DNA from: a bacterium
Lineage (GTDB): Bacteria; Elusimicrobiota; Elusimicrobia; Elusimicrobiales; UBA9959
Direction: 5' to 3'
NCBI GenBank assembly: GCA_021811315.1
Contig: JAJZPF010000002.1
Location: forward strand, 95,958-159,957
DNA length: 64,000 nucleotides
The translations under genes were made by a program, and so were the position numbers. The notes below the pieces were generated by a model. It did no database searches. It saw only the letters and a list, made by a program, of their open reading frames with translations, and was not told where the DNA came from. Positions 1 to 64,000 of this stretch are shown here, piece after piece (positions within the stretch are counted from its first letter, which is position 1; the number at the start of each line of letters is the position of its first letter).

Positions 1-411
1 TGCGAGGGGCGACGCGGCGCAGGATGCTCCGGTAAAGGCCATCGACATGTTTCAATCCCCGCCCCTGTGCGAGGGGCGACTTTGGCGCGCACTCATTAAG
101 AGACAACACAACCGGTTTCAATCCCCGCCCCTGTGCGAGGGGCGACCGACCTGTGACCGTTACCTGCCGCCCCGTCCCTGTGGTTTCAATCCCCGCCCCT
201 GTGCGAGGGGCGACCAGCCACGTCGTAGCGTGGGAGTCCAGCTACGTCGTTTCAATCCCCGCCCCTGTGCGAGGGGCGACGTTCGACCGGCACCGGGCGT
301 ATAGATCGAGGATGTTTCAATCCCCGCCCCTGTGCGAGGGGCGACGAGTTGGCTATGTAGACCGTGTTCACGTCTACCGGTTTCAATCCCCGCCCCTGTG
401 CGAGGGGCGAC
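1..411 (-). CRISPR. CRISPR array with type I-C-like 32-bp repeat; 6 complete repeats plus one partial repeat cut by the window edge
   Basis: Identical repeat GTTTCAATCCCCGCCCCTGTGCGAGGGGCGAC (plus strand) at 49-80, 115-146, 183-214, 249-280, 314-345, 380-411; partial copy at 1-13. Unique spacers of 33-36 bp at 14-48, 81-114, 147-182, 215-248, 281-313, 346-379. Read on the minus strand the repeat is GTCGCCCCTCGCACAGGGGCGGGGATTGAAAC, with the GTCGC...ATTGAAAC ends typical of I-C repeats and the same direction as the cas operon. Confidence 0.97.
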
Positions 412-577
412 TGTACTACTTAATTAACTTTACAACATAAGCCGTTTTTTTGCCAGTTTCGCGAACCCTGTTAAATTGTCAAAGAACTTTTACCGCATAC
501 AACCTCCCTATCCAATAATATAGATACATTAGGGGCGAACCCTTTAGGTCAACTATCCTCGCTATAGGTTCGCAACC
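412..577 (-). promoter_or_regulatory. CRISPR leader (AT-rich spacer between cas2 stop and first repeat)
   Basis: 166-bp AT-rich non-coding stretch between cas2 (stop at 578) and the cas-proximal repeat (380-411). Contains GCGAACCCT at 461-469 and 535-543 and the inverted copy AGGTTCGC at 566-573. Confidence 0.7.
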
Positions 578-871
578 TCAGATTATCAAGGGCCCATCAA
601 GATCCAATGATTTTTTCGCGCCCACATGCTCAATGCGCCGCTCCCAATTAGAGCCCAGGTAATAAAACCTGAGGCTGTCTTTTTCCTGGTCGATCTCCTT
701 TATAAGCTGGTCTTTTAGATTTACCCAGACAGCCGGATCGACTTCACACTCAAAAACAGAATATTGCACCCGCTGACCATAGTTTTTACAGGCTTTCGCG
801 ACACGCCTTAACCGCCGCGCGCCGGAGGTGGTACCAACACTTGCCACATCGTAACTGACCAGAACCATCAT
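578..871 (-). CDS. cas2: CRISPR-associated endoribonuclease Cas2
   Basis: 97-aa product from ATG at 871 (MMVLVSYDV...YSVFECEV...SLRFYYLG). The 178-aa track ORF is an upstream in-frame extension that overlaps cas1. Sits between cas1 and the leader/array. Confidence 0.9.
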   Translation of the reverse strand: MMVLVSYDVASVGTTSGARRLRRVAKACKNYGQRVQYSVFECEVDPAVWVNLKDQLIKEIDQEKDSLRFYYLGSNWERRIEHVGAKKSLDLDGPLII

Positions 872-878
872 AGACGCC

Positions 879-1910
879 TCACTTCCATAAAAACGCCGGA
901 TACCCGTCCATATCTCCCCGCAAATGTCGGGCAAGAAGAAGCGCTTGTATATAAAACAGGAGCCCGGTTTTAACTGTCTCCTGCAAATACGGATGAGTAA
1001 TCTCCTCTTGTTTGCGTTTCTGATAAGCCGTGAGTACGGTCTTGCGCCCCTCATCAGATAAAAGAACGGCTCCGGTTTCCGCTTTTTTAAAATCCCTTCC
1101 CGACAACTGCTCACGATTTATCAGTGAAAGCACAAGCCTGTCCGCTATGACGGGTCGCCACTCCTCCATCATATCAAGCGCCAAGCTCGGCCGCCCCGGC
1201 CGGTCCCGGTGCAACATGCCGACACAGGAATCCAGGCCGACGGAATCCAACGCAGAGCGTACATCGTACATTAGCAGGGTATAAATGAAAGAAAGGAGGC
1301 AGTTAACATTATCCAGCGGCGGGCGGCGGTTCCTGTCGCCGAACTTGAAATCATCCTTCTGCCCCAGGATCAGGTTATCGAAAACGCTGAAATAGGTGGC
1401 AGCGGCATCGCCTTCGATACCACGCAATTCATCCAAATCGCCAGCGGCCTGAGATTTTTTAATAGAAGAGGCGAGGTAATCCACTGCTGAATTAACCACC
1501 CCTGACGCCATTTTATCTGAATGGTCCCGTAAAGCCCGACATAGGACGCTGCGGCAATTGTAGATCTTCGCCGAAGTAAATGTACGGGCGATGGCGAGGC
1601 ACTCTTCGTCCTTATCAGCGATCCTGTATTGCTGACGCCGAAGCAGCACATTTCCATTTATGCGTCCGTGGACGCTCGCCAGATAGCGCCCGTATTCCGT
1701 CATGAAACTTATGGCGATATTATTTGCCGCGCAATAGCCCATTAAGAACGGACTGCATCCGACATTGCCGAAACAGATAATACCGCCAAGCGCGCAGGAC
1801 GGTACCTGCAACAACTTTTCTTTTTCAGCTGTCACAACAATGGTTTCCCCTTCCTTGGAAAGATAGGCCCCCTGGGTCGTAACGAACAACGTGTTTAGAT
1901 ATTTTTTCAC
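879..1910 (-). CDS. cas1: CRISPR-associated integrase Cas1 (I-C type)
   Basis: 343 aa in the canonical position between cas4 and cas2. Overlaps cas4 by 4 nt (1907-1910). Sequence is recognisably Cas1-like (MKKYLNTLFVTTQGAYLSKEGETIVV...). Confidence 0.92.
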   Translation of the reverse strand: MKKYLNTLFVTTQGAYLSKEGETIVVTAEKEKLLQVPSCALGGIICFGNVGCSPFLMGYCAANNIAISFMTEYGRYLASVHGRINGNVLLRRQQYRIADKDEECLAIARTFTSAKIYNCRSVLCRALRDHSDKMASGVVNSAVDYLASSIKKSQAAGDLDELRGIEGDAAATYFSVFDNLILGQKDDFKFGDRNRRPPLDNVNCLLSFIYTLLMYDVRSALDSVGLDSCVGMLHRDRPGRPSLALDMMEEWRPVIADRLVLSLINREQLSGRDFKKAETGAVLLSDEGRKTVLTAYQKRKQEEITHPYLQETVKTGLLFYIQALLLARHLRGDMDGYPAFLWK

Positions 1911-2536
1911 AGGTCTGAAAGCCCCTTTTCTAAATATCCTATTACTGAAGTGGCGGAAGAAAGTTTTTTAGGCAAACAGATAGGCAGAAACGAGCAACTG
2001 TCACATTTGGGTAGATATACTGGCCTTGGAGTAATCCCGGCTTTAACAAAATCATGTAAAAGCCGGGCCGTCTCCACGGTCTGTAACCTTAAGGGACCAT
2101 CAAAAACTACTTCCTGGCGGCGCCGTATTTTGCCATAGAACAACGCCCCGGCCGGAATAGAAACGCCTAGCATTTCTTCAAGGCTCATCGCCTGGGCGCA
2201 AAGTTGAACGGCATCACAGTTATCCGCTTTAGGCTGCCCGCGCTTATACTCGACCGGGAACGGCAAAGATCTCCCTCCAGCCTCGTGGAATTCCACAACA
2301 TCCGCCTGACCGTTCAAGCCCAGGCTCTCCGAACGCAAAACAAGGCCCCGCTCTATCCGCACCCCGGACAAAGTCTGGCGCCCCTCATCATGCGCTTTCT
2401 CATGCATCACCCTGCCTTCGGCAGTGAACAGGTTTTCAACCCAGGCGCGCTCTATATGGATAAGCGCGCACTGCCGACGGCAGAAGATGTAGTGCTGCAG
2501 CGCAGAAAGAGGTAAAAAGTCCCCTTCAGCGTACAT
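1907..2536 (-). CDS. cas4: CRISPR-associated exonuclease Cas4 (RecB-like, 4Fe-4S)
   Basis: 209 aa. Has an N-terminal Cys (YIFCRRQCAL) plus the C-terminal cluster CDSCSFLPIC, the Cas4 four-Cys signature. Sits between cas7 and cas1. Confidence 0.9.
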   Translation of the reverse strand: MYAEGDFLPLSALQHYIFCRRQCALIHIERAWVENLFTAEGRVMHEKAHDEGRQTLSGVRIERGLVLRSESLGLNGQADVVEFHEAGGRSLPFPVEYKRGQPKADNCDAVQLCAQAMSLEEMLGVSIPAGALFYGKIRRRQEVVFDGPLRLQTVETARLLHDFVKAGITPRPVYLPKCDSCSFLPICLPKKLSSATSVIGYLEKGLSDL

Positions 2537-2539
2537 TTG

Positions 2540-3451
2540 TTAAGCTGCCACTATCAAACTATAAGGATCGAACTTCTCGGGTTCCAAACCGTTAAGATTC
2601 TTTAACTGAATTTTATAATCCTTAATAGTTTTAGGCGTGTCTGTCGATGGGACAACCGTCAATGCTCGATGAACCTCTGCCGAGTTGTGTTTTGCGTTTT
2701 TTCCTTTATGATCCCACCAGACAACGGAAAGGACTTCCATGCTCCCTTCGGGCCGGGCGGAGGAAGCATCATTATCGAATAGATGCTCTAGCGCATTTTT
2801 AATTTTAGGGGCATCTTTGTTATTGAACTTAGTTTTTTCCGCCAGCTGGGGATTTATCGCGCCATAAAAAACATAGATTCCATGGTCAACGCGATGTTTC
2901 ATGCCCATCGTATCCGATGCCCTCTTTTTACCATCCCCCTCTCCGCTAACGCTCTTTGTAATTTGAATGCTGGACACACCCACAGGGAGTACACTAAAAG
3001 CAGGATGGATCGAGACCGGACCGCGAATACCGACAGAAACTGCGTCGCTTCCGGCTTCTGCGGATTCGTCCTCGCTTTTAGATTTTTTATTCTTCCCTCC
3101 TTTCGCTTTATAGGCGAAGAGTTGCCCAAAGGAGCGGACATCAAGCCACTTCGCACACGCTTTTTCCCTGAGTTCACGTTCCTCTAAATCTTTGCCCAAC
3201 TCCCCCTCCTGACGCTCACGAAGACTTTTATAATTGTCTCCCTCTTTCCGATTGTCATCAGATTGAACGAAGATATTCTCACCGGCTTCCATTAGGCGGT
3301 TTCGTATTTTACGCTTGATACAGACATCAGACATTTCACCCATCCCGTCATAGTTTATGCGAGGGCGATTCCCATTCAGCGGGTCCCCGTTCGGGTTTGC
3401 CCCTTTGACAGCAAAGACTACCGCGAAATCAATCTTATTCAACGTTTCCAT
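2540..3451 (-). CDS. cas7: Cascade backbone subunit Cas7 (Csd2, type I-C)
   Basis: 303 aa. N-terminal FAVKGANPNGDPLNGNRPR motif is characteristic of Csd2-family Cas7. Canonical I-C position. Confidence 0.9.
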   Translation of the reverse strand: METLNKIDFAVVFAVKGANPNGDPLNGNRPRINYDGMGEMSDVCIKRKIRNRLMEAGENIFVQSDDNRKEGDNYKSLRERQEGELGKDLEERELREKACAKWLDVRSFGQLFAYKAKGGKNKKSKSEDESAEAGSDAVSVGIRGPVSIHPAFSVLPVGVSSIQITKSVSGEGDGKKRASDTMGMKHRVDHGIYVFYGAINPQLAEKTKFNNKDAPKIKNALEHLFDNDASSARPEGSMEVLSVVWWDHKGKNAKHNSAEVHRALTVVPSTDTPKTIKDYKIQLKNLNGLEPEKFDPYSLIVAA

Positions 3452-3480
3452 TTTTATTCTCCTTTGTTTTTGTCCAACAG

Positions 3481-3870
3481 TTACGCCACTTCCGACAAAA
3501 CTTCATTAGAAACACTCTCGATCTTAAACTTCAAGTCTTCACGCTGGCAATGATACCCAAGCAGGAATTCGCCGGAAAGCTTTTTATCACTAGTAAATTC
3601 CTCCGGTGAGAAAGAACTCATTACAAGATCCATAGCCGCCAGCAGCTTCCCCGCTTTTGCTCCAAGCCTTGCTTTATATGGGACAAGGGCAAGTTCTATC
3701 GTCCGCCAGGTACTGAATGGGTGTTCTGCAAAGCGCTGCATTAATCTGGCTGCATTTGTGGACCTGTTTTCCCCCGCCGCTTTTAACGCCCATTGCTCAA
3801 GATTGTCAGCTAGTGCCAGCAACCTGCCATACAAGTAATCCCGTGTTTTACGATTTGAATCTAGCGCCAT
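3481..3870 (-). CDS. cas11: Probable internally translated small subunit Cas11c (in-frame C-terminal 129 aa of cas8c)
   Basis: In-frame ATG at 3870 (MALDSNRKTRDYLYG...). It is preceded on the minus strand by AAGGAGGG (3885-3878) with a 7-nt spacer, a strong Shine-Dalgarno site inside the cas8c reading frame. Internal translation of Cas11 from cas8c is established for type I-C systems. Confidence 0.6.
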   Translation of the reverse strand: MALDSNRKTRDYLYGRLLALADNLEQWALKAAGENRSTNAARLMQRFAEHPFSTWRTIELALVPYKARLGAKAGKLLAAMDLVMSSFSPEEFTSDKKLSGEFLLGYHCQREDLKFKIESVSNEVLSEVA

Positions 3871-5352
3871 TTCATATCCCTCCTTAGGATTAGACTGTCG
3901 AAACAAAGCGCAGGCGATGCTTAAAGCCTTGCGCCACTCCCAACCCTCAAGACCACTCCGATTAACGGCTCTCCTAACAACTGAATCAACAATATCACGC
4001 GGGATTGAGCGCCCGTCAATGATGCAGGGCAAAAGACGCTCCACCACGGTATTTTTTAATTTCTCATCGGCTTTTACTCCGTATGCAGCCTCGGCGACGT
4101 CCTTTGGCGCAGGAGCGCCGACAAAACGCACATTATGTTCACCGTTCTCCTTGCTATAACCATAATCATGGATCCATGAGCAAGACGAATGCCAGGAATC
4201 GACACGGCTGAGGAAAGCCGAACCTGTCAATTCCCTGTAAAATGTTATGGACAGGCGGCCGGGTGTGGCAGAATTCAACCCCATCACCACAATACTTTCA
4301 GTATTACCAAGACTTGCCTTATATCCGCGGATTTTACTTTTCAGTTTTTCAGCCAAATCCTGTGCGGTATAATTTGAGGCCGTTTCAGAAATCACCGCTG
4401 AATCCCCCATTATCCCAAGTGGATCGGCTAACGGGTCGGGGATTTCTGCGCCCGAAGACGCCCAGGCCACAACAGCCTGATCCCCTTTTCTATATCCTTG
4501 CCTACTAATAAGCCAGCGAAGCGAAAAATGCGCTTTTTGAGTGACATCAAACCCTACGCCACAAGCCTGCTCGGCTGTTACAAATCGCCCACGGAATGTA
4601 AAATTTGAATTATCATTAGAGGAAATTATTCTAGCCTTATCTCCATCGTTGCGGAGTTTTGCAGAATGATGTTCAGCCGCAAAAACCTTTTGCCCTGTGA
4701 CCCCGCATAAAAGTTTCTTTTCTTTTGTACTTAGGTAATATTTAATCCATTCCGCCCATAAGGTTTTGTCCTCCCAGGTTTTAGAACCAAGCTCGCCCGA
4801 GGATTCGACTTCCCAGCGGACAAAAGCATCTGTTTGTATACCCTCGATGACAGACACTCCCACTTTTTTAGGGACTTTACTCAAAAGCTTCCCGCCCTTA
4901 TCCACTGCGAAGACTTTCTCTTTTACTAAGTCTTTAATGACACTTCCTTTTTCGACATACTTTAAGATTGCCTCAGCCTTTGGGTGCGAAAAAGGAGAGT
5001 CACACCATTTCCGCAATCCCTCAATGTACGAAGCAAAACAGGATTTTTTATCGCCTCCGAATTCCTTATAATCTTTGGCCAGATACTGAAGCTTATCAGC
5101 CAATGGATGCGGAGCTTCACTTCGTGCTCTGCCACTGGAGTCCTCGGTGCAGGGTATTATGGTTCGCGCTTCATTGTTTGGAACAACAGTCGCCCTCTTA
5201 AAATTCCCCTCCCGGTCAATAGTGATTGTTATCTGCGCTTTCTGGGTGCTATGGCAAATAGGGAGAAGCGGGACTTTGTTCTCATCTTCAACAACGCCAA
5301 TCATTGCGTGGCAATTTTCATATGTCTCATGAAGTTTTTGCATCCAGCTCAT
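3481..5352 (-). CDS. cas8c: Cascade large subunit Cas8c (Csd1, type I-C)
   Basis: 623-aa ORF between cas5 and cas7, the canonical I-C order. Start overlaps the cas5 stop (5349-5352). Confidence 0.88.
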   Translation of the reverse strand: MSWMQKLHETYENCHAMIGVVEDENKVPLLPICHSTQKAQITITIDREGNFKRATVVPNNEARTIIPCTEDSSGRARSEAPHPLADKLQYLAKDYKEFGGDKKSCFASYIEGLRKWCDSPFSHPKAEAILKYVEKGSVIKDLVKEKVFAVDKGGKLLSKVPKKVGVSVIEGIQTDAFVRWEVESSGELGSKTWEDKTLWAEWIKYYLSTKEKKLLCGVTGQKVFAAEHHSAKLRNDGDKARIISSNDNSNFTFRGRFVTAEQACGVGFDVTQKAHFSLRWLISRQGYRKGDQAVVAWASSGAEIPDPLADPLGIMGDSAVISETASNYTAQDLAEKLKSKIRGYKASLGNTESIVVMGLNSATPGRLSITFYRELTGSAFLSRVDSWHSSCSWIHDYGYSKENGEHNVRFVGAPAPKDVAEAAYGVKADEKLKNTVVERLLPCIIDGRSIPRDIVDSVVRRAVNRSGLEGWEWRKALSIACALFRQSNPKEGYEMALDSNRKTRDYLYGRLLALADNLEQWALKAAGENRSTNAARLMQRFAEHPFSTWRTIELALVPYKARLGAKAGKLLAAMDLVMSSFSPEEFTSDKKLSGEFLLGYHCQREDLKFKIESVSNEVLSEVA

Positions 5353-6047
5353 AATTCAAGCCCCTCCTCTTTTAAACCTATTGATACGGGAGAATTCGCT
5401 TTCATTGGGCGGATGTCCTTTCGAATTTCGCATTTTTCCGGCCGTAAAAATTCTATTATCCCATTGACCATTGTCGGCCGCCAAAACCGCGCAACTAATT
5501 TGTTTTCACCTGACTCATCCGGATAATCAAAACCATGGAACATTAGCCCATAACCAATTTCATCGGATTTATCATAAAAACCCTGACCAGAACCGAATTG
5601 ACATGGTTCGACATATCCCTGGCATTCTCTTGCGCCAAGGAAAACATCTCGCCGACCGCCAGTCGTTATCATGCGGTTGGCAATGCTAAAATGCTTGCCT
5701 TCGTTTCGATCCTTTTCCATATCTGCCCGTCTAAAATTCCACTCGAAATGAGCCTGTACCTGATACTCAACATCGGCTAAATAGGTGTAAATTGACAGAT
5801 CATTCCCGCCATTGAACTTCAGGGGTTTTACGCCTTTTGTCTGGGTTTTGACAGGGTTCATCACACGGATTTTATCGATAAACCAGGTGAACGTCGGTTT
5901 CCAATAGACAGAACTTATAACCCCTTTAATCGCCTCGTATGTCGGGACATGATATGAACATTTCTCTCCCCCGATTCTTGTAAGTGGATCGGTGAAAAGA
6001 GCGAACCGCCCATGAATTTTAAAAGTAACTCTGTTTCCATTTTGCAT
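5349..6047 (-). CDS. cas5: Cas5d (type I-C pre-crRNA processing/Cascade subunit)
   Basis: 232 aa with a Cas5-like N-terminus (FKIHGRFALFTDPLTRIGGEKCSYHVPTYEAIKGV). Located between cas3 and cas8c. Confidence 0.9.
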   Translation of the reverse strand: MQNGNRVTFKIHGRFALFTDPLTRIGGEKCSYHVPTYEAIKGVISSVYWKPTFTWFIDKIRVMNPVKTQTKGVKPLKFNGGNDLSIYTYLADVEYQVQAHFEWNFRRADMEKDRNEGKHFSIANRMITTGGRRDVFLGARECQGYVEPCQFGSGQGFYDKSDEIGYGLMFHGFDYPDESGENKLVARFWRPTMVNGIIEFLRPEKCEIRKDIRPMKANSPVSIGLKEEGLEL

Positions 6048-6062
6048 TTCGCATCTCCTCTG

Positions 6063-8489
6063 TTATGCAATAAGAACCTGAACATCCCCTGGGGTAAGAC
6101 TCAAACCTAACTCAGGATGGTAGTATCCGTCCCGTAACACCAGAACATCGCTTCCTTCTTGAGCCGGATAAATAGCGTTCGCATTCTGCAATTTTTTAAG
6201 GGTATGCGGGTACACATTGACTGAATAGCGTTGTGCGTTCCGTAAAAGATCACTAGTTATTTCTTGTACAGAACAAAGAGTATTTATCAACGCACTCCCC
6301 TCGCAGTCATACGGGACCACAATGCCGCGTGTTGGGGCGCTGATAACACGAAACGCTTTTGCGGCCGTCATAAATGATTGTCTTAATGACAGTGGAGGCG
6401 CCTGCTTCTCTTTTCGTTTATATTCCTCTACTGATAGCAGGTTGGTTGAGAGCAATGACAATAGATTGTCGGACCTGCCAACTTCTGTATTACTTTGAAT
6501 CCGGTAGACCATCTCTCCGGCTCTTTGATAAAAATAGTATTCAAAATATCGCGCCAGGGCTTTTGGGCCAAGAATGTCGTTGTCGAAATCACAGGGATTC
6601 TCGTGAAATTCATCAAGCACGCGCTGTGCTTTTTCTTTCCCGATCCTGATATCCCGCAGCATATCCAAGTTTTCTATAGTGGGATTAACAATATGAACTC
6701 GCCCGAGCGCTTCCCTGCTTCCATTTCTATTACAACGGCCAGCAGCTTGGGCAATTGAATCAAGCCCGGCCAAATATCGTATTACAGAAGCGAAATCGAT
6801 ATCGACACCGGCCTCGATCAATTGCGTACTGACGCAGACAATCGGCTCATTTGCAGTACGCGTTTGTTTTTGCAATAAACGAGTCTTTATTTGAGCCAGA
6901 AGTTTCAGCCTATGCGCCGGGCACATGTTTGCGCTTAGGTGATAAACTCGTCCGTCAATTTTCTGCTTACATCGACGATAAATTTCATACGCGGCGGCTT
7001 TCGTATTCACAACGACCAAAACACTTCCAGCCTGTTGGGCTTCTTTATCGATCAGTTCCAGCACATCATCTTCCGACCAACCCCCTGGCTTGCGTTCATC
7101 AAGAGCCTCGACACGTTTAAGTTCCTTGAACAACTTTGTGACGTCTCCAACCATATTATTCTCAGGCCGTATTTTCAAGACCCCGAGCTTTGGATCAACT
7201 TTATCCAACAGCGGTTGCGTAGCCGTAGAAAGGACCACGGTAGCTCCGCAGTTGCTGATAAGGAAGTTTAGCGCGTTATTAAATGGATGAACACAGTTAA
7301 CCGGAATAGTTTGAACTTCATCAAAGATAATAAGCGCATTCGCCAGACGATGCATCCTTCTAGCCGTTTTCGTCCCTGAGCCGAAAACTGTTTCCAAGAA
7401 TTGGACATTAGTCGTAAATATCACGTTTGCATCCCAATTTTCCGAAAGCAGACGTTGGCGTTCATTTTGTTCCTCTGGCGCCAGGTTGGAATGATGTTCC
7501 AGGATAAGGTCTCCACATCCGGCAGCCTCCGACAGTGCTTTGCGGATACAGTCGGCATTTTGGTCAATAATGGAGGTGAATGGCAAAACGTATATAATCC
7601 GCTCCAGCTTTTGCTTCTTGGCATGGTGCAGAGCGAAGCGAAAGGACGCCAAGGTTTTACCCCCGCCGGTAGGCACCGTAAGCAAATAGAGACCTCGCTC
7701 ATTTTTTGCGGCGCTCTTGCATTCAGCTGACACTTGTTTTCTAACATTCCCGACTTTGGTGTTGACCCCGACTTCTAATCTTTCCACATAACTTTCGAAC
7801 ACATTTATCAGCAAATCCCACGTCGCCGTATTTTCAAGTCGTCTAATACCTGCGGTATCAATCCTGTCGGCATCAATAAGGCAGCTAAAGACAATGCGGG
7901 CAAGCAACCCCCATTTAAAATATGTGACCTCTGGCGTGTCACCAGCAGAATGAAGTTCTTTCAGTTTTTTGGCCAGGAGTCCGCCTCCTTGTGTGGCTAG
8001 TGCACGCTTTATCTCTGTGGAGATATCAGGCACAATATTTGAAGTGGCCTGGTGGAAATGGGTATCTTTGTCACTTTTGCGTAGCCTGTTAGTAAACGTA
8101 TTGGTTCCATCCGGAGAAAGACAATCTATTAAGCCGGAATGATGAGAGGCAACGCAAAGCGCCAAAAACTGGGCGACATACAATGATTCAGTATTATTCG
8201 CAGCAAATTGTTGATACAAAAACTGCGCCCCCGCAGTTGAGTGATCAACATCCCCTCTTCTGAAATTAGAGCTATTGACGAGATATTCTTGAAATTTGTC
8301 GCTATACTTACCAAGATCATGAAGTAAGCCAATCAGTTCGCCAGTCGCCGAAAGACCAAAACTCCCCGCAAATCCGGCGGCCAGCTTGGCTACATTTTTC
8401 AAATGCTCGTCCAGCGGCTGCCATTCGCTTTGGGGCGCGGGGGTGCCGTCCGGGTTTGCCTTGGTGTGCGCGTAATACTTTCTTCCCAT
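6063..8489 (-). CDS. cas3: Cas3 HD nuclease/SF2 helicase
   Basis: 808 aa. N-terminal HD domain motifs (LLHDLGKY, ASHHSGL, LIDADRID). Helicase Walker A (TVPTGGGKT) and DExx box (IIFDEVQTIP). First cas gene of the I-C operon. Confidence 0.93.
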   Translation of the reverse strand: MGRKYYAHTKANPDGTPAPQSEWQPLDEHLKNVAKLAAGFAGSFGLSATGELIGLLHDLGKYSDKFQEYLVNSSNFRRGDVDHSTAGAQFLYQQFAANNTESLYVAQFLALCVASHHSGLIDCLSPDGTNTFTNRLRKSDKDTHFHQATSNIVPDISTEIKRALATQGGGLLAKKLKELHSAGDTPEVTYFKWGLLARIVFSCLIDADRIDTAGIRRLENTATWDLLINVFESYVERLEVGVNTKVGNVRKQVSAECKSAAKNERGLYLLTVPTGGGKTLASFRFALHHAKKQKLERIIYVLPFTSIIDQNADCIRKALSEAAGCGDLILEHHSNLAPEEQNERQRLLSENWDANVIFTTNVQFLETVFGSGTKTARRMHRLANALIIFDEVQTIPVNCVHPFNNALNFLISNCGATVVLSTATQPLLDKVDPKLGVLKIRPENNMVGDVTKLFKELKRVEALDERKPGGWSEDDVLELIDKEAQQAGSVLVVVNTKAAAYEIYRRCKQKIDGRVYHLSANMCPAHRLKLLAQIKTRLLQKQTRTANEPIVCVSTQLIEAGVDIDFASVIRYLAGLDSIAQAAGRCNRNGSREALGRVHIVNPTIENLDMLRDIRIGKEKAQRVLDEFHENPCDFDNDILGPKALARYFEYYFYQRAGEMVYRIQSNTEVGRSDNLLSLLSTNLLSVEEYKRKEKQAPPLSLRQSFMTAAKAFRVISAPTRGIVVPYDCEGSALINTLCSVQEITSDLLRNAQRYSVNVYPHTLKKLQNANAIYPAQEGSDVLVLRDGYYHPELGLSLTPGDVQVLIA

Positions 8490-8513
8490 TGATTTATAGG
8501 GCTTCGGAGGAAA

Positions 8514-9359
8514 TCATTCCTTCCGTTCCAGTCTTTTCCGGCTTTCGGACTCGGTCAGATAGTTTTCACGGGACACAACCCGCTTTCCGGTTTTTTCCTC
8601 AAGGTCTTTACGCGCCTTCCCGGCCACGCCGCCGCCTTTAACGGCCGCGCGCCGGTTTTCCGGGAAGCCGCGCGCGTCGCCGGTCCGGGCTATTTCCGTT
8701 GTGGACGCCTCGCCGAGCATTGAGAAGATCAACTCCAGATCGGTCATATGGTCGCGCAGATTTTCCCGTTCCAGGCCCTTGATCTTTTTATGGGCGGAGG
8801 GAGTCACGCCGAAGGCGGCCTTTGCTATTTCCGCGGTCAGGATCTCATATTCTTTGGGCTTTTCAACTTCCCGCTTTTTCCATTCATCTGTCAATTCTTC
8901 GCGAATAGCAATGCCGCGCATTCGCTTTTCTATCCAGTTTTCAGAATACCCTTTAAGCTTATAGAGCATCCTGGTTCTTTTGGTCGCCAGCTCAGGATCT
9001 TCAATTTCCTGCACCCGCTCATAGCCCACTTTTGCCAGCCAGCGCTTGAAAGGCTCCGCTTTTGGCGAAGGAATTGATTGAATGAGACGAAATATGCCTT
9101 CGGTATTCCAACAATACATTTTTTGCCAGCCGCCGGAGGTCTCCACTTCAAGGGTAAGGGGTGGTACAAATTGTACCCCCCCTTTAGCTGTAAGTTTCGC
9201 AAGTTCCTCATCTCTCTGTTTTAATCTTTTGAAGTATTGCGCCGGGTCATTGGAATCTGTCAAGGTCTCAATAACATCGTTGATCACAAACCACCACTCA
9301 TTTTTATACAGAGTCCGGCGTATTCCCTTTCCTTTAAAAACCGCAATTTTTCTGTCCAT
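8514..9359 (-). CDS. Bro-N domain protein with DinD-like C-terminal region (phage antirepressor-like)
   Basis: N-terminus KIAVFKGKGIRRTLYKNEWWFVINDVIETLTDS fits the Bro-N pattern. The C-terminal part (KKIKGLERENLRDHMTDLELIFSMLGEASTTEIAR...) resembles E. coli DinD. Start placed at ATG 9359, which has GGAAGG 8 nt upstream. The track start at 9389 has no ribosome-binding site. The stop lies 24 nt upstream of the cas3 ATG. Confidence 0.7.
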   Translation of the reverse strand: MDRKIAVFKGKGIRRTLYKNEWWFVINDVIETLTDSNDPAQYFKRLKQRDEELAKLTAKGGVQFVPPLTLEVETSGGWQKMYCWNTEGIFRLIQSIPSPKAEPFKRWLAKVGYERVQEIEDPELATKRTRMLYKLKGYSENWIEKRMRGIAIREELTDEWKKREVEKPKEYEILTAEIAKAAFGVTPSAHKKIKGLERENLRDHMTDLELIFSMLGEASTTEIARTGDARGFPENRRAAVKGGGVAGKARKDLEEKTGKRVVSRENYLTESESRKRLERKE

Positions 9360-9472
9360 ATTCAGAACCTTCCTGTAAGCAGCAGTCATAAATGCTGATA
9401 TACGTTAAAAATTCACTCTAATATCCTAGCACATGAACCCGACAAGGGCGTGTTGTTTTTTTAAAATTAAGC

Positions 9473-9488
9473 GAAAAACGCGTTTTTC
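9473..9488. promoter_or_regulatory. Perfect 16-bp palindrome GAAAAACGCGTTTTTC in the divergent intergenic region
   Basis: Read directly from the sequence. Lies between the Bro-N/cas operon (minus strand) and the SNF2 gene (plus strand), near the GC-content transition. Confidence 0.5.
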
Positions 9489-9742
9489 AGCCGCAAACCC
9501 GTAGTCTTTTATACATCTTTAACAGACGTCTTACAACTCGGCGGGAGCCGGTATCGCCTGATCGGACGGCACGGCCACACGGGAAAAAATACCCGGCTTT
9601 TTTGTATCATGGATTAAATGACAGGCGGGGTGAGTTTTTTTACCTGCGCAGTTACAGTCAGCGTGCGAAAGATGAATCAGAATATCAACACCAGCGCCGG
9701 CCGGCCCGGCCCGCGGCTGCCGCGTTCCGTACCGGTAAAATC

Positions 9743-12271
9743 ATGAGCCGGCCGGACTTCCCTCTGCCGTCCTCCCACTCCAATGGGGAGCCTGAACTGG
9801 CCCTCGAGGTGACCTGCCGCGAGGACCGCGATGAGATGTACGCGGCTGTTCCTGAAACCGGCACTCCGGACCGGTTGTATGCCGAGTTGCACGCGGCCCT
9901 GCTTCCCGGAGGGCTGGCGTTCATGGAAAGTGACCACGGCGGAGACAAAGAGGAGCTGCTGCCGCCGCCGACGGACACGGAGCAGCTCCAGAGCGAGTTT
10001 CTCAACCGCCTGCGCCGGTTTGCCCGCCGCTTCAAAGTGCCGCCCGCGAACTGGCGCTTTTTCGTGGACAGGGGGCGAAAGATCCGGACGGTTCCCACGC
10101 TCACATTTCCCGCCTCCTGGCAGAACGCGGGGACGCTGCGCGCTTCCCAGAAGATTTACCGCAGCGACGAGGAGTTCGAGAGACTGGAACAGGCCGGCCG
10201 GCACACCGAGGAAGGGGCCAGACTTCTGGCTGAGGGCCGTTACCGCAAAGCCATGCGCCTTTTCAAGGAGGCCCGCGCGAAGGACCCGGGCTACTACCTG
10301 CCGGCGCTTTTCCTGGCGGAGCTGGCGCTGAGCGAATCAAGCTGGGAAGAGGCGGGACATCTGCTCGATGAGGCGGGGAAGCTCTTCCGGAGGGATGGCC
10401 CCCGGACCAAGAAACAGTTTATCCGCGACGGCGGGCGGCTGGAGGCGGCCGGGCTGCGGCTGCGCGAAGCCCGGCTTCTGAAGGCCGCCACCCAGGCGGC
10501 CGCGCCCGCAGCGGCGGCGGCCGGCCCCAAGCCTGCCCAGGCGCCCGAAGCGCCGGTTGACTGGAGTGCGCCGCACCTGCCCGCCTGGCTTGCGGCGCGC
10601 TATACACAGGGCCCTTTTGACTCGCTTGCACGCTACCGCCTGCGGCTGGAGGCGGAGCAGGTGAGGACACTGGGGAGTTTCAACGAATTACTCAGCCCCG
10701 CGCAGTCGCGCATTCTGCCCTTCGAGCACCAGGTCCGGGCGGTCCGCGTCGCCCTGCGGCGTATGCGCGGGCGCGCGCTGCTGGCCGACGAGGTGGGCCT
10801 TGGCAAGACGATCGAGGCCGGGCTCGCCCTCAAGGAGTATCTGCTGCGCGGCATGGCCGCCAGGGCGCTGATCCTGGTGCCGCCGGTGCTCACGGAGCAG
10901 TGGCGCGAGGAACTTTCCACCAAGTTCGGCATTGAAGCCGCGGTTTTCATGGGGGAAGACGGCCCCGAGGGCGCGTGCTGGGGCCGCCCGGGCGTGGCTG
11001 TGGCCTCTCTGGCCCTGGCCAAGCGCGAGCCGCACCGAAGCCGTATCCTGGCCCAAAGCTATGACGTCGTCATCGTGGACGAGGCCCACCACCTCCGCAG
11101 GCGGCAGACCCTGGCCTGGCGGCTCGTCAATGAACTCAAGACCAAATTCCTCTTTCTGCTCACGGCCACGCCCATCCAGAACGACCTCGACGAGCTATAC
11201 AGCCTGGCTACGCTCCTGCGCCCGGGGCAGCTGGGCACTCCCGCGCAGTTCGGCGCGCGCTTCAAGGAGCGTGGCGACGGGCGCAAGCCGCGAAACCCCG
11301 GGGACCTGCGCGCGTTACTGCGCGAGGTTATGATCCGCCATACGCGCGCCAGCGCCGCGGTGGTGCTGCCGCGGCGCGTGGCGCGCACAGTCTCGGTTCC
11401 CATGGAAGCGCCGGAGCGCGCGGCCTACGAGGAACTCTCGTCCCTGGTCAGGTCGCTGGGAAGCGCGGCGGGGAAAAACCCGCTCTTTCTTCTCACGCTC
11501 CTCCAGCGCGAAGCGGGCTCGGACCTGCACGCAGCCCTGCCGACCCTGGCTAAGATCGAGCCGCGGCTGGCGCCGCCGGCCAGGGCCCGGTTGAAGGAAC
11601 TCTCGGCCGCCATCACGGGGCTATCCGCGCCGGGCAAATGGGGAGCGGTGCGCAATATCCTGGCGCATCACCCCGGCAAGTGCCTTATCTTCACCGAATT
11701 CCGGGCTACGCAGGCGCGCCTGGCCGCGGCGCTGACGGCGGCCGGGGAGAGCGTGGAGATATTCCACGGCGGTCTGTCCCCCGCCCAGAAGAGCGAGGTC
11801 ATGAACCGCTTTGAGGGACCCGCGCGCATCCTCCTCTCCACTCCCGCGGGCGGCGAGGGAGTCAACCTCCAGTTCTGCCGCGTCCTCGTCAATTACGACC
11901 TGCCCTGGAACCCCATGCGCATAGAGCAGCGCATCGGGCGCCTGCACCGCCTCGGCCAGACCGGGGAGGTGATGATCTACAACCTCGCCTCTCCTGATAC
12001 GGTCGAGCACCACCTGCTGCGCATTCTCAGCGAGAAGCTGAACCTTTTCGAACTGGTGGTGGGGGAGGCGGAAACGATCCTCGGCGAACTCACCGAGGAT
12101 AAGGAATTCGAACAGATCCTGATGGAGACGTGGCTTGAAGCCGCCGACGCGCGGGAGGCGGGCGAAAGAATGGAGCAGCTCGGCGAACGGATCATGCGCG
12201 AGAAGGAGAGTTATATGGAGATCAAGAAACTTGATGAAAGCATGTTCGGCTCCGACTACGAGGCGGCCTGA
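9743..12271 (+). CDS. SNF2-family ATPase/helicase with a long N-terminal extension (TPR-like segment, Ala/Pro-rich linker)
   Basis: Motifs LADEVGLGKT (I), VIVDEAHHLRR (DEAH, II), LLLTATPIQNDLDELYSL (III), LLSTPAGGEGVNLQ and YDLPWNPMRIEQRIGRLHRLGQ (V/VI). Start placed at the first ATG (9743); the track ORF begins at TTG 9602. The true start is uncertain. Confidence 0.85.
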   Translation: MSRPDFPLPSSHSNGEPELALEVTCREDRDEMYAAVPETGTPDRLYAELHAALLPGGLAFMESDHGGDKEELLPPPTDTEQLQSEFLNRLRRFARRFKVPPANWRFFVDRGRKIRTVPTLTFPASWQNAGTLRASQKIYRSDEEFERLEQAGRHTEEGARLLAEGRYRKAMRLFKEARAKDPGYYLPALFLAELALSESSWEEAGHLLDEAGKLFRRDGPRTKKQFIRDGGRLEAAGLRLREARLLKAATQAAAPAAAAAGPKPAQAPEAPVDWSAPHLPAWLAARYTQGPFDSLARYRLRLEAEQVRTLGSFNELLSPAQSRILPFEHQVRAVRVALRRMRGRALLADEVGLGKTIEAGLALKEYLLRGMAARALILVPPVLTEQWREELSTKFGIEAAVFMGEDGPEGACWGRPGVAVASLALAKREPHRSRILAQSYDVVIVDEAHHLRRRQTLAWRLVNELKTKFLFLLTATPIQNDLDELYSLATLLRPGQLGTPAQFGARFKERGDGRKPRNPGDLRALLREVMIRHTRASAAVVLPRRVARTVSVPMEAPERAAYEELSSLVRSLGSAAGKNPLFLLTLLQREAGSDLHAALPTLAKIEPRLAPPARARLKELSAAITGLSAPGKWGAVRNILAHHPGKCLIFTEFRATQARLAAALTAAGESVEIFHGGLSPAQKSEVMNRFEGPARILLSTPAGGEGVNLQFCRVLVNYDLPWNPMRIEQRIGRLHRLGQTGEVMIYNLASPDTVEHHLLRILSEKLNLFELVVGEAETILGELTEDKEFEQILMETWLEAADAREAGERMEQLGERIMREKESYMEIKKLDESMFGSDYEAA

Positions 12272-13293
12272 TGGCGGATATCGGAATGCGCGCTTTCGTC
12301 ACCGCGGGTGTGCGGGAACTGGGCGGTCTGGCTGAGGAACCCGGGGCGAACGCGCTCGAACTTGTCCTACCCGATGCCCTTAGGGAACCCCTGAACGGCC
12401 GGGAGTACCTGTCCATCGACCTGGACCGCGAAGCGCTCACCGTAGACTCACCGGTCGTCATAGCCGTCGCCGACGCCCTGGCTCAGGGGGGCTGCGCGGC
12501 ACAGGCCTGGCTTAACCCCGTCTACCTCCAGGGCGGCGACCTGGAGGCGAAATGGGCGCGCGCGTTCCGGCTGACGGCGGGACGCGCCACGCTCGCCGCC
12601 CGGACGCTGGAGGAAACCACCCATGCCCTCTTCGAGCTGCGGACCACCTACGAGACCGACGAGAAGGAAGACCGTTTGTACACCGTAGCCGTCAATCTCA
12701 CGACGCTCGCCCCTTATGAGGCCGTGGTCCGGGAGCGGGCAAGCTTCTTCCTGGACGAGGCGCCCGCCTCCGGCGAACTTGTCAGGGCGGTTGTGCCCAA
12801 CCTTGAAGAGCTCAGGAGGCCACTCGAAAACGCCCTGCGCAGGGCCCTGGCGCCGGACCTCGCGGAGCTGCGGGCCAGGCAGGAGAAGTTCCTGGCCCGC
12901 GAACTGGGCCGCCTGGAGCAGTACTACGGGACGCTTGAGGCCGAGCTGGATGAGCGCGGGCGCCGGCCCGCGCAGCAGGAGCGGGCCGCCCGCCTGGTTG
13001 AGCACCGCCGCGCCGTGGCCCTGGACCGAGCCAAGAAGAGGCGCGATGCCGTGGAGAAACACCGCCTGCGGGTGTCGGCCGAGGTTTTCGCTCTCCTCCT
13101 CCTCCATCAGCCATGGCTGCGCGCCACCATGCGGCTGGAGAGCCGCCGCGAAGCGGTGGAACGTCCGTTCTTCTGGAATCCGGCGCTTAAGGCTTTCGCC
13201 CCCGCGGTCTGCGACGCCTGCGCGGAGGAGACATCCACATTCTGCCTGCACGGCGGACGCCTCCTCTGCCCCTCCTGCACCGGCAGCGGGTGA
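12271..13293 (+). CDS. Hypothetical protein: Arg/Glu-rich predicted coiled-coil plus C-terminal Cys cluster (CDAC-x8-CLH-x6-CPSC)
   Basis: 340-aa ORF whose ATG overlaps the SNF2 stop codon by 1 nt (TGATG at 12269-12273). I recognise no family. The Cys/His spacing suggests a zinc-ribbon or SWIM-like module. Confidence 0.6.
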   Translation: MADIGMRAFVTAGVRELGGLAEEPGANALELVLPDALREPLNGREYLSIDLDREALTVDSPVVIAVADALAQGGCAAQAWLNPVYLQGGDLEAKWARAFRLTAGRATLAARTLEETTHALFELRTTYETDEKEDRLYTVAVNLTTLAPYEAVVRERASFFLDEAPASGELVRAVVPNLEELRRPLENALRRALAPDLAELRARQEKFLARELGRLEQYYGTLEAELDERGRRPAQQERAARLVEHRRAVALDRAKKRRDAVEKHRLRVSAEVFALLLLHQPWLRATMRLESRREAVERPFFWNPALKAFAPAVCDACAEETSTFCLHGGRLLCPSCTGSG

Positions 13294-13375
13294 GCATAAA
13301 TCTTTACCGGCGGTCAGGTTCAGAGTCGGGGCCTGGCGGGAACAGGGGATATAGCTTTATATATTCAGACGCTGC

Positions 13376-14230
13376 TTAAAGGCCAGTTATGTCCTGGAAG
13401 ATGATCCCCGCGCCTATTACTTTTCCGTCCACGCCCTTTATATTGATCGAGCTGTAGCCGATAATTTTTTCCTTCCCTTTTACGCTGCATTTGAAATCCA
13501 TGCGGCGGACGGTCTTCCCCTGCTTCAGCACGTCGGTGATGGCGGTGACGATGTCGGGGCAGAGCTGCATCAGGTCCGCCACCTGCTTATTGAGGAACTC
13601 CTGCCCTACCTCGAAGATCTCGGAGGCCTTGGGGTTGAAGAAGAGCACCCTCCCCTCCATGTCGGAACCTATAAAGCCGCCGGAAAGGTTGTTTATGGTG
13701 CTTTCGCCCTTGAGGTTAAGCTGCTTGATGGTGGCCTCGAGCTTCTTGATATAAACTTCCCTCGCCACCAGCGCGGTTATGAGGTCCGCCGCCTTGAGCT
13801 GCTCGTCGGAGAAAGCGCCGGCGATAGAATTTATATATTCCATTATGCCGAGCAGCTCGCCGTTGGCGATAGCGGGCACGGCGATCACCGTCTTGGTCTG
13901 GAAGCCGGAGCCCTTATCCACCTTCTTGGTGAACAGCGGGCTGTTCTCCGCGTCGTTGATCAGCAGGGCTTTCCGCGATTCGGCGCAGAAGCCCACCACG
14001 CCCTGGTAGCCGAAGCTTACGCCGACCAGGTCGCCGCCGACCGGGCCGATGCTTTTCCTGAAAGTGAGCCGCTTCTTCAGGTCGTCGGCCTCGAAGAAAG
14101 TGCCGGCGTGGCAGTTCACTATGCCGGCGCCCCTGCGCGTCAGGTATTCCCACAGGGCGTCCTCGCCCCTGGCGGCCTCGGCCGGCAGGCCCTCGGTGAA
14201 TTTTGACAGGAATTCAAGCATCTCGCTCAT
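13376..14230 (-). CDS. GAF plus PAS domain sensor protein without recognisable output domain
   Basis: 284 aa. N-terminal half is GAF-like (VVGFCAESRKALLINDAENSPLF...VIAVPAIANGELLGIMEYIN). C-terminal half is PAS-like (FIGSDMEGRVLFFNPKASEIFEV...). The ATG overlaps the stop of the upstream amidase gene (TCAT at 14227-14230 on the plus strand). Confidence 0.7.
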   Translation of the reverse strand: MSEMLEFLSKFTEGLPAEAARGEDALWEYLTRRGAGIVNCHAGTFFEADDLKKRLTFRKSIGPVGGDLVGVSFGYQGVVGFCAESRKALLINDAENSPLFTKKVDKGSGFQTKTVIAVPAIANGELLGIMEYINSIAGAFSDEQLKAADLITALVAREVYIKKLEATIKQLNLKGESTINNLSGGFIGSDMEGRVLFFNPKASEIFEVGQEFLNKQVADLMQLCPDIVTAITDVLKQGKTVRRMDFKCSVKGKEKIIGYSSINIKGVDGKVIGAGIIFQDITGL

Positions 14231-16068
14231 TTTTGACCCTTCCTCGCGGAGTATGTCCTCGCCGGGACTTCGAAGAATTCAAGCACGCCTTCGGCGATAG
14301 AGCCGGCCAGCTCTTCCTGGAAGGCCGGCGTGTTGAGCATTTCTTCCTGGCGGGGTATTATCATGTAAGCGTTCTCTATCAGCGCGGCCGGCATCCAGGT
14401 CATGCGGGCCACCAAATAGTCGCCGTAGCGCAGGCCCTCGTCGGGCAGCGGTATATTTTTAAGGTAGGCGCGCTGGATGGCGGCGGCGAGCGCCCGGCTG
14501 GGGCGCTGGTAGTGGTAGATGGAAAAGCCGCGCGGCTGCGCGTAAGGGTCCTCGCCGTCGCCTATGGCGTTGTTATGGATGCTGAGGAACAGGTCCCCGC
14601 CCAGGTCCCTGGCCAGCTTCGGGCGGTCGTTCAGTTCCACGTTCTCTTCCCCGTTGCGGGTCATCTGCACGGATGCCCCCAGCTCGACGAGCTTCGCCTT
14701 CAATTTTAAAGCTATAGCGAGGTTCACGTTAACCTCGAAAGTTTCCATGGGGCCCACGGCACCGTCCAGGCTGCAGCGGGCGGAGGCCGGCATCGAGCTG
14801 TAGCGGGCGTCGCGCAGGGGAAGCCGGCTGTTATTGTCGCATTTAAAATACGGCGAATGCCCCGGGTCGAGCACCACGGTGATCCCGCTCAGCGGCCTGG
14901 GCCAGGCCAGGGAAGCCCTGGGGCGGGAGCGCAGGTCCACCTGCAGCGCTTTAGAGGACCCCGGGTAGGAAATATTATAGCCCCAGAGCGCGCCGGGCTC
15001 CGTCTCGAAATCAAGCTCCACCTTGTTATAGGACGCCTGGCGGAAAGAAACGTTCTTGACCAGGGTATCGGCGGAATCGTAGACCACCGTGTTCGTATGC
15101 TGGTTGGCGTAGTAGAGCGTGACGCGGAGGCCCCAGGGGAACACCTCGGCCGTATACGGGAGGCGGTCGTAAAGAGTGACGGTGGCGGAGGAGCCGAAGT
15201 CGGTCTTTTTCAAGCGTATCGAACCGGTTTCGCTGCCGTAGCCGAAAGGATACTGCGCCCCTGAAACGGGCTGCACCTTTGAATCGTCCACCCACCCCAG
15301 CTCGTCGTTGGTAAGGGCGATGCGGCGCTGGCCGTTGGTCCGGCCGCTGGAGACGAGCTTCACGCCCTTCGGCAGGAACATCATATAGCCGCCGTCCGTC
15401 GCGTTTTTAAGGATGACGGTATCGGTGGAGGTCTCTACCAGCGCCGGCCGCTTGAGGACCTTTATTTTTCCTTTGGCCTTAGCGGAAGCGCCGCGCGCGA
15501 AAAGCCCCGCCTTGAACCGCGCGGAGAGGGCGCCGCCGGAACCCTGGTCGGCGTCTTTGATCCTGTAGGAGGTATAATACCTGCCCGAACCCTGCGGGAC
15601 CTCGGTCATCTGCAGGTCCTCGAAAACACCGTCGAGCGAGCAGACCGCCTCCCTGGAGGGCGAGCCGGCGGCCGTGATCTTCAGATAGTCCTCAGGAGCG
15701 ACTTCGGCGTCCGCGGCGTAGGAAGTGAACTCCAGCTTCAGCGTGCCCGTAGACGGGCCCGCGTCCGCGGGCTGGCGCACTTTCACCGCGCGCTGCGCGG
15801 TGGTCCCGTCGTCGAGCGTGCCGATGAAAGAGAAGTCCCCGGGCGCCACCGGCAGGTAGGCGATGAAGCCGCCGTTGGTATAGACCTGTATTTTTTCCCC
15901 GTTTATGGTGAAAGCGGCGGTGGCCGGGGAAATATTCCCGAACACGAAGGTCTTGGGCACGGAAGGGATGGAGCTCCCGTCCGGCGGGTAGACGAAATTT
16001 ATCTGCCCGGCGTAAAGCGGGAGTCCGGCGAGGAGGATCAGGGCTGCTGGGTTCAGGATACGTTTCAT
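14227..16068 (-). CDS. Secreted N-acetylmuramoyl-L-alanine amidase (Amidase_3 family) with long N-terminal domains
   Basis: C-terminal VVLDPGHSP ... DLFLSIHNNA motifs of AmiA/B/C-type amidases. Start placed at ATG 16068, giving a signal peptide (MKRILNPAALILLAGLPLYAG). The track ORF extends to 16119. Confidence 0.8.
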   Translation of the reverse strand: MKRILNPAALILLAGLPLYAGQINFVYPPDGSSIPSVPKTFVFGNISPATAAFTINGEKIQVYTNGGFIAYLPVAPGDFSFIGTLDDGTTAQRAVKVRQPADAGPSTGTLKLEFTSYAADAEVAPEDYLKITAAGSPSREAVCSLDGVFEDLQMTEVPQGSGRYYTSYRIKDADQGSGGALSARFKAGLFARGASAKAKGKIKVLKRPALVETSTDTVILKNATDGGYMMFLPKGVKLVSSGRTNGQRRIALTNDELGWVDDSKVQPVSGAQYPFGYGSETGSIRLKKTDFGSSATVTLYDRLPYTAEVFPWGLRVTLYYANQHTNTVVYDSADTLVKNVSFRQASYNKVELDFETEPGALWGYNISYPGSSKALQVDLRSRPRASLAWPRPLSGITVVLDPGHSPYFKCDNNSRLPLRDARYSSMPASARCSLDGAVGPMETFEVNVNLAIALKLKAKLVELGASVQMTRNGEENVELNDRPKLARDLGGDLFLSIHNNAIGDGEDPYAQPRGFSIYHYQRPSRALAAAIQRAYLKNIPLPDEGLRYGDYLVARMTWMPAALIENAYMIIPRQEEMLNTPAFQEELAGSIAEGVLEFFEVPARTYSARKGQK

Positions 16069-16159
16069 AGGGGCTGGAGCCGCGGCGCGGGTTTTAAAGA
16101 AAATGAAATATAAATTCAATATAGGTCAGATACAATTATAATATATTCGGCCATAAGCT

Positions 16160-17473
16160 ATGAACAAATCGACCCTGCCCGCAATGCTAGCCGCGCTGCT
16201 TTTCCCCCTCTCCGGGGCCGCCGCGGATTTCACCTCGGTCCGCCCCTGCGCCAGGGCCAATGCAATGGGCACGGCTTTCTCCACTGTCGGCGGCGACGCC
16301 TGCGCGGTCTTCTATAACCCCGCCAACCTTACCACCCTTTCCAACCTCGAGGTCCGCCTCGAGACCGGCCGCCGGCTCGCCCCGGGCGCCCCCGAAGGGG
16401 AGGTCTCCCTGGCCTATATACGCCCGGTCCCCGACGCCGAGAACAAAGTGGCCGGCCTGGGCTACTACTCGGTGCGGCAGAAAGGCGGCCTCGGCACGGA
16501 CTCGATGGCTTTCAGCCTGGGCAACCGCACCACAATAAAATACCTGCAGAAACCGGTCTATTACGGCATGGGCGTAAAAATAATGAGCCTGAGCGGCCTG
16601 GAGAAAAACCACCTCGGCCTGGGCGTGGAGGGCGGCGTGCAGCTTGAAAACACTTCCGGCCTCAGGACCGCCATCGTTCTTTCCGACGCCCTGTTCGGCA
16701 TAGGCAAATCGCTCATGACTTTCACTTTGGGGAACTCCTACCGCATAAAGAATACCCTGCTGCTGGCCGACCTCCGGGCGCGCGGTTCCCAATCCGAATT
16801 TTTCCTCGGGGCCGAGCATTCCATGTTCAACGGCCTGCTCCAGGCGCGCGCCGGCAAGGGAATAGCGCTGGCCGGCGGCGACTACCTGGCCCTGGGCGTG
16901 GGGATAAACACGCTGCCCTGGACCATAGACCTCGCCTGGTCGCTGCCCTGGGGCGGCTACAATAAATTCGCCGGCTACTACGGGGTGAACGTCGGCTACC
17001 GCTTCGGCTCCCCCACCTTCAGCGAGAAGCTGGTCGGGGACGCGGCCAGGCAGGCCGAAGCGCTGAGGGTGCAGATAGACGACCTGAGGGCGCAGCGCGC
17101 CAACCTGGAAAGCTCCATAGCGACCTACCGCGTGAACAAGAGCATGATAGAGACCGACGTGACCATGCTGCAGGGGCGCATGCGCGAGCTGGAAACCAAT
17201 ATAAAGGAACTGCAGGTGCAGGCCCTGGAAGCGCTGTACAAGAAGGAAAACCCGAAGGTCGTTAAGGCTTACATCCCCCCGCCGCCGGAGCGCTGGCCCA
17301 GGCTCCATAAAGCCGCCGCGGGCGAAACGCTGCGCTCTATCGCCGGAAAATATTACGGGAACCCCAGCCTCTGGGAGCGGATCTACCAGGCGAACGAGAA
17401 GAACGTTTCAAAAGGGCTGCCGGTGGAGGGAGCGGTGCTGACCATACCGGCGCCGCCGTCCGCCAACCAGTAA
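16160..17473 (+). CDS. Outer-membrane beta-barrel-like protein with coiled-coil and C-terminal LysM domain
   Basis: Signal peptide, then ARANAMGTAFSTVGGDACAVFYNPANL (PorV/UPF0164-like barrel start). Followed by a coiled-coil segment and a C-terminal LysM-like segment (HKAAAGETLRSIAGKYYGNPSLWERIYQANE). Confidence 0.6.
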   Translation: MNKSTLPAMLAALLFPLSGAAADFTSVRPCARANAMGTAFSTVGGDACAVFYNPANLTTLSNLEVRLETGRRLAPGAPEGEVSLAYIRPVPDAENKVAGLGYYSVRQKGGLGTDSMAFSLGNRTTIKYLQKPVYYGMGVKIMSLSGLEKNHLGLGVEGGVQLENTSGLRTAIVLSDALFGIGKSLMTFTLGNSYRIKNTLLLADLRARGSQSEFFLGAEHSMFNGLLQARAGKGIALAGGDYLALGVGINTLPWTIDLAWSLPWGGYNKFAGYYGVNVGYRFGSPTFSEKLVGDAARQAEALRVQIDDLRAQRANLESSIATYRVNKSMIETDVTMLQGRMRELETNIKELQVQALEALYKKENPKVVKAYIPPPPERWPRLHKAAAGETLRSIAGKYYGNPSLWERIYQANEKNVSKGLPVEGAVLTIPAPPSANQ

Positions 17474-17478
17474 AGGCT

Positions 17479-18618
17479 ATGTTCAACACCATACAGATCA
17501 TCTGCGCGTCGGAGAAGGACCGTACCATTCTCAGGGGGATCTTCAAGAACCTGGGCGCGGACGCCGTTTTTTCCAACGACCTGAACGACGCGCTCGCTAT
17601 TTTCGAGAAGGCGAGGCCCGCCGCGGTCTTCATCGCCGACGGCGAGGAGCCGCCGGCGGAGATCCAGCTGCGCGAACTTCGGCGGGTAGCCCCCTTCATC
17701 CCGGTGATCCCGCTGCTAAAACGGCGCGACGCCACCCGCGCTGTCGGGCTGATGAAAGCCGGGGCGCTCGACTGCGCGCAAAGCCCCTGGACCGAGGAGG
17801 AGCTGCGCCCGCTGTACCGCAAAGCGCTCAGGCTGAGCGGCACGGCGATAGAGCTGGATTCCTACGCGCTTCGCAACAGGCGGCGGTCTCTCGCGCTCGC
17901 GCTGGCGGCCTGCTTCGGCTTCGCCGGTTTCGCCGGCGGGCTTTATTACGGCTTCCTGAAGTTCTCCCCCCTCGCGCCGCGGCCCCACAGCTTTTACCTG
18001 CCTTACGCCCATCCCACCGGGATAATGATCAAGAAAGATTCCGTCCTTATCAGCGACTGGTACAGCCAGGCGCTCTACGAGCACGCCGTTAAGAATTTCG
18101 GGATAAGGAAGGTCACCAGCCTGCCCGAACTGACCCCGGTGGCCATGGCCTCCTCGCAGGACGCGCTCTGGCTGGCCGGGACCAACGGCGTGATAGAGAA
18201 GCGCCTGCTCGACGCCCGCTACACGGTGGCCTCGAAGACCCCCGCCTTTTCCCCGGCCCCGGACAGCGCCTGCTTCGACGGGCTTTATTTCTGGACCGCG
18301 AACTCCCGGGCCGGCACGATAGTCAAGCGCATGCCCGGCGACGCCCTCGGGGAGATAAAAACTTTTAAATACCCGGGGCTGAAACTTTCCGCGCTGACCT
18401 GCGACAACCGCTTCCTCTGGGCGGCGGACCCGGGCCTGAAAGGCCTGGTAAAGATGTCGCTCGACGACCCGGAGCGGATAATTTCGAAGACGGAACTTGA
18501 CGTTTACGCCTCGAGGACGCTTAAGATAACGGCGATGGCTTCGAAGGACGGGACGATCTGGTTCGCCGGAGAGGACGGGGACAAAGGCCTGGCTTTTTAC
18601 AAAGATGAACCCAAATAA
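17479..18618 (+). CDS. Receiver-like (CheY-like) domain, TM segment, C-terminal repeat/beta-propeller-like domain protein
   Basis: 379 aa. N-terminal about 120 aa have a receiver-like pattern (VFIADGE ... VIPLL ... GALDC), then a hydrophobic segment (LALALAACFGFAGFAGGLYYGF). Function unknown. Confidence 0.5.
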   Translation: MFNTIQIICASEKDRTILRGIFKNLGADAVFSNDLNDALAIFEKARPAAVFIADGEEPPAEIQLRELRRVAPFIPVIPLLKRRDATRAVGLMKAGALDCAQSPWTEEELRPLYRKALRLSGTAIELDSYALRNRRRSLALALAACFGFAGFAGGLYYGFLKFSPLAPRPHSFYLPYAHPTGIMIKKDSVLISDWYSQALYEHAVKNFGIRKVTSLPELTPVAMASSQDALWLAGTNGVIEKRLLDARYTVASKTPAFSPAPDSACFDGLYFWTANSRAGTIVKRMPGDALGEIKTFKYPGLKLSALTCDNRFLWAADPGLKGLVKMSLDDPERIISKTELDVYASRTLKITAMASKDGTIWFAGEDGDKGLAFYKDEPK

Positions 18619-18916
18619 GGCCGACAATTATATCCCCGCGGTCATAAAGACCTCGCTGGACCTCCCCCCGCTGTGGGGCAGGCTGGCTTTTCTTTCGCCG
18701 GGCGAAGCGGAGCTGGTCAGCCACTTCGAGCTGCCCGCCGGCAAGGTGGTCGCCCTCACTTTCGAGCTTGGCCGCGCCCCTTTCGAGGATATCCGCGCGC
18801 GCATAAATAAAGCCCTGCGCGACAGGGATGGCTACTATAATTATTCCCTCGTATTCCTGGACCCCGCCCAGTCGGAACTTCTCAAGTCCGCCATAGCCGA
18901 AGCCGCGCCCCGCTGA
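18605..18916 (+). CDS. Hypothetical small protein (103 aa)
   Basis: ORF overlapping the 3' end of the preceding gene by 14 nt, same strand. No family recognised. Confidence 0.4.
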   Translation: MNPNKADNYIPAVIKTSLDLPPLWGRLAFLSPGEAELVSHFELPAGKVVALTFELGRAPFEDIRARINKALRDRDGYYNYSLVFLDPAQSELLKSAIAEAAPR

Positions 18917-18985
18917 CCGCCGCTAATTTCTCACCTCGCCAACCTAGGTAGGATTGATATACAGCCTTTTATGCTCTAGGCCTTG

Positions 18986-19018
18986 ATATTTATATTAATC
19001 TGTGCTATATTTATATTA
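18986..19018. promoter_or_regulatory. Two copies of ATATTTATATTA spaced 21 bp apart upstream of glnA
   Basis: Exact 12-mers at 18986-18997 and 19007-19018, in an AT-rich island within GC-rich DNA, 32-64 nt upstream of the glnA ATG. Confidence 0.4.
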
Positions 19019-19049
19019 GTTCCTAATATTTTAGTTGGAGGACAATGTC

Positions 19050-20501
19050 ATGCCCAGAACAAAAAGCGCCGAGCCTGTAGTCCTGAAAAATTTCCTCGAG
19101 ATCCCCTACGACGAGCTTGAAGCCATGAACCTGGAGGCCGCGGAAGCCGCGGAAACGCTGTCGCCCGCCGAGCTTGAAAAAAAATACCGCGCTTATCTGC
19201 AGAACGAAAAGCGCCTCAAGGCGGTCACGCTCTGCTTCTCGGACATCGAGGGCCGCTTCCACATGCTCGACTACGACAAGCAGTACTTCCTCAGGGCGAA
19301 CGATAACCTGACCTTCGACGGTTCCTCGATCCGCGGCTTCTCGGCGCAGAAAGAATCCGACCTCCGGCTCGGGATAGACTGGGGCAGCATTTTCTGGCTC
19401 CCCTCCGACGTCTTCGGCCCCGGGAAAGTGATCCTTTTCGGCACCGTCCTGAACCGCGATAAAACCCCCTACGAATCCGATTTCCGCACGCGCCTGGCGG
19501 AGCTGGCCAAAGACCTGCAGAAAACCCGGGGCATCACCGCGAACGTCGCCGGCGAGGTGGAGGGCTTCCTGGTCAAAGGCCTCAGCGCCGAGCAGGTCTA
19601 CAATAAAGTCACGGGGTTCGAGCTTATCTCCACCGGCGGCTACTTCCATTCCCTCCCCCTGGACCAGCTGAAGATGTTCATCGACGCCGCGGCCGAGGTG
19701 CAGCGGGCGATGGGCTTTAAGAACGAGAAAGACCACCCCGAAGTGGCCCCCTCCCAGTTCGAGCTCAACTTCTCCTATGCGAGCGTGGTGCGCGCCTGCG
19801 ACCTGATCCAGCTCTACAAGCTGGTCTGCCGCCAGGTCGCCGCCAATATGGGCATGACCGCCACCTTCCTGCCCAAGCCGGTCTCCGGCGTGAACGGGAG
19901 CGGGATGCACCTGAACCTCTCCTTCTTCAAAGGCGGGAAGAACCTTTTCCACGATAAAAAAGGAGAGGACGGGCTGTCCGCGACGGCCTGGGATATCATC
20001 TCCAGGCTCCTTAACCACGCCCAGGAACTGTCCCTTATCCTGAACTCGAGCGTGAACGCCTACCGCCGCCTGGACCCGCATTTCGAAGCCCCGAACCAGA
20101 TCAAGGTCTCCTCGGTGGACCGCGGCGCGATGATCCGCATCCCGGCCGGGAACGAGAGGTCCGCCCGGATAGAGATCCGCTCTGTCGGGCCCGACGCGAA
20201 CCCGTACCTCGCCCTGTACGCCCTGCTCCGCACAGCCCTCGACGGCGAGCCGCTGACCAAGGACGAAAGCAAGCGCGACCGCGTGCGCTTCCTCCCCGGC
20301 AATATCTACGACGCGATCCGCATTTTCCGCGGAAGCGAATTCGTAAAGAAAATAATGGGCGAGTCTTCGCACGAGAAATACCTCCTGCACAAGCAGGCGG
20401 CGGCCGACCGGAGCCCGAAAGAGCTCGGCTCGATCGTCAAGTCCTCGGAAGTCCTCTTCCACCACGACGTGACGACCCAGATGCTCTGGCATAAGTTCTA
20501 G
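19050..20501 (+). CDS. glnA: Glutamine synthetase family protein
   Basis: GS catalytic-domain motifs (KPVSGVNGSGMHLNLSF, NAYRRL, RIEIRSVGPDANPYL). Start at ATG 19050 with GGAGG 8 nt upstream. The track ORF starts at TTG 19035. Confidence 0.85.
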   Translation: MPRTKSAEPVVLKNFLEIPYDELEAMNLEAAEAAETLSPAELEKKYRAYLQNEKRLKAVTLCFSDIEGRFHMLDYDKQYFLRANDNLTFDGSSIRGFSAQKESDLRLGIDWGSIFWLPSDVFGPGKVILFGTVLNRDKTPYESDFRTRLAELAKDLQKTRGITANVAGEVEGFLVKGLSAEQVYNKVTGFELISTGGYFHSLPLDQLKMFIDAAAEVQRAMGFKNEKDHPEVAPSQFELNFSYASVVRACDLIQLYKLVCRQVAANMGMTATFLPKPVSGVNGSGMHLNLSFFKGGKNLFHDKKGEDGLSATAWDIISRLLNHAQELSLILNSSVNAYRRLDPHFEAPNQIKVSSVDRGAMIRIPAGNERSARIEIRSVGPDANPYLALYALLRTALDGEPLTKDESKRDRVRFLPGNIYDAIRIFRGSEFVKKIMGESSHEKYLLHKQAAADRSPKELGSIVKSSEVLFHHDVTTQMLWHKF

Positions 20502-20522
20502 GGGCCGCCTTAGGAGCGTAAT

Positions 20523-20557
20523 GCGGAGCGGCCCGGGAGCCGCTCCGCTATTTTTTT
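20523..20557 (+). terminator. Rho-independent terminator after glnA
   Basis: GCGGAGCGGC (20523-20532), 6-nt loop, GCCGCTCCGC (20539-20548), followed by TATTTTTTT. Confidence 0.8.
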
Positions 20558-20578
20558 GCCAACAGCCAAAATTAGGGT

Positions 20579-20584
20579 TATAAT
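20579..20584 (+). promoter_or_regulatory. -10 box TATAAT located 6 nt upstream of the ATG at 20591 (possible leaderless mRNA)
   Basis: GGTTATAATCTAATCATG; no Shine-Dalgarno sequence is possible in the 6-nt gap. Confidence 0.45.
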
Positions 20585-20590
20585 CTAATC

Positions 20591-21802
20591 ATGCAATTTA
20601 CGCGCTTACGCATCATCGCCGCCGTCCTCCTTCTGCTTTTCGCCGGAGGAGGGGCCTTCGCCTACTTTAAATATAAAAAGATCTCGAATTACCTGATAGG
20701 GCAGATAAACGGGCAAACCTCTAAAAAGTTCGGCAGGCAGGTGAAATTCGGGAGCATCTCGTTCTCCCCCCTCAAAGGCATAGTTATCAGGGAAGCCTGC
20801 GTCTCGCGGCGCCCTGATTTCTCAAAAGGCAGCTTCTTCTGCGCGGCGAAAACCGTCATCAGGCCGGAACTGACCGCGCTGCTCCGGAATAAAATTTATT
20901 TTTCCAAAGTGGCCTTCGAAAAGCCGGTGCTGAAAGTCCGCGAGCGGGGCGGCGCCTGGGACTTCGCCGACCTGCTGGCCCTCATCCCGGAAACCGACAA
21001 AGGGCTCTACCTCACCTGGAACGCCAGCGAGCTTTCGATGTCCGGGGCGACCCTGGAGGCGGACCTGGAGACCTCCGGGCTTTCGCTGGCCCTGGAGAAC
21101 GCCGACATTTCGCTAGAGCACTATTCCTCCTTCGGCGGGAACTACGGCCTTTCCGCGGAAGGCCTCGTCAAGACCGTGCTGAAGGGGAAGCTCCTGTCCG
21201 CCGAAGTCAGGATCAAGACGGACGCGAACTTCGACTACGGCGGGCTGTCCTCGACCAAGGGCTCCCTCAGCGCGGAAAACCTTTCCTACGGCGCGATGAC
21301 GCTCGAGAGCTTCAAGACGGACTGGACCCTGTTCAACCTCCGCAAGCCGCTTGCCGACAAGAACTATTCCATCGCCCTCAACGCCGAGAAACTGCTGATC
21401 CCCGGCCAGGAAACCTCGATCAGGGAAGGCGTCTCAAAAGGCCTGGCGCTCTTTTCCGCGGCTATGGGACGCCCCGCGCCTAAAATAGAGGACATAGAGA
21501 TGTCCTCGCTTACCGCGGCGTTCCGCCTGGACAATTCGGCCCTGGCGCTCAAAGACCTGGAGCTCCGCACCAACTTCATGGACCTTTCAGCGGGCCTGGC
21601 CATCGACGGGCCCGCGAAGACGGCCGAGGCCGGCATAGACGCGGCGATAGGCTCAAACAGGATAAAGCTGTCGGCCTCCGGGCCTATGGCCTCGCCCAGG
21701 CTGCTGCCCGCGCTTTCAGCGACGCTCGCGGGGAAACTTAAGGAAGCGCTGGCGAACGCGGAGAACGGCCTTCTGAAGTTCTTCCCCGTTACAGGAGAAT
21801 AA
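20591..21802 (+). CDS. AsmA-like/DUF748-like membrane-anchored protein
   Basis: 403 aa. N-terminal TM anchor followed by a KFGRQVKFGSISFSPLKGIVI-type start typical of AsmA-like proteins. Confidence 0.55.
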   Translation: MQFTRLRIIAAVLLLLFAGGGAFAYFKYKKISNYLIGQINGQTSKKFGRQVKFGSISFSPLKGIVIREACVSRRPDFSKGSFFCAAKTVIRPELTALLRNKIYFSKVAFEKPVLKVRERGGAWDFADLLALIPETDKGLYLTWNASELSMSGATLEADLETSGLSLALENADISLEHYSSFGGNYGLSAEGLVKTVLKGKLLSAEVRIKTDANFDYGGLSSTKGSLSAENLSYGAMTLESFKTDWTLFNLRKPLADKNYSIALNAEKLLIPGQETSIREGVSKGLALFSAAMGRPAPKIEDIEMSSLTAAFRLDNSALALKDLELRTNFMDLSAGLAIDGPAKTAEAGIDAAIGSNRIKLSASGPMASPRLLPALSATLAGKLKEALANAENGLLKFFPVTGE

Positions 21803-21807
21803 TAATT

Positions 21808-23172
21808 ATGCCTATAAAAGTTATCGTGATCGGTTCCGGCCCCGGCGGCTACCCGGCGGCGCTGCGCCTTAAGGAGCTGGGCGCCGAGGTGACGATAGTC
21901 GAGGCCTGGGAGCTCGGCGGGACCTGCCTCAACCGCGGCTGCATCCCCTCCAAGGCTTTTCTCGACACCGGGCACAGGGTCCACGCCTTCGACGGGCTGC
22001 GCAAACTGCTTAAAGACGGCTCGGGCGTGAATTTCTCGCCGGAGATGCTCGACTGGGATAAAGTCAAAGCCCGCCGCGCCGAAGTGGTGAGCAAACTGAG
22101 AACTTCGCTGGAAAAGCTTTTCCAGGCGAAGAAGATAGAGGTCCTCCGCGGCAAAGCCGCTTTCTCCGGGCCGAACGAGGTGACCGTGACCGGGCCGCAG
22201 GGCGCGGTAAAGAAAACTTTCGATTACGCCATCCTCGCCGCCGGCACGAGGCCGAGTTTCCCCCCGCCGTTCAGGGATTTCCAGGCTGAGCTGACGGATT
22301 CCGACCGCGTCTTCGACCTCCCGCGCCTGCCGAAGTCGCTGCTGATAGTCGGCGGCGGCGTGATCGGCCTCGAGTTCGCCTGTTTCTTCAACGCCGTCGG
22401 AGTGGAAGTAAACGTGCTTGAAATACTGCCGGAGATCCTCGCCGGGGAGGACCCGCAGGTTATCCGCGCCGTCCGCTCCTCTTTCGAGAAGCGGGGCGTA
22501 AAGTTCCACCTCGGCAAGAAAACCGCCTGCATAGATATCTCCGGCGGCCTCAAGACCGTGGAGCTGGAGGACGGAACCAGGCTGGAGGCCGAGGAGATAC
22601 TGGTAGGCGCCGGCCGGTCGGCCGACCTCACGGGCATGGGGCTGGAAGCCCTGGGCCTGGCCTGGGACAGGAAAGGCGTTAAAGCGGATGCCGGGCTGCG
22701 CACCTCGATCCCTAATATTTTCGCCGTCGGCGACGTCAACGGCGTCTCGCTCCTGGCGCATTCCGCCGCCCGGCAGGGCGAAATAGCGGCGGAAAATATC
22801 ATGGGCGCGAACCGCGTTTTTGACGCCGACATAGTCCCCCGCTGCGTCTACGCCTGGCCCGAAGTCGGGTCGGTAGGACTGAACAAGGCCCAGGCCGAAG
22901 CCAAAGGCCTTACGGTCAGGACGGCGCGCTCCTTTTACCTGGGCATAGGAAAGGCCGTAGCCACCGACGAGACCGACGGCTTCGCGCAACTGGTCTTCGA
23001 CGCCGCCGACGAGACCGTGCTGGGCGCGCAGTTGGTGGGCGGACCGGCCACGGAGCTGATACACCTCCTGGCCCTGGCCGTAAAGCTGAAGCTGAAGCGC
23101 AAAGACCTGAAGGAAATAATTTACGCCCACCCGACGATGGCCGAAGCTATCCATGAGGCGCTGTATAAATGA
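21808..23172 (+). CDS. lpd: Dihydrolipoyl dehydrogenase
   Basis: GSGPGGY FAD motif, redox-active GGTCLNRGCIPSK, C-terminal YAHPTMAEAIHEA dimerisation motif; 454 aa. Confidence 0.92.
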   Translation: MPIKVIVIGSGPGGYPAALRLKELGAEVTIVEAWELGGTCLNRGCIPSKAFLDTGHRVHAFDGLRKLLKDGSGVNFSPEMLDWDKVKARRAEVVSKLRTSLEKLFQAKKIEVLRGKAAFSGPNEVTVTGPQGAVKKTFDYAILAAGTRPSFPPPFRDFQAELTDSDRVFDLPRLPKSLLIVGGGVIGLEFACFFNAVGVEVNVLEILPEILAGEDPQVIRAVRSSFEKRGVKFHLGKKTACIDISGGLKTVELEDGTRLEAEEILVGAGRSADLTGMGLEALGLAWDRKGVKADAGLRTSIPNIFAVGDVNGVSLLAHSAARQGEIAAENIMGANRVFDADIVPRCVYAWPEVGSVGLNKAQAEAKGLTVRTARSFYLGIGKAVATDETDGFAQLVFDAADETVLGAQLVGGPATELIHLLALAVKLKLKRKDLKEIIYAHPTMAEAIHEALYK

Positions 23173-23933
23173 AGGTCCTGTCCTGGAACGTTAACGGGTA
23201 CCGCGCCGTCCTGAAAAAAGGTTTCGGCGAATTCCTGCTTTCGGCCAGGCCGGACATCCTCGGCCTGCAGGAAGTCAAGTCCTGCCCCGGCCAGCTCGCG
23301 CCGAAAGACACCGCTTTCCCCGGCTATACCCCCGCCTGGAACTGCGCCGAACGCAAAGGGTACAGCGGCGTGGCCGCCTTCTACGCCAAAAAGCCCCTTT
23401 CGGTCTCGAACGGTTTCGGGGAGCCCCGCTTCGACGGCGAGGGGCGGGTGATCACGCTGGAATACCGCGATTTTTTCCTGCTGAACGTGTATTTCCCGAA
23501 CGGGGGCCAGGGCCCGGAGCGCCTGGCGTTCAAGCTGGATTTCTATGAAGCCTTCCTGGAACACATAGAGAAGCTGCGCAAAACCGGCAAGGCCGTGATC
23601 TTCTGCGGCGACGTGAACACCGCCCACAAAGAGATCGACCTCGCCCGCCCAAAAGAGAACGTCGGGAATTCCGGGTTCATGCCGGTAGAGCGGGCCTGGC
23701 TGGACAAGATCACCGGGAAGGGCTGGGTGGACACTTTCCGCGACAGGCACCCTGAGCCGGAGCAGTACACCTGGTGGGATTATAAAACCCGCGCCAGGGA
23801 GAGGAACGTAGGCTGGCGCCTGGATTATTTCTTCGTCAACAAAGAAAAAGCGTCTTTGATAAAAGACGCTTTCATCCTCCCGGAAGTCCAGGGCTCGGAC
23901 CATTGCCCCGTCGGAATAACCCTGGACCTGTAG
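23169..23933 (+). CDS. xth: Exodeoxyribonuclease III
   Basis: MKVLSWNVNGYRA N-terminus, GDVNTAHKEIDL, C-terminal GSDHCPV; 254 aa. Overlaps the lpd stop by 4 nt. Confidence 0.92.
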   Translation: MKVLSWNVNGYRAVLKKGFGEFLLSARPDILGLQEVKSCPGQLAPKDTAFPGYTPAWNCAERKGYSGVAAFYAKKPLSVSNGFGEPRFDGEGRVITLEYRDFFLLNVYFPNGGQGPERLAFKLDFYEAFLEHIEKLRKTGKAVIFCGDVNTAHKEIDLARPKENVGNSGFMPVERAWLDKITGKGWVDTFRDRHPEPEQYTWWDYKTRARERNVGWRLDYFFVNKEKASLIKDAFILPEVQGSDHCPVGITLDL

Positions 23934-23940
23934 GCCCGTC

Positions 23941-24444
23941 TTACTCTTTGGGATAGCTGACCGAAATTATCTCCAGCTGGACGGCCCCGTTCTTGCGCGG
24001 GAGCATCACCTTGGCCCCGGCGGCGGCCCCCAGCAGGGCCCCGGCCAGCGGCGACCCCCAGTTAAGCTTTCCCGCCGCGGCGTCAGCCTCGTCTTCCCCC
24101 ACGAGCTTATATTCCCTCACCGCGCCGTCCGGCTCCCTCACCGTCACGGTCGCGCCGAAGCGCACGTCCTCCGCGGCCTGCCCGCGGTTGTCCACCAGGA
24201 TCGCGCGCTTTATCTGCGTCTCGTAATATTCGATATCCATTTCCGCCTGGCGCAGCTCGAGGCTGCGCGCCTCGTCGGGGCGCTGTTTGGAGACGAGGCT
24301 CGCGCGCTGCCAGGCCAGCTCCGCCGCCTTCGCCTTGAGCAGTTCAAACCCGGCGGGCGTGACATAGTTGGGCCGGCCGCTGGGCTGCCTTTTAACGGGC
24401 TCCCCCGGATCTTCTTTGTCGTCCCTTACGAATGCCCGGCTCAT
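23941..24444 (-). CDS. GreA/GreB-family protein
   Basis: 167 aa. Coiled-coil N-terminal part and a GreA/B C-terminal-like part (VTVREPDGAVREYKLVGEDEAD...GKLNWGSPLAGALLG). Confidence 0.7.
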   Translation of the reverse strand: MSRAFVRDDKEDPGEPVKRQPSGRPNYVTPAGFELLKAKAAELAWQRASLVSKQRPDEARSLELRQAEMDIEYYETQIKRAILVDNRGQAAEDVRFGATVTVREPDGAVREYKLVGEDEADAAAGKLNWGSPLAGALLGAAAGAKVMLPRKNGAVQLEIISVSYPKE

Positions 24445-24454
24445 AAGATTCCCC

Positions 24455-26170
24455 TCAGGCCGTTCTTTCCGGCGACGGCTGCTCCGTCTTTTCGGCCTTC
24501 CAGCCGGAGATCCTGCGGATCAGGAAACCGGAGCCGTAAAGCGCCGCCCCGGTGAGGAGCAGGCACAGGATGCGCACCACGGTCGGGGCGGAAGCCGCGT
24601 CGTAAAGCAGCGCCTTCCCGGCGGCGAAACCGAGCACGAACATCGCGGATTTAGCCATCACCTCGTCCCTGCGGCTGAAAGCGTAGCCGATCACGCAGAC
24701 GGCGTAGAAAAGCCAGGAAGCCGAAACCTCGAGAGAACCGGCATCCTTGGTAAGCCTGTAAAGCCCGAGCACGGCTAGCAGGTGCGCCGCGCCCAGCAGC
24801 GGGGCGTAACCGTTATGGGGATCCAGGTCGCCGCCTTTAAAGTCGATCAGCACCCACAGGCTGCCGACGGAGACCAGGGAAACCGCCAGCCAGGACATAT
24901 CATTGCCGGACAGCAGGTGGGAGACCATGGACAGGTACTCTATGACCAGGACCGCCAGCAGCCCCAGGGCCGGTATGCGGTACGCGGAATTGCTCTTCCG
25001 GGCGGCGAGGTTTATCCCGGGCACGGCCAGGACGAGCGCGATGGCTACGAACAGCCAGGGGCGCGCGTCGGCGGGAAGGAGCTCGAGATAGAAAGAATGG
25101 AAGCAGACCACGGTTATAAAGGAGAGCACCATCGGCTGGCTGCCGAGGCTGCCTTCGGGGAACCTCTTCCTGGCGGCGAGGTAAAGCACGAAAAGGAAAG
25201 CGGCGAACCCGAGCGAAAGCCAGGGCGCCAGGTCCGGCTTTATCCGCTCGATGAAATAATACTCGGTAGCGTAAAAGAATAAAAGCACGGGGAGGAAGCT
25301 GTTGGACTCCGTTTCGGTCAGCGGCTTCCCGTTCTGCCGCGTGTAAAGATAGGTCCCCGCCGAGAAGACCAGGAAATGAAGGACGAGCATGCCCGCTATA
25401 AGCTTGTCCTGCCCGAGGCCGAGGCCGATGGCCGCCGTCATAAAGATGGCCAGGTAGGCCGAGATCAGGGTCAGAGTGCGGGACCGCACCCAGATAGAGA
25501 TGACCGAGAAAGACAGCGAGCACAGCAGGAAATAATAGACCGCGAACGTCGATTCGGAGCCGAGGCTGAGTATAAGCGGGGCGCAATAGGAGCCGATCGC
25601 GGCGGTTATAGGGTACATATCCTCCTTGATCTGCGTATAAAGCCAGATGCAGCCCCCGGAAACGATGCTGGCCATGGAAATGGCGGCCTCGAAAGTGATC
25701 AGGGAGTAAAGCCGGTGCGCGGCGAACACGGTGAGATAAAGCACGATGATGCCGGCGCCCGGCAGCAGGCTGGCGTATTCGCTGTCCGACTTCATCAGCG
25801 CGAACCCGGCCCCGATCAGGCCCAGCCCGAACAGTACCGCCAGGCCTATCTGCCTTTCGGGGGTCAGCCAGCCGGAATCTATGGAGAGCTTGATGATGAA
25901 CGCGGCGGCCAGCACGAAGCAGACGATCCCGACGACGCCGAGCCAGTTGCCGGACCTCTCCTTCCGTACCGGCGCGAAGCGCGGCGCCGGAACGGCGGCA
26001 GCGCCGGAAAGCATATTCTCCGTTACCGGCCGCGCGGGAGCGGGAGGCGGAGGCGGCGGAGGAGGAACGGCCGGCGGCCTGGGGATATTCAGGAAACTTT
26101 CCAGCTTGGCCAGGCGCTGTTCTATAGTGCTGAACCGCGTTTCCGCTCTTACTTGTTCTTCGAAACCCAT
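24455..26170 (-). CDS. Polytopic membrane protein (DUF2339-like) with Pro-rich N-terminal cytoplasmic segment
   Basis: 571 aa with a PPPPPPPAP stretch followed by many hydrophobic helices. Family assignment is tentative. Confidence 0.55.
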   Translation of the reverse strand: MGFEEQVRAETRFSTIEQRLAKLESFLNIPRPPAVPPPPPPPPAPARPVTENMLSGAAAVPAPRFAPVRKERSGNWLGVVGIVCFVLAAAFIIKLSIDSGWLTPERQIGLAVLFGLGLIGAGFALMKSDSEYASLLPGAGIIVLYLTVFAAHRLYSLITFEAAISMASIVSGGCIWLYTQIKEDMYPITAAIGSYCAPLILSLGSESTFAVYYFLLCSLSFSVISIWVRSRTLTLISAYLAIFMTAAIGLGLGQDKLIAGMLVLHFLVFSAGTYLYTRQNGKPLTETESNSFLPVLLFFYATEYYFIERIKPDLAPWLSLGFAAFLFVLYLAARKRFPEGSLGSQPMVLSFITVVCFHSFYLELLPADARPWLFVAIALVLAVPGINLAARKSNSAYRIPALGLLAVLVIEYLSMVSHLLSGNDMSWLAVSLVSVGSLWVLIDFKGGDLDPHNGYAPLLGAAHLLAVLGLYRLTKDAGSLEVSASWLFYAVCVIGYAFSRRDEVMAKSAMFVLGFAAGKALLYDAASAPTVVRILCLLLTGAALYGSGFLIRRISGWKAEKTEQPSPERTA

Positions 26171-26343
26171 CAGGCCCCCTTAAAGCGCGCTTCTTAATGT
26201 TTCCATATGATAACATTGAATATCCTTCAAATCAATATTAACCGCCGGCCCAGCGGCCGCCTGACGGCCCTCCTTGCCCGGGACTGTTCATATTTGTTAT
26301 AAATTTATATACCTTATCCGTAAAAAATTCCGCAGGAGGCCAT

Positions 26344-27465
26344 ATGTCCACCGCAACTACCCTGAGCCGCACAGCCCTGAACGAGACCATGAGGAAATAT
26401 GGCGGCAAGATGGTGGACTTCCACGGCTGGGAAATGCCCATACAGTTCGCCGGCATCCTCAAGGAACACGAGGCCGTGCGCAAGTCAGCCGGCCTCTTCG
26501 ACGTCTCCCACATGGGCCAGGTCTTCGTGACCGGCGCCGACGCCTTCAAGCTCCTGCAGAAAATAAACACCAACGACCTGCGCAAAGCCACTCCCGGCAA
26601 GGGCGTCTACTCGCACGTCACCAACCCCAACGCCGGCCTGGTCGACGACGTCATAGCTTTCTGCCTCGCCGCCGACCGCTACCTGGTCATCGTGAACGCC
26701 ACGACCTCCACGAAGGACTACGAATGGTTCAAGAGCCAGGCCGGCAAGATGCTGGTCAAAATAGAGAATAAGAGCGACGACTATTCAATGATAGCCGTGC
26801 AGGGCCCCAATGTCCCCAAGATGTTCGAGACCTTCGCCCCCGAAGCCCTGAAGCTGCCCCGCTTCGGCATAGTCGAGAAAGATATCATGGGCGAGCATTG
26901 CTATGTGAGCCGCACCGGCTATACCGGCGAGGACGGCTTCGAAGTGACGGCTCCCCACTCGATAATAAACAAGCTCTGGGAACATTTCATGGAGCTGGGC
27001 AAGCCCTACGGCATCGTGCCCTGCGGCCTGGGCGCGCGCGACACGCTGCGCCTTGAATCCGGCTACCTGCTTTACGGCCAGGACGTGGACGATTTCCACA
27101 CCACTTACGAAACCGGCTACGGCTGGGTGGTCTCCCTCGACAAGGGCGACTTCAACGGCCGCGAAATACTGGTCAAGCAGAAAGCCGAAGGCGTCAAGCG
27201 CCGCCTTACCGGCCTGACGCTTACCGGCGGCGTGCCCCGCTCCGGCTGCAAGGTTTTCCTGGACGGCAAACAGGTCGGCGAGCTGGCCAGCGCCACTTAT
27301 TCCCCCACCCTCAGGAAGGGGATAGGCGTCGGCTACATGGTTCCGCCGGACCTGAAACCCGGGGCCGCGGTGGAGGTAGAGATACACGGCAAGCGCGTCA
27401 AGGCCGAGATCACGCGCGTGCCTTTCCACAAAGGGACCGCCTTCAATAAAGGAATAGGGGCCTGA
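26344..27465 (+). CDS. gcvT: Glycine cleavage system T protein (aminomethyltransferase)
   Basis: 373 aa; GGKMVDFHGWEMPIQF, LFDVSHMG, SRTGYTGEDGFE motifs; RBS GGAGG upstream. Confidence 0.93.
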   Translation: MSTATTLSRTALNETMRKYGGKMVDFHGWEMPIQFAGILKEHEAVRKSAGLFDVSHMGQVFVTGADAFKLLQKINTNDLRKATPGKGVYSHVTNPNAGLVDDVIAFCLAADRYLVIVNATTSTKDYEWFKSQAGKMLVKIENKSDDYSMIAVQGPNVPKMFETFAPEALKLPRFGIVEKDIMGEHCYVSRTGYTGEDGFEVTAPHSIINKLWEHFMELGKPYGIVPCGLGARDTLRLESGYLLYGQDVDDFHTTYETGYGWVVSLDKGDFNGREILVKQKAEGVKRRLTGLTLTGGVPRSGCKVFLDGKQVGELASATYSPTLRKGIGVGYMVPPDLKPGAAVEVEIHGKRVKAEITRVPFHKGTAFNKGIGA

Positions 27466-27504
27466 GCGAAATTTTAAGTTTTCCAGCCATTCAAGGAGAA
27501 TACA

Positions 27505-27891
27505 ATGCCTAAACCCGAAGAAGTTAAATACACCAAGACCCATGAGTGGGTGCACCTCGGCGCGGAAGCGGCCGTGGGCATCTCTGACCACGCCCAGCAC
27601 GAGATGGGCGACGTAGTATTCGTGGAGCTCCCGAAAGTCGGCCAGAAGCTCGAGAAAGAAAAGCCCTGCGCCGTAGTGGAATCCGTTAAATCCGCTTTCG
27701 ACATTTACGCCCCGGTCTCCGGCGAAGTTACCGCTGTCAACGAGGCCGTCACCGGCGACCCGGCGCTGCTCAACCAGTCCCCGCTCGACAACGGCTGGCT
27801 GTTCAAAATGAAGGCTTCCAACCCGGCCGAAGGCGAAACCATGATGGACTGGGCCGCCTACCAGGAATTCATAAAGCAAGCGGCGCACTAA
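27505..27891 (+). CDS. gcvH: Glycine cleavage system H protein
   Basis: 128 aa. YTKTHEWV ... VESVKSAFDIYAPVSGEV includes the lipoyl-lysine motif (ESVK). Confidence 0.93.
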   Translation: MPKPEEVKYTKTHEWVHLGAEAAVGISDHAQHEMGDVVFVELPKVGQKLEKEKPCAVVESVKSAFDIYAPVSGEVTAVNEAVTGDPALLNQSPLDNGWLFKMKASNPAEGETMMDWAAYQEFIKQAAH

Positions 27892-27902
27892 ACCGAACTA
27901 AC

Positions 27903-27989
27903 GTCGAGAGTCGTGGGTCAGGAGTCGGGAGTCCCGGGAGTTAAAATTCCCTGCCCCTGACTCTCGACCCTCGACTCCCGACTCTCGAC
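27903..27989. repeat. Long imperfect hairpin built from GAGTCG-like short repeats in the gcvH-gcvPA spacer
   Basis: Left arm GTCGAGAGTCGTGGGTCAGGAGTCGGGAGTCCCGGGAG (27903-27940). Right arm CTGCCCCTGACTCTCGACCCTCGACTCCCGACTCTCGAC (27951-27989). About 27 of 38 positions are complementary, including the outer 11 bp. The loop is AT-rich. Confidence 0.7.
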
Positions 27990-28010
27990 TCTTCTTCTTC
28001 AGGAGCCCCC

Positions 28011-29342
28011 ATGTATATCCCGCATACGAAAAAAGATAAAGAGGAGATGCTTAAAGCGATAGGCGCCTCCTCGTTCGAGGACCTCGTAAAACAGGTCCCC
28101 TCTAAATTTCTCTGGCCTAAATTGAACCTGCCGGGCGAAAGCCTGGACGAGTCCCAGGCCGCCGCGCTGCTCTCCGGCCTCGCCGGGAAGAATTGCCGCC
28201 CGCTGAACTTCCTCGGCGCCGGCGCCTACGAGCGCTACACCCCGGCCGCGGTCAAGGCTATCACCTCCCGCACCGAATTCCTCACCGCCTACACGCCCTA
28301 CCAGCCCGAGGCCAGCCAGGGCACGCTGCAGGCCATCTACGAATTCCAGAGCACGGTCTCCGCGCTCTACGGCATGGACTGCGCCAACGCCTCCATGTAC
28401 GACGGGGCCAGCTCCTTCGCCGAGGCGGTCCGCGCCGCCGTGCGCGTCACCGGCCGGAAGAAGATCGTCTACGCCGCCGGCGTGAACCCGCAGTACATGG
28501 ACACGCTGAAGACCTATTTCGCGCACTCCCCGGAATACTCCTACGTCAAGGTTCCCATGAAAGACGGCGCTATGGACAAAGCCGCCCTGCCCGCCCTGCT
28601 CGAAGGCGCGGCCTGCCTGGCCGTACAGACGCCCAACTTCCTCGGGCTCATAGAAGACATGTCAGGCGTAGCGGAAACCGCGAAGAAAGCCGGAGCGCTG
28701 CTGGTGGCCGCCGCCGACCCGGTAAGCCTCGGCATCCTGGCGACCCCCGGCGAGTACGGGGCCGATTTCGCCGTCGGCGAGGGCCAGAGCCTCGGCCTGC
28801 CGCTCGCTTACGGCGGGCCCTACCTGGGCCTGTTCTCCTGCAAAAAAGAGCACGTGCGCCAGATGCCCGGCCGCATCTGCGGCCTTACCAAGGACAAGGA
28901 CGGAAAGCGCGGCTTCGTGCTGACGCTGCAGGCCCGCGAGCAGCATATACGCCGGGACAAAGCCGCCTCCAACATCTGTTCCAACGAGGCGCTCTGCGCC
29001 CTGGCCGCCACCGTCTATTCGGCGCTCTACGGCCCCGAAGGCCTGAAAGAACTCGCCGAGGCCAACTCCGGCGCGGCCGCGTTCGCCGCCGAGCGCCTCG
29101 CCGGGATAAAGGGCGTCTCTCTCAAGTTCAAAGGCCCTTTCTTCAACGAGTTCGTCGTCTCGGTACCCGGCAGCGCCGCCAAGCTGCGCGAAAAGGTCCT
29201 CGCCGCCCGCGGCGTCGACATAGGCCTGCCGCTGGCCCCGCTCTACCCGGAGCTCGGTGAAACCCTGCTGGTCTGCGCCACCGAGACCAAGACCGAAGCC
29301 GATATCCTGAAACTGGAAGCCGCCATAAAGGAGGCCCTATGA
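28011..29342 (+). CDS. gcvPA: Glycine dehydrogenase (decarboxylating) subunit 1
   Basis: 443 aa; FLGAGAYE, TAYTPYQPEASQGTLQ motifs; followed by subunit 2 with a 4-nt overlap. Confidence 0.92.
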   Translation: MYIPHTKKDKEEMLKAIGASSFEDLVKQVPSKFLWPKLNLPGESLDESQAAALLSGLAGKNCRPLNFLGAGAYERYTPAAVKAITSRTEFLTAYTPYQPEASQGTLQAIYEFQSTVSALYGMDCANASMYDGASSFAEAVRAAVRVTGRKKIVYAAGVNPQYMDTLKTYFAHSPEYSYVKVPMKDGAMDKAALPALLEGAACLAVQTPNFLGLIEDMSGVAETAKKAGALLVAAADPVSLGILATPGEYGADFAVGEGQSLGLPLAYGGPYLGLFSCKKEHVRQMPGRICGLTKDKDGKRGFVLTLQAREQHIRRDKAASNICSNEALCALAATVYSALYGPEGLKELAEANSGAAAFAAERLAGIKGVSLKFKGPFFNEFVVSVPGSAAKLREKVLAARGVDIGLPLAPLYPELGETLLVCATETKTEADILKLEAAIKEAL

Positions 29343-30784
29343 TCTGCTCCGTCACCGACAACAGCCTCAGCATAGAGAAATCCGACGCCGGGCGCCGCGG
29401 CCTGTGCTGCAAGAACCCGCTGCGCGCCAAAGCGAATGTTCCGGCCAACCTGCGCCGCAAGTCCCCCCTGCGCCTGCCGGAGCTCTCCGAGTTCGACGTA
29501 GTGCGCCATTATACGCGCCTGTCCCGGCTTAACTTCTCGGTGGACACCCATTTCTACCCGCTGGGCTCCTGCACGATGAAGTACAACCCGCGCTTCAACG
29601 AGGAAGCCGCGGCGCTCGAGGGCTTCGCGGCCCTGCACCCGCTCGCGCACGACACCTGCGCGCAGGGCACGCTGGAACTGCTCCACGACCTGTCCGCCCG
29701 GCTGACCGAACTGTGCGGCCTGGACGCGATCACGCTGCAGCCCGCCGCCGGAGCGCACAGCGAGTTCACCGGCCTGCTGCTGGCCAAGGCCTACTTCGAG
29801 GCCAAAGGCGAGAACCGCACCGAGATCGTCTGCCCCGACTCCGCGCACGGAACCAATCCCGCCACCGCGTCGATGATGGGCTTTACCACCGTCAACCTGG
29901 CCTCCAAGCCGGACGGCCGCCTTGACGTAGAAGAGCTGAAGAAGCATATCGGCCCGAAGACGGCCGTGCTGATGCTGACCATGCCCAATACGCTCGGGAT
30001 CTTCGAAAGCAACATCGAGGCCATCGCCAAGGCCGTGCACGACGCGGGCGCCCTGTTCTACATGGACGGCGCCAACCTCAACGCCCTGATCGGCATGGTG
30101 AAACCCGGCGACTTCGGCGTGGACCTGATGCACCTGAACTTCCACAAGACCTTCTCCACCCCGCACGGCGGCGGCGGCCCCGGCGCCGGCGCGATAGTCT
30201 GCAGCAAGGCCCTCGCCCCGTTCCTGCCCGTCCCGACGGTGAAAAAGTCAGGAAGCGGCTACGTCTCCGACTTCGGCGACGGCCGCAGCATCGGGAAAGT
30301 GAAGGCCTTCTTCGGCAATACCGGCATCCTGGTGCGCGCTTACGCCTACATGCTGGCGCATTCGGCGGCGGAGTTCGGCGACATCGCCCGCTGCGCCATA
30401 ATCAACGCGAACTACGTGCGCTCCCTGCTGATGGACATCTACCCGTCGTACTCCAAGGAATACTGCATGCACGAATGCGTCCTGACCCCCGGCGCGGACA
30501 TGACGGCCAAAGGCCTGAAAACGCTGGACGTGGCCAAAGGCCTGCTCGACCGCGGCTTCCACGCCCCGACCATCTACTTCCCGACCATCGTCCACGAGGC
30601 GATAATGATCGAGCCGACCGAAACAGAGTCCAAAGAGACGCTGGACGAATTCGTAGCAGCCATGAGGGACATACACGACGCCGGCATAGCGGACCCCCAG
30701 AAACTCAAGGACGCCCCGCACACCATGCCGGTGAAACGCCTGGATGAAGTACAGGCCGCAAGGCAGCCGAATTTACACTGGTAG
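29339..30784 (+). CDS. gcvPB: Glycine dehydrogenase (decarboxylating) subunit 2
   Basis: 481 aa; HLNFHKTFSTPHGGGGPG (PLP-lysine region) typical of GcvPB. Confidence 0.92.
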   Translation: MICSVTDNSLSIEKSDAGRRGLCCKNPLRAKANVPANLRRKSPLRLPELSEFDVVRHYTRLSRLNFSVDTHFYPLGSCTMKYNPRFNEEAAALEGFAALHPLAHDTCAQGTLELLHDLSARLTELCGLDAITLQPAAGAHSEFTGLLLAKAYFEAKGENRTEIVCPDSAHGTNPATASMMGFTTVNLASKPDGRLDVEELKKHIGPKTAVLMLTMPNTLGIFESNIEAIAKAVHDAGALFYMDGANLNALIGMVKPGDFGVDLMHLNFHKTFSTPHGGGGPGAGAIVCSKALAPFLPVPTVKKSGSGYVSDFGDGRSIGKVKAFFGNTGILVRAYAYMLAHSAAEFGDIARCAIINANYVRSLLMDIYPSYSKEYCMHECVLTPGADMTAKGLKTLDVAKGLLDRGFHAPTIYFPTIVHEAIMIEPTETESKETLDEFVAAMRDIHDAGIADPQKLKDAPHTMPVKRLDEVQAARQPNLHW

Positions 30785-30796
30785 CTGACGGGCGCC

Positions 30797-31063
30797 GCAT
30801 GGGCCGGAACGCAAAACGCGTTCGGGCACACCGTGCCCTCACTCCGTGTTCGCCCGCCGGGCTATGCAACCGGCGGGCTCTCCGAGGGTTTTGCTAACCC
30901 GGCCCATGCGTCACCCTGATTTAGCTGGTAAGTACAAGTAGACTTGCCGGTTGACGAGGTGACAGGGTTAGCAAAACCCTCTCGGAAGGCGAGGCTTGCG
31001 TAAGCGCCGAGCCTGAGAGCGGGAGTGCCGAGCACGGTGTGCGAGAGCACGTTTTTGCGTTCC
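30797..31063. repeat. Intergenic structured repeat, copy A: two inverted units forming a roughly 260-bp imperfect palindrome
   Basis: Outer arms 30806-30846 and 31020-31063 are imperfect reverse complements. Exact 15-mer inverted repeat GGGTTTTGCTAACCC (30886-30900) / GGGTTAGCAAAACCC (30965-30979). Internal hairpins GGGCACACCGTGCCC (30824-30838) and GCCCGCCGG-9nt-CCGGCGGGC (30852-30878). The left unit is itself bracketed by GCATGGGCCGG (30797-30807) / CCGGCCCATGC (30899-30909). Confidence 0.8.
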
Positions 31064-31102
31064 TGTCACCTTGGCAACCGGCTCACTAGTCGCGACCGAA
31101 TC

Positions 31103-31804
31103 ATGAAAAAAGCTCTTATTATCGAAACCCCCCCTCTTGACGTGTACGGGCAGATGGCGGCGGACGAGGCGCTTTGCGAGACCATGCCGGCGCCTTTTTT
31201 GCTGCGATTTTATAACTGGAAAGAGCCGGGCGTGACTTTCGGCTATTCGCAGCGGCGCAAAGCGGTGGCCGAGGCCATGGCGGCGGCGGGCTGCGCGATA
31301 AAAGCGGTTACAAGACGGCCCACGGGCGGCGGGATAGTCTTCCACGAGACCGACCTCACCTTTTCCTTCATCTTCCCCTCCCCCGGCGCCTATTTCGAGC
31401 CCGGCAAGACCTATGACCGCCTGCACCGCGCCATAACAGCGGAATATTCCCGGCAGGGGATAGGCTTCGACCTCCTGAGCGAAAAGACCAAGGACTATGC
31501 GGTGAACGACCCGGTCATGAGCTGCTTCGCCAAACCGGTCAACATGGATATATTGTATAATGGAAAAAAAGTACTTGGAGGGGCCCTCCGCAAGTTCGGA
31601 GGACATATGCTCTACCAGGCCTCCTTCCAGGCCCCGGACGCGCGCAGCAATTCCGCCCTGCACAGGAACGCGGTAATTAAAGCTTTAGGCGGAGAATTCG
31701 GGCTGGAGTGGGAAGCCGCCGGGATACAGGAAGAGGCCCGCTCGAAAGCCGTAACGATAGCGGAAACCAAGTACCGCACCCCGGAGTGGAACGAAAGAAT
31801 ATAG
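31103..31804 (+). CDS. Lipoate-protein ligase/octanoyltransferase family protein (BPL/LPL catalytic domain)
   Basis: 233 aa from ATG 31103 (MKKALIIETPP...). RPTGGGIVFHE and GKKVLGGALRKF motifs of the LplA/LipM family. The track ORF start (GTG 31025) lies inside the repeat element. Confidence 0.75.
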   Translation: MKKALIIETPPLDVYGQMAADEALCETMPAPFLLRFYNWKEPGVTFGYSQRRKAVAEAMAAAGCAIKAVTRRPTGGGIVFHETDLTFSFIFPSPGAYFEPGKTYDRLHRAITAEYSRQGIGFDLLSEKTKDYAVNDPVMSCFAKPVNMDILYNGKKVLGGALRKFGGHMLYQASFQAPDARSNSALHRNAVIKALGGEFGLEWEAAGIQEEARSKAVTIAETKYRTPEWNERI

Positions 31805-31819
31805 CTTACTGGAGGAAAC

Positions 31820-32050
31820 ATGATAGCTTTTGTGCTTTGCAAACTCGTGGCCGGCCTTGAACAGAAAGCCGTGCAGCAGATAAAGAACATCCGCGGCGTC
31901 AAAGACGTCTATATGACCTTCGGCGGCTGGGACGCCATCCTGGTGACCGAATCCGACACCATCGACAAACTGAGCGGCCTGATAGTGCGCGAAGTGCGCG
32001 GCATCCACGGGGTGCAGACCACCGAAACGCTGGTCACCACCAACATATAA
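31820..32050 (+). CDS. Stand-alone Lrp/AsnC-type ligand-binding (RAM-like) domain protein
   Basis: 76 aa. The pattern MIAFVLCKL...IKNIRGVKDVYMTFGGWDAILVTE...IHGVQTTETLV matches AsnC-type C-terminal domains. Confidence 0.6.
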   Translation: MIAFVLCKLVAGLEQKAVQQIKNIRGVKDVYMTFGGWDAILVTESDTIDKLSGLIVREVRGIHGVQTTETLVTTNI

Positions 32051-32077
32051 GCTCCGACGGGTATCAAAGGTAAATAA

Positions 32078-32506
32078 ATGGAAAACACTTCCGTATTCGG
32101 CAAGCCCGCCGACAAGCTGATCCTGATCGTCGACGACGACGATTCGGTAAGGGAACTCATCGAGTTCATAGTCAAGAAAGAAGGCTTCCGGATCGAGAAA
32201 GCTTCCGACGGAGAAGAGGCGCTGAGCAAGGCCCGCACCACCAACCCGGACCTGATACTCCTGGACCTGATGCTGCCCAAGTTCGGCGGCTTCGAGATAC
32301 TGCGCGAGCTCCAGAGCGACGAGACGGGCACCATCCCGATAGTCATAATTACCGGGCGCTATACCGACCGCTCGACCTCCGACATGATAAAGCAGGAGCC
32401 CAACGTGCGGGATTTCATAGAGAAGCCCGTCAAGCCGCAGATCCTGACGTCCCTGATCCACAAACTCCTTAAAACCCAGCCCGTGCTGAGGAAGATGGGG
32501 AACTGA
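32078..32506 (+). CDS. Single-domain response regulator (receiver)
   Basis: LILIVDDDDSVRELI ... DLILLDLMLPKFGGFEIL ... IPIVIITG ... EKPV: canonical CheY-like motifs. Confidence 0.85.
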   Translation: MENTSVFGKPADKLILIVDDDDSVRELIEFIVKKEGFRIEKASDGEEALSKARTTNPDLILLDLMLPKFGGFEILRELQSDETGTIPIVIITGRYTDRSTSDMIKQEPNVRDFIEKPVKPQILTSLIHKLLKTQPVLRKMGN

Positions 32507-32509
32507 AGC

Positions 32510-32956
32510 ATGCCCCTGAAGCGCCCGAAGGCCTGGATCGCCATAGCGGTCCCGGCCTTTTTTCTGCTCGCCGCGGGGGACCTGGCGCTGCGCTCGCGCG
32601 GCGCGCTGCTCAGGGCGGAGCAGGAAGAGTCCTGGCGCGACAACCCCGGCGCTAAAAAAGCGTATTTCGAGAACCTTTACTCGGGAAAAAACGCGTCCGG
32701 CGGGGACGCCGCGGCGGAGTCCCCCGAAGCCGCGGCCCGGGCGGCGAACCTGAAGGCCGCGGAGCTGGAATTCCGCGTCTCCGAAAGCTCCGCGAAAATG
32801 GCCTATGTCTGGTACAAGACCGCCGCGCAGGATTTCTACCTGCCGTTCAACCCCTGGGCCGACAAGGCCCGGGCCCGGCTTCCCGCCGCGCTGGCCGCCT
32901 GGCGCGCCGAACTCGAAGCCAAAGGCGTTAAAGTCGAAGAGTGGATGATAAAGTAG
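32510..32956 (+). CDS. Hypothetical membrane-anchored protein (148 aa)
   Basis: N-terminal hydrophobic segment followed by an Ala-rich soluble part. No family recognised. Confidence 0.4.
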   Translation: MPLKRPKAWIAIAVPAFFLLAAGDLALRSRGALLRAEQEESWRDNPGAKKAYFENLYSGKNASGGDAAAESPEAAARAANLKAAELEFRVSESSAKMAYVWYKTAAQDFYLPFNPWADKARARLPAALAAWRAELEAKGVKVEEWMIK

Positions 32957-32979
32957 GCCGGCGGCCCTGAGCCAGCGTA

Positions 32980-33675
32980 ATGCGAGCGATAAAACCCCTC
33001 ATAGGAATAGCACTTGCGCCGGCCGCGCTGGCCGCGGCCTGGGCTACGGCCGCTATCCTGGCCCCCGCCCTGGGAAAATTCAGCGTCACCCTGCCCCTGC
33101 TCTGCGGAGCGCTGGCCTGCCTGCTGTTCCACTGGGGCGGCCGCGGAAAGGGCCTGTACGTAACGGCCCACGAACTTACCCACGCGCTGGCCGCGGTGTT
33201 CAGCGGCGTGCGGGTGCGGAAGATCTCGGTAAAGAAGCACAGCGGCTACGTGCTGCTCGATTCGACGAACGCCTTCATCTCGCTGGCCCCCTATGTCATT
33301 CCCCTCTATACCCTCGCCGTCGCGGCGGCCTATTGGCTGGCCGGGCGCTTCTGGAACGCCGCCCCGCTGAGGCCCTGGTTCCTCGCCGCGGCCGGCTTCA
33401 CGCTGGCCTTCCACCTGCTGCACACGGCGGACATCCTCTCCGGCCCGGTACAGAGCGACCTGAAGAAGGCCGGCGGCCCGGTGTTCTCTATCCCGCTTCT
33501 CCTGCTGCTCAACTGCCTCGCGCTGGCCGCGGCGATAAAAATGCTTTTTCCCGGGCTCCTGAGCATGCGGGCTTACTCGGCGCGCGTCCTGGAGGCGCAG
33601 GGCGAAGCCTACCGGGGGCTCCTCTCCGCCGCCGCATACGTCTTCAATACTGCTAAAATATACTTTACCCGATGA
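32980..33675 (+). CDS. Polytopic membrane protein with HExxH motif (putative membrane metalloprotease-like, DUF3267/M50-like)
   Basis: 231 aa with HELTHALAA after the second hydrophobic segment and several TM helices. Assignment is tentative. Confidence 0.45.
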   Translation: MRAIKPLIGIALAPAALAAAWATAAILAPALGKFSVTLPLLCGALACLLFHWGGRGKGLYVTAHELTHALAAVFSGVRVRKISVKKHSGYVLLDSTNAFISLAPYVIPLYTLAVAAAYWLAGRFWNAAPLRPWFLAAAGFTLAFHLLHTADILSGPVQSDLKKAGGPVFSIPLLLLLNCLALAAAIKMLFPGLLSMRAYSARVLEAQGEAYRGLLSAAAYVFNTAKIYFTR

Positions 33676-35855
33676 ATCTTTTCAGGCAGATACTGGTCAG
33701 GATAATTTTCCTGCCGCTTATACTGGCGGCCGGCATAGCGGTCGCGGCCCTGTTCACGCTCAGGATAATGTTCACGCCCGAAGACCTGGAGTCCATCGTC
33801 ACCAACCAGCTCCAGGAAACGCTGAAGCGCCCCGTACATATAGAGTGGGCCAGGCTTTCCGCCACGGGCGAGATAAAGATAAAGGGCCTGCAGGTCACGG
33901 AGCCGGGCCCGGAAACCGTGGATTTCATCAGGGCGGAATACATCTACGCCACCTACCGCATCATGCCCCTGCTGAAGCATAAGCTGGTGATAGACAGCGT
34001 GATGCTGATCTCTCCCAGGATAGAGCTGATCAAGCGCGCCGACGAGAGCTGGAACATCGGGGACATCTTCGCGTCCTACCGCAAGAGCCCGGGGAAGAAC
34101 TTCCTGGACGAGGTGGCCAGGACCGAGATCAAGGACGGGGAAGTCTCGGTGCGGTATATAAGGTCCGGCGCCCGCCATACCTTCTCAAATCTGGACCTGG
34201 TCCTTACGGACTTCAAGCCCGGGGCGGACACGCCTTTCAGCGCCTCCCTCTCCCTTAAGAGCACGGCTTTCAGGAAGCCCGTGCGCGGGAGGCTCTATGC
34301 CGAAGGCACTATAAATTTCGCGGCGTTCAAATGGGACGAAGCCGCGGTGAAGGACCTCCGGGCGGACCTGACCCTGATGGACAAGACCGTCAGGTTCACC
34401 GGCGGCATCACTAATTTCCGCCGCCCGGAAATCGCCCTCAAGGCGGAAACGCCGTCCTTCAGGAACACCGACGTCGCCTATCTTTTCAATTCGCCGGCGG
34501 CTTTTACCGCGCCGCGCTCCTCCTGGGATATTTCCGCCGTCATTACTTCCTCGAGGACGGCGGAACTGCGCCTGCTGACCAGGCCGCTGAACGTAAAGGC
34601 GGAAGGCTCGTTCGACTTCTCCAGGTCTACTCTTGCCTACGCCTTTACGATCTCCGCCCCCCCGTTCGATCTCGGGCAGTTGAAGCGCTACGGGACCTCG
34701 CTCCCCATAGACGCGCCGGCGGGCAGCGCCCAGCTCCGCCTCAAGCTGGCGTCCAGGAACGGCAAGCCCTCGCTGACCAGGGTTTTCGCGAGCGCCTCCG
34801 GCGCCGGTTTCAAGTACAGGAAGCTGAGCGCCGCCGGGCTGAACCTGTCCGCCCTGATGTCGGATAATTTCGCGAAGAACACCATCAACTCCTCCGGGGG
34901 GAAGCTGACCCTGGGCGGCGGCAGCCTGAGCGGGCTGAAGCTCGATACCGAGATCTCGAAAGACGAGCTGATGTTCAGGTACTCGGGCAAATTCAACAGC
35001 GGGCCCGTAAAGGGCCGCGCGATAGTGCGCCGCCCCTTCACCGCGCAAAGGACGGTGGACTTCACCGGCTATTCCGCCGACCTGCTGTTCTCCGAATTAA
35101 AGAACCTGGTCTTCGATATCAAGGAGCTGCGCGGGCCGCGCGTAGGCATGAAGGAGTCCGAGTCCGACCTGGTCTGGCTCAAGACCCTCAAGAACTCCAT
35201 TCCTATCGGCTATTCCTCCTTCAAGCTTCTATACAAGGCGGGCCATTTCAAGCACCAATACCTCGACGCGGCCGACTTCTACATAGCGGCCTCCCTTAAG
35301 AACATAGCCGGCGACATCTCCGGCATCAAGGGCGATATCTCCATCAAATCCGGCGCCGGGACCTTCTACGACGTGCAGAAGACCTCCGAGCAGGACCGCA
35401 TCTACTACATCTTCTCCATGCCGCTGATCTTCATCCAGCGCATGAACCGGCGCGGCGCGCTCAACTTCGGCTACAAGGTGGACGACATCTCCTTCAATTC
35501 CATCGGCGGCGACTATTCCCTGAACGAGGGGAAGGTGGAGATAAAGAACTTCTACATGGACGGCAAGGAGTTCTCGGCCACCGCTTCCGGCCAGCTGGAC
35601 TTTTCGAACGAAACTATGAAGGTAAAAATTTATACAATATCAGGTAAGTACGATTCGATGGGAAGCCTGCCGGAGGCCCTCACGGACGCCAGCGGCAAGC
35701 CGGCCCTGGCTTTCATCATAGAAGGCAAGATGACGAAGCCGGAGTTCACCATGATAAGCCCGAAAGAAAGCGGGGCTATCATCAAGGAAGCCGCCAAAAA
35801 GGGCGTAGCGATAGATTTGGCCAGGATAAACAAGTTCTCAGGAGGAAAGCAATAA
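33672..35855 (+). CDS. AsmA-family protein
   Basis: 727 aa. N-terminal TM anchor, long beta-rich body, C-terminal SGKYDSMGSLPEAL...LAFIIEGKMTKPEF segment typical of AsmA C-terminal regions. Confidence 0.6.
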   Translation: MNLFRQILVRIIFLPLILAAGIAVAALFTLRIMFTPEDLESIVTNQLQETLKRPVHIEWARLSATGEIKIKGLQVTEPGPETVDFIRAEYIYATYRIMPLLKHKLVIDSVMLISPRIELIKRADESWNIGDIFASYRKSPGKNFLDEVARTEIKDGEVSVRYIRSGARHTFSNLDLVLTDFKPGADTPFSASLSLKSTAFRKPVRGRLYAEGTINFAAFKWDEAAVKDLRADLTLMDKTVRFTGGITNFRRPEIALKAETPSFRNTDVAYLFNSPAAFTAPRSSWDISAVITSSRTAELRLLTRPLNVKAEGSFDFSRSTLAYAFTISAPPFDLGQLKRYGTSLPIDAPAGSAQLRLKLASRNGKPSLTRVFASASGAGFKYRKLSAAGLNLSALMSDNFAKNTINSSGGKLTLGGGSLSGLKLDTEISKDELMFRYSGKFNSGPVKGRAIVRRPFTAQRTVDFTGYSADLLFSELKNLVFDIKELRGPRVGMKESESDLVWLKTLKNSIPIGYSSFKLLYKAGHFKHQYLDAADFYIAASLKNIAGDISGIKGDISIKSGAGTFYDVQKTSEQDRIYYIFSMPLIFIQRMNRRGALNFGYKVDDISFNSIGGDYSLNEGKVEIKNFYMDGKEFSATASGQLDFSNETMKVKIYTISGKYDSMGSLPEALTDASGKPALAFIIEGKMTKPEFTMISPKESGAIIKEAAKKGVAIDLARINKFSGGKQ

Positions 35856-36448
35856 TGTCCAAACTAGGAAAATTTGACGTCGTGGGGCTGCTGCAGGAGC
35901 ACGGGGCCATACTCAACGGGCATTTCCAGATACCCTCCGGGTTCCATACCCAGACCTATATCCAGCCTTCGCTGGTGCTGCAGTACCCGCACCTGGCGCA
36001 GAAGGTGGCCAAAGAGATGGCCGCCAAGTTCCCCCAGGAAGTGAATGTGGTCATCTCCCCCTCCGTCGGTTCCATGGCCATCGGCCAGGAAGTGGCCCGC
36101 GTAAAGAAAGCCCGCTCCATCTTCACGGAAAAGATAAACGGCGTGATGGTGCTCAAGCGCGATTTCAAGATCTCCGAAGGCGAGCGCGTGCTGGTGGTGG
36201 ACGACGTCCTGAACACCGGCCGCCTCTGCAGCGAGGCCATCAACCTGGCCCGCGGCTACGGCGCCAAGGTCATAGGCATCGCGGCCATCGTGGACCGCTC
36301 CACCGGCGACCTGACGCTGAACGTGCCGGTGCGCGGCCTGATCTCCTACCCGCTCCAGCTTTTTCCCCCGGACAACTGCCCGCTCTGCAGGCAGAAGCTC
36401 CCGCTGACCATCCCCGGCTCTACCGGCCATCACCACGGCCAGGAATAG
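35855..36448 (+). CDS. Type I phosphoribosyltransferase (orotate PRTase-like)
   Basis: 197 aa; PRPP-binding loop VLVVDDVLNTGRL. ATG overlaps the preceding TAA by 1 nt. Confidence 0.7.
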   Translation: MSKLGKFDVVGLLQEHGAILNGHFQIPSGFHTQTYIQPSLVLQYPHLAQKVAKEMAAKFPQEVNVVISPSVGSMAIGQEVARVKKARSIFTEKINGVMVLKRDFKISEGERVLVVDDVLNTGRLCSEAINLARGYGAKVIGIAAIVDRSTGDLTLNVPVRGLISYPLQLFPPDNCPLCRQKLPLTIPGSTGHHHGQE

Positions 36449-36468
36449 CGCGTAAGGTCCCAAGGTTC

Positions 36469-36497
36469 GAAGGCCGGTTATCTTTTCCCCGGCCTTC
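36469..36497 (+). other. Stem-loop after the PRTase gene (9-bp stem, no T-tract)
   Basis: GAAGGCCGG (36469-36477) pairs with CCGGCCTTC (36489-36497). Confidence 0.5.
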
Positions 36498-36515
36498 TCC
36501 GCCCCTCAGTTTATT

Positions 36516-37301
36516 ATGAAAACCAAGTGCATCGCCCTGCTATCGGACTTCGGCACGTTCGACCCTTTCGTGGCCGCGATGAAAGGCGTGCTGCTGTCGA
36601 AAGCCCCCGGCCTTTCCATCATCGATATCACCCACCAGATACCGCCGCAGGATATAAAGACGGCGGCCTTCTACCTGATGGCGGCCATGCCGTATATGCC
36701 CAAGCGCACCCTGTTCCTGGCCGTGGTGGACCCGACGGTGGGCACGGGCCGCGGGATAATCTGGGCCCGCACCGAGAACTACCAGTTCATCGCCCCCGAC
36801 AACGGCCTGATCAGCTGGGTGGAGCAGAAGGAGAAGATCAAAGAAGCGCGCTTCATAAGCAACTCCTCCCTGTTCATGGAAAGCATCAGCTCCACCTTCC
36901 ACGGCCGCGACATCATGGCGCCGGTGGCCGCCGCGATAGCGAAGGGCCTGCCGGAAAAGAAGATCGGCCCGGTCTTCAGCGAGTACCGCCGCTTCCCCTT
37001 TCCCCATCCTGAAAAAGCCGGCAACAGGATAACCGGCCAGGTCATAGCCATAGACCATTTCGGCAATGTGGTCACCAACATCAAGCGCAGTTACATAAAC
37101 GCCAGGGCGGTATTCAATATCTCCGACCGCATGCTGAAAGGGATTAAGCTCACCTACGCCTCGGTCCCGGAGGGCGAAGCGATGGCCCTCATGGGGTCCT
37201 TCGGCTTCCTGGAGTTCTCCGTGCGGAACGGCAGCTTCGCCCGCGCCTTCGAAGTAAAGATCGGCTCCCCCGTGGAAGCCATAGTCTCACTGGACGAATA
37301 A
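36516..37301 (+). CDS. SAM hydrolase/SAM-dependent halogenase family protein (DUF62)
   Basis: 261 aa. IALLSDFGTFDPFVAAMKGV, LAVVDPTVGTGR, FIAPDNGL, STFHGRDIMAPVAA are signature motifs of the family. Confidence 0.85.
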   Translation: MKTKCIALLSDFGTFDPFVAAMKGVLLSKAPGLSIIDITHQIPPQDIKTAAFYLMAAMPYMPKRTLFLAVVDPTVGTGRGIIWARTENYQFIAPDNGLISWVEQKEKIKEARFISNSSLFMESISSTFHGRDIMAPVAAAIAKGLPEKKIGPVFSEYRRFPFPHPEKAGNRITGQVIAIDHFGNVVTNIKRSYINARAVFNISDRMLKGIKLTYASVPEGEAMALMGSFGFLEFSVRNGSFARAFEVKIGSPVEAIVSLDE

Positions 37302-37303
37302 TT

Positions 37304-38479
37304 ATGACAAACCTCACACTACGCTCCGGCGCCGTAAAGCGCCGGGCCCATGGACATCTCTGGGTTTTCTCGAACGAACTGGAAGTGGTCGACACCACTA
37401 TCCCGCCAGGCACCATCTGCGGCCTGGTCTATCCTACCGGCAAGCCCGCCGGCGTGGGCTTCTTCAACCCGAAGAGCCTTATAGCGCTGCGCCTGCTGGC
37501 CCAGAACACGCTGGACCTGCCGAAGGACTTCCTGAAGGACCGCCTCGCCGCCGCGCTGGACTACCGCGAGGCGCTCGGCGTTTCGCGCGCCTGCCGGGTC
37601 TGCTTCGGCGAATCCGACGGCCTGCCCGGCCTGGTCGTGGACCGCTACGGCGACGCCGTAGTGGTGGAGATCCTTTCGGCCGGCATGGAGCTGCTGAAGG
37701 ACGAGATCACCGCCGCCATCACCGACCTGATGAGGCCGCGCGGGATCTTCTACAAGAATACCCACCAGTTCCGCGAGCTGGAAGGGCTAAGATCCTACGA
37801 AGAGACGGCCTTCGGGGTCATGCCCGAGAAGGTGAAGATAACGGAGAACGGCCTGGACTACTGGGTGCCCATGGCGGGCGGCCAGAAAACCGGCTGGTAC
37901 TTCGACCAGCGCGAGAACCGCGAGGCCCTCGTCCCGTTCTTCAAAGGGCGTAAAGTGATGGACCTCCACACTTACCTCGGGGCTTTCGCCATCACCGCCG
38001 CGAAGGCCGGCGCTGAGACCGTCTGGGGCATCGACTCCTCGGAGAAGGCCATAGAGCTGGCCGAGGAGAACGCGGCGCTCAATAAGGTCGAAAAAAAGAT
38101 AATTTTCCGGAAGGAAAAAGCGGAGCGCATCCTGGAGGCCCTGGAGGCGGGGCAGCTGCCGGAGACGCCGGACTTCATCCTGATCGACCCGCCCAATATC
38201 GTGCGCAACAAGAAGCACCTGCCGCAGGCGCTGAAGATGCTGGGCCGCATGGCGGGGGCCGCGATAAAGGCGCTGCCGCGCGGCGGCTACCTGGCGGTCT
38301 CCACCTGCTCGCACCACATCTCGAGGGGAATGTTCATGGAAACGCTCTCCGGCGCGGCTTCCCGCGCGGGAAAGAAGGCCATGCTGGTAGAAATGCGCGG
38401 CCAGGCGAAGGACCATCCTATACTGCTCAGCATGCCGGAGACGGAGTACCTGCACTTCGCTCTGCTCAGGATAGTATAG
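37304..38479 (+). CDS. rlmI: Class I SAM-dependent rRNA (cytosine-C5) methyltransferase, RlmI-like
   Basis: 391 aa. N-terminal PUA-like region (HLWVFSNEL), QKTGWYFDQRENR, DPPN motifs. Confidence 0.8.
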   Translation: MTNLTLRSGAVKRRAHGHLWVFSNELEVVDTTIPPGTICGLVYPTGKPAGVGFFNPKSLIALRLLAQNTLDLPKDFLKDRLAAALDYREALGVSRACRVCFGESDGLPGLVVDRYGDAVVVEILSAGMELLKDEITAAITDLMRPRGIFYKNTHQFRELEGLRSYEETAFGVMPEKVKITENGLDYWVPMAGGQKTGWYFDQRENREALVPFFKGRKVMDLHTYLGAFAITAAKAGAETVWGIDSSEKAIELAEENAALNKVEKKIIFRKEKAERILEALEAGQLPETPDFILIDPPNIVRNKKHLPQALKMLGRMAGAAIKALPRGGYLAVSTCSHHISRGMFMETLSGAASRAGKKAMLVEMRGQAKDHPILLSMPETEYLHFALLRIV

Positions 38480-38496
38480 CCCGCGAAGGCGGTAAA

Positions 38497-38524
38497 TAAA
38501 AAGGGCCCGGAAGGGCCCTTTTTA
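38497..38524. terminator. Bidirectional rho-independent terminator between convergent genes
   Basis: AAAAAGGGCCC-GGAA-GGGCCCTTTTT: A-tract, 6-bp GC stem with GGAA loop, T-tract. Confidence 0.85.
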
Positions 38525-38541
38525 CGTTTAAGGAACGGGGT

Positions 38542-38910
38542 TTAAATAATGCTTTTTACGACCTTGAGGATCTCCGCTTTGCTGGAAGGCTTGGTAATAT
38601 AGGTTTTGGCCCCGTAGCTTATGGCCTGCTGGATCTCGTTTATGCTGCCCTCTACGGTGAGCATCACAACTGGCACTATCCTGGTGACCTTGTCGGACTT
38701 TATCTCTTTGCAGGCCTTCAGGCCGTCCATGAGCGGCATGTGTATGTCCAGCATCACCAGCGCCGGGAGCTCCTTGCGCGCCATCTCCACGGCCTCGAGC
38801 CCGTTCTCGGCCTGCAGCACGACATAGCCCTCGCTTTCGAGCATGCTGCTGAGCAGCATGCGCATATCGGCGTCGTCGTCCGCTATAAGTATCTTGTTAT
38901 GGAGGGGCAT
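38542..38910 (-). CDS. Single-domain response regulator (receiver)
   Basis: Start at ATG 38910 (MPLHNKILIADDDADMRMLL...LVMLDIHMPLMDG...VVMLT...KP). The longer track ORF (to 38964) would overlap the tRNA gene. Confidence 0.85.
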   Translation of the reverse strand: MPLHNKILIADDDADMRMLLSSMLESEGYVVLQAENGLEAVEMARKELPALVMLDIHMPLMDGLKACKEIKSDKVTRIVPVVMLTVEGSINEIQQAISYGAKTYITKPSSKAEILKVVKSII

Positions 38911-38934
38911 AGACCGGACTCCTGAAAGGAAATT

Positions 38935-39006
38935 TGCCGCGGGTTGGGATCGAACCAACGACACCTGGTTTTTCAGACCAGTGCTCTACCACTGAGCTAC
39001 CGCGGC
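38935..39006 (-). tRNA. tRNA-Phe (anticodon GAA), CCA not encoded
   Basis: Minus strand GCCGCGGTAGCTCAGTGGTAGAGCACTGGTCTGAAAAACCAGGTGTCGTTGGTTCGATCCCAACCCGCGGCA. It folds into a cloverleaf by hand: 7-bp acceptor stem, anticodon stem CTGGT/ACCAG, loop CTGAAAA, T-arm GTTGG-TTCGATC-CCAAC. Confidence 0.93.
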
Positions 39007-39074
39007 AAAAGGTGGTAAGTACTGCGCTTTCAATAATAGCATTTTTTGAAAACGCTGTTAACGGCTCTGCGGCG

Positions 39075-40094
39075 CTATTTCAATTCGAGTACGTCGAAGA
39101 GGCCGGGGCCGTACGAGACGAGGGCCACTTTCGGGTAAGGATAAACGGCGCAGACCTTCTCCAGGGTCGCCATGAACTTCTTCGCCGCGCCGCTGAAACT
39201 CCTTATCCCGCGCGAAACGTCCGCCCCGTCGAGCAGGTCGATGTGCGTTATCGCCAGCCTGGTGGCGGAGTTGATGCTCACGGCCAGGCGCGCCACGTCC
39301 ATATCGAACCCGCCCACCCGGCGCAGGCGGCCGCTGACGCTGCCGACTTCCCGGCCCGCGGTGTGGAACCTGGAAAGCGCTTTCTTGTCCTTCAGTTCGT
39401 TGGCCACCGCGCCGGGGCCCACGCGGGTGACGTAGGGCTTGAATATCGCGTAGACTTCGCCGGCGTATTTAGGCCCCAGCCCGGCCTCGCCCATAAAGGT
39501 GGAGGCGGTAGTGTCGCGCGAAGTGACGAAAGGGTATTCGCCGTGAAGATTCGAAAGCTTCATCCCCTGGGTCCCCTCCAGCAGCATGCGGGAGCCCTTC
39601 GCCAGCGCCTTGTTCAGCAGCTCCGGCACGTCCTTGACGTATTTCTTAAGGCGGGGCTCGTCCTTGGCGAAGCGCAGTTTTTTGCGGTCGACGCGGTCGC
39701 GCACGGCGGCGCCGAGGCCCGTGCCCACGCTGCCGATCTTGCCCATCATGCGGGCGTCGGCGCGCTCGGAGGCGGTGTGGCGGGGCTCGATGATCACGGC
39801 GTGCGGGTCTATGATCAGGCGGTTCGCCGCGCCGGTAAGCGCTATCTCTTTTTCAAGCCAGTCCGTTATGATGTAAGTTCCGGCGCCCAGCACCAGCTTG
39901 GTCCGCTTGCAGACGAAAGCGCCTGGCATGGTTTTAAGCGTATAGATCTTGTCGTTGAAGAATATGGTGTGCCCGGCGTTAGGCCCGCCCACCCTTATGG
40001 AATAATCGTATTCGTTCTTTACCGCAAGGTAAGCCGCTATCTTCCCCTTCCCCTCGTCGCCGCCCTGGCCGCCTACAACGATATCTACAGGCAT
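39075..40094 (-). CDS. purA: Adenylosuccinate synthetase, short (about 340 aa) form
   Basis: N-terminal P-loop GGQGGDEGKGK and GPNAGH motif. 339 aa, versus about 430 aa for typical bacterial PurA. RBS AAGGAG upstream. Confidence 0.8.
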   Translation of the reverse strand: MPVDIVVGGQGGDEGKGKIAAYLAVKNEYDYSIRVGGPNAGHTIFFNDKIYTLKTMPGAFVCKRTKLVLGAGTYIITDWLEKEIALTGAANRLIIDPHAVIIEPRHTASERADARMMGKIGSVGTGLGAAVRDRVDRKKLRFAKDEPRLKKYVKDVPELLNKALAKGSRMLLEGTQGMKLSNLHGEYPFVTSRDTTASTFMGEAGLGPKYAGEVYAIFKPYVTRVGPGAVANELKDKKALSRFHTAGREVGSVSGRLRRVGGFDMDVARLAVSINSATRLAITHIDLLDGADVSRGIRSFSGAAKKFMATLEKVCAVYPYPKVALVSYGPGLFDVLELK

Positions 40095-40098
40095 TGTA

Positions 40099-41502
40099 TT
40101 ACTCCTTGCGCTTGGCTATTTTTTCCGAAAGCCCCGTGTAGTTAAGGGGCGAGAGCCGCTTCAGCTCCGCTTTTATCGCGGGCTTCAGCTGAAGCCCGTC
40201 TATAAATCCGGCCAGGCCGGCGGCGGTGACTTCGCGGCCCCGGGTGAACTTGCTGAGAAGTTCATAGGGGCCGGTTTCGCCTTCCCGCCTTAAGATGGTC
40301 TGTATGCCCTCGGCGAGGACTTCCGGGTGCTGTCCGAGCTCGGCGCGGGCCGCGGCTTCGTCCACCGCGGCGCGGGAAAGGCCGGCAAGCACGGAGCTAT
40401 AGGCCGCCAGCCCGTGCCCCAGGGCCACGCCGAAATTGCGCTCCACCGTAGAGTCCGAGAGATCGCGCTGCAGGCGGGAGACGGGAAGCTTCGAGGAGAA
40501 GAAGCCAAGAAGCGCGTTAGCGAGGCCGAGGTTCCCCTCCGCGTTCTCGAAATGGATAGGGTTCACTTTCTGCGGCATCGTCGAGGAACCCACTTCCCCG
40601 GCCACGGCCTTCTGCTTTACCAGGCCGGCCGAGATATAGCGCCACATATCCTGGCAGAAGGCCAGGAGGATAGTGTTGGCGCGGCGGAGGTTATCGAACA
40701 GTTCGGCGTAGCTGTCATGGGGTTCTATCTGCGTGGTGAAGGGGTTATATTCCAGGGCGGGCCCGGAGCCGGAATTAAAGCTTTCTATTAATTCTTTCGA
40801 GAACTTCTGCCAGTCGGCGGCCGGGAAGGCCGCCGTATGGGCGTTGTAGTTGCCGGAGGCGCCGTTCAGCTTGGCGCAGATGCGGGCGGACCTGAGCTGG
40901 CCCACCTGGCGGCTCAGCCGCGCGTGGAAGACGCGGAATTCTTTGCCGAAAGTGGTGGGGACGGCGGGCTGGCCGTGCGTGCGCGCCAGCAGCGGCGCCG
41001 CCGCGTGCTTCAGGGCCAGGGCGTCCAGCGCCGCGAGGATCTCCTCCAGGGCCGGGAGGATCTCGGCGCGGAGACAGTCCCTGAGCATCAGAGCGTAGGA
41101 AATATTATTGACGTCTTCCGAGGTGAGCGCGAAATGGACGAACTCGGTTATATCGCGGAGGGAAGTTCGCCTGAGCTTCTCCTTGAGGAAATACTCCACA
41201 GCCTTTACGTCGTGCCTGGTCGGCGGGAGCCGGCCGGAGCCGGTTTCCTCTATGGCTATTATCTGAAGGACGTCCTTGTCGGAAAGAAGCGGCAGCTTCC
41301 TGAGCAGGTCTTTTTCGGAGGGCTTGAGCTTCCTTATGGCCACGCCGGGCGTGGCGCAGAGCTTCTGAAGATAGGTACATTCTACCAGCGCGCGGTAGCG
41401 CGCCAGCGCGGCTTCGCCGAAACCCCGGCCCAAGCCGCCCATTTTGCCGGAATATCTCCCGTCCAGGGGACTTACCGCGTTTATATTTCGCTGAGCCGGC
41501 AT
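40099..41502 (-). CDS. purB: Adenylosuccinate lyase
   Basis: 467 aa; fumarate-lyase signature GSSTMPQKVNP; SPLDGRY N-terminus. Confidence 0.9.
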   Translation of the reverse strand: MPAQRNINAVSPLDGRYSGKMGGLGRGFGEAALARYRALVECTYLQKLCATPGVAIRKLKPSEKDLLRKLPLLSDKDVLQIIAIEETGSGRLPPTRHDVKAVEYFLKEKLRRTSLRDITEFVHFALTSEDVNNISYALMLRDCLRAEILPALEEILAALDALALKHAAAPLLARTHGQPAVPTTFGKEFRVFHARLSRQVGQLRSARICAKLNGASGNYNAHTAAFPAADWQKFSKELIESFNSGSGPALEYNPFTTQIEPHDSYAELFDNLRRANTILLAFCQDMWRYISAGLVKQKAVAGEVGSSTMPQKVNPIHFENAEGNLGLANALLGFFSSKLPVSRLQRDLSDSTVERNFGVALGHGLAAYSSVLAGLSRAAVDEAAARAELGQHPEVLAEGIQTILRREGETGPYELLSKFTRGREVTAAGLAGFIDGLQLKPAIKAELKRLSPLNYTGLSEKIAKRKE

Positions 41503-41615
41503 AGGGTCGCCTCCCCAAAAAAATACCCCGCGTCCGCGTTGGCAAGCAGGGGTCTTGCAAGTAATTTTAACACATAAAAGCTCGCCGTGTAAAATCCGCC
41601 GCCCGCCGCGAGTTT

Positions 41616-41624
41616 TGCTACAAT
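41616..41624 (+). promoter_or_regulatory. Extended -10 (TGcTACAAT) 6 nt upstream of the ATG at 41631 (possible leaderless mRNA)
   Basis: TTTGCTACAATATCTCCATG; no room for a Shine-Dalgarno sequence. Confidence 0.45.
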
Positions 41625-41630
41625 ATCTCC

Positions 41631-42725
41631 ATGAAGATCTCCGCCGAAACGGCAGCCATCCTGATGGAGTCCATAGAGCAGAATTCCGAGACTTTCCTGC
41701 TTACCGACACCGAGGGCACCATAATCTACGCCAATCCCGCCTTTGAAAAGATCACCGGCTATACCCGCCAGGAAGTTATCGGGAGAAACCCCAGGATGCT
41801 TAAAAGCGGGGAGCACCCCCCTTCGTTTTACAAGGAGATGTGGGAAACCCTGAAAGCCGGAAGGCGCTGGAGCGGCCGCATCACTAACCGCCGCAAGGAC
41901 GGCGCTTTTATCAATGAAGAAGTGCGCATCTCGCCCGTCCTGGGCCCCGACGGGAAGCCCCGCTATTTTCTGGTCCTGCGCCACGACATAGCGCGGGAAG
42001 CCCAGCTCGAGGCCCAGCTTAGCCATAGCCAGAAGATGGAATCCATGGGCCTGCTGGCGGGACAGATCTCTCACGATTTCAACAATTTGCTGACCATAAT
42101 AATAGGTTCCATGGAGCTTATCGGCGAGGACCTTGAAAAAGGCTCGGTAGGGGCCAAGCTGGCTTCCGAAATACTCCGTTCCTCCAAAGAGACCGCGAAC
42201 CTTATCAAGCAGCTGATGGTTTTCGCGAGAAGGCAGGAGATCAGCCCCGTGCGGACCACGCTCAACGCGCCGCTGGCCGAGCTTAAGTTGATGCTGGATA
42301 ACCTGCTGGGCAAGGGCATCAAGGTCTCATACGAGCTCGACAAGAAGCCGGCCGCCGTCAAGATAGAGCCGGAACAGTTAAAGCAGGCCGTACTGAACCT
42401 CGCCGTTAACGCCAAGCACGCCATGAACGACAACGGGAAAATATTTATAAAGACCTATACCGCGGGGCCGGACGAAGCCCCCCCCTCGCTGAAACACGGG
42501 ACCTACGCCGTTCTTGAACTCTCCGACACCGGGCCCGGCATCCCGCCGGAGGTGCTCCCGCGGATGTTCGAACCCTTTTTTACTACCAAGCCTAAAGGCA
42601 AGGGGACCGGCCTCGGGCTTTCCACCGTCTACGGCATAGTGAACCAGAGCGGCGGCCAGATCATCGCAGCCAACCTCCCGAAAGGCGGCGCTGTCTTCAC
42701 GATCTATTTCCCCGTGGCGGAGTAA
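41631..42725 (+). CDS. PAS-domain sensor histidine kinase (soluble)
   Basis: PAS (GTIIYANPAFEKITGYTRQEVIGRNPRML), HisKA H-box (GLLAGQISHDFNNLL), HATPase N/G boxes (NLAVNAKHAM, DTGPGI, GKGTGLGLS). Confidence 0.88.
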   Translation: MKISAETAAILMESIEQNSETFLLTDTEGTIIYANPAFEKITGYTRQEVIGRNPRMLKSGEHPPSFYKEMWETLKAGRRWSGRITNRRKDGAFINEEVRISPVLGPDGKPRYFLVLRHDIAREAQLEAQLSHSQKMESMGLLAGQISHDFNNLLTIIIGSMELIGEDLEKGSVGAKLASEILRSSKETANLIKQLMVFARRQEISPVRTTLNAPLAELKLMLDNLLGKGIKVSYELDKKPAAVKIEPEQLKQAVLNLAVNAKHAMNDNGKIFIKTYTAGPDEAPPSLKHGTYAVLELSDTGPGIPPEVLPRMFEPFFTTKPKGKGTGLGLSTVYGIVNQSGGQIIAANLPKGGAVFTIYFPVAE

Positions 42726-42744
42726 GTTCCAGGCCGGCCTGTCC

Positions 42745-44913
42745 TTAATGCCGGAAATGCCTTATCCCCGTAAGCACCATAGCTACGCCCAGCCTGTCAG
42801 CCGCCTCCACGACTTCCTTATCCTTGACCGACCCGCCCGGCTGTATCACGGCGGTAGCCCCCAGTTTCACGCCCTCTTCCAGCGCGTCGGGGAAAGGGAA
42901 AAAAGCGTCGGAAGCCATGACCATGGTGGCGGGCTTCGGATTGTCCTTTAAAAAAGCCTCGAGCTTATGGCCGGCCATGAAGACCGAGTCCACCCGCGAC
43001 ATCTGCCCGGCCCCGATGCCCACCGTGCGGCAGGTATCGGCCAGCACGATGGCGTTCGAGCGCACGTACTTGGCCGCGGTCCAGGCGAAACGCAGCGCCT
43101 CTTCTTCCTGCGCGGTCGGCTTGCGCTTCGTGGGAACTTCCCATTTATCGCCGAGCAGCAGCTTGTCGTCGGTGCTGACTAGCACCTCGTCTCCGACGGA
43201 GCGGAGCACCAAATTGTCGGCGGGGAAGCTCTCCCATTTCAGGAGGCGCAAATTGGTCTTTTTTGCGAATATCTCGAGCGCCTTCTCGTCGTAATCGGGG
43301 GCGCAGATCACTTCCACGAATCTTTTGGCGAGGAACTCCGCTATGCGGCCGTCGAGCTTCCGGTTAAGGGCTATTATGCCCCCGAAGGCGGAAAGCGGGT
43401 CTGTGCTCCAGGCGCGCTCGAAGGCCTCGGCGATATCCGTACCGGTACCCAGCCCGCAGGGAGTGACATGCTTGAAGATGACGGCGGCCGGCTTTTCGAA
43501 CTCGCGCACGGCCTGGTAAGTCCCGTAGGCGTCCAGGATATTGTTGTATGAAAGTTCCTTGCCCTGCAGCTGCGCGAAAGGAAGCTTCCCTTTCCTGGAG
43601 TAAAGCGCGCAGGCCTGGTGGGGGTTCTCGCCGTAGCGCAGGTCGTGGATCTTCTTAAGCGGGACCTCGAGGCCGGCCGGGAAGCCGGCGGCCCCGGCTT
43701 TGCCGAGCTCTCCGGCTATGGCCCCGTCGTAGGCGGCGGTATGGGCGAAAGCTTTTACGGCCAGCTCTTTCTTCAGCCAGAGAGGCACGGAACCCTCGCC
43801 CGCGCAGATGGCCGCGAGTACGGGATCATAATCGGCCGGGGAGGTCAGCACGGCCACCGACTGGTAGTTCTTGGCGGCGGCCCGGAGCAGCGCCACGCCT
43901 CCTATGTCTATGTTCTCTATCAGCTCTTCGGACCAGGGAGCGGCTTTCTTGGCCGTCTCGGCGAAGGGATAAAGGTTCACGACTACCATGTCTATGGGCT
44001 CTATGCCGAATTTGAAAACAGTTTCGGCATGAGCCGGATCCTCCCGCCGGTAAAGTATCCCGCCATGTACCGCCGGGTGCAGGGTCTTAACCCTGCCATC
44101 AAGCATTTCGGGAAAGCCGGTAAGGGTTTCCAGGGCGCGCACCGGCACGCCGGCCTCTTTAAGCAATTTATAGGTGCCTGAGGTAGAGACCACCTCGACG
44201 CCCTCTGCGGCCAAGCCTCTGCAAAACTCAATAGCGCCGCTTTTATCTGAGACGGAAATAAGCGCGCGGCGCACTTTCCCGGTTTCGGGAGCGGGGCCGG
44301 AAATTTCCACCTTGCGCCCTTTTATTTTCAGGAGGCCGGCGCAGAACAGGGCGGCGGCTTTGGGATAGATAGCGAGCTCTGCCGTGTTCACTCTTTTAGC
44401 CAGCTCTTCAGGCGTGTCGCCGGGCAATACAGGGACCGGCTGCTGTACTATTATGGGCCCGCAGTCGTAATTTTCGTCGACGAAATGCACGGTGGCTCCG
44501 CTTACCCTGGAGCCGGACTCTATGACGGCCTCGTGGACCTTCGTCCCGTAGAAGCCTTTGCCGCCGAAGGAAGGCAGGAGCGCCGGGTGGACGTTGATTA
44601 TCCTGTCTTTGAAAGAGGAGAGCATTTTCGGGCCGAGCTTGAGCATGAAGCCGGCGAGGCAGACCAGGTCGGCTTTATGTTTAAGGCAGAGAGCGGCGAG
44701 GTGCTCGTCGTAAGCTTCGGGGGTCTTAAAATCTTTTTGGAGGGCTGTCTCAGCCGGGATTCCGGCCTTTTTCGCGCGCTCTAGCGCGCCGGCGCCCGCT
44801 TTATTGGAAACTACAAGGGCGACCCTCCCTTTTATGCGCCCATCATTAGCCGCGTCTATCAGAGCCTGCAGATTAGTCCCGCCGCCCGAAGCAAATACGA
44901 CGATATTTTTCAT
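42745..44913 (-). CDS. purH: Fusion protein: GAR formyltransferase (PurN) + AICAR formyltransferase/IMP cyclohydrolase (PurH)
   Basis: 722 aa. The N-terminal roughly 200 aa are PurN-like (VVFASGGGTNLQALIDA, NVHPALLPSFGG, GATVHFVDENYDCGPII). The remainder is PurH (RALISVSDKSG, TGFPEMLDGRVKTLHP, C-terminal AICARFT domain). Confidence 0.88.
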   Translation of the reverse strand: MKNIVVFASGGGTNLQALIDAANDGRIKGRVALVVSNKAGAGALERAKKAGIPAETALQKDFKTPEAYDEHLAALCLKHKADLVCLAGFMLKLGPKMLSSFKDRIINVHPALLPSFGGKGFYGTKVHEAVIESGSRVSGATVHFVDENYDCGPIIVQQPVPVLPGDTPEELAKRVNTAELAIYPKAAALFCAGLLKIKGRKVEISGPAPETGKVRRALISVSDKSGAIEFCRGLAAEGVEVVSTSGTYKLLKEAGVPVRALETLTGFPEMLDGRVKTLHPAVHGGILYRREDPAHAETVFKFGIEPIDMVVVNLYPFAETAKKAAPWSEELIENIDIGGVALLRAAAKNYQSVAVLTSPADYDPVLAAICAGEGSVPLWLKKELAVKAFAHTAAYDGAIAGELGKAGAAGFPAGLEVPLKKIHDLRYGENPHQACALYSRKGKLPFAQLQGKELSYNNILDAYGTYQAVREFEKPAAVIFKHVTPCGLGTGTDIAEAFERAWSTDPLSAFGGIIALNRKLDGRIAEFLAKRFVEVICAPDYDEKALEIFAKKTNLRLLKWESFPADNLVLRSVGDEVLVSTDDKLLLGDKWEVPTKRKPTAQEEEALRFAWTAAKYVRSNAIVLADTCRTVGIGAGQMSRVDSVFMAGHKLEAFLKDNPKPATMVMASDAFFPFPDALEEGVKLGATAVIQPGGSVKDKEVVEAADRLGVAMVLTGIRHFRH

Positions 44914-44950
44914 AGTACTCCTATAATATTGTTTTCCGCGAGATGCCCAG

Positions 44951-45092
44951 TCGGGGGCCTGGCAAGGGTATGGGCCCGTCGCTCACGGCGTCGCGCACAC
45001 CGTGCGCGCGCCTCCCCTCTCGGCCCTCGCGCTTATGCAAGCTCGGGCCTCCGAGAGGTCGCTCCGAACCCATACCCTTGCCACCCCTCCGA
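44951..45092. repeat. Intergenic structured repeat, copy B: single unit with the purine-rich strand in the mRNA sense of the pur operon
   Basis: Perfect 14-bp closing inverted repeat GGCAAGGGTATGGG (44961-44974) / CCCATACCCTTGCC (45069-45082). Core aligns block-by-block with the copy-A units (GCGCACACCGTGCGC at 44993-45007; GCTTATGCAAGC; CCTCTCGG/CCGAGAGG at 45016-23/45051-58). Fills most of the 185-bp purM-purNH spacer. Confidence 0.8.
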
Positions 45093-45098
45093 AAGAAC

Positions 45099-46067
45099 TT
45101 ACTTTAAAAGAACTTCGTTCTTGCCTTTTACTATCTCACCTATGAGCACGGAATCTTTTAAGGTTTTGAGGGCGGTTTTTACGGCGGCGGGGCGGACTAC
45201 GGCGATCATGCCCAGGCCCATATTGAATGAGTCCCACATATCGGCTTCGGGGATATTGCCGAGGCGCTGGATTTCGCGCATTATCGAGGGGGTTTTCCAG
45301 GAATCCTTGTAGACTATGGCGCTCAGGTTCTTGGGGAGCACGCGCGGGAGGTTGCCGGGGATGCCGGAGCCGGTGATATGGGCGAGGGCGAGGACGTCGT
45401 GTTTCTTTTTGCGCAGGGCGTAGCGCAGCTTGTTTACGTCTTTGACGTAGATCTTGGTCGGTGTGAGCAGGCGGGCGGCGTATTTCTTCAGGAGTTTTTT
45501 ATCGTCCAGTACTTTTCTTATGAGGGAAAAGCCGTTGGAGTGGAAGCCGGTGGACTTCAGCCCGATCAGGACGTCGCCGGGCCTGACTTTCTTGCCGTCG
45601 AGGATCTCGGAGTTCTTCACGATGCCGACCGAGAAGCCGGCGAGGTCGTATTCGCCGGGCTGGTAGAAGCCGGGCATCTCGGCCGTTTCGCCGCCGAGCA
45701 GGGCGGATTCGCCCTGGCGGCAGCCTTCCAGGATGCCGTCGATTATTTTCTTGGAGCGGGCCAGGTCGAGCTTGCCGGTGGCGTAGTAGTCCAGGAAGAT
45801 CATGGGGCGCGCGCCGCAGCAGAGGAGGTCGTTGACGCACATTGCGACCAGGTCTATGCCGATGGTATCGTGTTTATCGAGCAGGAAAGCGAGTTTCAGC
45901 TTCGTTCCCACGCCGTCGGTGGAGGCGACCAGGCTGAACTCGTTCTTGCTCTCGGCTATGGGCAGGAGCCCGGCGAAGCCGCCGATAGCTTTGGACTTTT
46001 TCTCGAGGAATTCGGTAAATTTATCAGAAAGCTTTATATCCACTCCGCTTTTTTTATAAGTCGTCAT
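45099..46067 (-). CDS. purM: AIR synthetase (phosphoribosylformylglycinamidine cyclo-ligase)
   Basis: 322 aa; YKKSGVDI, DGVGTKL, GGETAEMPG motifs. Confidence 0.92.
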   Translation of the reverse strand: MTTYKKSGVDIKLSDKFTEFLEKKSKAIGGFAGLLPIAESKNEFSLVASTDGVGTKLKLAFLLDKHDTIGIDLVAMCVNDLLCCGARPMIFLDYYATGKLDLARSKKIIDGILEGCRQGESALLGGETAEMPGFYQPGEYDLAGFSVGIVKNSEILDGKKVRPGDVLIGLKSTGFHSNGFSLIRKVLDDKKLLKKYAARLLTPTKIYVKDVNKLRYALRKKKHDVLALAHITGSGIPGNLPRVLPKNLSAIVYKDSWKTPSIMREIQRLGNIPEADMWDSFNMGLGMIAVVRPAAVKTALKTLKDSVLIGEIVKGKNEVLLK

Positions 46068-46105
46068 TATGTCTCCTGTACCGGGAAATTATGTTCTTCG
46101 GGCGC

Positions 46106-47356
46106 TCACAAACCTATGTCTTTCCTGTACTGCATGCCTTCGAAATGTATTTTCGAGACGGCGGCATAGGCGCTCTTCCTGGCTTCTTCCAGGCTGGCTC
46201 CTGCGGCGGTCACGGAGAGCACGCGTCCCCCGCTGGTCACGTAGCCGTCGTCTTTTTTCTCCGTCCCGGCGTGGAAGACCAGCGCCCCGGCGGGAACTTT
46301 ATAAAGGCCGGTTATCTCTTTTCCTTTCTCCGGGTTCTCGGGATAGCCTCCGGCCGCCAGGCCTACGGAGACGCAGGCCTGCCCGTTGAGCTCCAGCTCT
46401 TTCCCGGCCAGCTTGCCGTCGGCGCAGGCCTTAAGCAGGGAAAGCAGGTCCCCCCTCAGGAGCGGCATTATCGCCTGGGTTTCGGGGTCCCCGAAACGGC
46501 AGTTGAACTCCAGGACCTTGGGGCCGTCCGGCGTGAACATTATCCCCGCGAAAACGACGCCGCAAAACGGGATCTGCTCCTTTTTTACGCCGTCCACGAA
46601 GCGCTGCAGTATTTCATTTTTTATTATTTCGAGGTCGGGGGCGGAGATCTCTACGGGGGCTACCGCGCCCATCCCCCCGGTATTGGGCCCCTGGTCGCCG
46701 TCTTTCAGGCGCTTATGGTCTCTCGCCACCGGGAGCATCAGGAAAGACTTGCCGTCCACCAGGGCCAGGACCGAAGCTTCCCGGCCGGTCAGGAATTCTT
46801 CCATGACCACTTTCGAGCCCGCGGAGCCGAAGATCCTTTTCTCCATGAAATCGGAAACGGCGCTCAGCGCTTCTTCCTCGTTCGCGCAGATGCGCACGCC
46901 CTTCCCGGCGGCCAGGCCGTCGGCCTTGATCACTACCGGGTATTTCTTGTTCTCTTTTATTTTTTCTCTTGCGAACTCAGCGGAGTAAAGGATGGTGAAG
47001 GAAGCGGTGGGAATGGAATTCCTTCCCATGAACTCCTTGGCGAACTGCTTGGAGGCTTCCAGCATGGCTCCCTTCTGCGAAGGGCCGAAGACCTTAACGC
47101 CCTTCGCGGAGAGAAAGTCGCTTATCCCTTTGGCCAGGGGCGCTTCCGGCCCTACCACGACGAGCTCTATCTTCTTCGCCAGGCAGCAGGCGTGTATTTT
47201 CTCGAAGTCGTCGACCGCTATTGCGTGGCATTCGGCCAGGCTTTTCATCGCGGCGGAGCCCGGCACGGCGTGCAGTTTCCCGAGCTGCGGGCTTTGCCTT
47301 ATCTTCCAGGCCAGGGCGTGCTCGCGGCCGCCGGAACCGATAAGAAGTACGTTCAC
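46106..47356 (-). CDS. purD: GAR synthetase (phosphoribosylamine-glycine ligase)
   Basis: (V)NVLLIGSGGREHALAWK N-terminus. Start placed at GTG 47356, overlapping the purF stop (GTGA). The track ORF extends upstream into purF. ATP-grasp motifs present. Confidence 0.88.
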   Translation of the reverse strand: MNVLLIGSGGREHALAWKIRQSPQLGKLHAVPGSAAMKSLAECHAIAVDDFEKIHACCLAKKIELVVVGPEAPLAKGISDFLSAKGVKVFGPSQKGAMLEASKQFAKEFMGRNSIPTASFTILYSAEFAREKIKENKKYPVVIKADGLAAGKGVRICANEEEALSAVSDFMEKRIFGSAGSKVVMEEFLTGREASVLALVDGKSFLMLPVARDHKRLKDGDQGPNTGGMGAVAPVEISAPDLEIIKNEILQRFVDGVKKEQIPFCGVVFAGIMFTPDGPKVLEFNCRFGDPETQAIMPLLRGDLLSLLKACADGKLAGKELELNGQACVSVGLAAGGYPENPEKGKEITGLYKVPAGALVFHAGTEKKDDGYVTSGGRVLSVTAAGASLEEARKSAYAAVSKIHFEGMQYRKDIGL

Positions 47357-48741
47357 AGCCCCGCCTTGGCAGGGAGGCCATAGGCCTTTGCCACCGCGTC
47401 CACGCGGGTATTGTATTTCCCGGTAAAGCAGGAAACGCAGAAATTCCTGTCCTTCTTGTCGCCGCAGGCGGAGACCAGGCTTTCCAGGCTGAGATAATGG
47501 AGCTCGTCGGCCCCGATGAAGCGGCGGATCTTCTCCACCGTCAGGTTGCAGGCTATCAGTTCCTTTTTGCTCGGCGTGTCTATGCCGTAGAAACACGGCG
47601 AGATGATGGCCGGGGAGGCGATGGCCATTATTATCTTCCTGGCGCCGGCCTTTTTGAGGCTCTTAACTATCTTGCGCGAAGTCGTCCCCCGCACCAGGGA
47701 ATCGTCTATAAGTATGATGGTCTTGCCCTGGATAACGTCCCTTATGGGCGCAAGCTTGAGGTGGGCGGTGAATTCCCTCAGGCGCTGGTCCGGCTGTATA
47801 AAAGAGCGGCCGGTATAATGGTTGCGCATGAAAACGGTCTGGAAAGGGAGCCCGGACTCGTCGGAAAAGCCCAGCGCGTAGACCGTGCCGGAATCCGGCA
47901 CGCCGGAAACTATGTCCGCCTTGACGCCCTGCATCTCGCGCGCCAGGAGGGCGCCTATCTCGTAGCGCGACGTCTGGACGGTCCGCCCGGCCACCACGGA
48001 ATCCGGCCTGGCGAAATAAACCTGTTCGAAGATGCAGCGGGTGAAATCCTTAGCCGGGGCGAAACGCCTGAAGCTGGCTTTTCCTCCCTCTATCGTTACC
48101 ATCTCTCCCGGCGCGATCTCCCTTACGACCTTTCCCCCCGCCACTTCGATAGCGCAGGTCTCGGACGCAAGCATGAAGGACTTTCCCAGCTTGCCCAGCA
48201 CCAGTGGCCTGAACCCATGGGGGTCGCGCGCGCCGATAAGCTTGCCCGGCGCCAGGAAGGCGAAAGCGTATGAGCCCTCAAGTTTCGGGAGATTTTTTGC
48301 GAGCGTATCGGACAGGCTGCTCCCGCGGTGTTTTGCCATCAGGTGCAGTATTACTTCGGTGTCGCTGGTGGACTGAAAAATCGCTCCGCCTTTCTGAAGC
48401 TGCTCTTTAAGGCCGTCGGAGTTGGTAAGATTACCGTTATGCGCTACGGCCACCTGGCCGAGATATGAATCCAGGACCAGCGGCTGGGCGTTCTTGATAT
48501 GGCTGGAGCCGGTAGTGGAGTAGCGGACATGGCCTATAGCGCTGCGGCCTTTAAGGGTTTCAAGGGCGTCTTTGGTGAAGATCTCGCTTACGAGGCCCAT
48601 GCCGAGGCTGTGACGCAGGAGCCCGTTATCATCCGTGACGATGCCGGCGGATTCCTGGCCGCGGTGCTGCAGGGTGAAGAGGCCTACATAAGCCAGCCTC
48701 GAAGCGTCCTTATTATCCGAGATAGCGAATATTCCGCACAT
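47353..48741 (-). CDS. purF: Amidophosphoribosyltransferase
   Basis: Mature-type N-terminus MCGIFAI from ATG 48741, with AAGGA 7 nt upstream. PRPP loop IILIDDSLVRGTT. C-terminal Cys residues. The track ORF start at 48930 lies inside the repeat element. Confidence 0.92.
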   Translation of the reverse strand: MCGIFAISDNKDASRLAYVGLFTLQHRGQESAGIVTDDNGLLRHSLGMGLVSEIFTKDALETLKGRSAIGHVRYSTTGSSHIKNAQPLVLDSYLGQVAVAHNGNLTNSDGLKEQLQKGGAIFQSTSDTEVILHLMAKHRGSSLSDTLAKNLPKLEGSYAFAFLAPGKLIGARDPHGFRPLVLGKLGKSFMLASETCAIEVAGGKVVREIAPGEMVTIEGGKASFRRFAPAKDFTRCIFEQVYFARPDSVVAGRTVQTSRYEIGALLAREMQGVKADIVSGVPDSGTVYALGFSDESGLPFQTVFMRNHYTGRSFIQPDQRLREFTAHLKLAPIRDVIQGKTIILIDDSLVRGTTSRKIVKSLKKAGARKIIMAIASPAIISPCFYGIDTPSKKELIACNLTVEKIRRFIGADELHYLSLESLVSACGDKKDRNFCVSCFTGKYNTRVDAVAKAYGLPAKAGL

Positions 48742-48753
48742 GTGTTTTCCTTT

Positions 48754-49019
48754 GGGCTTGCAACTAAATATTATGACCATCTGGCTGAGCTGATTTTGGA
48801 ACGAGACGAAGCGGCGTGAAGCGACGCGTACTACATGTACGCTAGCGGAACGCCGCGAAGGCGCAGCCCAAAAGCAGCCAGCCCCCCGGGGGAGGCCCAT
48901 CTTTGAACCGGCTACTGCGTTGCTCCTCACTCACAGACCACCAGTATGCTCGCTCGTCGCGCCTTGCATCCGGTTCAAATATGGGCCTCCAGATGGTCAT
49001 AATATTTAGTTGCAAGCCC
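48754..49019. repeat. Intergenic structured repeat, copy C: perfect 31-bp AT-rich inverted repeat enclosing two inverted core units
   Basis: GGGCTTGCAACTAAATATTATGACCATCTGG (48754-48784) is the exact reverse complement of 48989-49019. An inner 21-bp inverted repeat (20/21) lies at 48891-48911 / 48970-48990. Core blocks are shared with copy E: 48856-48880 vs 62846-62870 (22/25), and 48947-48967 reverse-complemented vs 62797-62817 (20/21). The element spans exactly from the purQ stop codon to 13 nt before the purF ATG. Confidence 0.9.
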
Positions 49020-49759
49020 TATCCGACGTAATCCACCGCGTTCTTGAAGAACTGGTACCCCGCGGCCGCGGCTTCCCGGGCGGCGGCGGGCCGGTCCGGG
49101 TTCTGCCAGGCGAAGAAGTTCCGCTCCGGGTGCGGCATCAGGCCGAAGCAGGTCCCCGCGGCATTGGTTATGCCGGCGATATCAAGCATGGAGCCGTTGG
49201 GGTTTTCCGAATAGGTCATGGCGTGGAGTTCGCGCGCGGTCAGGTCCGCCATTATTTTTTTGTCCTCCACGATGAACTTCCCCTCGCCGTGAGCGATAGG
49301 CAGCTCTATCTCTTCCGGGAGGCCCTTAGTGAAAATGCAGGGGCTCTTTTTATTGATCCTTACTTTTACCCACTTGGCCAGGAAATGGCCGCAGTCGTTG
49401 GTATAAAGCGTGGAAACCTGCGCGTTCCCTTTATTCTCTGGCAGGAAGCCGGTCTTCACAAGTATCTGGAAACCGTTGCAGATGCCGATGACCGGCCTTT
49501 TATCCTTGATGAAAGCCCCGAAATCCGCCGAGAGGCGGCTCATCTTCACCGCGTAGATCTTGCCGGCCGAGATATCGTCGCCGTAAGAGAAGCCGCCGGG
49601 GAAGGCCATCAGGGAATAATCCAGGACCTTTTTCTCCCCGGACAGAAGCTGGTTTATATGGACCAGTTCCGGCTCAGCTCCGACGTATTTAAAGGAATTG
49701 AAAGTTTCAATGTCGCAGTTAGTGGCGGTGCCCCGCAGGATTATGGCTTTGGGCTTCAT
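49019..49759 (-). CDS. purQ: FGAM synthase, glutamine amidotransferase subunit
   Basis: 246 aa; catalytic GICNGFQIL and HGEGKF motifs. Confidence 0.92.
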   Translation of the reverse strand: MKPKAIILRGTATNCDIETFNSFKYVGAEPELVHINQLLSGEKKVLDYSLMAFPGGFSYGDDISAGKIYAVKMSRLSADFGAFIKDKRPVIGICNGFQILVKTGFLPENKGNAQVSTLYTNDCGHFLAKWVKVRINKKSPCIFTKGLPEEIELPIAHGEGKFIVEDKKIMADLTARELHAMTYSENPNGSMLDIAGITNAAGTCFGLMPHPERNFFAWQNPDRPAAAREAAAAGYQFFKNAVDYVG

Positions 49760-52140
49760 ATGAGCTCCCTCTTCCAGCAGGTTTTCAGCGCAAAGATATC
49801 TTCCCTGAAAAGCTGAACGCCGCCGTCGTTCACATCCAGCAAAGGCTCCTCGTTAACAAACCCTATTTCGCCGACCGGCAGGCCCTTTACGTGCTTAAGG
49901 AATTCCGCCTCCCTGTCCTTTACCACCTCGAGGACAAGGCGCGAGGGGCTTTCCCCGAACAGAAGTTCCAGCGCCGACAGGCCTTTCTCCCGGCCCGCGG
50001 CGGAAAGGTCTATTTCCGCCCCGAAGCCGCCGGAGAAAGCCATCTCGGCGAGAGTAACGGCGAGCCCGCCCTGGGACACGTCGTGCGCGGCGCAGACGCA
50101 GCCGGTCTTTATGGCCTTAAGGAGGGCCGTATACATCCGCACGGCCGCTTTCATGTCCAGCGGGGCGATGTAGTTATTACCGGCGACCATCATATCGCCG
50201 TACACGGAGCCGCCGAGGCCGCGGCGGCTTACGCCGGCCAGGTAAACCGGGTTCCCGGCTTCCTTGAAGTTCATCGTTATAGCTTTGCGGATATCCTCCA
50301 CGGGCGCGGTGGCGGAGATCAGCAGCGAAAGCGGGATCGGGTATTCCTTCCCGTCGGCGTCTTTGGACTGGTTGTAGAAACTGTCCTTGCCGGAGATGAA
50401 GGGCGCGCCATAGGCCATGGCCGCGTCGTGGCAGCCTTCAGCCGCCAGGACCAGGTCCCCCATCACTTCCGGATCGCGGGGACTGGCCGCGCAGAAATTG
50501 TCCAGGATAGCCGTGCGCGAGATCTCCGCGCCGACGCAGAGCAGGTTCCTGACCGCTTCGTCCACAGTGTGCAGCGCCATCTGGTAGGGGTCTATCTTCC
50601 CCGCCGCCGGGTTGAAGCCGTGCGTTACGGCGAAGCCGGCGAAATCGTTCAGGTCCAGCGTGGCGGCCTGCGGCCAGATCACTGCCGCGTCGCCGGGGCC
50701 GTCGCCGTATTTACCCTGCAGCGGCTTTATCACGGTCCCGCCCTGCACTTCGTGGTCGTACTGGGTTATGACGGAATGCCGCGAGCACACATTAGGGTGC
50801 GCGAGCATTTCTTTAAGGATCCCGCCGTAAGTCTTCGCGGGCTGGAGCGGGGCGCCGTCGATTATCTTCACTTTGCGCCGCGCGGCTTTTTTTTCGAAAT
50901 TAGGAACCCCGCCGTGCAGGAAAGCCATAGGCAGGTCCACTATCTTCTCGTCGCCGTGCGTGACCAGGAGCTGCCCGTCGCCCGGGAAGGTCCCCAACAC
51001 GCAATATTCGCAGCTTTCAGCGTTAAGGATGGCCTCGAGCTTCTTAAGCTTGGCCTTGGGTACTGAAAGTATCATTCGCTCCTGCGACTCCGACACCCAG
51101 ATCTCCCAGGGCTCTATGCGGGTGTCTTTCAGTTGCGCGTCCTCCAGGCGTATCCGCGCCCCGGTCTCCGAACCCAGCTCGCCGATGGCCGAGGAGAAGC
51201 CGCCGGCCCCGCAGTCGGTCACGGCGTTGTACAGGCCGAGGTCGCGGGCGCGCATCAGCACGTCGAGGGTCTTTTTCTCGTTCACGGCGTGGCCTATCTG
51301 CACGGCCGAAGCGGAGGTGTCCTCTTCTATGTTCGCGGAGGAAAAAGTGGCGCCGTGGATCCCGTCGCGGCCGGTCCGACCGCCGATGGAGACGACCAGG
51401 TCGCCGGGGACCACTTTCTTGTCTATTTTGTCCGTCGGGATAAGCCCGGCGCAGCCGACGTAGACCAGCGGGTTGAGCAGGTACCCGTCGTCGAAATAGA
51501 GGCCGCCGGAGGCGGTGGGGATGCCGATGCGGTTGCCGTAATCGCGAACGCCTTCCACCACGCCGCGCATGATGCGCTCCGGGGAATGCGAATTTTTGGG
51601 GAGCTTTTTTTTGCTGTCGAGATAGCCGAAACAGAAATTATCGGTATTAAGCACGGGCTTCGCGCCCAGGCCGACGCCCAGGATGTCCCGGATCACCCCG
51701 CCTACGCCCGTCTCGGCGCCGCCGTAAGGCTCCACCGCGCAGGGATGGTTATGGGTTTCCGCCTTGAAAGCCAGTCCCCATTTCCCGTTCTTGCCGAATT
51801 CCACTATCCCGGCATTGTCGGTAAACACGGAAAGGCACCACTTCCTGTCCAGGGTCTTAGTAGCCTTCACGATAGTCTCTTTGAAGAGATTTTTGTATTT
51901 CTTTACTTTGCTTCCGGACTTGAAGGAAACCGGTCCGGAAAAAGTTTTATGCTTGCAGTGCTCGGACCAGGTCTGGGCCAGGGTCTCGAGTTCCCCGCGC
52001 GAAGGCTGCCTGCCCATTTTCCTGAACTCCCGCTGCACTTCGGCGAGCTCCAGCGCGTTCAGCGACCAGCCGCAGGTCCTGTCCAGCTCCGCCAGCTGCT
52101 TTTGACTTAAAGAGGTAAAATTAGAAAGAGGGTTTTGCAT
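49756..52140 (-). CDS. purL: FGAM synthase subunit II
   Basis: 794 aa; ETHNHP, GGVIRD, PurM-like repeated domains. 4-nt overlap with purQ. Confidence 0.92.
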   Translation of the reverse strand: MQNPLSNFTSLSQKQLAELDRTCGWSLNALELAEVQREFRKMGRQPSRGELETLAQTWSEHCKHKTFSGPVSFKSGSKVKKYKNLFKETIVKATKTLDRKWCLSVFTDNAGIVEFGKNGKWGLAFKAETHNHPCAVEPYGGAETGVGGVIRDILGVGLGAKPVLNTDNFCFGYLDSKKKLPKNSHSPERIMRGVVEGVRDYGNRIGIPTASGGLYFDDGYLLNPLVYVGCAGLIPTDKIDKKVVPGDLVVSIGGRTGRDGIHGATFSSANIEEDTSASAVQIGHAVNEKKTLDVLMRARDLGLYNAVTDCGAGGFSSAIGELGSETGARIRLEDAQLKDTRIEPWEIWVSESQERMILSVPKAKLKKLEAILNAESCEYCVLGTFPGDGQLLVTHGDEKIVDLPMAFLHGGVPNFEKKAARRKVKIIDGAPLQPAKTYGGILKEMLAHPNVCSRHSVITQYDHEVQGGTVIKPLQGKYGDGPGDAAVIWPQAATLDLNDFAGFAVTHGFNPAAGKIDPYQMALHTVDEAVRNLLCVGAEISRTAILDNFCAASPRDPEVMGDLVLAAEGCHDAAMAYGAPFISGKDSFYNQSKDADGKEYPIPLSLLISATAPVEDIRKAITMNFKEAGNPVYLAGVSRRGLGGSVYGDMMVAGNNYIAPLDMKAAVRMYTALLKAIKTGCVCAAHDVSQGGLAVTLAEMAFSGGFGAEIDLSAAGREKGLSALELLFGESPSRLVLEVVKDREAEFLKHVKGLPVGEIGFVNEEPLLDVNDGGVQLFREDIFALKTCWKRELI

Positions 52141-52146
52141 AGTTTC

Positions 52147-52596
52147 TCAGCATTTCTCGATTTTAAATTTATTTACCACTTCGTTCACCAGGATCTTGGA
52201 CACGGCCTGCTTTAGCTTCAGCCCGGAGGCGCAGGGCACATAATAGGCCCGGCCGAACCTGACCGCGGCGGGAGGCTTCCCCGCCACGTCGGCTACGGCC
52301 TCTTTCACGCTTTCTCCTACCACGTCGGTCACGGAATCCTTCAGCCAGACTTCCACCCTGTAAGCGTTCTTAAGCCCCGCTTTCCCGGGGGTCAGGGAGC
52401 AATGCTCGGTTATATTGTCGGTCAGCAGGTCCGAAGCTATTCTGGAGAAGTCCGCTTTTGTAAAGTCAGCGTCCACCCGGTAAAGGCGGGAAAGGCGCGC
52501 GGTTTTAACCTTCAGGCCGGCATGCGCCAGCCTGGCGATAAAAGCCTCTTCCTCGTTCCTGGCGTATTTCTCTTTGGTCCAGATCTCTATTATCAT
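52147..52596 (-). CDS. purS: PurS-like FGAM synthase subunit, double length (149 aa)
   Basis: Immediately upstream of purL. The C-terminal half (YRVEVWLKDSVTDVVGESVKEAV...VNEVVNKFKIEK) is PurS-like. The N-terminal half has a similar beta-alpha pattern. Typical PurS is about 80 aa. Confidence 0.7.
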   Translation of the reverse strand: MIIEIWTKEKYARNEEEAFIARLAHAGLKVKTARLSRLYRVDADFTKADFSRIASDLLTDNITEHCSLTPGKAGLKNAYRVEVWLKDSVTDVVGESVKEAVADVAGKPPAAVRFGRAYYVPCASGLKLKQAVSKILVNEVVNKFKIEKC

Positions 52597-52617
52597 TTGT
52601 ATACCTTAATTACGGCC

Positions 52618-52758
52618 GAAAAGTTTCTGATGAAACTTTTTCCTCGCATAGCTCGGACACTTCGTGCGGCATACACCCTTTCGGACCTGGCGCGCATAGC
52701 GCTTGGTCCTCGACCCTGCCGCCTTCGGCGTCCGGGGAATTCTGCAAATGCAGAATTC
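52618..52758. repeat. Structured purC-purS spacer (copy D, possible diverged family member)
   Basis: Hairpin AAAAGTTTC-TGAT-GAAACTTTT (52619-52640). Hairpin GAATTCTGCA-AA-TGCAGAATTC (52737-52758). The pyrimidine-rich middle, when reverse-complemented, contains CGAAGGCGGCAGG, GCGCTATGCGCGC and GCCGCACGAAGTGTCCGAG, which resemble core blocks of copies A/B/C/E. Confidence 0.5.
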
Positions 52759-52786
52759 GGGGTAAAAGAAGCCGCCGGGCGGCACT

Positions 52787-53662
52787 TCACCCGGCGGTTA
52801 TTTTGTTAAGGGCTTCCTCGTACTTTTTGAGGGTGCCCTGCACCACTTCTTCGGGCAGCGCGGGCGGCGCGGAATTCTTGTCCCAGCCGCTCCCCTCGAG
52901 CCAGTTGCGCACGTACTGCTTGTCGTAGCTCTCCGGGCTGGTCCCGATCCTGTACTGCGCCTTGTCCCAGAACCTGGAGGAGTCCGGGGTCAGCGCTTCG
53001 TCTATCAGTATCAGTTCTCCGTCCAGCAGGCCGAACTCGAATTTGGTGTCGGCCAAAAGTATGCCGCGGTTCTCAAGGTACTCCGCCGCGAATTTGTAAA
53101 GAGCGAGGCTTTTCTCCCTTATCTTCCCGGCCAGCCCGGGCCCGAGCGCTTCGGCCATCTGCTCGAAAGTTACGTTCTCGTCGTGGCCCTGGTCGGCTTT
53201 GCTCGTGGGAGTGAACACCGGCTCCGGCAGTTTTTGGGCCTCTTTAAGACCTGGCGGCAGCTTTAAGCCGCAGACGCTGCCCTGCTTCCGGTATTCCTTC
53301 CAGCCCGAGCCGGTAATATACCCGCGCACTATGCACTCGAAATCAACGCGCTTGGTCCTGTGCACCAGCACGGCGCGTCCCGCCAGCTGCGACCAGTCCA
53401 GGGCCGAACAGTCATAGCCGGCAAGCTTCGTCTTGATCTCGCTTATCTCGGCCGCTACGATATGGTTTTTAAGTATATTCCCGGTCCGCGCGAACCAGAA
53501 TGAACTTATTTTATTGAGGATGGCGCCCTTCCCAGTGATGGGCGTAGGCAGTATATAATCGAAAGCGGAGATCCTGTCCGAGGACACTATAAGAAGATAC
53601 TTCTCCCCGGCGGCATAAAGGTCCCGCACTTTGCCCTTGTGAATGAGTTTCAGTTCAGCCAT
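52787..53662 (-). CDS. purC: SAICAR synthetase
   Basis: Start at ATG 53662 (MAELKLIHKGKVRDLY) with AAGGAG 6 nt upstream. ADTKFEFG motif. The track ORF extends to 53713. Confidence 0.92.
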   Translation of the reverse strand: MAELKLIHKGKVRDLYAAGEKYLLIVSSDRISAFDYILPTPITGKGAILNKISSFWFARTGNILKNHIVAAEISEIKTKLAGYDCSALDWSQLAGRAVLVHRTKRVDFECIVRGYITGSGWKEYRKQGSVCGLKLPPGLKEAQKLPEPVFTPTSKADQGHDENVTFEQMAEALGPGLAGKIREKSLALYKFAAEYLENRGILLADTKFEFGLLDGELILIDEALTPDSSRFWDKAQYRIGTSPESYDKQYVRNWLEGSGWDKNSAPPALPEEVVQGTLKKYEEALNKITAG

Positions 53663-53709
53663 GCTCATCTCCTTATCGGTAGACTGCCGGTTTGTACTGC
53701 GCCCGCTGT

Positions 53710-54225
53710 TCACTTCATTTCTTCGAGATATCTCTTGTAGCCTTTCTTGTCCAGCTTCGCCGTCTTAGCCAGGACTTCCTTCTTCATCGCCGCCCTGTAA
53801 ATTTTAAGTTTGGCCCGGAGCCGGATTTCTTTGACAGCCAGTATCTGCACCGCCAGCAAACCGGCGTTCTTGGCGGCGTTCACGCCCACCGTGGCCACGG
53901 GGATGCCGGCCGGCATCTGCACTATGGACAGGAGGGAATCAAGGCCGTTAAGAGAAGTCGCGTTCATCGGAACGCCGACTACCGGCAGCACGGTGACGGC
54001 CGCGAGGACGCCGGGCAGGTGGGCCGCCCCCCCCGCGCCCGCGATGATAACGCCGAACCCGCGCTTCTCGGCCGAAGCGGCATAGGCCAGCGCGGCCTCC
54101 GGGGTGCGGTGCGCGGAAAGGATCTTGATCTCGAAAGGAACGGAGAAATGCTCCAGGATACCGGCGGCGGCGGACAGTACTCCCAGGTCTGAATCGCTTC
54201 CCATGACGATGGCTGCTTTAAGCAT
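53710..54225 (-). CDS. purE: N5-CAIR mutase (class I PurE-type sequence)
   Basis: [27 protein letters not shown] motifs. Start at ATG 54225 with GAGGTG upstream. The track ORF starts at GTG 54231. Confidence 0.9.
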
Positions 54226-54370
54226 AGTCACCTCTTTATAGGAACTGGTGGGGTTATGACCGCGATATTATTCTATGATTTTAAGACCTCCGGCACAAAT
54301 CCAGGGGCTTTTCCCCGTCGCGGGAGCGCAATACCGCGTACTACGCTTATTTATCCGGGCCGGAAGGCCC

Positions 54371-54399
54371 TTGACATTCCTGATTTGTATTAGTATAGT
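54371..54399 (+). promoter_or_regulatory. Sigma-70-type promoter upstream of hcp (TTGACA-17 nt-TATAGT)
   Basis: TTGACA at 54371-54376, 17-nt spacer, TATAGT at 54394-54399, about 50 nt upstream of the hcp ATG. An imperfect palindrome GTATTAGTATAGTTATAC (54387-54404, 14/18 symmetric) overlaps the -10. Confidence 0.6.
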
Positions 54400-54451
54400 T
54401 ATACCAGATTGCTAGTTACACCGAATTCAAACTAAACCAGGAGAATACTAA

Positions 54452-56125
54452 ATGAGCGACACAATGTTCTGTTACCAGTGCGAGCAGTCGGCGAAAGGGA
54501 CGGGCTGCACCACGCAGGGAGTGTGCGGGAAGGACCCGGAGACGGCGAAGATGCAGGACCTCCTGCTCTGGCAGGCCAAAGGGATCAGCATGTACGCGCG
54601 GCGCGCGGCCGTGACCGGCGGCCTGCATGACAGGGAAATAAACAAATTCGTGGTGGAAGCTCTTTTTACCACCGTGACCAATGTGAATTTTGACGCGGTC
54701 AGGATCGAGCATATTATAAGGAAAGGCCAGGCCGTCAAGGAAAAAGCCAGGCTTATGTACGAGAACGCCTGCAAAAAGGCCGGAACCCCCCCTTCGAGGC
54801 TGGCCGGGCCCGCGACCTGGAACCCGCCCCAGGAATACAAGGCCCTTCTCAACGAGGCCCCCGAGAAAGGCATAAACACAAGGAAGAAAGCCCTGGGCGA
54901 CGACGCCGCCGGCCTGCAGGAGCTGCTGACCTACGGGCTCAAGGGCATGGCCGCCTACGCGGACCACGCGCTGATACTAGGCCAGGAAGACGAGAACGTC
55001 TACGCCTTTATCCATGAAGCGCTGGATTTCCTGACCAGGACCGATCCGACGGTGGACGAACTGGTCGGTTATAACATGAAGTGCGGAGAAGTGAACCTCC
55101 GCGTCATGGAACTGCTCGACAAAGCCAATACCGACGCTTACGGCCACCCCGTCCCCACCAAAGTGCGCGTGAACCCGCTCAAAGGCAAGGCCCTGCTCGT
55201 CTCCGGCCACGACCTGAAAGACCTCGAGGAAATACTCAGGCAGACCGAGGGCAAAGGCATAAACGTCTACACCCACGGCGAAATGCTGCCGGCCCACGGC
55301 TACCCGAAGCTCAAGAAGTTCAAGCACCTGGCCGGGAATTACGGCGGCGCCTGGCAGGACCAGCATAAAGAATTCGACGCCTTCCCCGGCGCGATAGTGA
55401 TGACCACGAACTGCATACAGAAACCCCTTGCCACCTACAAGAAGCGCATCTTCACCACCGGCCTGGTCGCCTGGCCGGGCGTGGAGCACATAGCGGACGG
55501 GGAATTCGCGCCGGCCATAGAAGCCTCGCTCAAAGCAGACGGCTTCAGGAAGGACGGGGACGACAAGACGATAATGGTGGGCTTCGCGCACAACGCCGTG
55601 CTCGGCGTGGCCGACAAGGTCATAGACGCGGTCAAGACCGGCCACATAAAGCACTTCTTCCTCGTGGGCGGCTGCGACGGCGCCAAGCCAGGCCGCAACT
55701 ATTACACCGACTTCGCGGAGCAGGCTCCCAAAGACACCGTAATTTTGACGCTGGCCTGCGGCAAGTTCCGCTTCAATAAGCAGGAATTCGGCGATATCGG
55801 CGGCATCCCGCGGCTGCTGGACATGGGCCAGTGCAACGACGCCTATTCGGCCATACAGGTGGCGGTAGCGCTGTCCAAGGCCTTCAATGTGGGCGTCAAC
55901 GAGCTGCCGCTCTCGCTGGTGCTCAGCTGGTACGAGCAGAAAGCCGTCTGCATCCTGCTGACCCTGCTGTTCCTCGGCATAAAGAACATCCGCCTCGGCC
56001 CTACCCTGCCGGCCTTCGTTACCCCGGCCGTGCTGCAGGTGCTGGTGGAGAAGTTCAATATCATGCCGACGACCACGGCGGAGAAGGACCTGGAGGCCAT
56101 ACTTGGCGTAAAGGCCGCGGCCTGA
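54452..56125 (+). CDS. hcp: Hybrid cluster protein (hydroxylamine reductase/NO-stress protein)
   Basis: 557 aa; N-terminal MFCYQCEQSAKGTGC Cys motif and overall Hcp-like sequence. Confidence 0.92.
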   Translation: MSDTMFCYQCEQSAKGTGCTTQGVCGKDPETAKMQDLLLWQAKGISMYARRAAVTGGLHDREINKFVVEALFTTVTNVNFDAVRIEHIIRKGQAVKEKARLMYENACKKAGTPPSRLAGPATWNPPQEYKALLNEAPEKGINTRKKALGDDAAGLQELLTYGLKGMAAYADHALILGQEDENVYAFIHEALDFLTRTDPTVDELVGYNMKCGEVNLRVMELLDKANTDAYGHPVPTKVRVNPLKGKALLVSGHDLKDLEEILRQTEGKGINVYTHGEMLPAHGYPKLKKFKHLAGNYGGAWQDQHKEFDAFPGAIVMTTNCIQKPLATYKKRIFTTGLVAWPGVEHIADGEFAPAIEASLKADGFRKDGDDKTIMVGFAHNAVLGVADKVIDAVKTGHIKHFFLVGGCDGAKPGRNYYTDFAEQAPKDTVILTLACGKFRFNKQEFGDIGGIPRLLDMGQCNDAYSAIQVAVALSKAFNVGVNELPLSLVLSWYEQKAVCILLTLLFLGIKNIRLGPTLPAFVTPAVLQVLVEKFNIMPTTTAEKDLEAILGVKAAA

Positions 56126-56137
56126 ACAGGATAAAAA

Positions 56138-56167
56138 GGGCGGAGGCCGGCGAAGCCCCCTCCGCCC
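56138..56167 (+). other. GC-rich stem-loop between hcp and the NifU-like gene (no T-tract)
   Basis: GGGCGGAGG (56138-56146) pairs with CCTCCGCCC (56159-56167). Confidence 0.55.
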
Positions 56168-56191
56168 TCTCGATCTAAAGGAGATACATCT

Positions 56192-56434
56192 ATGAACGAC
56201 TCGACTGAACTAAAGAAAAAAGTGGAAGCCGCGCTGGCGGAAGTCAGGCCTTACCTCGAAGCCGACGGCGGCGGCGTAGAGCTCGTAGCCGTGGACGCGG
56301 CCTCAAAAACAGTGAAGGTGCGCCTGATAGGCGGCTGCGCCTGCTGCCCCTCGGCGGGCATGACGCTGAAGAACGGCGTCGAGGCGGCCATCAGGAAGAC
56401 CGCGCCGGAAATAAAGAGCGTAGTGGCCGTGTAG
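56192..56434 (+). CDS. NifU C-terminal-domain-like Fe-S scaffold protein
   Basis: 80 aa; LAEVRPYLEADGGGVELV ... GGCACCPSAGMTLKNGVE motif (CxxC). Confidence 0.85.
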   Translation: MNDSTELKKKVEAALAEVRPYLEADGGGVELVAVDAASKTVKVRLIGGCACCPSAGMTLKNGVEAAIRKTAPEIKSVVAV

Positions 56435-56448
56435 AACGGAGGCAGCCC

Positions 56449-57255
56449 ATGGACAGATACCTTGAGCAGAACATTAAAGACATCATCTCCAAGTACCCCG
56501 GAGTAGGAGATATCCTTAACGAATACAAGATCGGGTGCACCGCCTGCGCGGCCGGGACCTGCCGTCTCAAGGATATAGTTGAGATCCATAACCTCCCGGG
56601 CCCGGAAGAAGAGAAGCTGATGGGCAGGATAGCCCTCGCCATCTCTCCCGAGGGCGGGCTCAGGGTTCCCAAGAGCTCCAGGAAAGCGGCCGCGCCTTCC
56701 GGCGGGCTTAAGTATTCCCCGCCCCTGAAGAGGCTGGTGGACGAACACGCGCTTATAAAGCGCCTGCTGGCCCTGATCCCGCGGTTCGTCGCGGGCGTGG
56801 ACCTGGGGTCCGAAGAGGGCGCCGGCCTGGCGCGCGGCGGGCTGAAGTTCATCCGCGCCTACGCCGACAGATATCACCACGCGAAAGAAGAGGAGATCCT
56901 CTTTAAATATTTCGACGCCGAACTCGACGTGATCAAGGCCATGCTGCGGGACCATGTAAACGGGCGGGCCCATGTAAAAGCGGCCGAAGAAGCCCTGGCC
57001 GCGAAGGACGGGGCCGCGGCCGCGGAGCATTTCCTCGCCTACCGCGAACTGCTTACGGAACATATAAAGAAAGAGGACGAGATCCTCTACCCGTGGATGG
57101 ACAGGAACCTCTCGCTTAAGCAAGTCGGCGAACTGTTCAATAAATTTAACGAGGCGGACGAGAAATTCGAGCCGGCTCTTATCGCCGAGTGCGAGGCGGT
57201 AGTGACGGGCCTCGAGAAACTGCTCGGCGCCGCCGGGATAAGCGTGAAGGCCTGA
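56449..57255 (+). CDS. DUF1858/ScdA_N-like plus hemerythrin-like di-iron domain protein (RIC/YtfE-like)
   Basis: 268 aa. N-terminal small domain with CTACAAGTC. C-terminal HHAKEEEILF ... EHIKKEDEILYPW hemerythrin HHE-type motifs. Confidence 0.65.
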   Translation: MDRYLEQNIKDIISKYPGVGDILNEYKIGCTACAAGTCRLKDIVEIHNLPGPEEEKLMGRIALAISPEGGLRVPKSSRKAAAPSGGLKYSPPLKRLVDEHALIKRLLALIPRFVAGVDLGSEEGAGLARGGLKFIRAYADRYHHAKEEEILFKYFDAELDVIKAMLRDHVNGRAHVKAAEEALAAKDGAAAAEHFLAYRELLTEHIKKEDEILYPWMDRNLSLKQVGELFNKFNEADEKFEPALIAECEAVVTGLEKLLGAAGISVKA

Positions 57256-57257
57256 AC

Positions 57258-57947
57258 ATGGAGCAAGGAAGAAAGCCCGCGCCGTTCGTTTCCGGCTGTA
57301 ATGAAAGCGGGACCTGCCAGAATTCCCTGGGCGGGGCGCGCGGTTTGATAGCGCGGATGGAAGACCTGCTTGAAGAAGAAGGGCTAGCCGGCCGGATAGC
57401 GGAGCTGCTGCCGCAGCCGGGACTGGCCAGGCACGCTTTCAGGGCGGCGGTGGCGGAATGTCCCAACGCCTGTTCCCAGCCGCAGATAAAGGATTTCGGC
57501 GTCATTCAGGAAAGCCTCCCCGGGAAAAGCGGGGCAGAGTGCACGAAGTGCGGCCTATGCGTGAAGGCCTGCAGGGAGAAAGGCATAATTCTCGACGGAA
57601 CGGGGCCTTCGATAAATTTCGAACTATGCGCGCGCTGCGGAGCCTGCGTCAGGGCCTGCCCTACTGGGACGCTGCGGCCGGAGAAAAAAGGGTTTTCTAT
57701 CCTCGTAGGAGGAAGGCTGGGCCGCCACCCGCGGCTTGCGGTCCGGGCGCTGGAAATGACCGATGAAGAAGGCGTCCTGCTTGCGCTGAGAACCGCGGCC
57801 AGGGCCTATATCAGGGAAGGGCGGCCCGGAGAGCGGTTCGGCGACCTGGCCGACCGGCTCGGCATCGGACCGATAAAAGAGGAGATAGCAGCGGCCGTTA
57901 AAACCCGCGATTTTAATTTTCAGTTAAACAAGTCAGGAGGAAAATAA
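57258..57947 (+). CDS. Fe-S protein: nitrite/sulfite-reductase-like Cys motif plus 2x[4Fe-4S] ferredoxin motifs
   Basis: Start at ATG 57258. AECPNACSQPQIKD, CTKCGLCVKACREKG and CARCGACVRACPTG motifs. Confidence 0.65.
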   Translation: MEQGRKPAPFVSGCNESGTCQNSLGGARGLIARMEDLLEEEGLAGRIAELLPQPGLARHAFRAAVAECPNACSQPQIKDFGVIQESLPGKSGAECTKCGLCVKACREKGIILDGTGPSINFELCARCGACVRACPTGTLRPEKKGFSILVGGRLGRHPRLAVRALEMTDEEGVLLALRTAARAYIREGRPGERFGDLADRLGIGPIKEEIAAAVKTRDFNFQLNKSGGK

Positions 57948-57948
57948 T

Positions 57949-58443
57949 ATGGATAAAAAACACGCGCATGGCGGACATGAACCCTGCGGCTGCCCCGGGT
58001 CCAAGATGATGGACCTGCGGGAAGAAGCCCCCGCTGATTCCGGCCCCGCCGGGAAAGCCCCCTCGATGCTCCGGCAGTGGCCGGTGCAGCTGCACCTGAT
58101 CTCGCCGATGGCCCCCTATTTCCAGAAGGCCGACCTGGTGGTGGCGGCGGACTGCACGGCCTTCGCCTACGGGAATTTCCACGCCGAATTCCTGAAAGGC
58201 AGGGCGGCCGTGATAGCCTGTCCCAAGCTGGACGACGGCCAGGAAGTCTATGTAGAGAAGATCCAGGCCCTGATAGAGGACGCCAAGATCAATACGCTTA
58301 CCGTGCTGACGATGGAAGTTCCCTGCTGCGGCGGCCTGCTCGCCATGGTCCAGCAGGCGGCGCGCAACGCCAAAAGGAAAGTCCCGGTAAAGAGCATCGT
58401 GGTCGGCATAGGCGGGACGATCAAGAGCGAAGAGTGGGCTTGA
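57949..58443 (+). CDS. Cys-rich hypothetical protein (putative metal/Fe-S binding)
   Basis: 164 aa with the motifs HEPCGCPG, AADCTAFA, ACPKLD and EVPCCGG. Family not recognised. Confidence 0.45.
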   Translation: MDKKHAHGGHEPCGCPGSKMMDLREEAPADSGPAGKAPSMLRQWPVQLHLISPMAPYFQKADLVVAADCTAFAYGNFHAEFLKGRAAVIACPKLDDGQEVYVEKIQALIEDAKINTLTVLTMEVPCCGGLLAMVQQAARNAKRKVPVKSIVVGIGGTIKSEEWA

Positions 58444-58539
58444 CGGCGGGATGAACCGCGGGGCGCGCGCGCGATACTACGTATTGCCGCGGCCCGGCCA
58501 TTTCGGTAATATCACACTTATACGGGTTTGGAGGTTTTA

Positions 58540-60804
58540 ATGGAAGGTCTCAAAAAAGCGGCGATAGCGAGTTTCTTTATATCCATGGCGGTCCTGCTGG
58601 GCGGGGGCTGGCTGGCCATCGACAGGGTTCCCCCCTACCCGGCCCTGATCATAGCCAACGGGCAGGAAGTTTCAGGCAAGACGGAGATCATAAAAGGCCA
58701 GAACGCCTACCAGCGCTACGGCCTGATGGACCTGGGCAGCGTCTGGGGGCACGGGACCCTGCGCGGCCTCGATTTCTCCGCCGCCACGCTGAACCTCATG
58801 GGGCGCTATATGCGCGAATATTACGCCGAAAAGGCGGGAGGAACCTACGCCTCGCTCCATCCCGACGTCGCCGCCGCCATAGACTCTAGGGTCATAAGGG
58901 AAATAAAGACCAATAACTACAACAAGGTCACCGGCGTGCTTACGCTCGGAGAGTCCCAGGCTTACGCCTTCGCGAAAATAAAAGATTACTGGCGCGACGA
59001 GATGAACAACGGGAACAAGACCTACGGCCTGCAGGCCAAGGCCATGAAAGAAATAAGCGAAGCCCAGACCGTGGGCGACTTCTTTTTCTGGACCGCCTGG
59101 GCCGCCGGGACTTTAAGGCCCGGCGCCAACTCCACCTACACCAATAACTGGCCGCCGGACGCTAGCGTCGGGAACACGATGATGAGCGACGCGCTCCTCT
59201 GGAGCGTAGCCGGGATCTTCGCTTTCTTCGTAGTCCTGGGCATAGTCATCTACGCCGTCCACCGCTACAGGATCCTTTACGGCGAAGAGAAGGCCGTGCA
59301 GACCGGCGACGCCATGATGGAGCTGCCTCTGACTTTAAGCCAGGTCAGGGCGGCCAAGTTCTTCGTGGTCGTGACGGCTTTGTTCATACTGCAGACCTGC
59401 ATGGGCGGCCTGCTTGCGCATTACACCGTAAGCCCGGAGACTTTCTTCCCGGACTTCATAGCGACGCTGGTGCCCTACACCTGGGCGAAGAGCTGGCATC
59501 TGCAGCTCGCGATCTTCTGGATAGCCACCACCTGGATCGGCGCGTCCATCTACCTGGCCCCCGTTATCAGCGGCAAAGAGCCTAAAAACCAGGGCCTCCT
59601 GGTGAATATATTGTTCGGGGCCGTAGTGCTGGTAGCCGTAGGCAGCCTGGCCGGAACCGCGCTGGGGGCGAAGGGTTACTTCACCGACGCCACCTGGTTC
59701 TGGTTCGGCCACCAGGGCTGGGAATTCCTCGAATCGGGCAGGTTCTGGCAGTGGCTGCTCTTCGTGGGCCTGATCGCCTGGCTCGTCATCGTCTACCGCG
59801 GCATGAAGGACAAGCTCTTCGGGGCGGACTCGGACAAGAGCGGCGTGGTGATGTTCTACCTGGTGAGCGCGGTAATGGTGGTCGGTTTCTTCGGCTTCGG
59901 TTTCTTCTACGGGAAAGGCTCGCACCTGACGATAGCGGACTACTGGCGCTGGTTCGTCGTGCACCTGTGGGTCGAAGGCATCTTCGAGTTCTTCGGCGTG
60001 GCGATCATCTCCCTCTTCCTCGTGATGATGGGGCTGGTGAAAAAAGAATCGGCCATGCGGGTGGCGTATTTCAGCGCTATCCTCGTGTTCGCCAGCGGCA
60101 TCATCGGAACCGCGCACCATTACTTCTGGTACGGCGGGCCTTCCTACTGGCTGGCCCTGGGCGCGGTGTTCGCCTCCCTCGAGCCGATACCGATGATCCT
60201 GCTGGTGGTCCGGGCCTGGAAGGAATACCAGTCCATCCAGGACGCGGGCAAAGACTTCCCCTACCGCTGGCCGCTGTTCTTCCTGACGGCTTCCAGCTTC
60301 TGGAACTTCCTCGGCGCCGGGATGTTCGGGTTCTCCATCAACCTGCCCATAATCAATTATTATGAGCACGGGACCTACCTGACGGCGAACCACGGCCACG
60401 CGGCCCTGTTCGGAGTCTACGGGATGCTGTCGATCTCGCTGATGTTGTTCTCCTGGCGCTCGCTGGTCAAGAACGAGTACTGGAACAACGGCCTGCTGAA
60501 AGCGATCTTCTGGCTGCTGAACGGCGGGCTGCTCCTGATGGTGCTCTCCGTGCTCCTGCCCGAGGGATTGATCCAGACTTTCATGGTCTACAAGCACGGG
60601 GTCTGGTTCGCCCGGAGCCCGGAGTTCTACAATATGCCGGTCATCCTGGCGCTGAACAAGTTCAGGATAGTTCCCGACACGATAATAATACTCGGGGCGA
60701 CGCTCCTCGGCTGGTTCCTGGTCTCCACTTACTTCCGGATAAAGCCGGTGAAGTGCGGCGAGGGCGAGGATATCTACTACGGGAAGACCTGTAAAATGCT
60801 GTAA
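58540..60804 (+). CDS. norZ: Nitric oxide reductase large subunit, quinol-dependent (qNOR/NorZ-like)
   Basis: About 754 aa from ATG 58540 (GGAGG 6 nt upstream). Many TM helices; heme-copper-oxidase His motifs (HHYFWYG, NHGHAALFGVYGM). Has the N-terminal extension typical of single-subunit qNOR. Confidence 0.85.
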   Translation: MEGLKKAAIASFFISMAVLLGGGWLAIDRVPPYPALIIANGQEVSGKTEIIKGQNAYQRYGLMDLGSVWGHGTLRGLDFSAATLNLMGRYMREYYAEKAGGTYASLHPDVAAAIDSRVIREIKTNNYNKVTGVLTLGESQAYAFAKIKDYWRDEMNNGNKTYGLQAKAMKEISEAQTVGDFFFWTAWAAGTLRPGANSTYTNNWPPDASVGNTMMSDALLWSVAGIFAFFVVLGIVIYAVHRYRILYGEEKAVQTGDAMMELPLTLSQVRAAKFFVVVTALFILQTCMGGLLAHYTVSPETFFPDFIATLVPYTWAKSWHLQLAIFWIATTWIGASIYLAPVISGKEPKNQGLLVNILFGAVVLVAVGSLAGTALGAKGYFTDATWFWFGHQGWEFLESGRFWQWLLFVGLIAWLVIVYRGMKDKLFGADSDKSGVVMFYLVSAVMVVGFFGFGFFYGKGSHLTIADYWRWFVVHLWVEGIFEFFGVAIISLFLVMMGLVKKESAMRVAYFSAILVFASGIIGTAHHYFWYGGPSYWLALGAVFASLEPIPMILLVVRAWKEYQSIQDAGKDFPYRWPLFFLTASSFWNFLGAGMFGFSINLPIINYYEHGTYLTANHGHAALFGVYGMLSISLMLFSWRSLVKNEYWNNGLLKAIFWLLNGGLLLMVLSVLLPEGLIQTFMVYKHGVWFARSPEFYNMPVILALNKFRIVPDTIIILGATLLGWFLVSTYFRIKPVKCGEGEDIYYGKTCKML

Positions 60805-60832
60805 AAGAAACAGCTGAAGGCCGGACTTGAGA

Positions 60833-60874
60833 GCGGCAATAACAGGACTCCAGCGGGAGACTTGTTATTGCCGC
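60833..60874 (+). other. Stem-loop downstream of qNOR gene (12-bp stem, 18-nt loop)
   Basis: GCGGCAATAACA (60833-60844) pairs with TGTTATTGCCGC (60863-60874). No T-tract follows. Confidence 0.55.
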
Positions 60875-60884
60875 CTCGAATTTA

Positions 60885-60893
60885 TGGTACAAT
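60885..60893 (+). promoter_or_regulatory. Extended -10 (TGgTACAAT) 7 nt upstream of the rrf2 ATG (possible leaderless mRNA)
   Basis: TTATGGTACAATGTAGTATATG; no Shine-Dalgarno sequence is possible. Confidence 0.45.
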
Positions 60894-60900
60894 GTAGTAT

Positions 60901-61302
60901 ATGAGTACCATAATAAAGATCTCGGAGGCCGCGGTAATAGCCATCCACGCCGTGGGCCTAATCGCGAAGTCGGAAGGGAAGCCCTGCGCTACCAGGCATA
61001 TAGCCGGGGCGCTGGGCGTTTCCTATAACCACCTCACCAAGGTCCTGCAGCGCCTGACCCGCGCGGGGCTGCTGGTTCCGGGGCGCGGGCCGAAGGGCGG
61101 CTTTATCCTCTCTAAAAAAGCCAGGACCGCCAAGTTGCGGGACGTCTTTGAGGCCATAGACGGGAAGATGTCCCTTTCGACCTGCCTGATGAAATCCAGA
61201 TCCTGCGGGAAGCTAGGCTGCATCCTGGGGAACCTCCTCTCGGAAACCAACGACAGTTTCCGGGCGGCCATGGATAAAGGGATAGACGAACTTCTGAAGT
61301 AA
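60901..61302 (+). CDS. Rrf2-family transcriptional regulator (NsrR/IscR-like, three-Cys cluster site)
   Basis: 133 aa. wHTH region (RHIAGALGVSYNHLTKVLQRLTRAGLL) and CLMKSRSCGKLGC Cys triad. Confidence 0.88.
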   Translation: MSTIIKISEAAVIAIHAVGLIAKSEGKPCATRHIAGALGVSYNHLTKVLQRLTRAGLLVPGRGPKGGFILSKKARTAKLRDVFEAIDGKMSLSTCLMKSRSCGKLGCILGNLLSETNDSFRAAMDKGIDELLK

Positions 61303-61313
61303 AGCCGGGGACT

Positions 61314-62075
61314 ATGCCGCCTAAACGAAGCTTCCTTGAAGCAACCTACCTGCGCTACAATAAGCCGGAATTCATACACCCGGACCCGCTGGAATTCGTC
61401 TGGCGCTATAAAAGCCGCGCCGACCGGGAAATAGTCGGGCTCATAGCCGCCTGCCTGGCCTACGGCAATGTGACGCAGATACTTAAAAGCGTGGAAAAAG
61501 TTCTGGGCCCGATGGGGAGCTCCCCCGCCGCCTGGCTGAAAGCCGCCTCGCCGGCCGCTATCAAAAAGACTTTCGTTTCTTTCAAGCACCGCTTCACGAC
61601 CGGGGCCGAGATGGCCGTCTTCCTCCTTAATATAAAGCACGCTCTTGAAAAGCACGCCTCGCTGGAAAAACTGTTCCTGCAGGCTTACGACGAGGACGCG
61701 GCCACGGTGGAAGAAGCGATCTATGAATTCGTGAACAAATTCAACGCGCTTGGCTGCGCGCCTTCCCTGACCCCGTGCCCGGAGCACAAAAGCTCTTTCA
61801 AGCGCGTGAACCTCTACCTCCGCTGGATGGTAAGGAACGACGCGGTGGACCCCGGGGTCTGGACCGGGGTTTCCCCCTCCAAGCTGATCATACCGCTGGA
61901 CACCCATATGAGGCAGGTCTCGATGGGGATGGGCATAACAAAGAGGAAAGACACCTCCATGAAGACCGCCGCGGAGATCACGGCTTATTTCAGAAAGGTG
62001 GAACCGGCGGACCCGGTAAAGTACGATTTCGCGCTTACCCGCGCGGGCATACGCAGGAACAACGTAAAAGACTAG
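61314..62075 (+). CDS. TIGR02757/DUF2400 family protein
   Basis: 253 aa; PDPLEFVWRY, IAACLAYGNV, IPLDTHM motifs as I recall them for this family. Confidence 0.65.
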   Translation: MPPKRSFLEATYLRYNKPEFIHPDPLEFVWRYKSRADREIVGLIAACLAYGNVTQILKSVEKVLGPMGSSPAAWLKAASPAAIKKTFVSFKHRFTTGAEMAVFLLNIKHALEKHASLEKLFLQAYDEDAATVEEAIYEFVNKFNALGCAPSLTPCPEHKSSFKRVNLYLRWMVRNDAVDPGVWTGVSPSKLIIPLDTHMRQVSMGMGITKRKDTSMKTAAEITAYFRKVEPADPVKYDFALTRAGIRRNNVKD

Positions 62076-62170
62076 CGCTAAAGGTGAATTTTTGTAGAAT
62101 GTAATCTCTCGCAATTTTTTGTCGGTGGGGCCCGGCAGCGAGCCCCTAATCTGTCGGTCAGGAGGAAAAA

Positions 62171-62743
62171 ATGAACATAAAAGGATCCAAAACGGAGCAG
62201 AATCTGCTTGCCGCTTTCGCGGGAGAGTCGCAGGCCCGCAACCGCTATAGCTATTACGCGAGCGAAGCCAAGAAAGAGGGCTATGTGCAGATAAGCCTGG
62301 CTTTCGAGGAAACCGCCAACCAGGAAAAGCAGCATGCGAAGCGCTATTTCAAACTGCTGGAAGGCGGCGAAGCTACTATTACCGCAACTTTCCCGGCCGG
62401 AGTAATTGGCGACACAAAGGCCAACCTGAAGGCCGCGGCGGGCGGCGAGAATTTCGAGTGGACCACCCTGTATCCGGGTTTCGCGAAAATAGCCCGCGAA
62501 GAAGGCTTTGAGACGGCGGCCAAGACCTTTGAATTCATCTGCGTGGCCGAAAAGCAGCATGAAGCCCGCTACCTCGGTTTCCTGAAGAACCTCGAGGAAG
62601 GGAAAGTCTTCAAGAAGGACAAAAAGATTCGCTGGCGCTGCCTGGAGTGCGGCTATGTCCACGAAGGGGAAGGGGCCCCGGAGAAGTGCCCGGCCTGCGC
62701 CCATCCCAAAGCTTACTTCGAAATGCTCTGCGAGAACTGGTAG
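62171..62743 (+). CDS. rbr: Rubrerythrin
   Basis: 190 aa. Ferritin-like di-iron motifs (GESQARNRY, EEKQHAKRY, ENFEWT, EKQHEARY) and C-terminal rubredoxin-like CLECGYV...CPACAHP. Confidence 0.92.
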   Translation: MNIKGSKTEQNLLAAFAGESQARNRYSYYASEAKKEGYVQISLAFEETANQEKQHAKRYFKLLEGGEATITATFPAGVIGDTKANLKAAAGGENFEWTTLYPGFAKIAREEGFETAAKTFEFICVAEKQHEARYLGFLKNLEEGKVFKKDKKIRWRCLECGYVHEGEGAPEKCPACAHPKAYFEMLCENW

Positions 62744-62904
62744 CAGTCTCCTGATTAACCCTACTCGGTGTTATTTTGAGACGATTTTGTGACGAGGCAA
62801 GGCGCGAGGAGCGAGCAGGCTTGAAAGCCTGTAAGCGACGAGCAACGAAGCCGCAGGCCAAAAGCGGCCAAAAGAACCCGAAAGAGGGTTCATCAGTAGA
62901 CTGC
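62743..62904. repeat. Intergenic structured repeat, copy E: single unit with the purine-rich strand in the mRNA sense
   Basis: Closing inverted repeat GCAGTCTCCTGAT (62743-62755) / ATCAGTAGACTGC (62892-62904), 12/13 complementary. Internal hairpins CAGGCTTGAAAGCCTG (62816-62831), GCCGC-9nt-GCGGC (62850-62868) and GAACCC-GAAAGA-GGGTTC (62874-62891). Core blocks are shared with copy C. Spans from the rbr stop codon to the tpx RBS. Confidence 0.8.
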
Positions 62905-62916
62905 AAAAAGGAAACT

Positions 62917-63465
62917 ATGGACGAAAATATAAGCGGTGAAGCCAAAAAAGAAGCTGTAAAGCGCACGGTGACCATGCAGGGCCGCCCGATGGCGCTGGTC
63001 GGAGAAGAGATCAAAGTGGGGATGACGGCGCCTGACTTCAAGGTAACGGCCAACGACATGCTGCCCATGAAGTTCTCCCGCACCTACGGCGGCAAAGTGG
63101 CCGTCATAAGCGCCGTGCCCTCGCTGGACACGCCGACCTGCGACCTGCAGACCCGCCGCTTCAACAAGGAAGCCGAGGCGCTGGGGCCCGACGTAGGCGT
63201 GCTCACCATCAGCATGGACCTGCCTTTCGCCCAGAAGCGCTGGTGCGGAGCGGCCGGAGTAAAAGCGGTAAGGACTTTCTCCGATTACCAGAAAGCCGAC
63301 TTCGGCAAATCGTGGGGCATCCTGATAAAGGACCTGCGCCTGCTTGCAAGGGCCGTCTTCATCGTGGACAAGGACGGCATAGTGAAATACGTCCAGTTGG
63401 TGCCGGAAGTCAGCAAGGAGCCCAACTACGACGAAGTCCTCACCGCCCTCCGGGCGCTGGTGTAG
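62917..63465 (+). CDS. tpx: Thiol peroxidase (Tpx family)
   Basis: Start at ATG 62917 (AAGGA upstream). [11 protein letters not shown] peroxidatic Cys; [12 protein letters not shown]. The track ORF start at 62776 lies inside the repeat element. Confidence 0.88.
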
Positions 63466-63494
63466 GCGGCGGACAGTACCAAGGAGAAAACCAA

Positions 63495-63875
63495 ATGGCT
63501 GAAAGAATGGAAGTTTACAAATGCGAGCTTTGCGGGAATATCGTGGAAGTGCTGCACGGCGCCGCCGGCGCCCTGGCCTGCTGCGGGCAGGACATGAAAG
63601 CGGTCAAAGAGAACACCGTCGACGCCTCGAAAGAGAAGCATGTCCCGGTCATAGAGAAGACCGAGAAGGGCATAAAAGTTAAGGTCGGCTCGGTGCCGCA
63701 CCCGATGGAAGAGAAGCATTTCATAGAGTGGATCGAGCTCATCGCCGACGGCAAGGTGTTCAGGGAGTTCCTGAAGCCCGGCCAGCCCGCCGAGGCCACT
63801 TTCTGCCTCTGCTTCACCCCCAAGACCCTGGCCGCGCGCGAATACTGCACGCTGCACGGCCTCTGGAAAGCCTGA
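63495..63875 (+). CDS. dfx: Desulfoferrodoxin (2Fe superoxide reductase)
   Basis: 126 aa from ATG 63495 (AAGGAG upstream). N-terminal desulforedoxin CELCGN...ACCGQ. C-terminal SOR motifs ([25 protein letters not shown]). Confidence 0.9.
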
Positions 63876-63890
63876 ATCAAGGAGAATATT

Positions 63891-64000
63891 ATGAAAAAAT
63901 ACGTCTGCAAGCTTTGCGGTTACGTCTACGATCCCGCGGTGGGCGACCCGGATAACAATATCCCCCCCGGCACGGCTTTCGAAAAGCTGCCGGCCACCTG
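63891..64000 (+). CDS. Rubredoxin (3' end truncated by the window)
   Basis: Not in the ORF track because there is no stop codon before the window edge. ATG 63891 with GGAG upstream. [35 protein letters not shown] carries the rubredoxin CxxCG and DP..G.PPGT.F motifs. Confidence 0.85.

Follow-up and report, generated by a model that had tools for sequence, protein, structure and literature searches.

We consider it probable (about 0.72) that three or more unrelated families of small, non-coding mobile repeats, all forming hairpins, have spread through this Elusimicrobia lineage and left copies in the spacers of the window, as we call the whole stretch of 64,000 nucleotides analysed here. The repeats are new and MITE/REPIN-like; one repeat family has unusual folding features, and only family 1 falls outside the description of an ordinary MITE. 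Comparison with close relatives shows that the repeats are gained, lost and replaced as insertions. They lie in either orientation and occupy every type of intergenic region.

Repeat families in the window

An earlier note on this DNA had described one family of at least seven related units. Structured repeats are present at the positions that it gave, and the surrounding genes were named correctly (Pfam). The units fold much more stably than dinucleotide-shuffled sequences (z-scores from -2.8 to -8.2), and the purine-rich strand that had been reported is found in A1, A2, B, C1, C2 and E (purine fraction 0.55-0.59). They do not form one family, as the profile HMM of family 1 matches A1, A2 and B only and that of family 2 matches C2 and E only, with C1, D and G matching neither of the two.

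G, 27903-27989, plus strand: long hairpin made of heptamer repeats of the GAGTCG/CGACTC type, in the gcvH-gcvPA spacer.
A1, 30789-30917, minus strand: family 1, alpha type, three-way-junction hairpin (nhmmer E=4e-23).
A2, 30946-31082, plus strand: family 1, alpha type, head-to-head with A1 (nhmmer E=3e-30 over 30947-31082).
B, 44936-45090, minus strand: family 1, beta type, with the 'S1 shell' (GGAGGGGTGGC ... GCCAGGCCCCCGACTGGGCATCTCGCGG; nhmmer E=1e-29 over 44952-45092).
C, 48754-49019, no strand assigned: composite insertion with C1 and C2, enclosed by an inverted repeat of 31 nt without mismatch.
C1, 48785-48887, plus strand: purine-rich rod-like hairpin on the strand opposite to C2 (z=-4.3 on the plus strand).
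C2, 48888-48992, minus strand: family 2 (HMM E=9e-17 over 48910-48980).
D, 52616-52762, minus strand: separate MITE family ('family 4').
E, 62743-62904, plus strand: complete 162-nt family-2 element (HMM E=2e-15).

A1 starts a few nucleotides past the TAG stop codon of gcvPB and folds at -78 kcal/mol (z=-5.9); it is purine-rich on the minus strand, which is antisense to gcvPB-lplA. The closing helix of A2 (fold z=-5.0) joins 30946-30966 to 31062-31082, with arms complementary at 19 of 21 positions, and includes a conserved GACG/TGGC A·G mismatch. B lies between purM and purNH in the mRNA sense and folds at -99.7 kcal/mol (z=-8.2). Its outer repeat is complementary at 15 of 15 positions (44960-74 / 45069-83), longer than first described, and near-matching copies occur at unrelated loci in the MAGs L020, L049 and L077. 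A 12-nt block is common to 31032-31043 and the reverse complement of 44994-45005, and the hairpins GGGCAC-ACC-GTGCCC and GCGCAC-ACC-GTGCGC, cited before as a compensatory pair, were both found.

C is inserted in the stop codon of purQ, upstream of purF, and its outer inverted repeat (48754-48784 / 48989-49019) pairs at 31 of 31 positions. Inside it, C2 (fold z=-5.8) is a rod in which G-C pairs alternate with tandem G·A, has its own closing repeat (48891-48911 / 48970-48990) and shares 73% identity with E across 71 nt; 62797-62817 agrees with the reverse complement of 48947-48967 at 20 of 21 positions. C1 is only loosely akin to family 2, the one stretch in common with E being 25 nt long (48856-48880 and 62846-62870, 22 of 25 matching). 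E is inserted in the stop codon of rbr, upstream of tpx, and has the size and layout of the metagenome MITEs, with a central G·A/G-C rod at about 62794-62864 and terminal inverted repeats (62743-62762 / 62885-62904, 18 of 20) longer than previously given. Both insertions lie within a TAA stop, where the first G of the element restores TAG, and they leave the downstream ribosome-binding site untouched; no clean 3-nt duplication was found at C or E, where the flanks read xTA / AAA.

D has small terminal hairpins and triloop hairpins of the form NNGC-AUA-GCNN. A single relative was found outside this genome, at L025 3103-3199 (E=3e-15; 74% over 97 nt). There the element stands between TTAA...TTAA, and the corresponding site of the window, at 42726-42744, is empty with a single TTAA. 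G falls outside the other families. Its inverted repeat of 36 nt is 78% complementary, its 3' arm consists of 4.9 tandem copies of GACTCTC (TRF, period 7), its fold has z=-7.0, and L067 and L094 have versions with one arm only.

Family 2 is present at no fewer than 120 loci in metagenomes whose GC content spans 38-73%. Many of these loci lie at the ends of contigs, and the hosts include a Myxococcota-like genome. The copies have long terminal inverted repeats and are flanked by direct TTA, TAA, TCA or CTAG (3-4 nt), and the core is a purine-rich rod of the type seen in C2, formed on the purine-rich strand only. By a crude GC-frame gene caller, copies stood sense in 10 cases, antisense in 12, between convergent genes in 9 and between divergent genes in 5. 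Conserved termini and target-site duplications mark family 2 (C2 and E) and family 4 (D) as classical MITEs. They may have been moved in trans by a cut-and-paste transposase duplicating a TNA, TTAA or CTAG target; no transposase was detected among the 30 window proteins scanned, and no full-length parent element or IS with the same termini was identified. The earlier note had held that random orientation together with conserved termini and target-site duplications would indicate an ordinary MITE. This is largely what was found, with random orientation in families 1 and 2 and such termini and duplications in family 2 and the D-like family, family 1 being the exception.

Fold and strand constraint of family 1

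Family 1 was found at at least 115 loci, which contain 144 HMM matches, all but one locus in Elusimicrobia MAGs and several per genome. In its fold, a three-way junction is closed by a long helix; the loops and junction are near-invariant and the stems variable. Double changes occur in 34 of the 47 consensus pairs, and 90.1% of the cells are paired versus 71.7% (sd 0.5) in column shuffles; even the hypervariable closing helices remain paired. Among 1469 closing-helix cells, G·T (G·U) mismatches outnumber A·C by 129 to 22, and over the whole structure G·U outnumbers A·C by 83 to 22, a ratio of about 4-6 to 1. The purine-rich strand is the more stable in 120 of 127 copies, by a mean of 9.8 kcal/mol. 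The excess of G·U over A·C therefore shows that one folded strand of family 1 is under constraint, and a strand-biased mutation process is ruled out as its source, since copies occur in both orientations.

The closing helices had been thought locus-specific. This holds for the inner 12 nt, which are almost unique to each copy (54 distinct among 56), but outer shells such as GGAGGGGTGGC...GCCAGGCCCCCGACTGGGCATCTCGCGG and GGCGGAGACC...GGTAGGCCGCC are shared by many loci, and the same shell can enclose different cores. Copies with the S1 shell have defined, non-palindromic ends (GGAGGGG... / ...CTCGCGG). No terminal sequence is common to all family-1 copies, and neither terminal repeats nor target duplications were found for them. 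Adjacent copies are head-to-head in 19 of 20 pairs, with the 5' ends of their purine-rich strands toward a short linker. No RAYT homologue was found in 4360 ORF segments from about 1 Mb around the copies. Orientation is unbiased relative to GC skew (58 of 129 positive), which might count against a mechanism acting on single-stranded DNA of the lagging strand.

The conserved cores, namely the three-way junction of family 1 and the rod of family 2, could be functional nucleic acids carried as cargo by mobile shells, for instance a small RNA, ribozyme or protein-binding RNA made from the purine-rich strand. Such a function would agree with the contrast between constant loops and variable stems, with the restriction of the rod to one strand, with the exchange of cores inside one shell and with the regular arrangement of the doublets. 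It would also agree with the near-constancy of the family-2 core inside MITEs with unrelated termini and across its range of hosts, although this conservation is inflated by the exact 22-nt pattern with which the copies were retrieved. However, no sigma-70-like promoters or terminators were seen at the copies tested, the elements match no Rfam family, as the earlier note had anticipated, and tandem G·A motifs are stable in single-stranded DNA too. We therefore regard a cargo function as unlikely.

Insertion and turnover among relatives

The spacer between purQ and purF measures 271 nt in the window versus 3-12 nt in six relatives (83-95% PurQ identity, two of them at 95%), and that between rbr and tpx 173 nt versus 6-7 nt in two relatives (83% and 91%). 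The purM-purNH spacer is filled in 7 of 7 genomes seen, by a beta copy in sense in the window and L006, an alpha copy in antisense in L025 (whose DNA is 91-94% identical to the window), a beta copy in antisense in L004, a different core in L002 and L086, and another subtype in L045. A1 has an orthologue in L119, in the same place and orientation and with compensatory stem changes, so that its fold is kept although the flanking genes have diverged by about 17% in DNA sequence; the orthologous spacer has no A2.

The earlier note had favoured host-selected, cis-acting RNA modules that set intercistronic mRNA processing, differential stability or translational coupling, in place of mobile DNA. Retention of the A1 fold at an orthologous site and a purM-purNH spacer that is occupied in all genomes seen would also fit a function at the host level, as would covarying stems with a favoured purine-rich strand and the position of B and E, which lie in the mRNA sense and leave the ribosome-binding site free. 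However, location inside operons and a purine-rich strand in the mRNA sense, which had been considered the rule, hold for the few window copies and fail family-wide. By the crude gene caller, 32 family-1 copies between co-directional genes are sense and 36 of the 68 antisense (binomial p=0.72), and 33 more stand between convergent (23) or divergent (10) genes. Among close relatives, one spacer can contain a sense copy, an antisense copy or an unrelated element, C and E are missing from the short spacers described above, and three unrelated families occupy the same type of site. The structural part of that interpretation stands in so far as the elements are structured, the family-1 stems covary and one strand is favoured, but random orientation, empty sites and swapped elements make a role as operon modules quite improbable.

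Very improbable is that the repeats are DNA-level host sites like E. coli REP/BIME, serving as cruciforms or as binding sites for gyrase, IHF or nucleoid proteins, with palindromy maintained by replication template-switch 'quasipalindrome correction' and not by selection: the long near-perfect inverted repeats, intergenic and in both orientations, would suit this, and arm-to-arm correction does yield paired double changes without RNA, but correction and cruciform use are strand-symmetric whereas the mismatches are asymmetric, the conserved A·G mismatches and tandem G·A loops stay uncorrected, and presence or absence among near-identical strains is at odds with a required site.

On the preferred reading of mobile repeats, the purine-rich strand of family 1 would be the one that matters and, by analogy with REP/REPIN or IS200/IS605 ends, may be recognised in single-stranded form by a trans-acting enzyme, with only those copies propagated whose top strand still folds. 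If propagation depends on the fold in this way, no host function would be needed to account for the conserved loops, the hypervariable stems that still covary and the head-to-head arrangement of doublets. About 92% of the genome is coding and spacers within operons measure only 3-12 nt; the repeats would look wedged between stop codon and ribosome-binding site because insertions elsewhere destroy a gene. Any influence on host operons, for example through hairpins that block exonucleases or serve as processing sites, would be incidental.

Comparison with known systems

Family 1 resembles the REP/BIME and REPIN-RAYT systems of Enterobacteria and Pseudomonas in being a lineage-restricted, extragenic, many-copy hairpin that occurs singly and as inverted doublets, forms mosaics of several motifs within one spacer, and is maintained for long periods in operons, past stop codons, without target duplication. 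Unlike REPs, which are simple hairpins of 20-40 nt, its units are about 130-160 nt long with a three-way junction; its closing helices are highly variable, its copies share no universal GTAG/CGTC tag, and a search around the 115 loci found no RAYT homologue.

Classical bacterial MITEs with TA-containing target duplications include derivatives of the IS5 family (IS1031/ISL2/IS427 groups, TNA), Correia elements of Neisseria and ERIC. Families 2 and 4 are like them in their size (130-235 nt), long terminal inverted repeats, direct duplications of 3-4 nt (TTA, TAA, TCA, CTAG or TTAA), empty sites in relatives and insertion between cistrons, with a long hairpin in the read-through RNA. Correia and ERIC also insert between cistrons and form a long hairpin in read-through RNA, where mRNA processing is altered. 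The differences are that C and E in the window have no clear duplication, that no parent IS was identified, and that the rod of G-C and tandem G·A is conserved across family-2 sub-families with unrelated termini and very different hosts, which to our knowledge is a feature of no described MITE.

The ends of IS200/IS605 elements and of the PATE mini-elements derived from them are imperfect hairpins recognised strand-specifically as single-stranded DNA, without terminal inverted repeats or target duplication, a description that fits the S1-shell copies. However, these copies have no conserved tetra- or pentanucleotide target beside their left end, no Y1 transposase was found around family-1 copies, and family 1 lacks an orientation bias with GC skew.

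Integron attC sites differ in that the genes flanking the repeats are of core metabolism (gcv, pur) and not cassettes, the repeats are randomly oriented, no integrase is present nearby, no RYYYAAC / GTTRRRY boxes were noticed on reading the sequences, and the core loops of the repeats are conserved in sequence. The likeness is that of a single-stranded, folded recombination site directly past the stop codon of the upstream gene, conserved in structure and variable in sequence, with the strand selected via unpaired or mismatched bases.

Operon spacers of the window and the families of repeats within them

The hairpin repeats lie in spacers between genes whose names, proposed from sequence in the earlier note, were upheld by Pfam:

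Plus strand: gcvT, gcvH, gcvPA, gcvPB, repeat A (A1 and A2), lplA
Minus strand: purE, purC, repeat D, purS, purL, purQ, repeat C, purF, purD, purM, repeat B, purNH
Plus strand: rbr, repeat E, tpx

Homologues of PurQ at 74-87% identity are annotated as Elusimicrobia (Elusimicrobiales), and L001, one of the loci compared with the window, is identical to part of it. The window also carries a CRISPR array (42-412), in which a 32-nt repeat, GTTTCAATCCCCGCCCCTGTGCGAGGGGCGAC, occurs 6 times, adjoined on the minus strand by a type I-C cas set (879-9389; cas1, cas4, cas7/csd2, csd1 (cas8c), cas5d and cas3) with a GC3 of 0.42-0.57, lower than the ~0.8 in the rest of the window. A Bro-N domain protein adjoins cas3.

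All testable numerical statements of the earlier note were right or conservative. The likeness of C to E was recovered at 20/21 and 22/25 positions, A2 has a 12-nt block in common with the reverse complement of B, and the outer inverted repeats pair at 31/31 positions in C, 15/15 in B and 18/20 in E; the units are structured (against dinucleotide shuffles, fold z-scores run from -2.8 to -8.2) and the strand described as purine-rich has a purine fraction of 0.55-0.59. The proposal that all units form a single homologous family was ruled out by profile searches, in which families 1 and 2 matched separate subsets of units. Over the 64 kb, the family-1 profile matched solely A2 (E=3e-30), B (1e-29) and A1 (4e-23), and the family-2 profile solely C2 (9e-17) and E (2e-15). 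C is composite: within a carrier that has perfect 31-nt ends, C2 and the loosely related C1 lie on opposite strands, and the likeness of C1 to E is limited to a 25-nt stretch. Units are 100-235 nt in size and contain no ORF, and families 1 and 2 are multi-copy.

D is a member of another MITE family (family 4), with a sole relative found in another genome. At the purNH stop codon of L025 this relative stands between direct copies of TTAA (TTAA...TTAA); the window has a single TTAA at its empty site, giving a filled/empty pair. G (window 27903-27989, gcvH-gcvPA spacer) is a hairpin of GACTCTC heptamers unrelated to the other families, with CGACTCY heptamers repeated along its 3' arm; single-arm runs lie just upstream of RBSs in two other Elusimicrobia MAGs (L067 ~7530-7555 and L094 ~2037-2073), and the heptamer repeat could be a protein-binding leader motif.

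Two further small elements were seen. Directly after the purC stop (window 52763-52783, minus strand) comes a short hairpin of G+C (GCCGCCCGGCGGC) with a T run behind it, kept in relatives with and without D (L002 6644-6682 and its equivalents in L004 and L006); it may serve the pur operon as an internal attenuator or terminator. Another repeat family has ~45-nt units, GGCCGTCYGATGAGCATAGCTC...GGGCATAGCCC, of NNGC-AUA-GCNN triloop hairpins (L119 2902-3109; L025 4436-4523), in 3-4 tandem copies in one relative; the corresponding window sites (31805-31809 and 41515-41520) are empty. These units contain CUGAUGAG without a following GAAA box, and a hammerhead-like reading of this sequence in relatives' 'family 5' units was set aside for that missing box.

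Folded strands of families 1 and 2

An exact search for two conserved loops, GCTTGCRTA(N)GCGC...CACGGTGTG, in a one-genome-per-species collection found family 1 at 115 or more loci, against a chance expectation of a few matches. All but one of the matches listed come from Elusimicrobia MAGs, several per genome; the sole exception lies at a contig end, and binning errors in MAGs are possible. The profile gave 144 copies within the loci listed, a lower bound like the copy numbers of family 2, and exact patterns bias the sampled copies of both families to intact cores.

Family-1 units of ~130-160 nt are predicted to fold on the purine-rich strand into three-way junctions, with an outermost closing helix of 15-25 bp. 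Copies of the alpha type have a short helix, GCAAAA/UUUUGC, and those of the beta type have GA-GC-GA/GA-GC-GA in its place; one junction arm carries an invariant UUGCRUAAGC loop and a tandem G·A internal loop, and the other ends in CAC-GGU-GUG. In 55 non-redundant alpha copies, double (compensatory) changes occur at 34 of the 47 consensus pairs, and canonical or G·U pairing accounts for 90.1% of cells compared to 71.7% (sd 0.5) in column shuffles, a control in which kinship among copies overstates significance. The closing helix is hypervariable (54 distinct 12-nt variable segments in 56 copies, mean identity 0.41) and despite this 84% Watson-Crick, with a conserved GACG/YGGC A·G mismatch. Mismatches are strongly asymmetric, with G·T against A·C at 129 vs 22 in the closing helix and 83 vs 22 in the whole structure, ratios that are upper bounds because not all G·U pairs arose independently, some having been inherited. 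The purine-rich strand is predicted to be the more stable one in 120/127 copies, by a mean margin of 9.8 kcal/mol. Strand-biased mutation cannot explain the asymmetry because family-1 copies occur in both orientations. Taken together, the pairing data argue that in family 1 constraint acts on one folded strand.

The suggestion that closing helices are locus-specific stands for the 12-nt segment, which is nearly unique per copy, but not for the outer shells, which recur across loci. Two of these, GGAGGGGTGGC...GCCAGGCCCCCGACTGGGCATCTCGCGG and GGCGGAGACC...GGTAGGCCGCC, are found at many loci around different cores, and B, in the S1 shell, has close counterparts in other MAGs at loci unrelated to its own. 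The ends of shell copies are defined and non-palindromic, without duplicated flanking bases, and GGTAGG is confined to the S2 shell subtype. A third type of core, GGGGARGGG-hairpin-GGAACCGCGCAACGGTTCCC-GCAGTCC, shares the two-arm layout of family 1 and occurs in the same outer shell and the same spacers, suggesting a modular exchange of shells and cores. It was found at:

L002, 13877-14023
L006, 13348-13553
L086, 4373-4523
L092, ~3000-3150

Adjacent family-1 copies less than 150 nt apart are head-to-head in 19/20 pairs, their purine-rich strands facing each other with the 5' ends, and A1/A2 (window 30789-31082) are one such pair. Further doublets among L008-L122 are found, for example, at L013, L017, L072, L079, L104, L105 and L112, with a linker partly conserved in one MAG. 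A small GGAGCGAAGCGACA motif with a GCGAAGC mini-hairpin lies inside some family-1 copies and beside others (L008, L041, L079, L036, L057, L114).

The family-2 core is predicted to be a rod built alternately of one or two G-C pairs and of tandem G·A (GA/GA) internal loops, enclosing a variable apical hairpin and forming on the purine-rich strand only. An exact pattern taken from both rod strands was found at a minimum of 120 JGI metagenome loci. Those listed range from 38 to 73% GC, and one host is Myxococcota-like, with ~80% identity to Polyangiales/Sandaracinaceae proteins; a profile search of ~0.9 Mb of other Elusimicrobia DNA found no copies. Full copies are mostly 156-172 nt (E is 162 nt), their long terminal inverted repeats are conserved within sub-groups and differ between them, and metagenome copies are flanked by direct TTA, TAA, TCA or CTAG. 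By these features family-2 elements appear to be ordinary MITEs, although no clean target duplication was found at window copies C or E. The central rod is nearly constant while termini and host composition vary; 22 of its positions were enforced by the search pattern itself, and beyond them a flanking CAAGGC and GUGAGCGAC in the gap are conserved.

Insertion, turnover and the explanations considered

Comparison with relatives indicates that these elements are insertions and turn over rapidly. The purQ-purF spacer has 271 nt in the window and 3-12 nt in six relatives, two of them at 95% PurQ identity, and the rbr-tpx spacer has 173 nt in the window and 6-7 nt in relatives. The purM-purNH spacer was occupied in every genome examined, by differing elements: a beta copy stands in sense in L006, as in the window, and in antisense in L004; L002 and L086 carry the third core and L045 another subtype; and L025, whose DNA is 91-94% identical to the window, has an alpha copy in opposite orientation with the entire spacer replaced. 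Between gcvPB and lplA, L119 has only an orthologue of A1, in the same place and orientation, with compensatory stem differences and conserved loops; A2 is absent. Other small repeats in relatives correspond to empty sites in the window. An origin by insertion of cores into older hairpins, for instance terminators, was rejected for C and E, since the empty C and E sites of relatives are 3-12 nt without a palindrome, and conserved features of the closing helices, like the GACG/TGGC A·G mismatch, also speak against such an origin.

At the C and E sites relatives read ...TAA followed by an A-rich RBS and the window reads TA[G...C]AAAGG; therefore, both elements sit inside the TAA stop codon. The first G of each turns TAA into TAG and leaves the upstream protein unchanged (window 49019-49021 and 62741-62743), an illustration of how compact operons tolerate insertions, here with the stop rebuilt and the RBS spared. 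With the family-4 copy of L025 (~3070-3230), three independent MITE insertions lie on a TAA stop codon. Scarcity of TTAA/TAA elsewhere was rejected as the cause, since 68/78 TTAA between 26 and 63 kb of the window lie within coding sequence; position therefore reflects an A/T-rich target and the loss of gene-breaking insertions. The genome is 92% coding, with operon spacers of merely 3-12 nt.

Operon-internal placement in the mRNA sense, as the earlier note described it, did not extend beyond the window. By a crude GC-frame gene caller that recovered most known window genes, and thus as approximate counts, the family-1 copies at the loci listed are 32 sense, 36 antisense, 23 convergent, 10 divergent and 4 apparently within ORFs, and the family-2 copies at the GC-rich loci listed are 10 sense, 12 antisense, 9 convergent and 5 divergent. 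Since orientation is random family-wide, the pattern inside the window is a small-sample impression.

We consider selfish or near-neutral mobile repeats the most probable explanation (about 0.7). Families 2 and 4, judging from termini and duplications, would be moved by a cut-and-paste transposase supplied in trans. Family 1 may be closer to REP/REPIN or IS200/IS605-type elements, its one folded strand being the substrate of some enzyme and its fold being maintained by selection among copies for mobilisation. Counting against mobile repeats, no enzyme was found in window proteins or searched loci, and there is no GC-skew orientation bias (for family 1, not significant in sign, 58/129). The copies kept at orthologous sites and the purM-purNH spacer, filled in every genome examined, would be compatible with a host role too.

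Cargo in the form of a functional RNA or a ribozyme is improbable: there was no Rfam match, nor a sigma-70 promoter match before GGAGGGG or in the A1-A2 linker. A host cis-regulatory RNA appears slightly less probable still, being contradicted by orientation (33 family-1 copies lie between convergent or divergent genes), unconserved context and turnover. Symmetric DNA-level sites kept by quasipalindrome correction are very improbable in view of the strand asymmetry.

We also tentatively raise a bolder claim, itself rather unlikely, that the family-1 purine-rich strand and the family-2 rod are functional folded nucleic acids, either mobilisation substrate or cargo RNA, and not passive palindromes; the family-2 core is conserved across phyla within MITEs of unrelated termini. 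They may be recognised by an undescribed mobilisation system of Elusimicrobia that acts on single strands, or they may be a structured RNA, protein-binding or catalytic, carried in mobile shells. The rod, conserved from a Myxococcota-like genome to Elusimicrobia to low-GC hosts, is a candidate functional module.

The repeats are of practical importance as well. With dozens of copies in a genome they break assemblies, and many of the family-2 matches lie at contig ends; in Elusimicrobia and other uncultured lineages the repeats can also pass for riboswitch-like leaders.

Comparison with known element classes

No described family accounts for these repeats. That they match no known RNA family was confirmed with Rfam 15, which had no match at gathering score for the whole region or single units; at E<=5-10 over units, only two chance-level sub-threshold matches appeared, both in E (13.8 and 11.2 bits). 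No paper was found on Elusimicrobia repeats or the family-2 core sequence. A host cis-regulatory RNA would be expected to have fixed orientation and conserved context, and the repeats show neither. Core-metabolism flanks and random orientation argue against integron attC sites, and an informal reading of the repeat sequences saw no R boxes.

Classical MITEs share with families 1 and 2 a short, non-coding, multi-copy nature, and the empty sites in related genomes are also as in MITEs. Conserved terminal inverted repeats are present in family-2 sub-groups but not in family 1, and target duplications are present in family-2 metagenome copies and family 4 (TTAA) and were not seen in family 1. An IS5-family/Harbinger-like assignment of families 2 and 4 would fit the TNA/TWA targets of such transposases. 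No autonomous parent IS with the same termini and a transposase was present in the fetched loci (DNA around small copies), no transposase among the 30 window proteins scanned, and no copies were found on plasmids or phages.

REP/REPIN sequences mobilised by RAYT, a Y1 HUH transposase whose gene they usually flank, are 20-40 nt palindromes with a GTAG or CGTC tag; family-1 units are longer three-way junctions, and neither tag is common to all their copies. The RAYT search proposed earlier, phmmer with the distant query E. coli RayT, gave no match at E<=10 among 4360 ORF segments from ~1 Mb around family-1 copies. Preferred inverted doublets are common to REP/REPIN and family 1. Family 1 nonetheless falls outside the usual classes, having no shared termini or duplication, hypervariable paired stems, strand-asymmetric mismatches and head-to-head doublets, traits that point to a mobilisation system recognising a single strand.

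Follow-up and report, generated by a model that had tools for sequence, protein, structure and literature searches.

MITEs range in size from about 70 to 300 bp and have no coding capacity (PMC3733652). The PIF/IS5 superfamily makes TTA/TAA target-site duplications, and the Tourist-like elements of the PIF-Harbinger-IS5 group are small and non-coding, with terminal inverted repeats starting GG(G/C) and 3-bp TAA/TTA duplications (PMC4565680). The Correia elements of Neisseria (CREE/NEMIS) and the ERIC elements of enterobacteria are MITEs that lie beside or between genes, are co-transcribed with them and form long RNA hairpins. Correia hairpins are substrates of RNase III and alter mRNA stability (PMC2649163, PMC10969869, PMC3733652). 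REPINs and BIMEs, which are mobilised by RAYT, combine two inverted palindromic units in one long hairpin; they are multi-copy and intergenic, and are often found within operons. REPs lack terminal inverted repeats as well as target duplications, and a GTAG or CGTC tag is typical of them (PMC3733652).

The element described here resembles each of these in part. It fills the spacer between purQ and purF in the window, by which we mean the whole 64-kb stretch of DNA that was analysed. We conclude that this 266-bp block is very probably a non-autonomous MITE inserted into the TAA stop codon of purQ, where the spacer was originally 10 nt long, and that the arms at its ends are terminal inverted repeats. 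Its size of 266 bp fits the range for MITEs, and its likeness to Tourist-like elements lies in being small and non-coding, in its termini and in the duplications made by its family. The differences are as follows. The arms are 31 nt long, whereas those of PIF are quoted as 14-25 bp, and the search of ~1.2 Mb of loci described below turned up no cognate transposase for the present family. Unlike Tourist-like elements, the present family has an internal hairpin that is far more conserved than the termini, and it occurs in both a monomeric form (~160 bp) and an inverted-dimer form (~270 bp). Such a hyper-conserved internal hairpin is not usual in standard MITEs and to that extent speaks against this reading; we infer a role for it below. 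Correia and ERIC elements duplicate TA and are each confined to one genus or family, whereas the present family duplicates TAA/TTA and is found in many phyla. It also differs from REPINs and BIMEs in having both terminal inverted repeats and target-site duplications. The family is apparently undescribed: a literature search that included the core sequence strings found no description of it. The features of the window that are needed below are these.

49756-52140, minus strand: purL, upstream of purQ.
49019-49759, minus strand: purQ (E = 2e-62 for NCBIfam PurQ); the element went into its stop codon, 49021-49019.
48989-49019, no strand: right terminal inverted repeat; its outermost base, 49019, supplies the G of the purQ TAG on the gene strand.
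48887-48987, minus strand: hairpin B, the canonical GA-core unit, with its core at 48915-48967 matching the core pattern exactly.
48882-48892, no strand: central CCCCCCGGGGG mini-palindrome, joining hairpins A and B (read from the sequence).
48785-48886, plus strand: hairpin A, a degenerate GA-type unit; the plus strand is purine-rich, with GAA/GAA-type internal loops.
48754-48784, no strand: left terminal inverted repeat, the gene-strand 3' arm, adjoining the purF ribosome-binding site.
48742-48753, minus strand: ancestral purQ-purF spacer AAAGGAAAACAC, with the purF ribosome-binding site, kept downstream of the insert.
47353-48741, minus strand: purF (TIGR01134, E = 3e-146, aligned from residue 2), beginning MCGIF... 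with its ATG at 48741.
62743-62904, plus strand: second family member, a 162-bp single hairpin between the genes for rubrerythrin and thiol peroxidase.

Most of what the first-pass annotation had described at this junction is borne out. By direct comparison GGGCTTGCAACTAAATATTATGACCATCTGG (48754-48784) is the perfect reverse complement of 48989-49019, over 31 of 31 nt and with 204 nt between the arms. The inner repeat reported at 48891-48911 and 48970-48990 matches at 20 of 21 positions, as had been said, and the two inverted core units are indeed there, unit B canonical and unit A degenerate and in the opposite orientation. The right arm adjoins the purQ stop (49019-49021) with an overlap of one base. 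Some figures needed adjustment. The arms, given as about 39% GC, come to 41.9% (13/31); the surroundings, given as above 60%, come to 58.8% for the window, with 60.8% for the interior between the arms; and the distance from the left arm to the purF ATG, given as 13 nt, is 12 nt (48742-48753). Allowing up to three mismatches, the 31-nt arm has just two copies in the 64-kb window, and matches were obtained in 0 of 100 shuffles. The 266-bp block contains no complete ORF of at least 60 aa, the sole overlap being an in-frame upstream extension of purF.

That the block is an insertion is shown by the same junction in related bacteria, a comparison that the first-pass annotation had proposed. The protein collection has no entry identical to the PurQ of the window; the relatives of this protein place the source in an uncultured Elusimicrobiales lineage of groundwater-type metagenomes. 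The site is empty in seven related Elusimicrobiales lineages (loci L001, L002, L003-L007, L012 and L153-L155), where purQ ends in TAA and is followed by 9-10 nt and then by ATGTGCGGAATATTC, the same sequence at which purF begins in the window. These relatives have PurQ proteins that are 86-95% identical to that of the window, and the nearest is 87% identical in purQ DNA. In two of the loci (L002 and L155) the empty-site spacer, AGGAAAACAC, is the spacer of the window itself. Since the junction of the relatives consists of TAA and a short spacer, and since the window spacer matches, we read the difference as 266 (or 264) bp inserted into a TAA stop. The insertion is lineage-specific. It kept the stop of purQ, which in the window is now TAG (the reverse complement of 49019-49021), and left the purF ribosome-binding site intact. 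A lineage further removed (L008-L011) has a different structured insert of ~260 nt in this spacer. The purQ-purF junction is thus simply a tolerated landing site.

Copies of the window type are found elsewhere. Full-length homologues, 85-90% identical and with homologous termini (GGGCTTGCAAC...), lie at unrelated loci in other assemblies, most of them between undamaged TAA or TTA duplications, and window-type copies occupy at least eight distinct loci in such assemblies. Termini homologous to the window arms bound the elements at L050, L104, L138, L143, L144 and L145. The copy at L050 (Elusimicrobia GWF2_62_30) is 267 bp long, is 89.5% identical over its full length and lies downstream of a terminator-like hairpin; this locus was assembled independently as L140. 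A genome scan gave the 270-bp copy at L104, with CTA and TTA as flanks. The others (L138, L143-L146, L149, L152 and further ones) were found in metagenome contigs with a degenerate arm pattern. They comprise a 315-bp element at L138 that runs from GGGCTTGC to GCAAGCCC between two TAA flanks, a 264-bp copy at L143/L149, a 266-bp copy with CTA and TTA flanks at L144, a truncated copy with TAA on both sides at L146/L152, and, at L145, a 67-bp mini-element that consists of the arms only and is flanked by TAA and TAA. In partial window-type copies the end that can be seen is flanked by TAA or TTA. An exact search with a 22-mer of the arm gave no match in genome, metagenome or viral collections, and plasmid and phage collections contained no match to the element.

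It had been argued earlier that perfect arms of this length imply either a very recent origin or strong selection. Neither is necessary. Among six full-length copies the two arms differ at 0, 0, 0, 1, 1 and 2 of 31 positions, and a perfect 31-mer is thus the norm for the subfamily. The window arms depart from those of other copies at positions 12, 13 and 18, with each change mirrored in the partner arm, and the arms of L050 form a perfect pair with variants of their own. Over 67 subfamilies the agreement between arm and partner is 92%, a figure that is partly built in by the way elements were selected and that we do not count as evidence. The first-pass annotation had also seen in the repeat a special feature of the pur operon, a view that by its own account would fall if the 31-mer were the conserved terminus of many dispersed copies. 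It is such a terminus, and hence the element is a conventional MITE in this respect. The purQ-purF insertion itself is ordinary: its striking palindrome is the scar of a transposon and not a device of the pur operon.

The window holds one composite and one single-unit member of the family. The latter, at 62743-62904, has the G of a TAG stop as its first base and extends to immediately 5' of the ribosome-binding site of the next gene; in the relative L015 the rubrerythrin-peroxidase junction is 20 nt long and has no element. It folds like hairpin B. A covariance model of the unit (R1) gives 86.7 bits for positions 62777-62878 of this element (unit C) and 82.9 bits for unit B on the minus strand (E = 2e-24). 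These are the only units that the model finds in the window, unit A going undetected at E<=1, and in the pur loci of close relatives it has no match. Unit C and hairpin B share the core GCAAGGCGCGA(S)GAGCGAGCA ... TGTRAGYGA(S')GAGCAACG. Hairpin A aligns with units B and C at a mean column identity of 74%.

A second hairpin on the opposite strand recurs in other composites as a relaxed GA unit, which is near-canonical in L019, L127 and L088. In L104, L144 and L147 the model detects two units, one on each strand; in the window composite, L050, L138 and L143 it detects one alone. The same plan is seen in the ~273-bp element of the Verrucomicrobia MAG RA.bin147: a ~31-nt AT-rich arm (GGGTCTGTGCAAAAATTAATT...), a GA-core hairpin, CCC...GGG, a hairpin of opposite polarity and the inverted arm. 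The CCC...GGG mini-hairpin takes the position equivalent to CCCCCCGGGGG in composites from other phyla. Judged by this layout, the composite consists of two "arm + GA hairpin" modules joined as an inverted dimer, of which unit A has decayed in the window copy.

The most conserved part of the family is the hairpin core. Scanning one genome per GTDB species with a degenerate gapped pattern yielded at least 120 loci, in which a core of ~45 nt with three tandem G·A/A·G loops is almost invariant; this invariance is partly imposed by the search pattern, and AAGGCGCGA, on the 5' side of the core and outside the pattern, is nearly invariant as well. The loci belong to at least seven bacterial phyla. 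They come from Elusimicrobia, Verrucomicrobiota (including Methylacidiphilales), Acidobacteriota (many of them Vicinamibacterales) and Omnitrophota, and also from a Saprospirales MAG, a Peribacteria (CPR) MAG and a Myxococcales MAG. Copies within one genome are nearly identical, flanks included; between genomes the stems differ and the pairing is kept. In 50 non-redundant units 91% of the pair cells are standard, as against 71% after shuffling, and the covariation score is 0.50 as against 0.17, with 0 of 500 shuffles reaching 0.50 and slid controls at ~0.1. Within the core a single pair varies, with 18 sequences having G:C, 17 having C:G and 11 having A:U. Searches of Rfam gave only sub-threshold chance matches to miRNAs and sRNAs in the pur-spacer region (E<=10), one tRNA and nothing else for the whole window at the gathering threshold, and no match at E<=1 for four loci from other phyla.

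What might the hairpin be for? Its G·A loops are asymmetric, their complement being C·U mismatches, and they are never turned into Watson-Crick pairs. This suggests that recognition probably involves the purine strand when it is single-stranded, be it DNA or RNA. If the structure had been selected by hosts for a function in mRNA, an orientation bias would be expected. None is seen. Relative to the purine strand, flanking genes are sense in 21 cases and antisense in 26, convergent in 21 and divergent in 18, and single-hairpin elements are sense in 14 and antisense in 13; the coding strand was called with a simple GC3/G1 score, which was correct for 20 of 21 known genes. Hence the core seems to be conserved for the propagation of the element. 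Since the GA hairpin travels with the transposon across phyla and shows no preference of orientation, it is most likely a cis-acting structure that serves the element's own propagation and is recognised as single-stranded DNA or RNA.

We suggest, tentatively, that the GA core may be a new structured module, either a hitherto unrecognised kind of transposition signal in single-stranded DNA or RNA or a functional RNA carried on a MITE and spread between phyla. As a signal it would be read by a transposase or a host factor, and the outer arms would need just to pair. If either idea is correct, no bacterial MITE family with a conserved structured cargo would be more widely distributed. Models of IS5/PIF-type elements would then gain a component based on structure, and the hairpin would offer a convenient marker with which to follow horizontal transfer between uncultured lineages. 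Whatever its role, the family is notable for crossing many phyla that are known mostly from metagenomes.

A related suggestion is that the GA core is an autonomous functional motif of RNA or single-stranded DNA, with a function other than transposition and with the transposon as a mere vehicle. In such a motif, tandem sheared G·A pairs might offer a platform for the binding of a protein, to the benefit of the host or the element. The near-invariance over at least seven phyla, including AAGGCGCGA, speaks for this, as do the strong covariation of embedded and flanking pairs, the G·A loops that are never 'repaired' to Watson-Crick and the dimer, which puts a purine-strand unit on both strands. 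However, single-hairpin copies (14 versus 13) have no orientation bias to host transcription, no conserved promoter was identified, and Rfam has no match. Moreover, copies decay after insertion, as unit A in the window has, which suggests that the host does not maintain them. On balance we regard a function apart from transposition as rather doubtful, and we keep to the reading of the hairpin as a signal for the element's own propagation.

The predicted RNA structure at the junction needs to be considered separately. The minus-strand RNA has a predicted Y fold of -149 kcal/mol (z = -9.6), a stability that none of 200 shuffled sequences reached; the Y shape is predicted for either strand of the 266-bp block. 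The 31-bp perfect duplex that the first-pass annotation expected in the pur RNA is present in this gene-strand fold as the outer stem, which is coaxial with hairpin B and stacked on it, with hairpin A beyond CCCCCCGGGGG. On the gene strand hairpin B has three consecutive 2x2 internal loops, 5'-GA/5'-GA, with one or two C:G pairs between them, a predicted arrangement that would have the geometry of tandem sheared G·A pairs. Similar GA-type loops occur in hairpin A, on the strand opposite to that of hairpin B. The purF ribosome-binding site and the flank of the purQ stop are single-stranded in the predicted fold.

Scans for promoters and terminators across the element gave results at chance level. 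From these scans and from the layout of the operon we assume that the insert would be co-transcribed with the pur genes. The folded insert would place the purQ stop next to the purF ribosome-binding site in space, and the lowest part of the stem would be opened by any ribosome that terminates at the purQ stop. If so, translational coupling could persist across the folded-back insert, and this would perhaps account for the survival of the insertion. RNase III binds Correia inverted repeats in mRNAs and cuts them (PMC2649163, PMC10969869), and by this analogy the 31-bp duplex in pur mRNA is plausibly a substrate, and a credible one; a barrier to ribosomes or exonucleases, or some other effect on the mRNA, may be envisaged on the same analogy.

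Could the host have selected the insert as a regulator, that is, as an RNase III site or as a barrier to ribosomes or exonucleases that sets the purQ:purF ratio? The long duplex, extended by coaxial stacking, its predicted stability, the precedent of the Correia hairpins and the precise fit of the element into the gap from stop codon to ribosome-binding site would all suit such a role. However, the element is absent from all seven related lineages, which retain the coupled junction of 9-10 nt, and in L008-L011 the same spacer holds a different element. Furthermore, the same element sits at unrelated loci, such as L050 downstream of its terminator-like hairpin, and the family has no orientation bias relative to genes. 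A regulator of the pur operon therefore seems unlikely to us, and we return to the MITE interpretation and to the mechanism that might have moved the element.

The target-site duplications of the family are best seen in RA.bin147, where 19 copies were aligned and have sharp boundaries. About 13 of the 17 two-ended copies have matching TAA or TTA; since both flanks switch together, being either TAA/TAA or TTA/TTA, this is a true duplication. In Omnitrophota the ~160-bp single-hairpin form has TTA flanks, and in Elusimicrobia REEB4 there is TAA or TTA at the left end, before GGCGCTGTCAAGTAATAACATGGACACTCTGG, an arm plainly homologous to that of the window. Ends could be defined for 93 distinct insertions; the TAA/TTA duplication is exact in 27 of them and has one mismatch in a further 18. 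About 15 of the 93 start and finish with CTAG, the classic IS5 target, which bounds some subfamilies. The footprint of the family points to PIF/IS5 ("Tourist"-like) DDE transposases.

At the purQ-purF copy itself no target-site duplication had been found at the outset, and we agree: with the 266-bp termini the gene-strand flanks are ATA and AAA, a match at 2 of 3 positions. Two models fit. If the termini are taken as GGGC...GCCC (266 bp), the flanks are TA and AA, each a TAA that misses the base proximal to the element. If they are taken as GGC...GCC (264 bp), the flanks are TAG and CAA, followed exactly by the ancestral spacer AGGAAAACAC, and the copy could be read as a TAA duplication whose two proximal bases became G and C. 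The family does, by its aligned flanks, make TAA/TTA duplications, and that of the purQ-purF copy has probably decayed or is atypical. The second window element (62743-62904) repeats the arrangement of TAG before and CAA after the insert.

The insertions have a preference as to site. Of the 93, 28 have the stop codon of a predicted gene at their junction, while only 3% of background TAA/TTA are the stops of good ORFs, which amounts to a tenfold enrichment. Where genomes are as GC-rich as these, TAA and TTA seldom occur except at stops and in short spacers, and copies that land in coding sequence are purged; survivors would hence accumulate at stops. Both window copies fit this pattern, and the family is of note for landing preferentially in the stop codons of tightly packed operons and leaving the operons unbroken.

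We looked for an autonomous partner. In ~1.2 Mb of loci examined there was no autonomous IS or transposase with matching ends, and a scan for units of 0.7-2.5 kb with inverted ends and a TAA/TTA duplication returned one false positive of low complexity. A divergent copy in RA.bin147 (L034/L056), considered as such a partner, adjoins an HsdR-like gene and not a transposase, and lone arms, considered as the ends of one, are those of truncated copies. Hammerhead and other ribozyme cores, integron attC, retron msr/msd and REP/RAYT were set aside, their defining features being absent or true duplications being present.

It could still be asked whether the element is a REP/REPIN or a hairpin derived from IS200/IS605, moved as single-stranded DNA by a tyrosine (HUH) transposase. 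A long hairpin with two inverted units would suit this, and the covariation indicates a single-strand structure. The idea is nevertheless very improbable, as here there are terminal inverted repeats and duplications that vary in step on both sides, and there is no GTAG or CGTC tag of the described REP kind (PMC3733652). A fold-back chimera of assembly is hardly credible at all: the perfect palindromic arms in a metagenome-type assembly might suggest one, and no independent assembly of the exact locus was found, but the interior does not repeat the DNA on either side, both gene junctions are undamaged and keep their stop codon and ribosome-binding site, and full-length homologues of the same architecture occur in several independent assemblies, the L050/L140 locus having been assembled twice.

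A last point concerns annotation, in which inserts of this sort may be called genes or may extend ORFs, and we would advise annotators to watch for them. In the window an in-frame GTG carries the purF ORF into the element. A similar insert is annotated as a gene in one relative.

Besides the 266-bp element between purQ and purF, the window holds a second copy of the same MITE family, a single-hairpin member lying between two genes.

62171-62743: rubrerythrin gene
62743-62904: single-hairpin family member, 162 bp, flanked by the rubrerythrin and thiol peroxidase genes
62917-63465: thiol peroxidase gene

The first base of this 162-bp element is the G of a TAG stop codon, and its end precedes the ribosome-binding site AAAAAGGAAAC. 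At the same junction in a relative (L015), the spacer is 20 nt long and the element is absent.

Along the gene strand, each of the two copies in the window has TAG in front of the element and CAA behind it, with the ribosome-binding site next.

48751-48756 and 49017-49022: junctions of the 266-bp copy
62741-62746 and 62902-62907: junctions of the 162-bp copy

Canonical family copies outside the window have TAA on either side of the element. An identical pair of complementary deviations from TAA/TAA is seen in two independent insertions.

Internal deletion derivatives of the family persist, as is shown by two forms of the window-type element found in other assemblies: a 67-bp arms-only derivative with its TAA/TAA flanks intact (L145, 1042-1108) and a severely truncated copy (L146, about 5979-6020, which is the same as L152, about 1030-1070). 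A copy in the Verrucomicrobia MAG RA.bin147 (L056, 650-2883, the same locus as L034) is cut off directly past the GA core, where it adjoins the 3' end of a gene encoding an HsdR-like type I restriction helicase of 729 aa.

A separate family of long and highly structured intergenic repeats, distinct from the GA-core MITE, has a core similar to GGAGGCCCGAGCTTGC.TAAGCGCG...GCGCACGGTGTGCGCGAC. It occupies several pur-operon spacers in the window and in relatives, and which spacers are occupied differs by lineage.

30970-31059 and 44941-45100: window
6831-7160, 10742-11000, 13613-13860 and 14837-15180: L008, a pur locus of a more distant lineage
1361-1600: L003, a related Elusimicrobiales pur locus
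4943-5031: L012, another such locus

Structured inserts are traps for gene callers. In the purF ORF (minus strand, 47353-48930), an in-frame GTG at 48930 adds 63 codons reaching into the 266-bp element. In L008-L011, the structured insert at the purQ-purF junction is annotated as an 86-aa gene (L008, 10738-10998), for which there is no Pfam match.

Elsewhere, the window contains a complete type I-C CRISPR-Cas locus.

42-412 and 879-9389: CRISPR-Cas locus; array of six repeats (GTTTCAATCCCCGCCCCTGTGCGAGGGGCGAC); minus-strand cas1, cas4, cas7, csd1/cas8c, cas5d and cas3
8514-9389: BRO-N domain protein, after the cas genes
38935-39006, minus strand: single tRNA gene (Rfam)

This tRNA is the sole Rfam match at the gathering threshold within the 64 kb.
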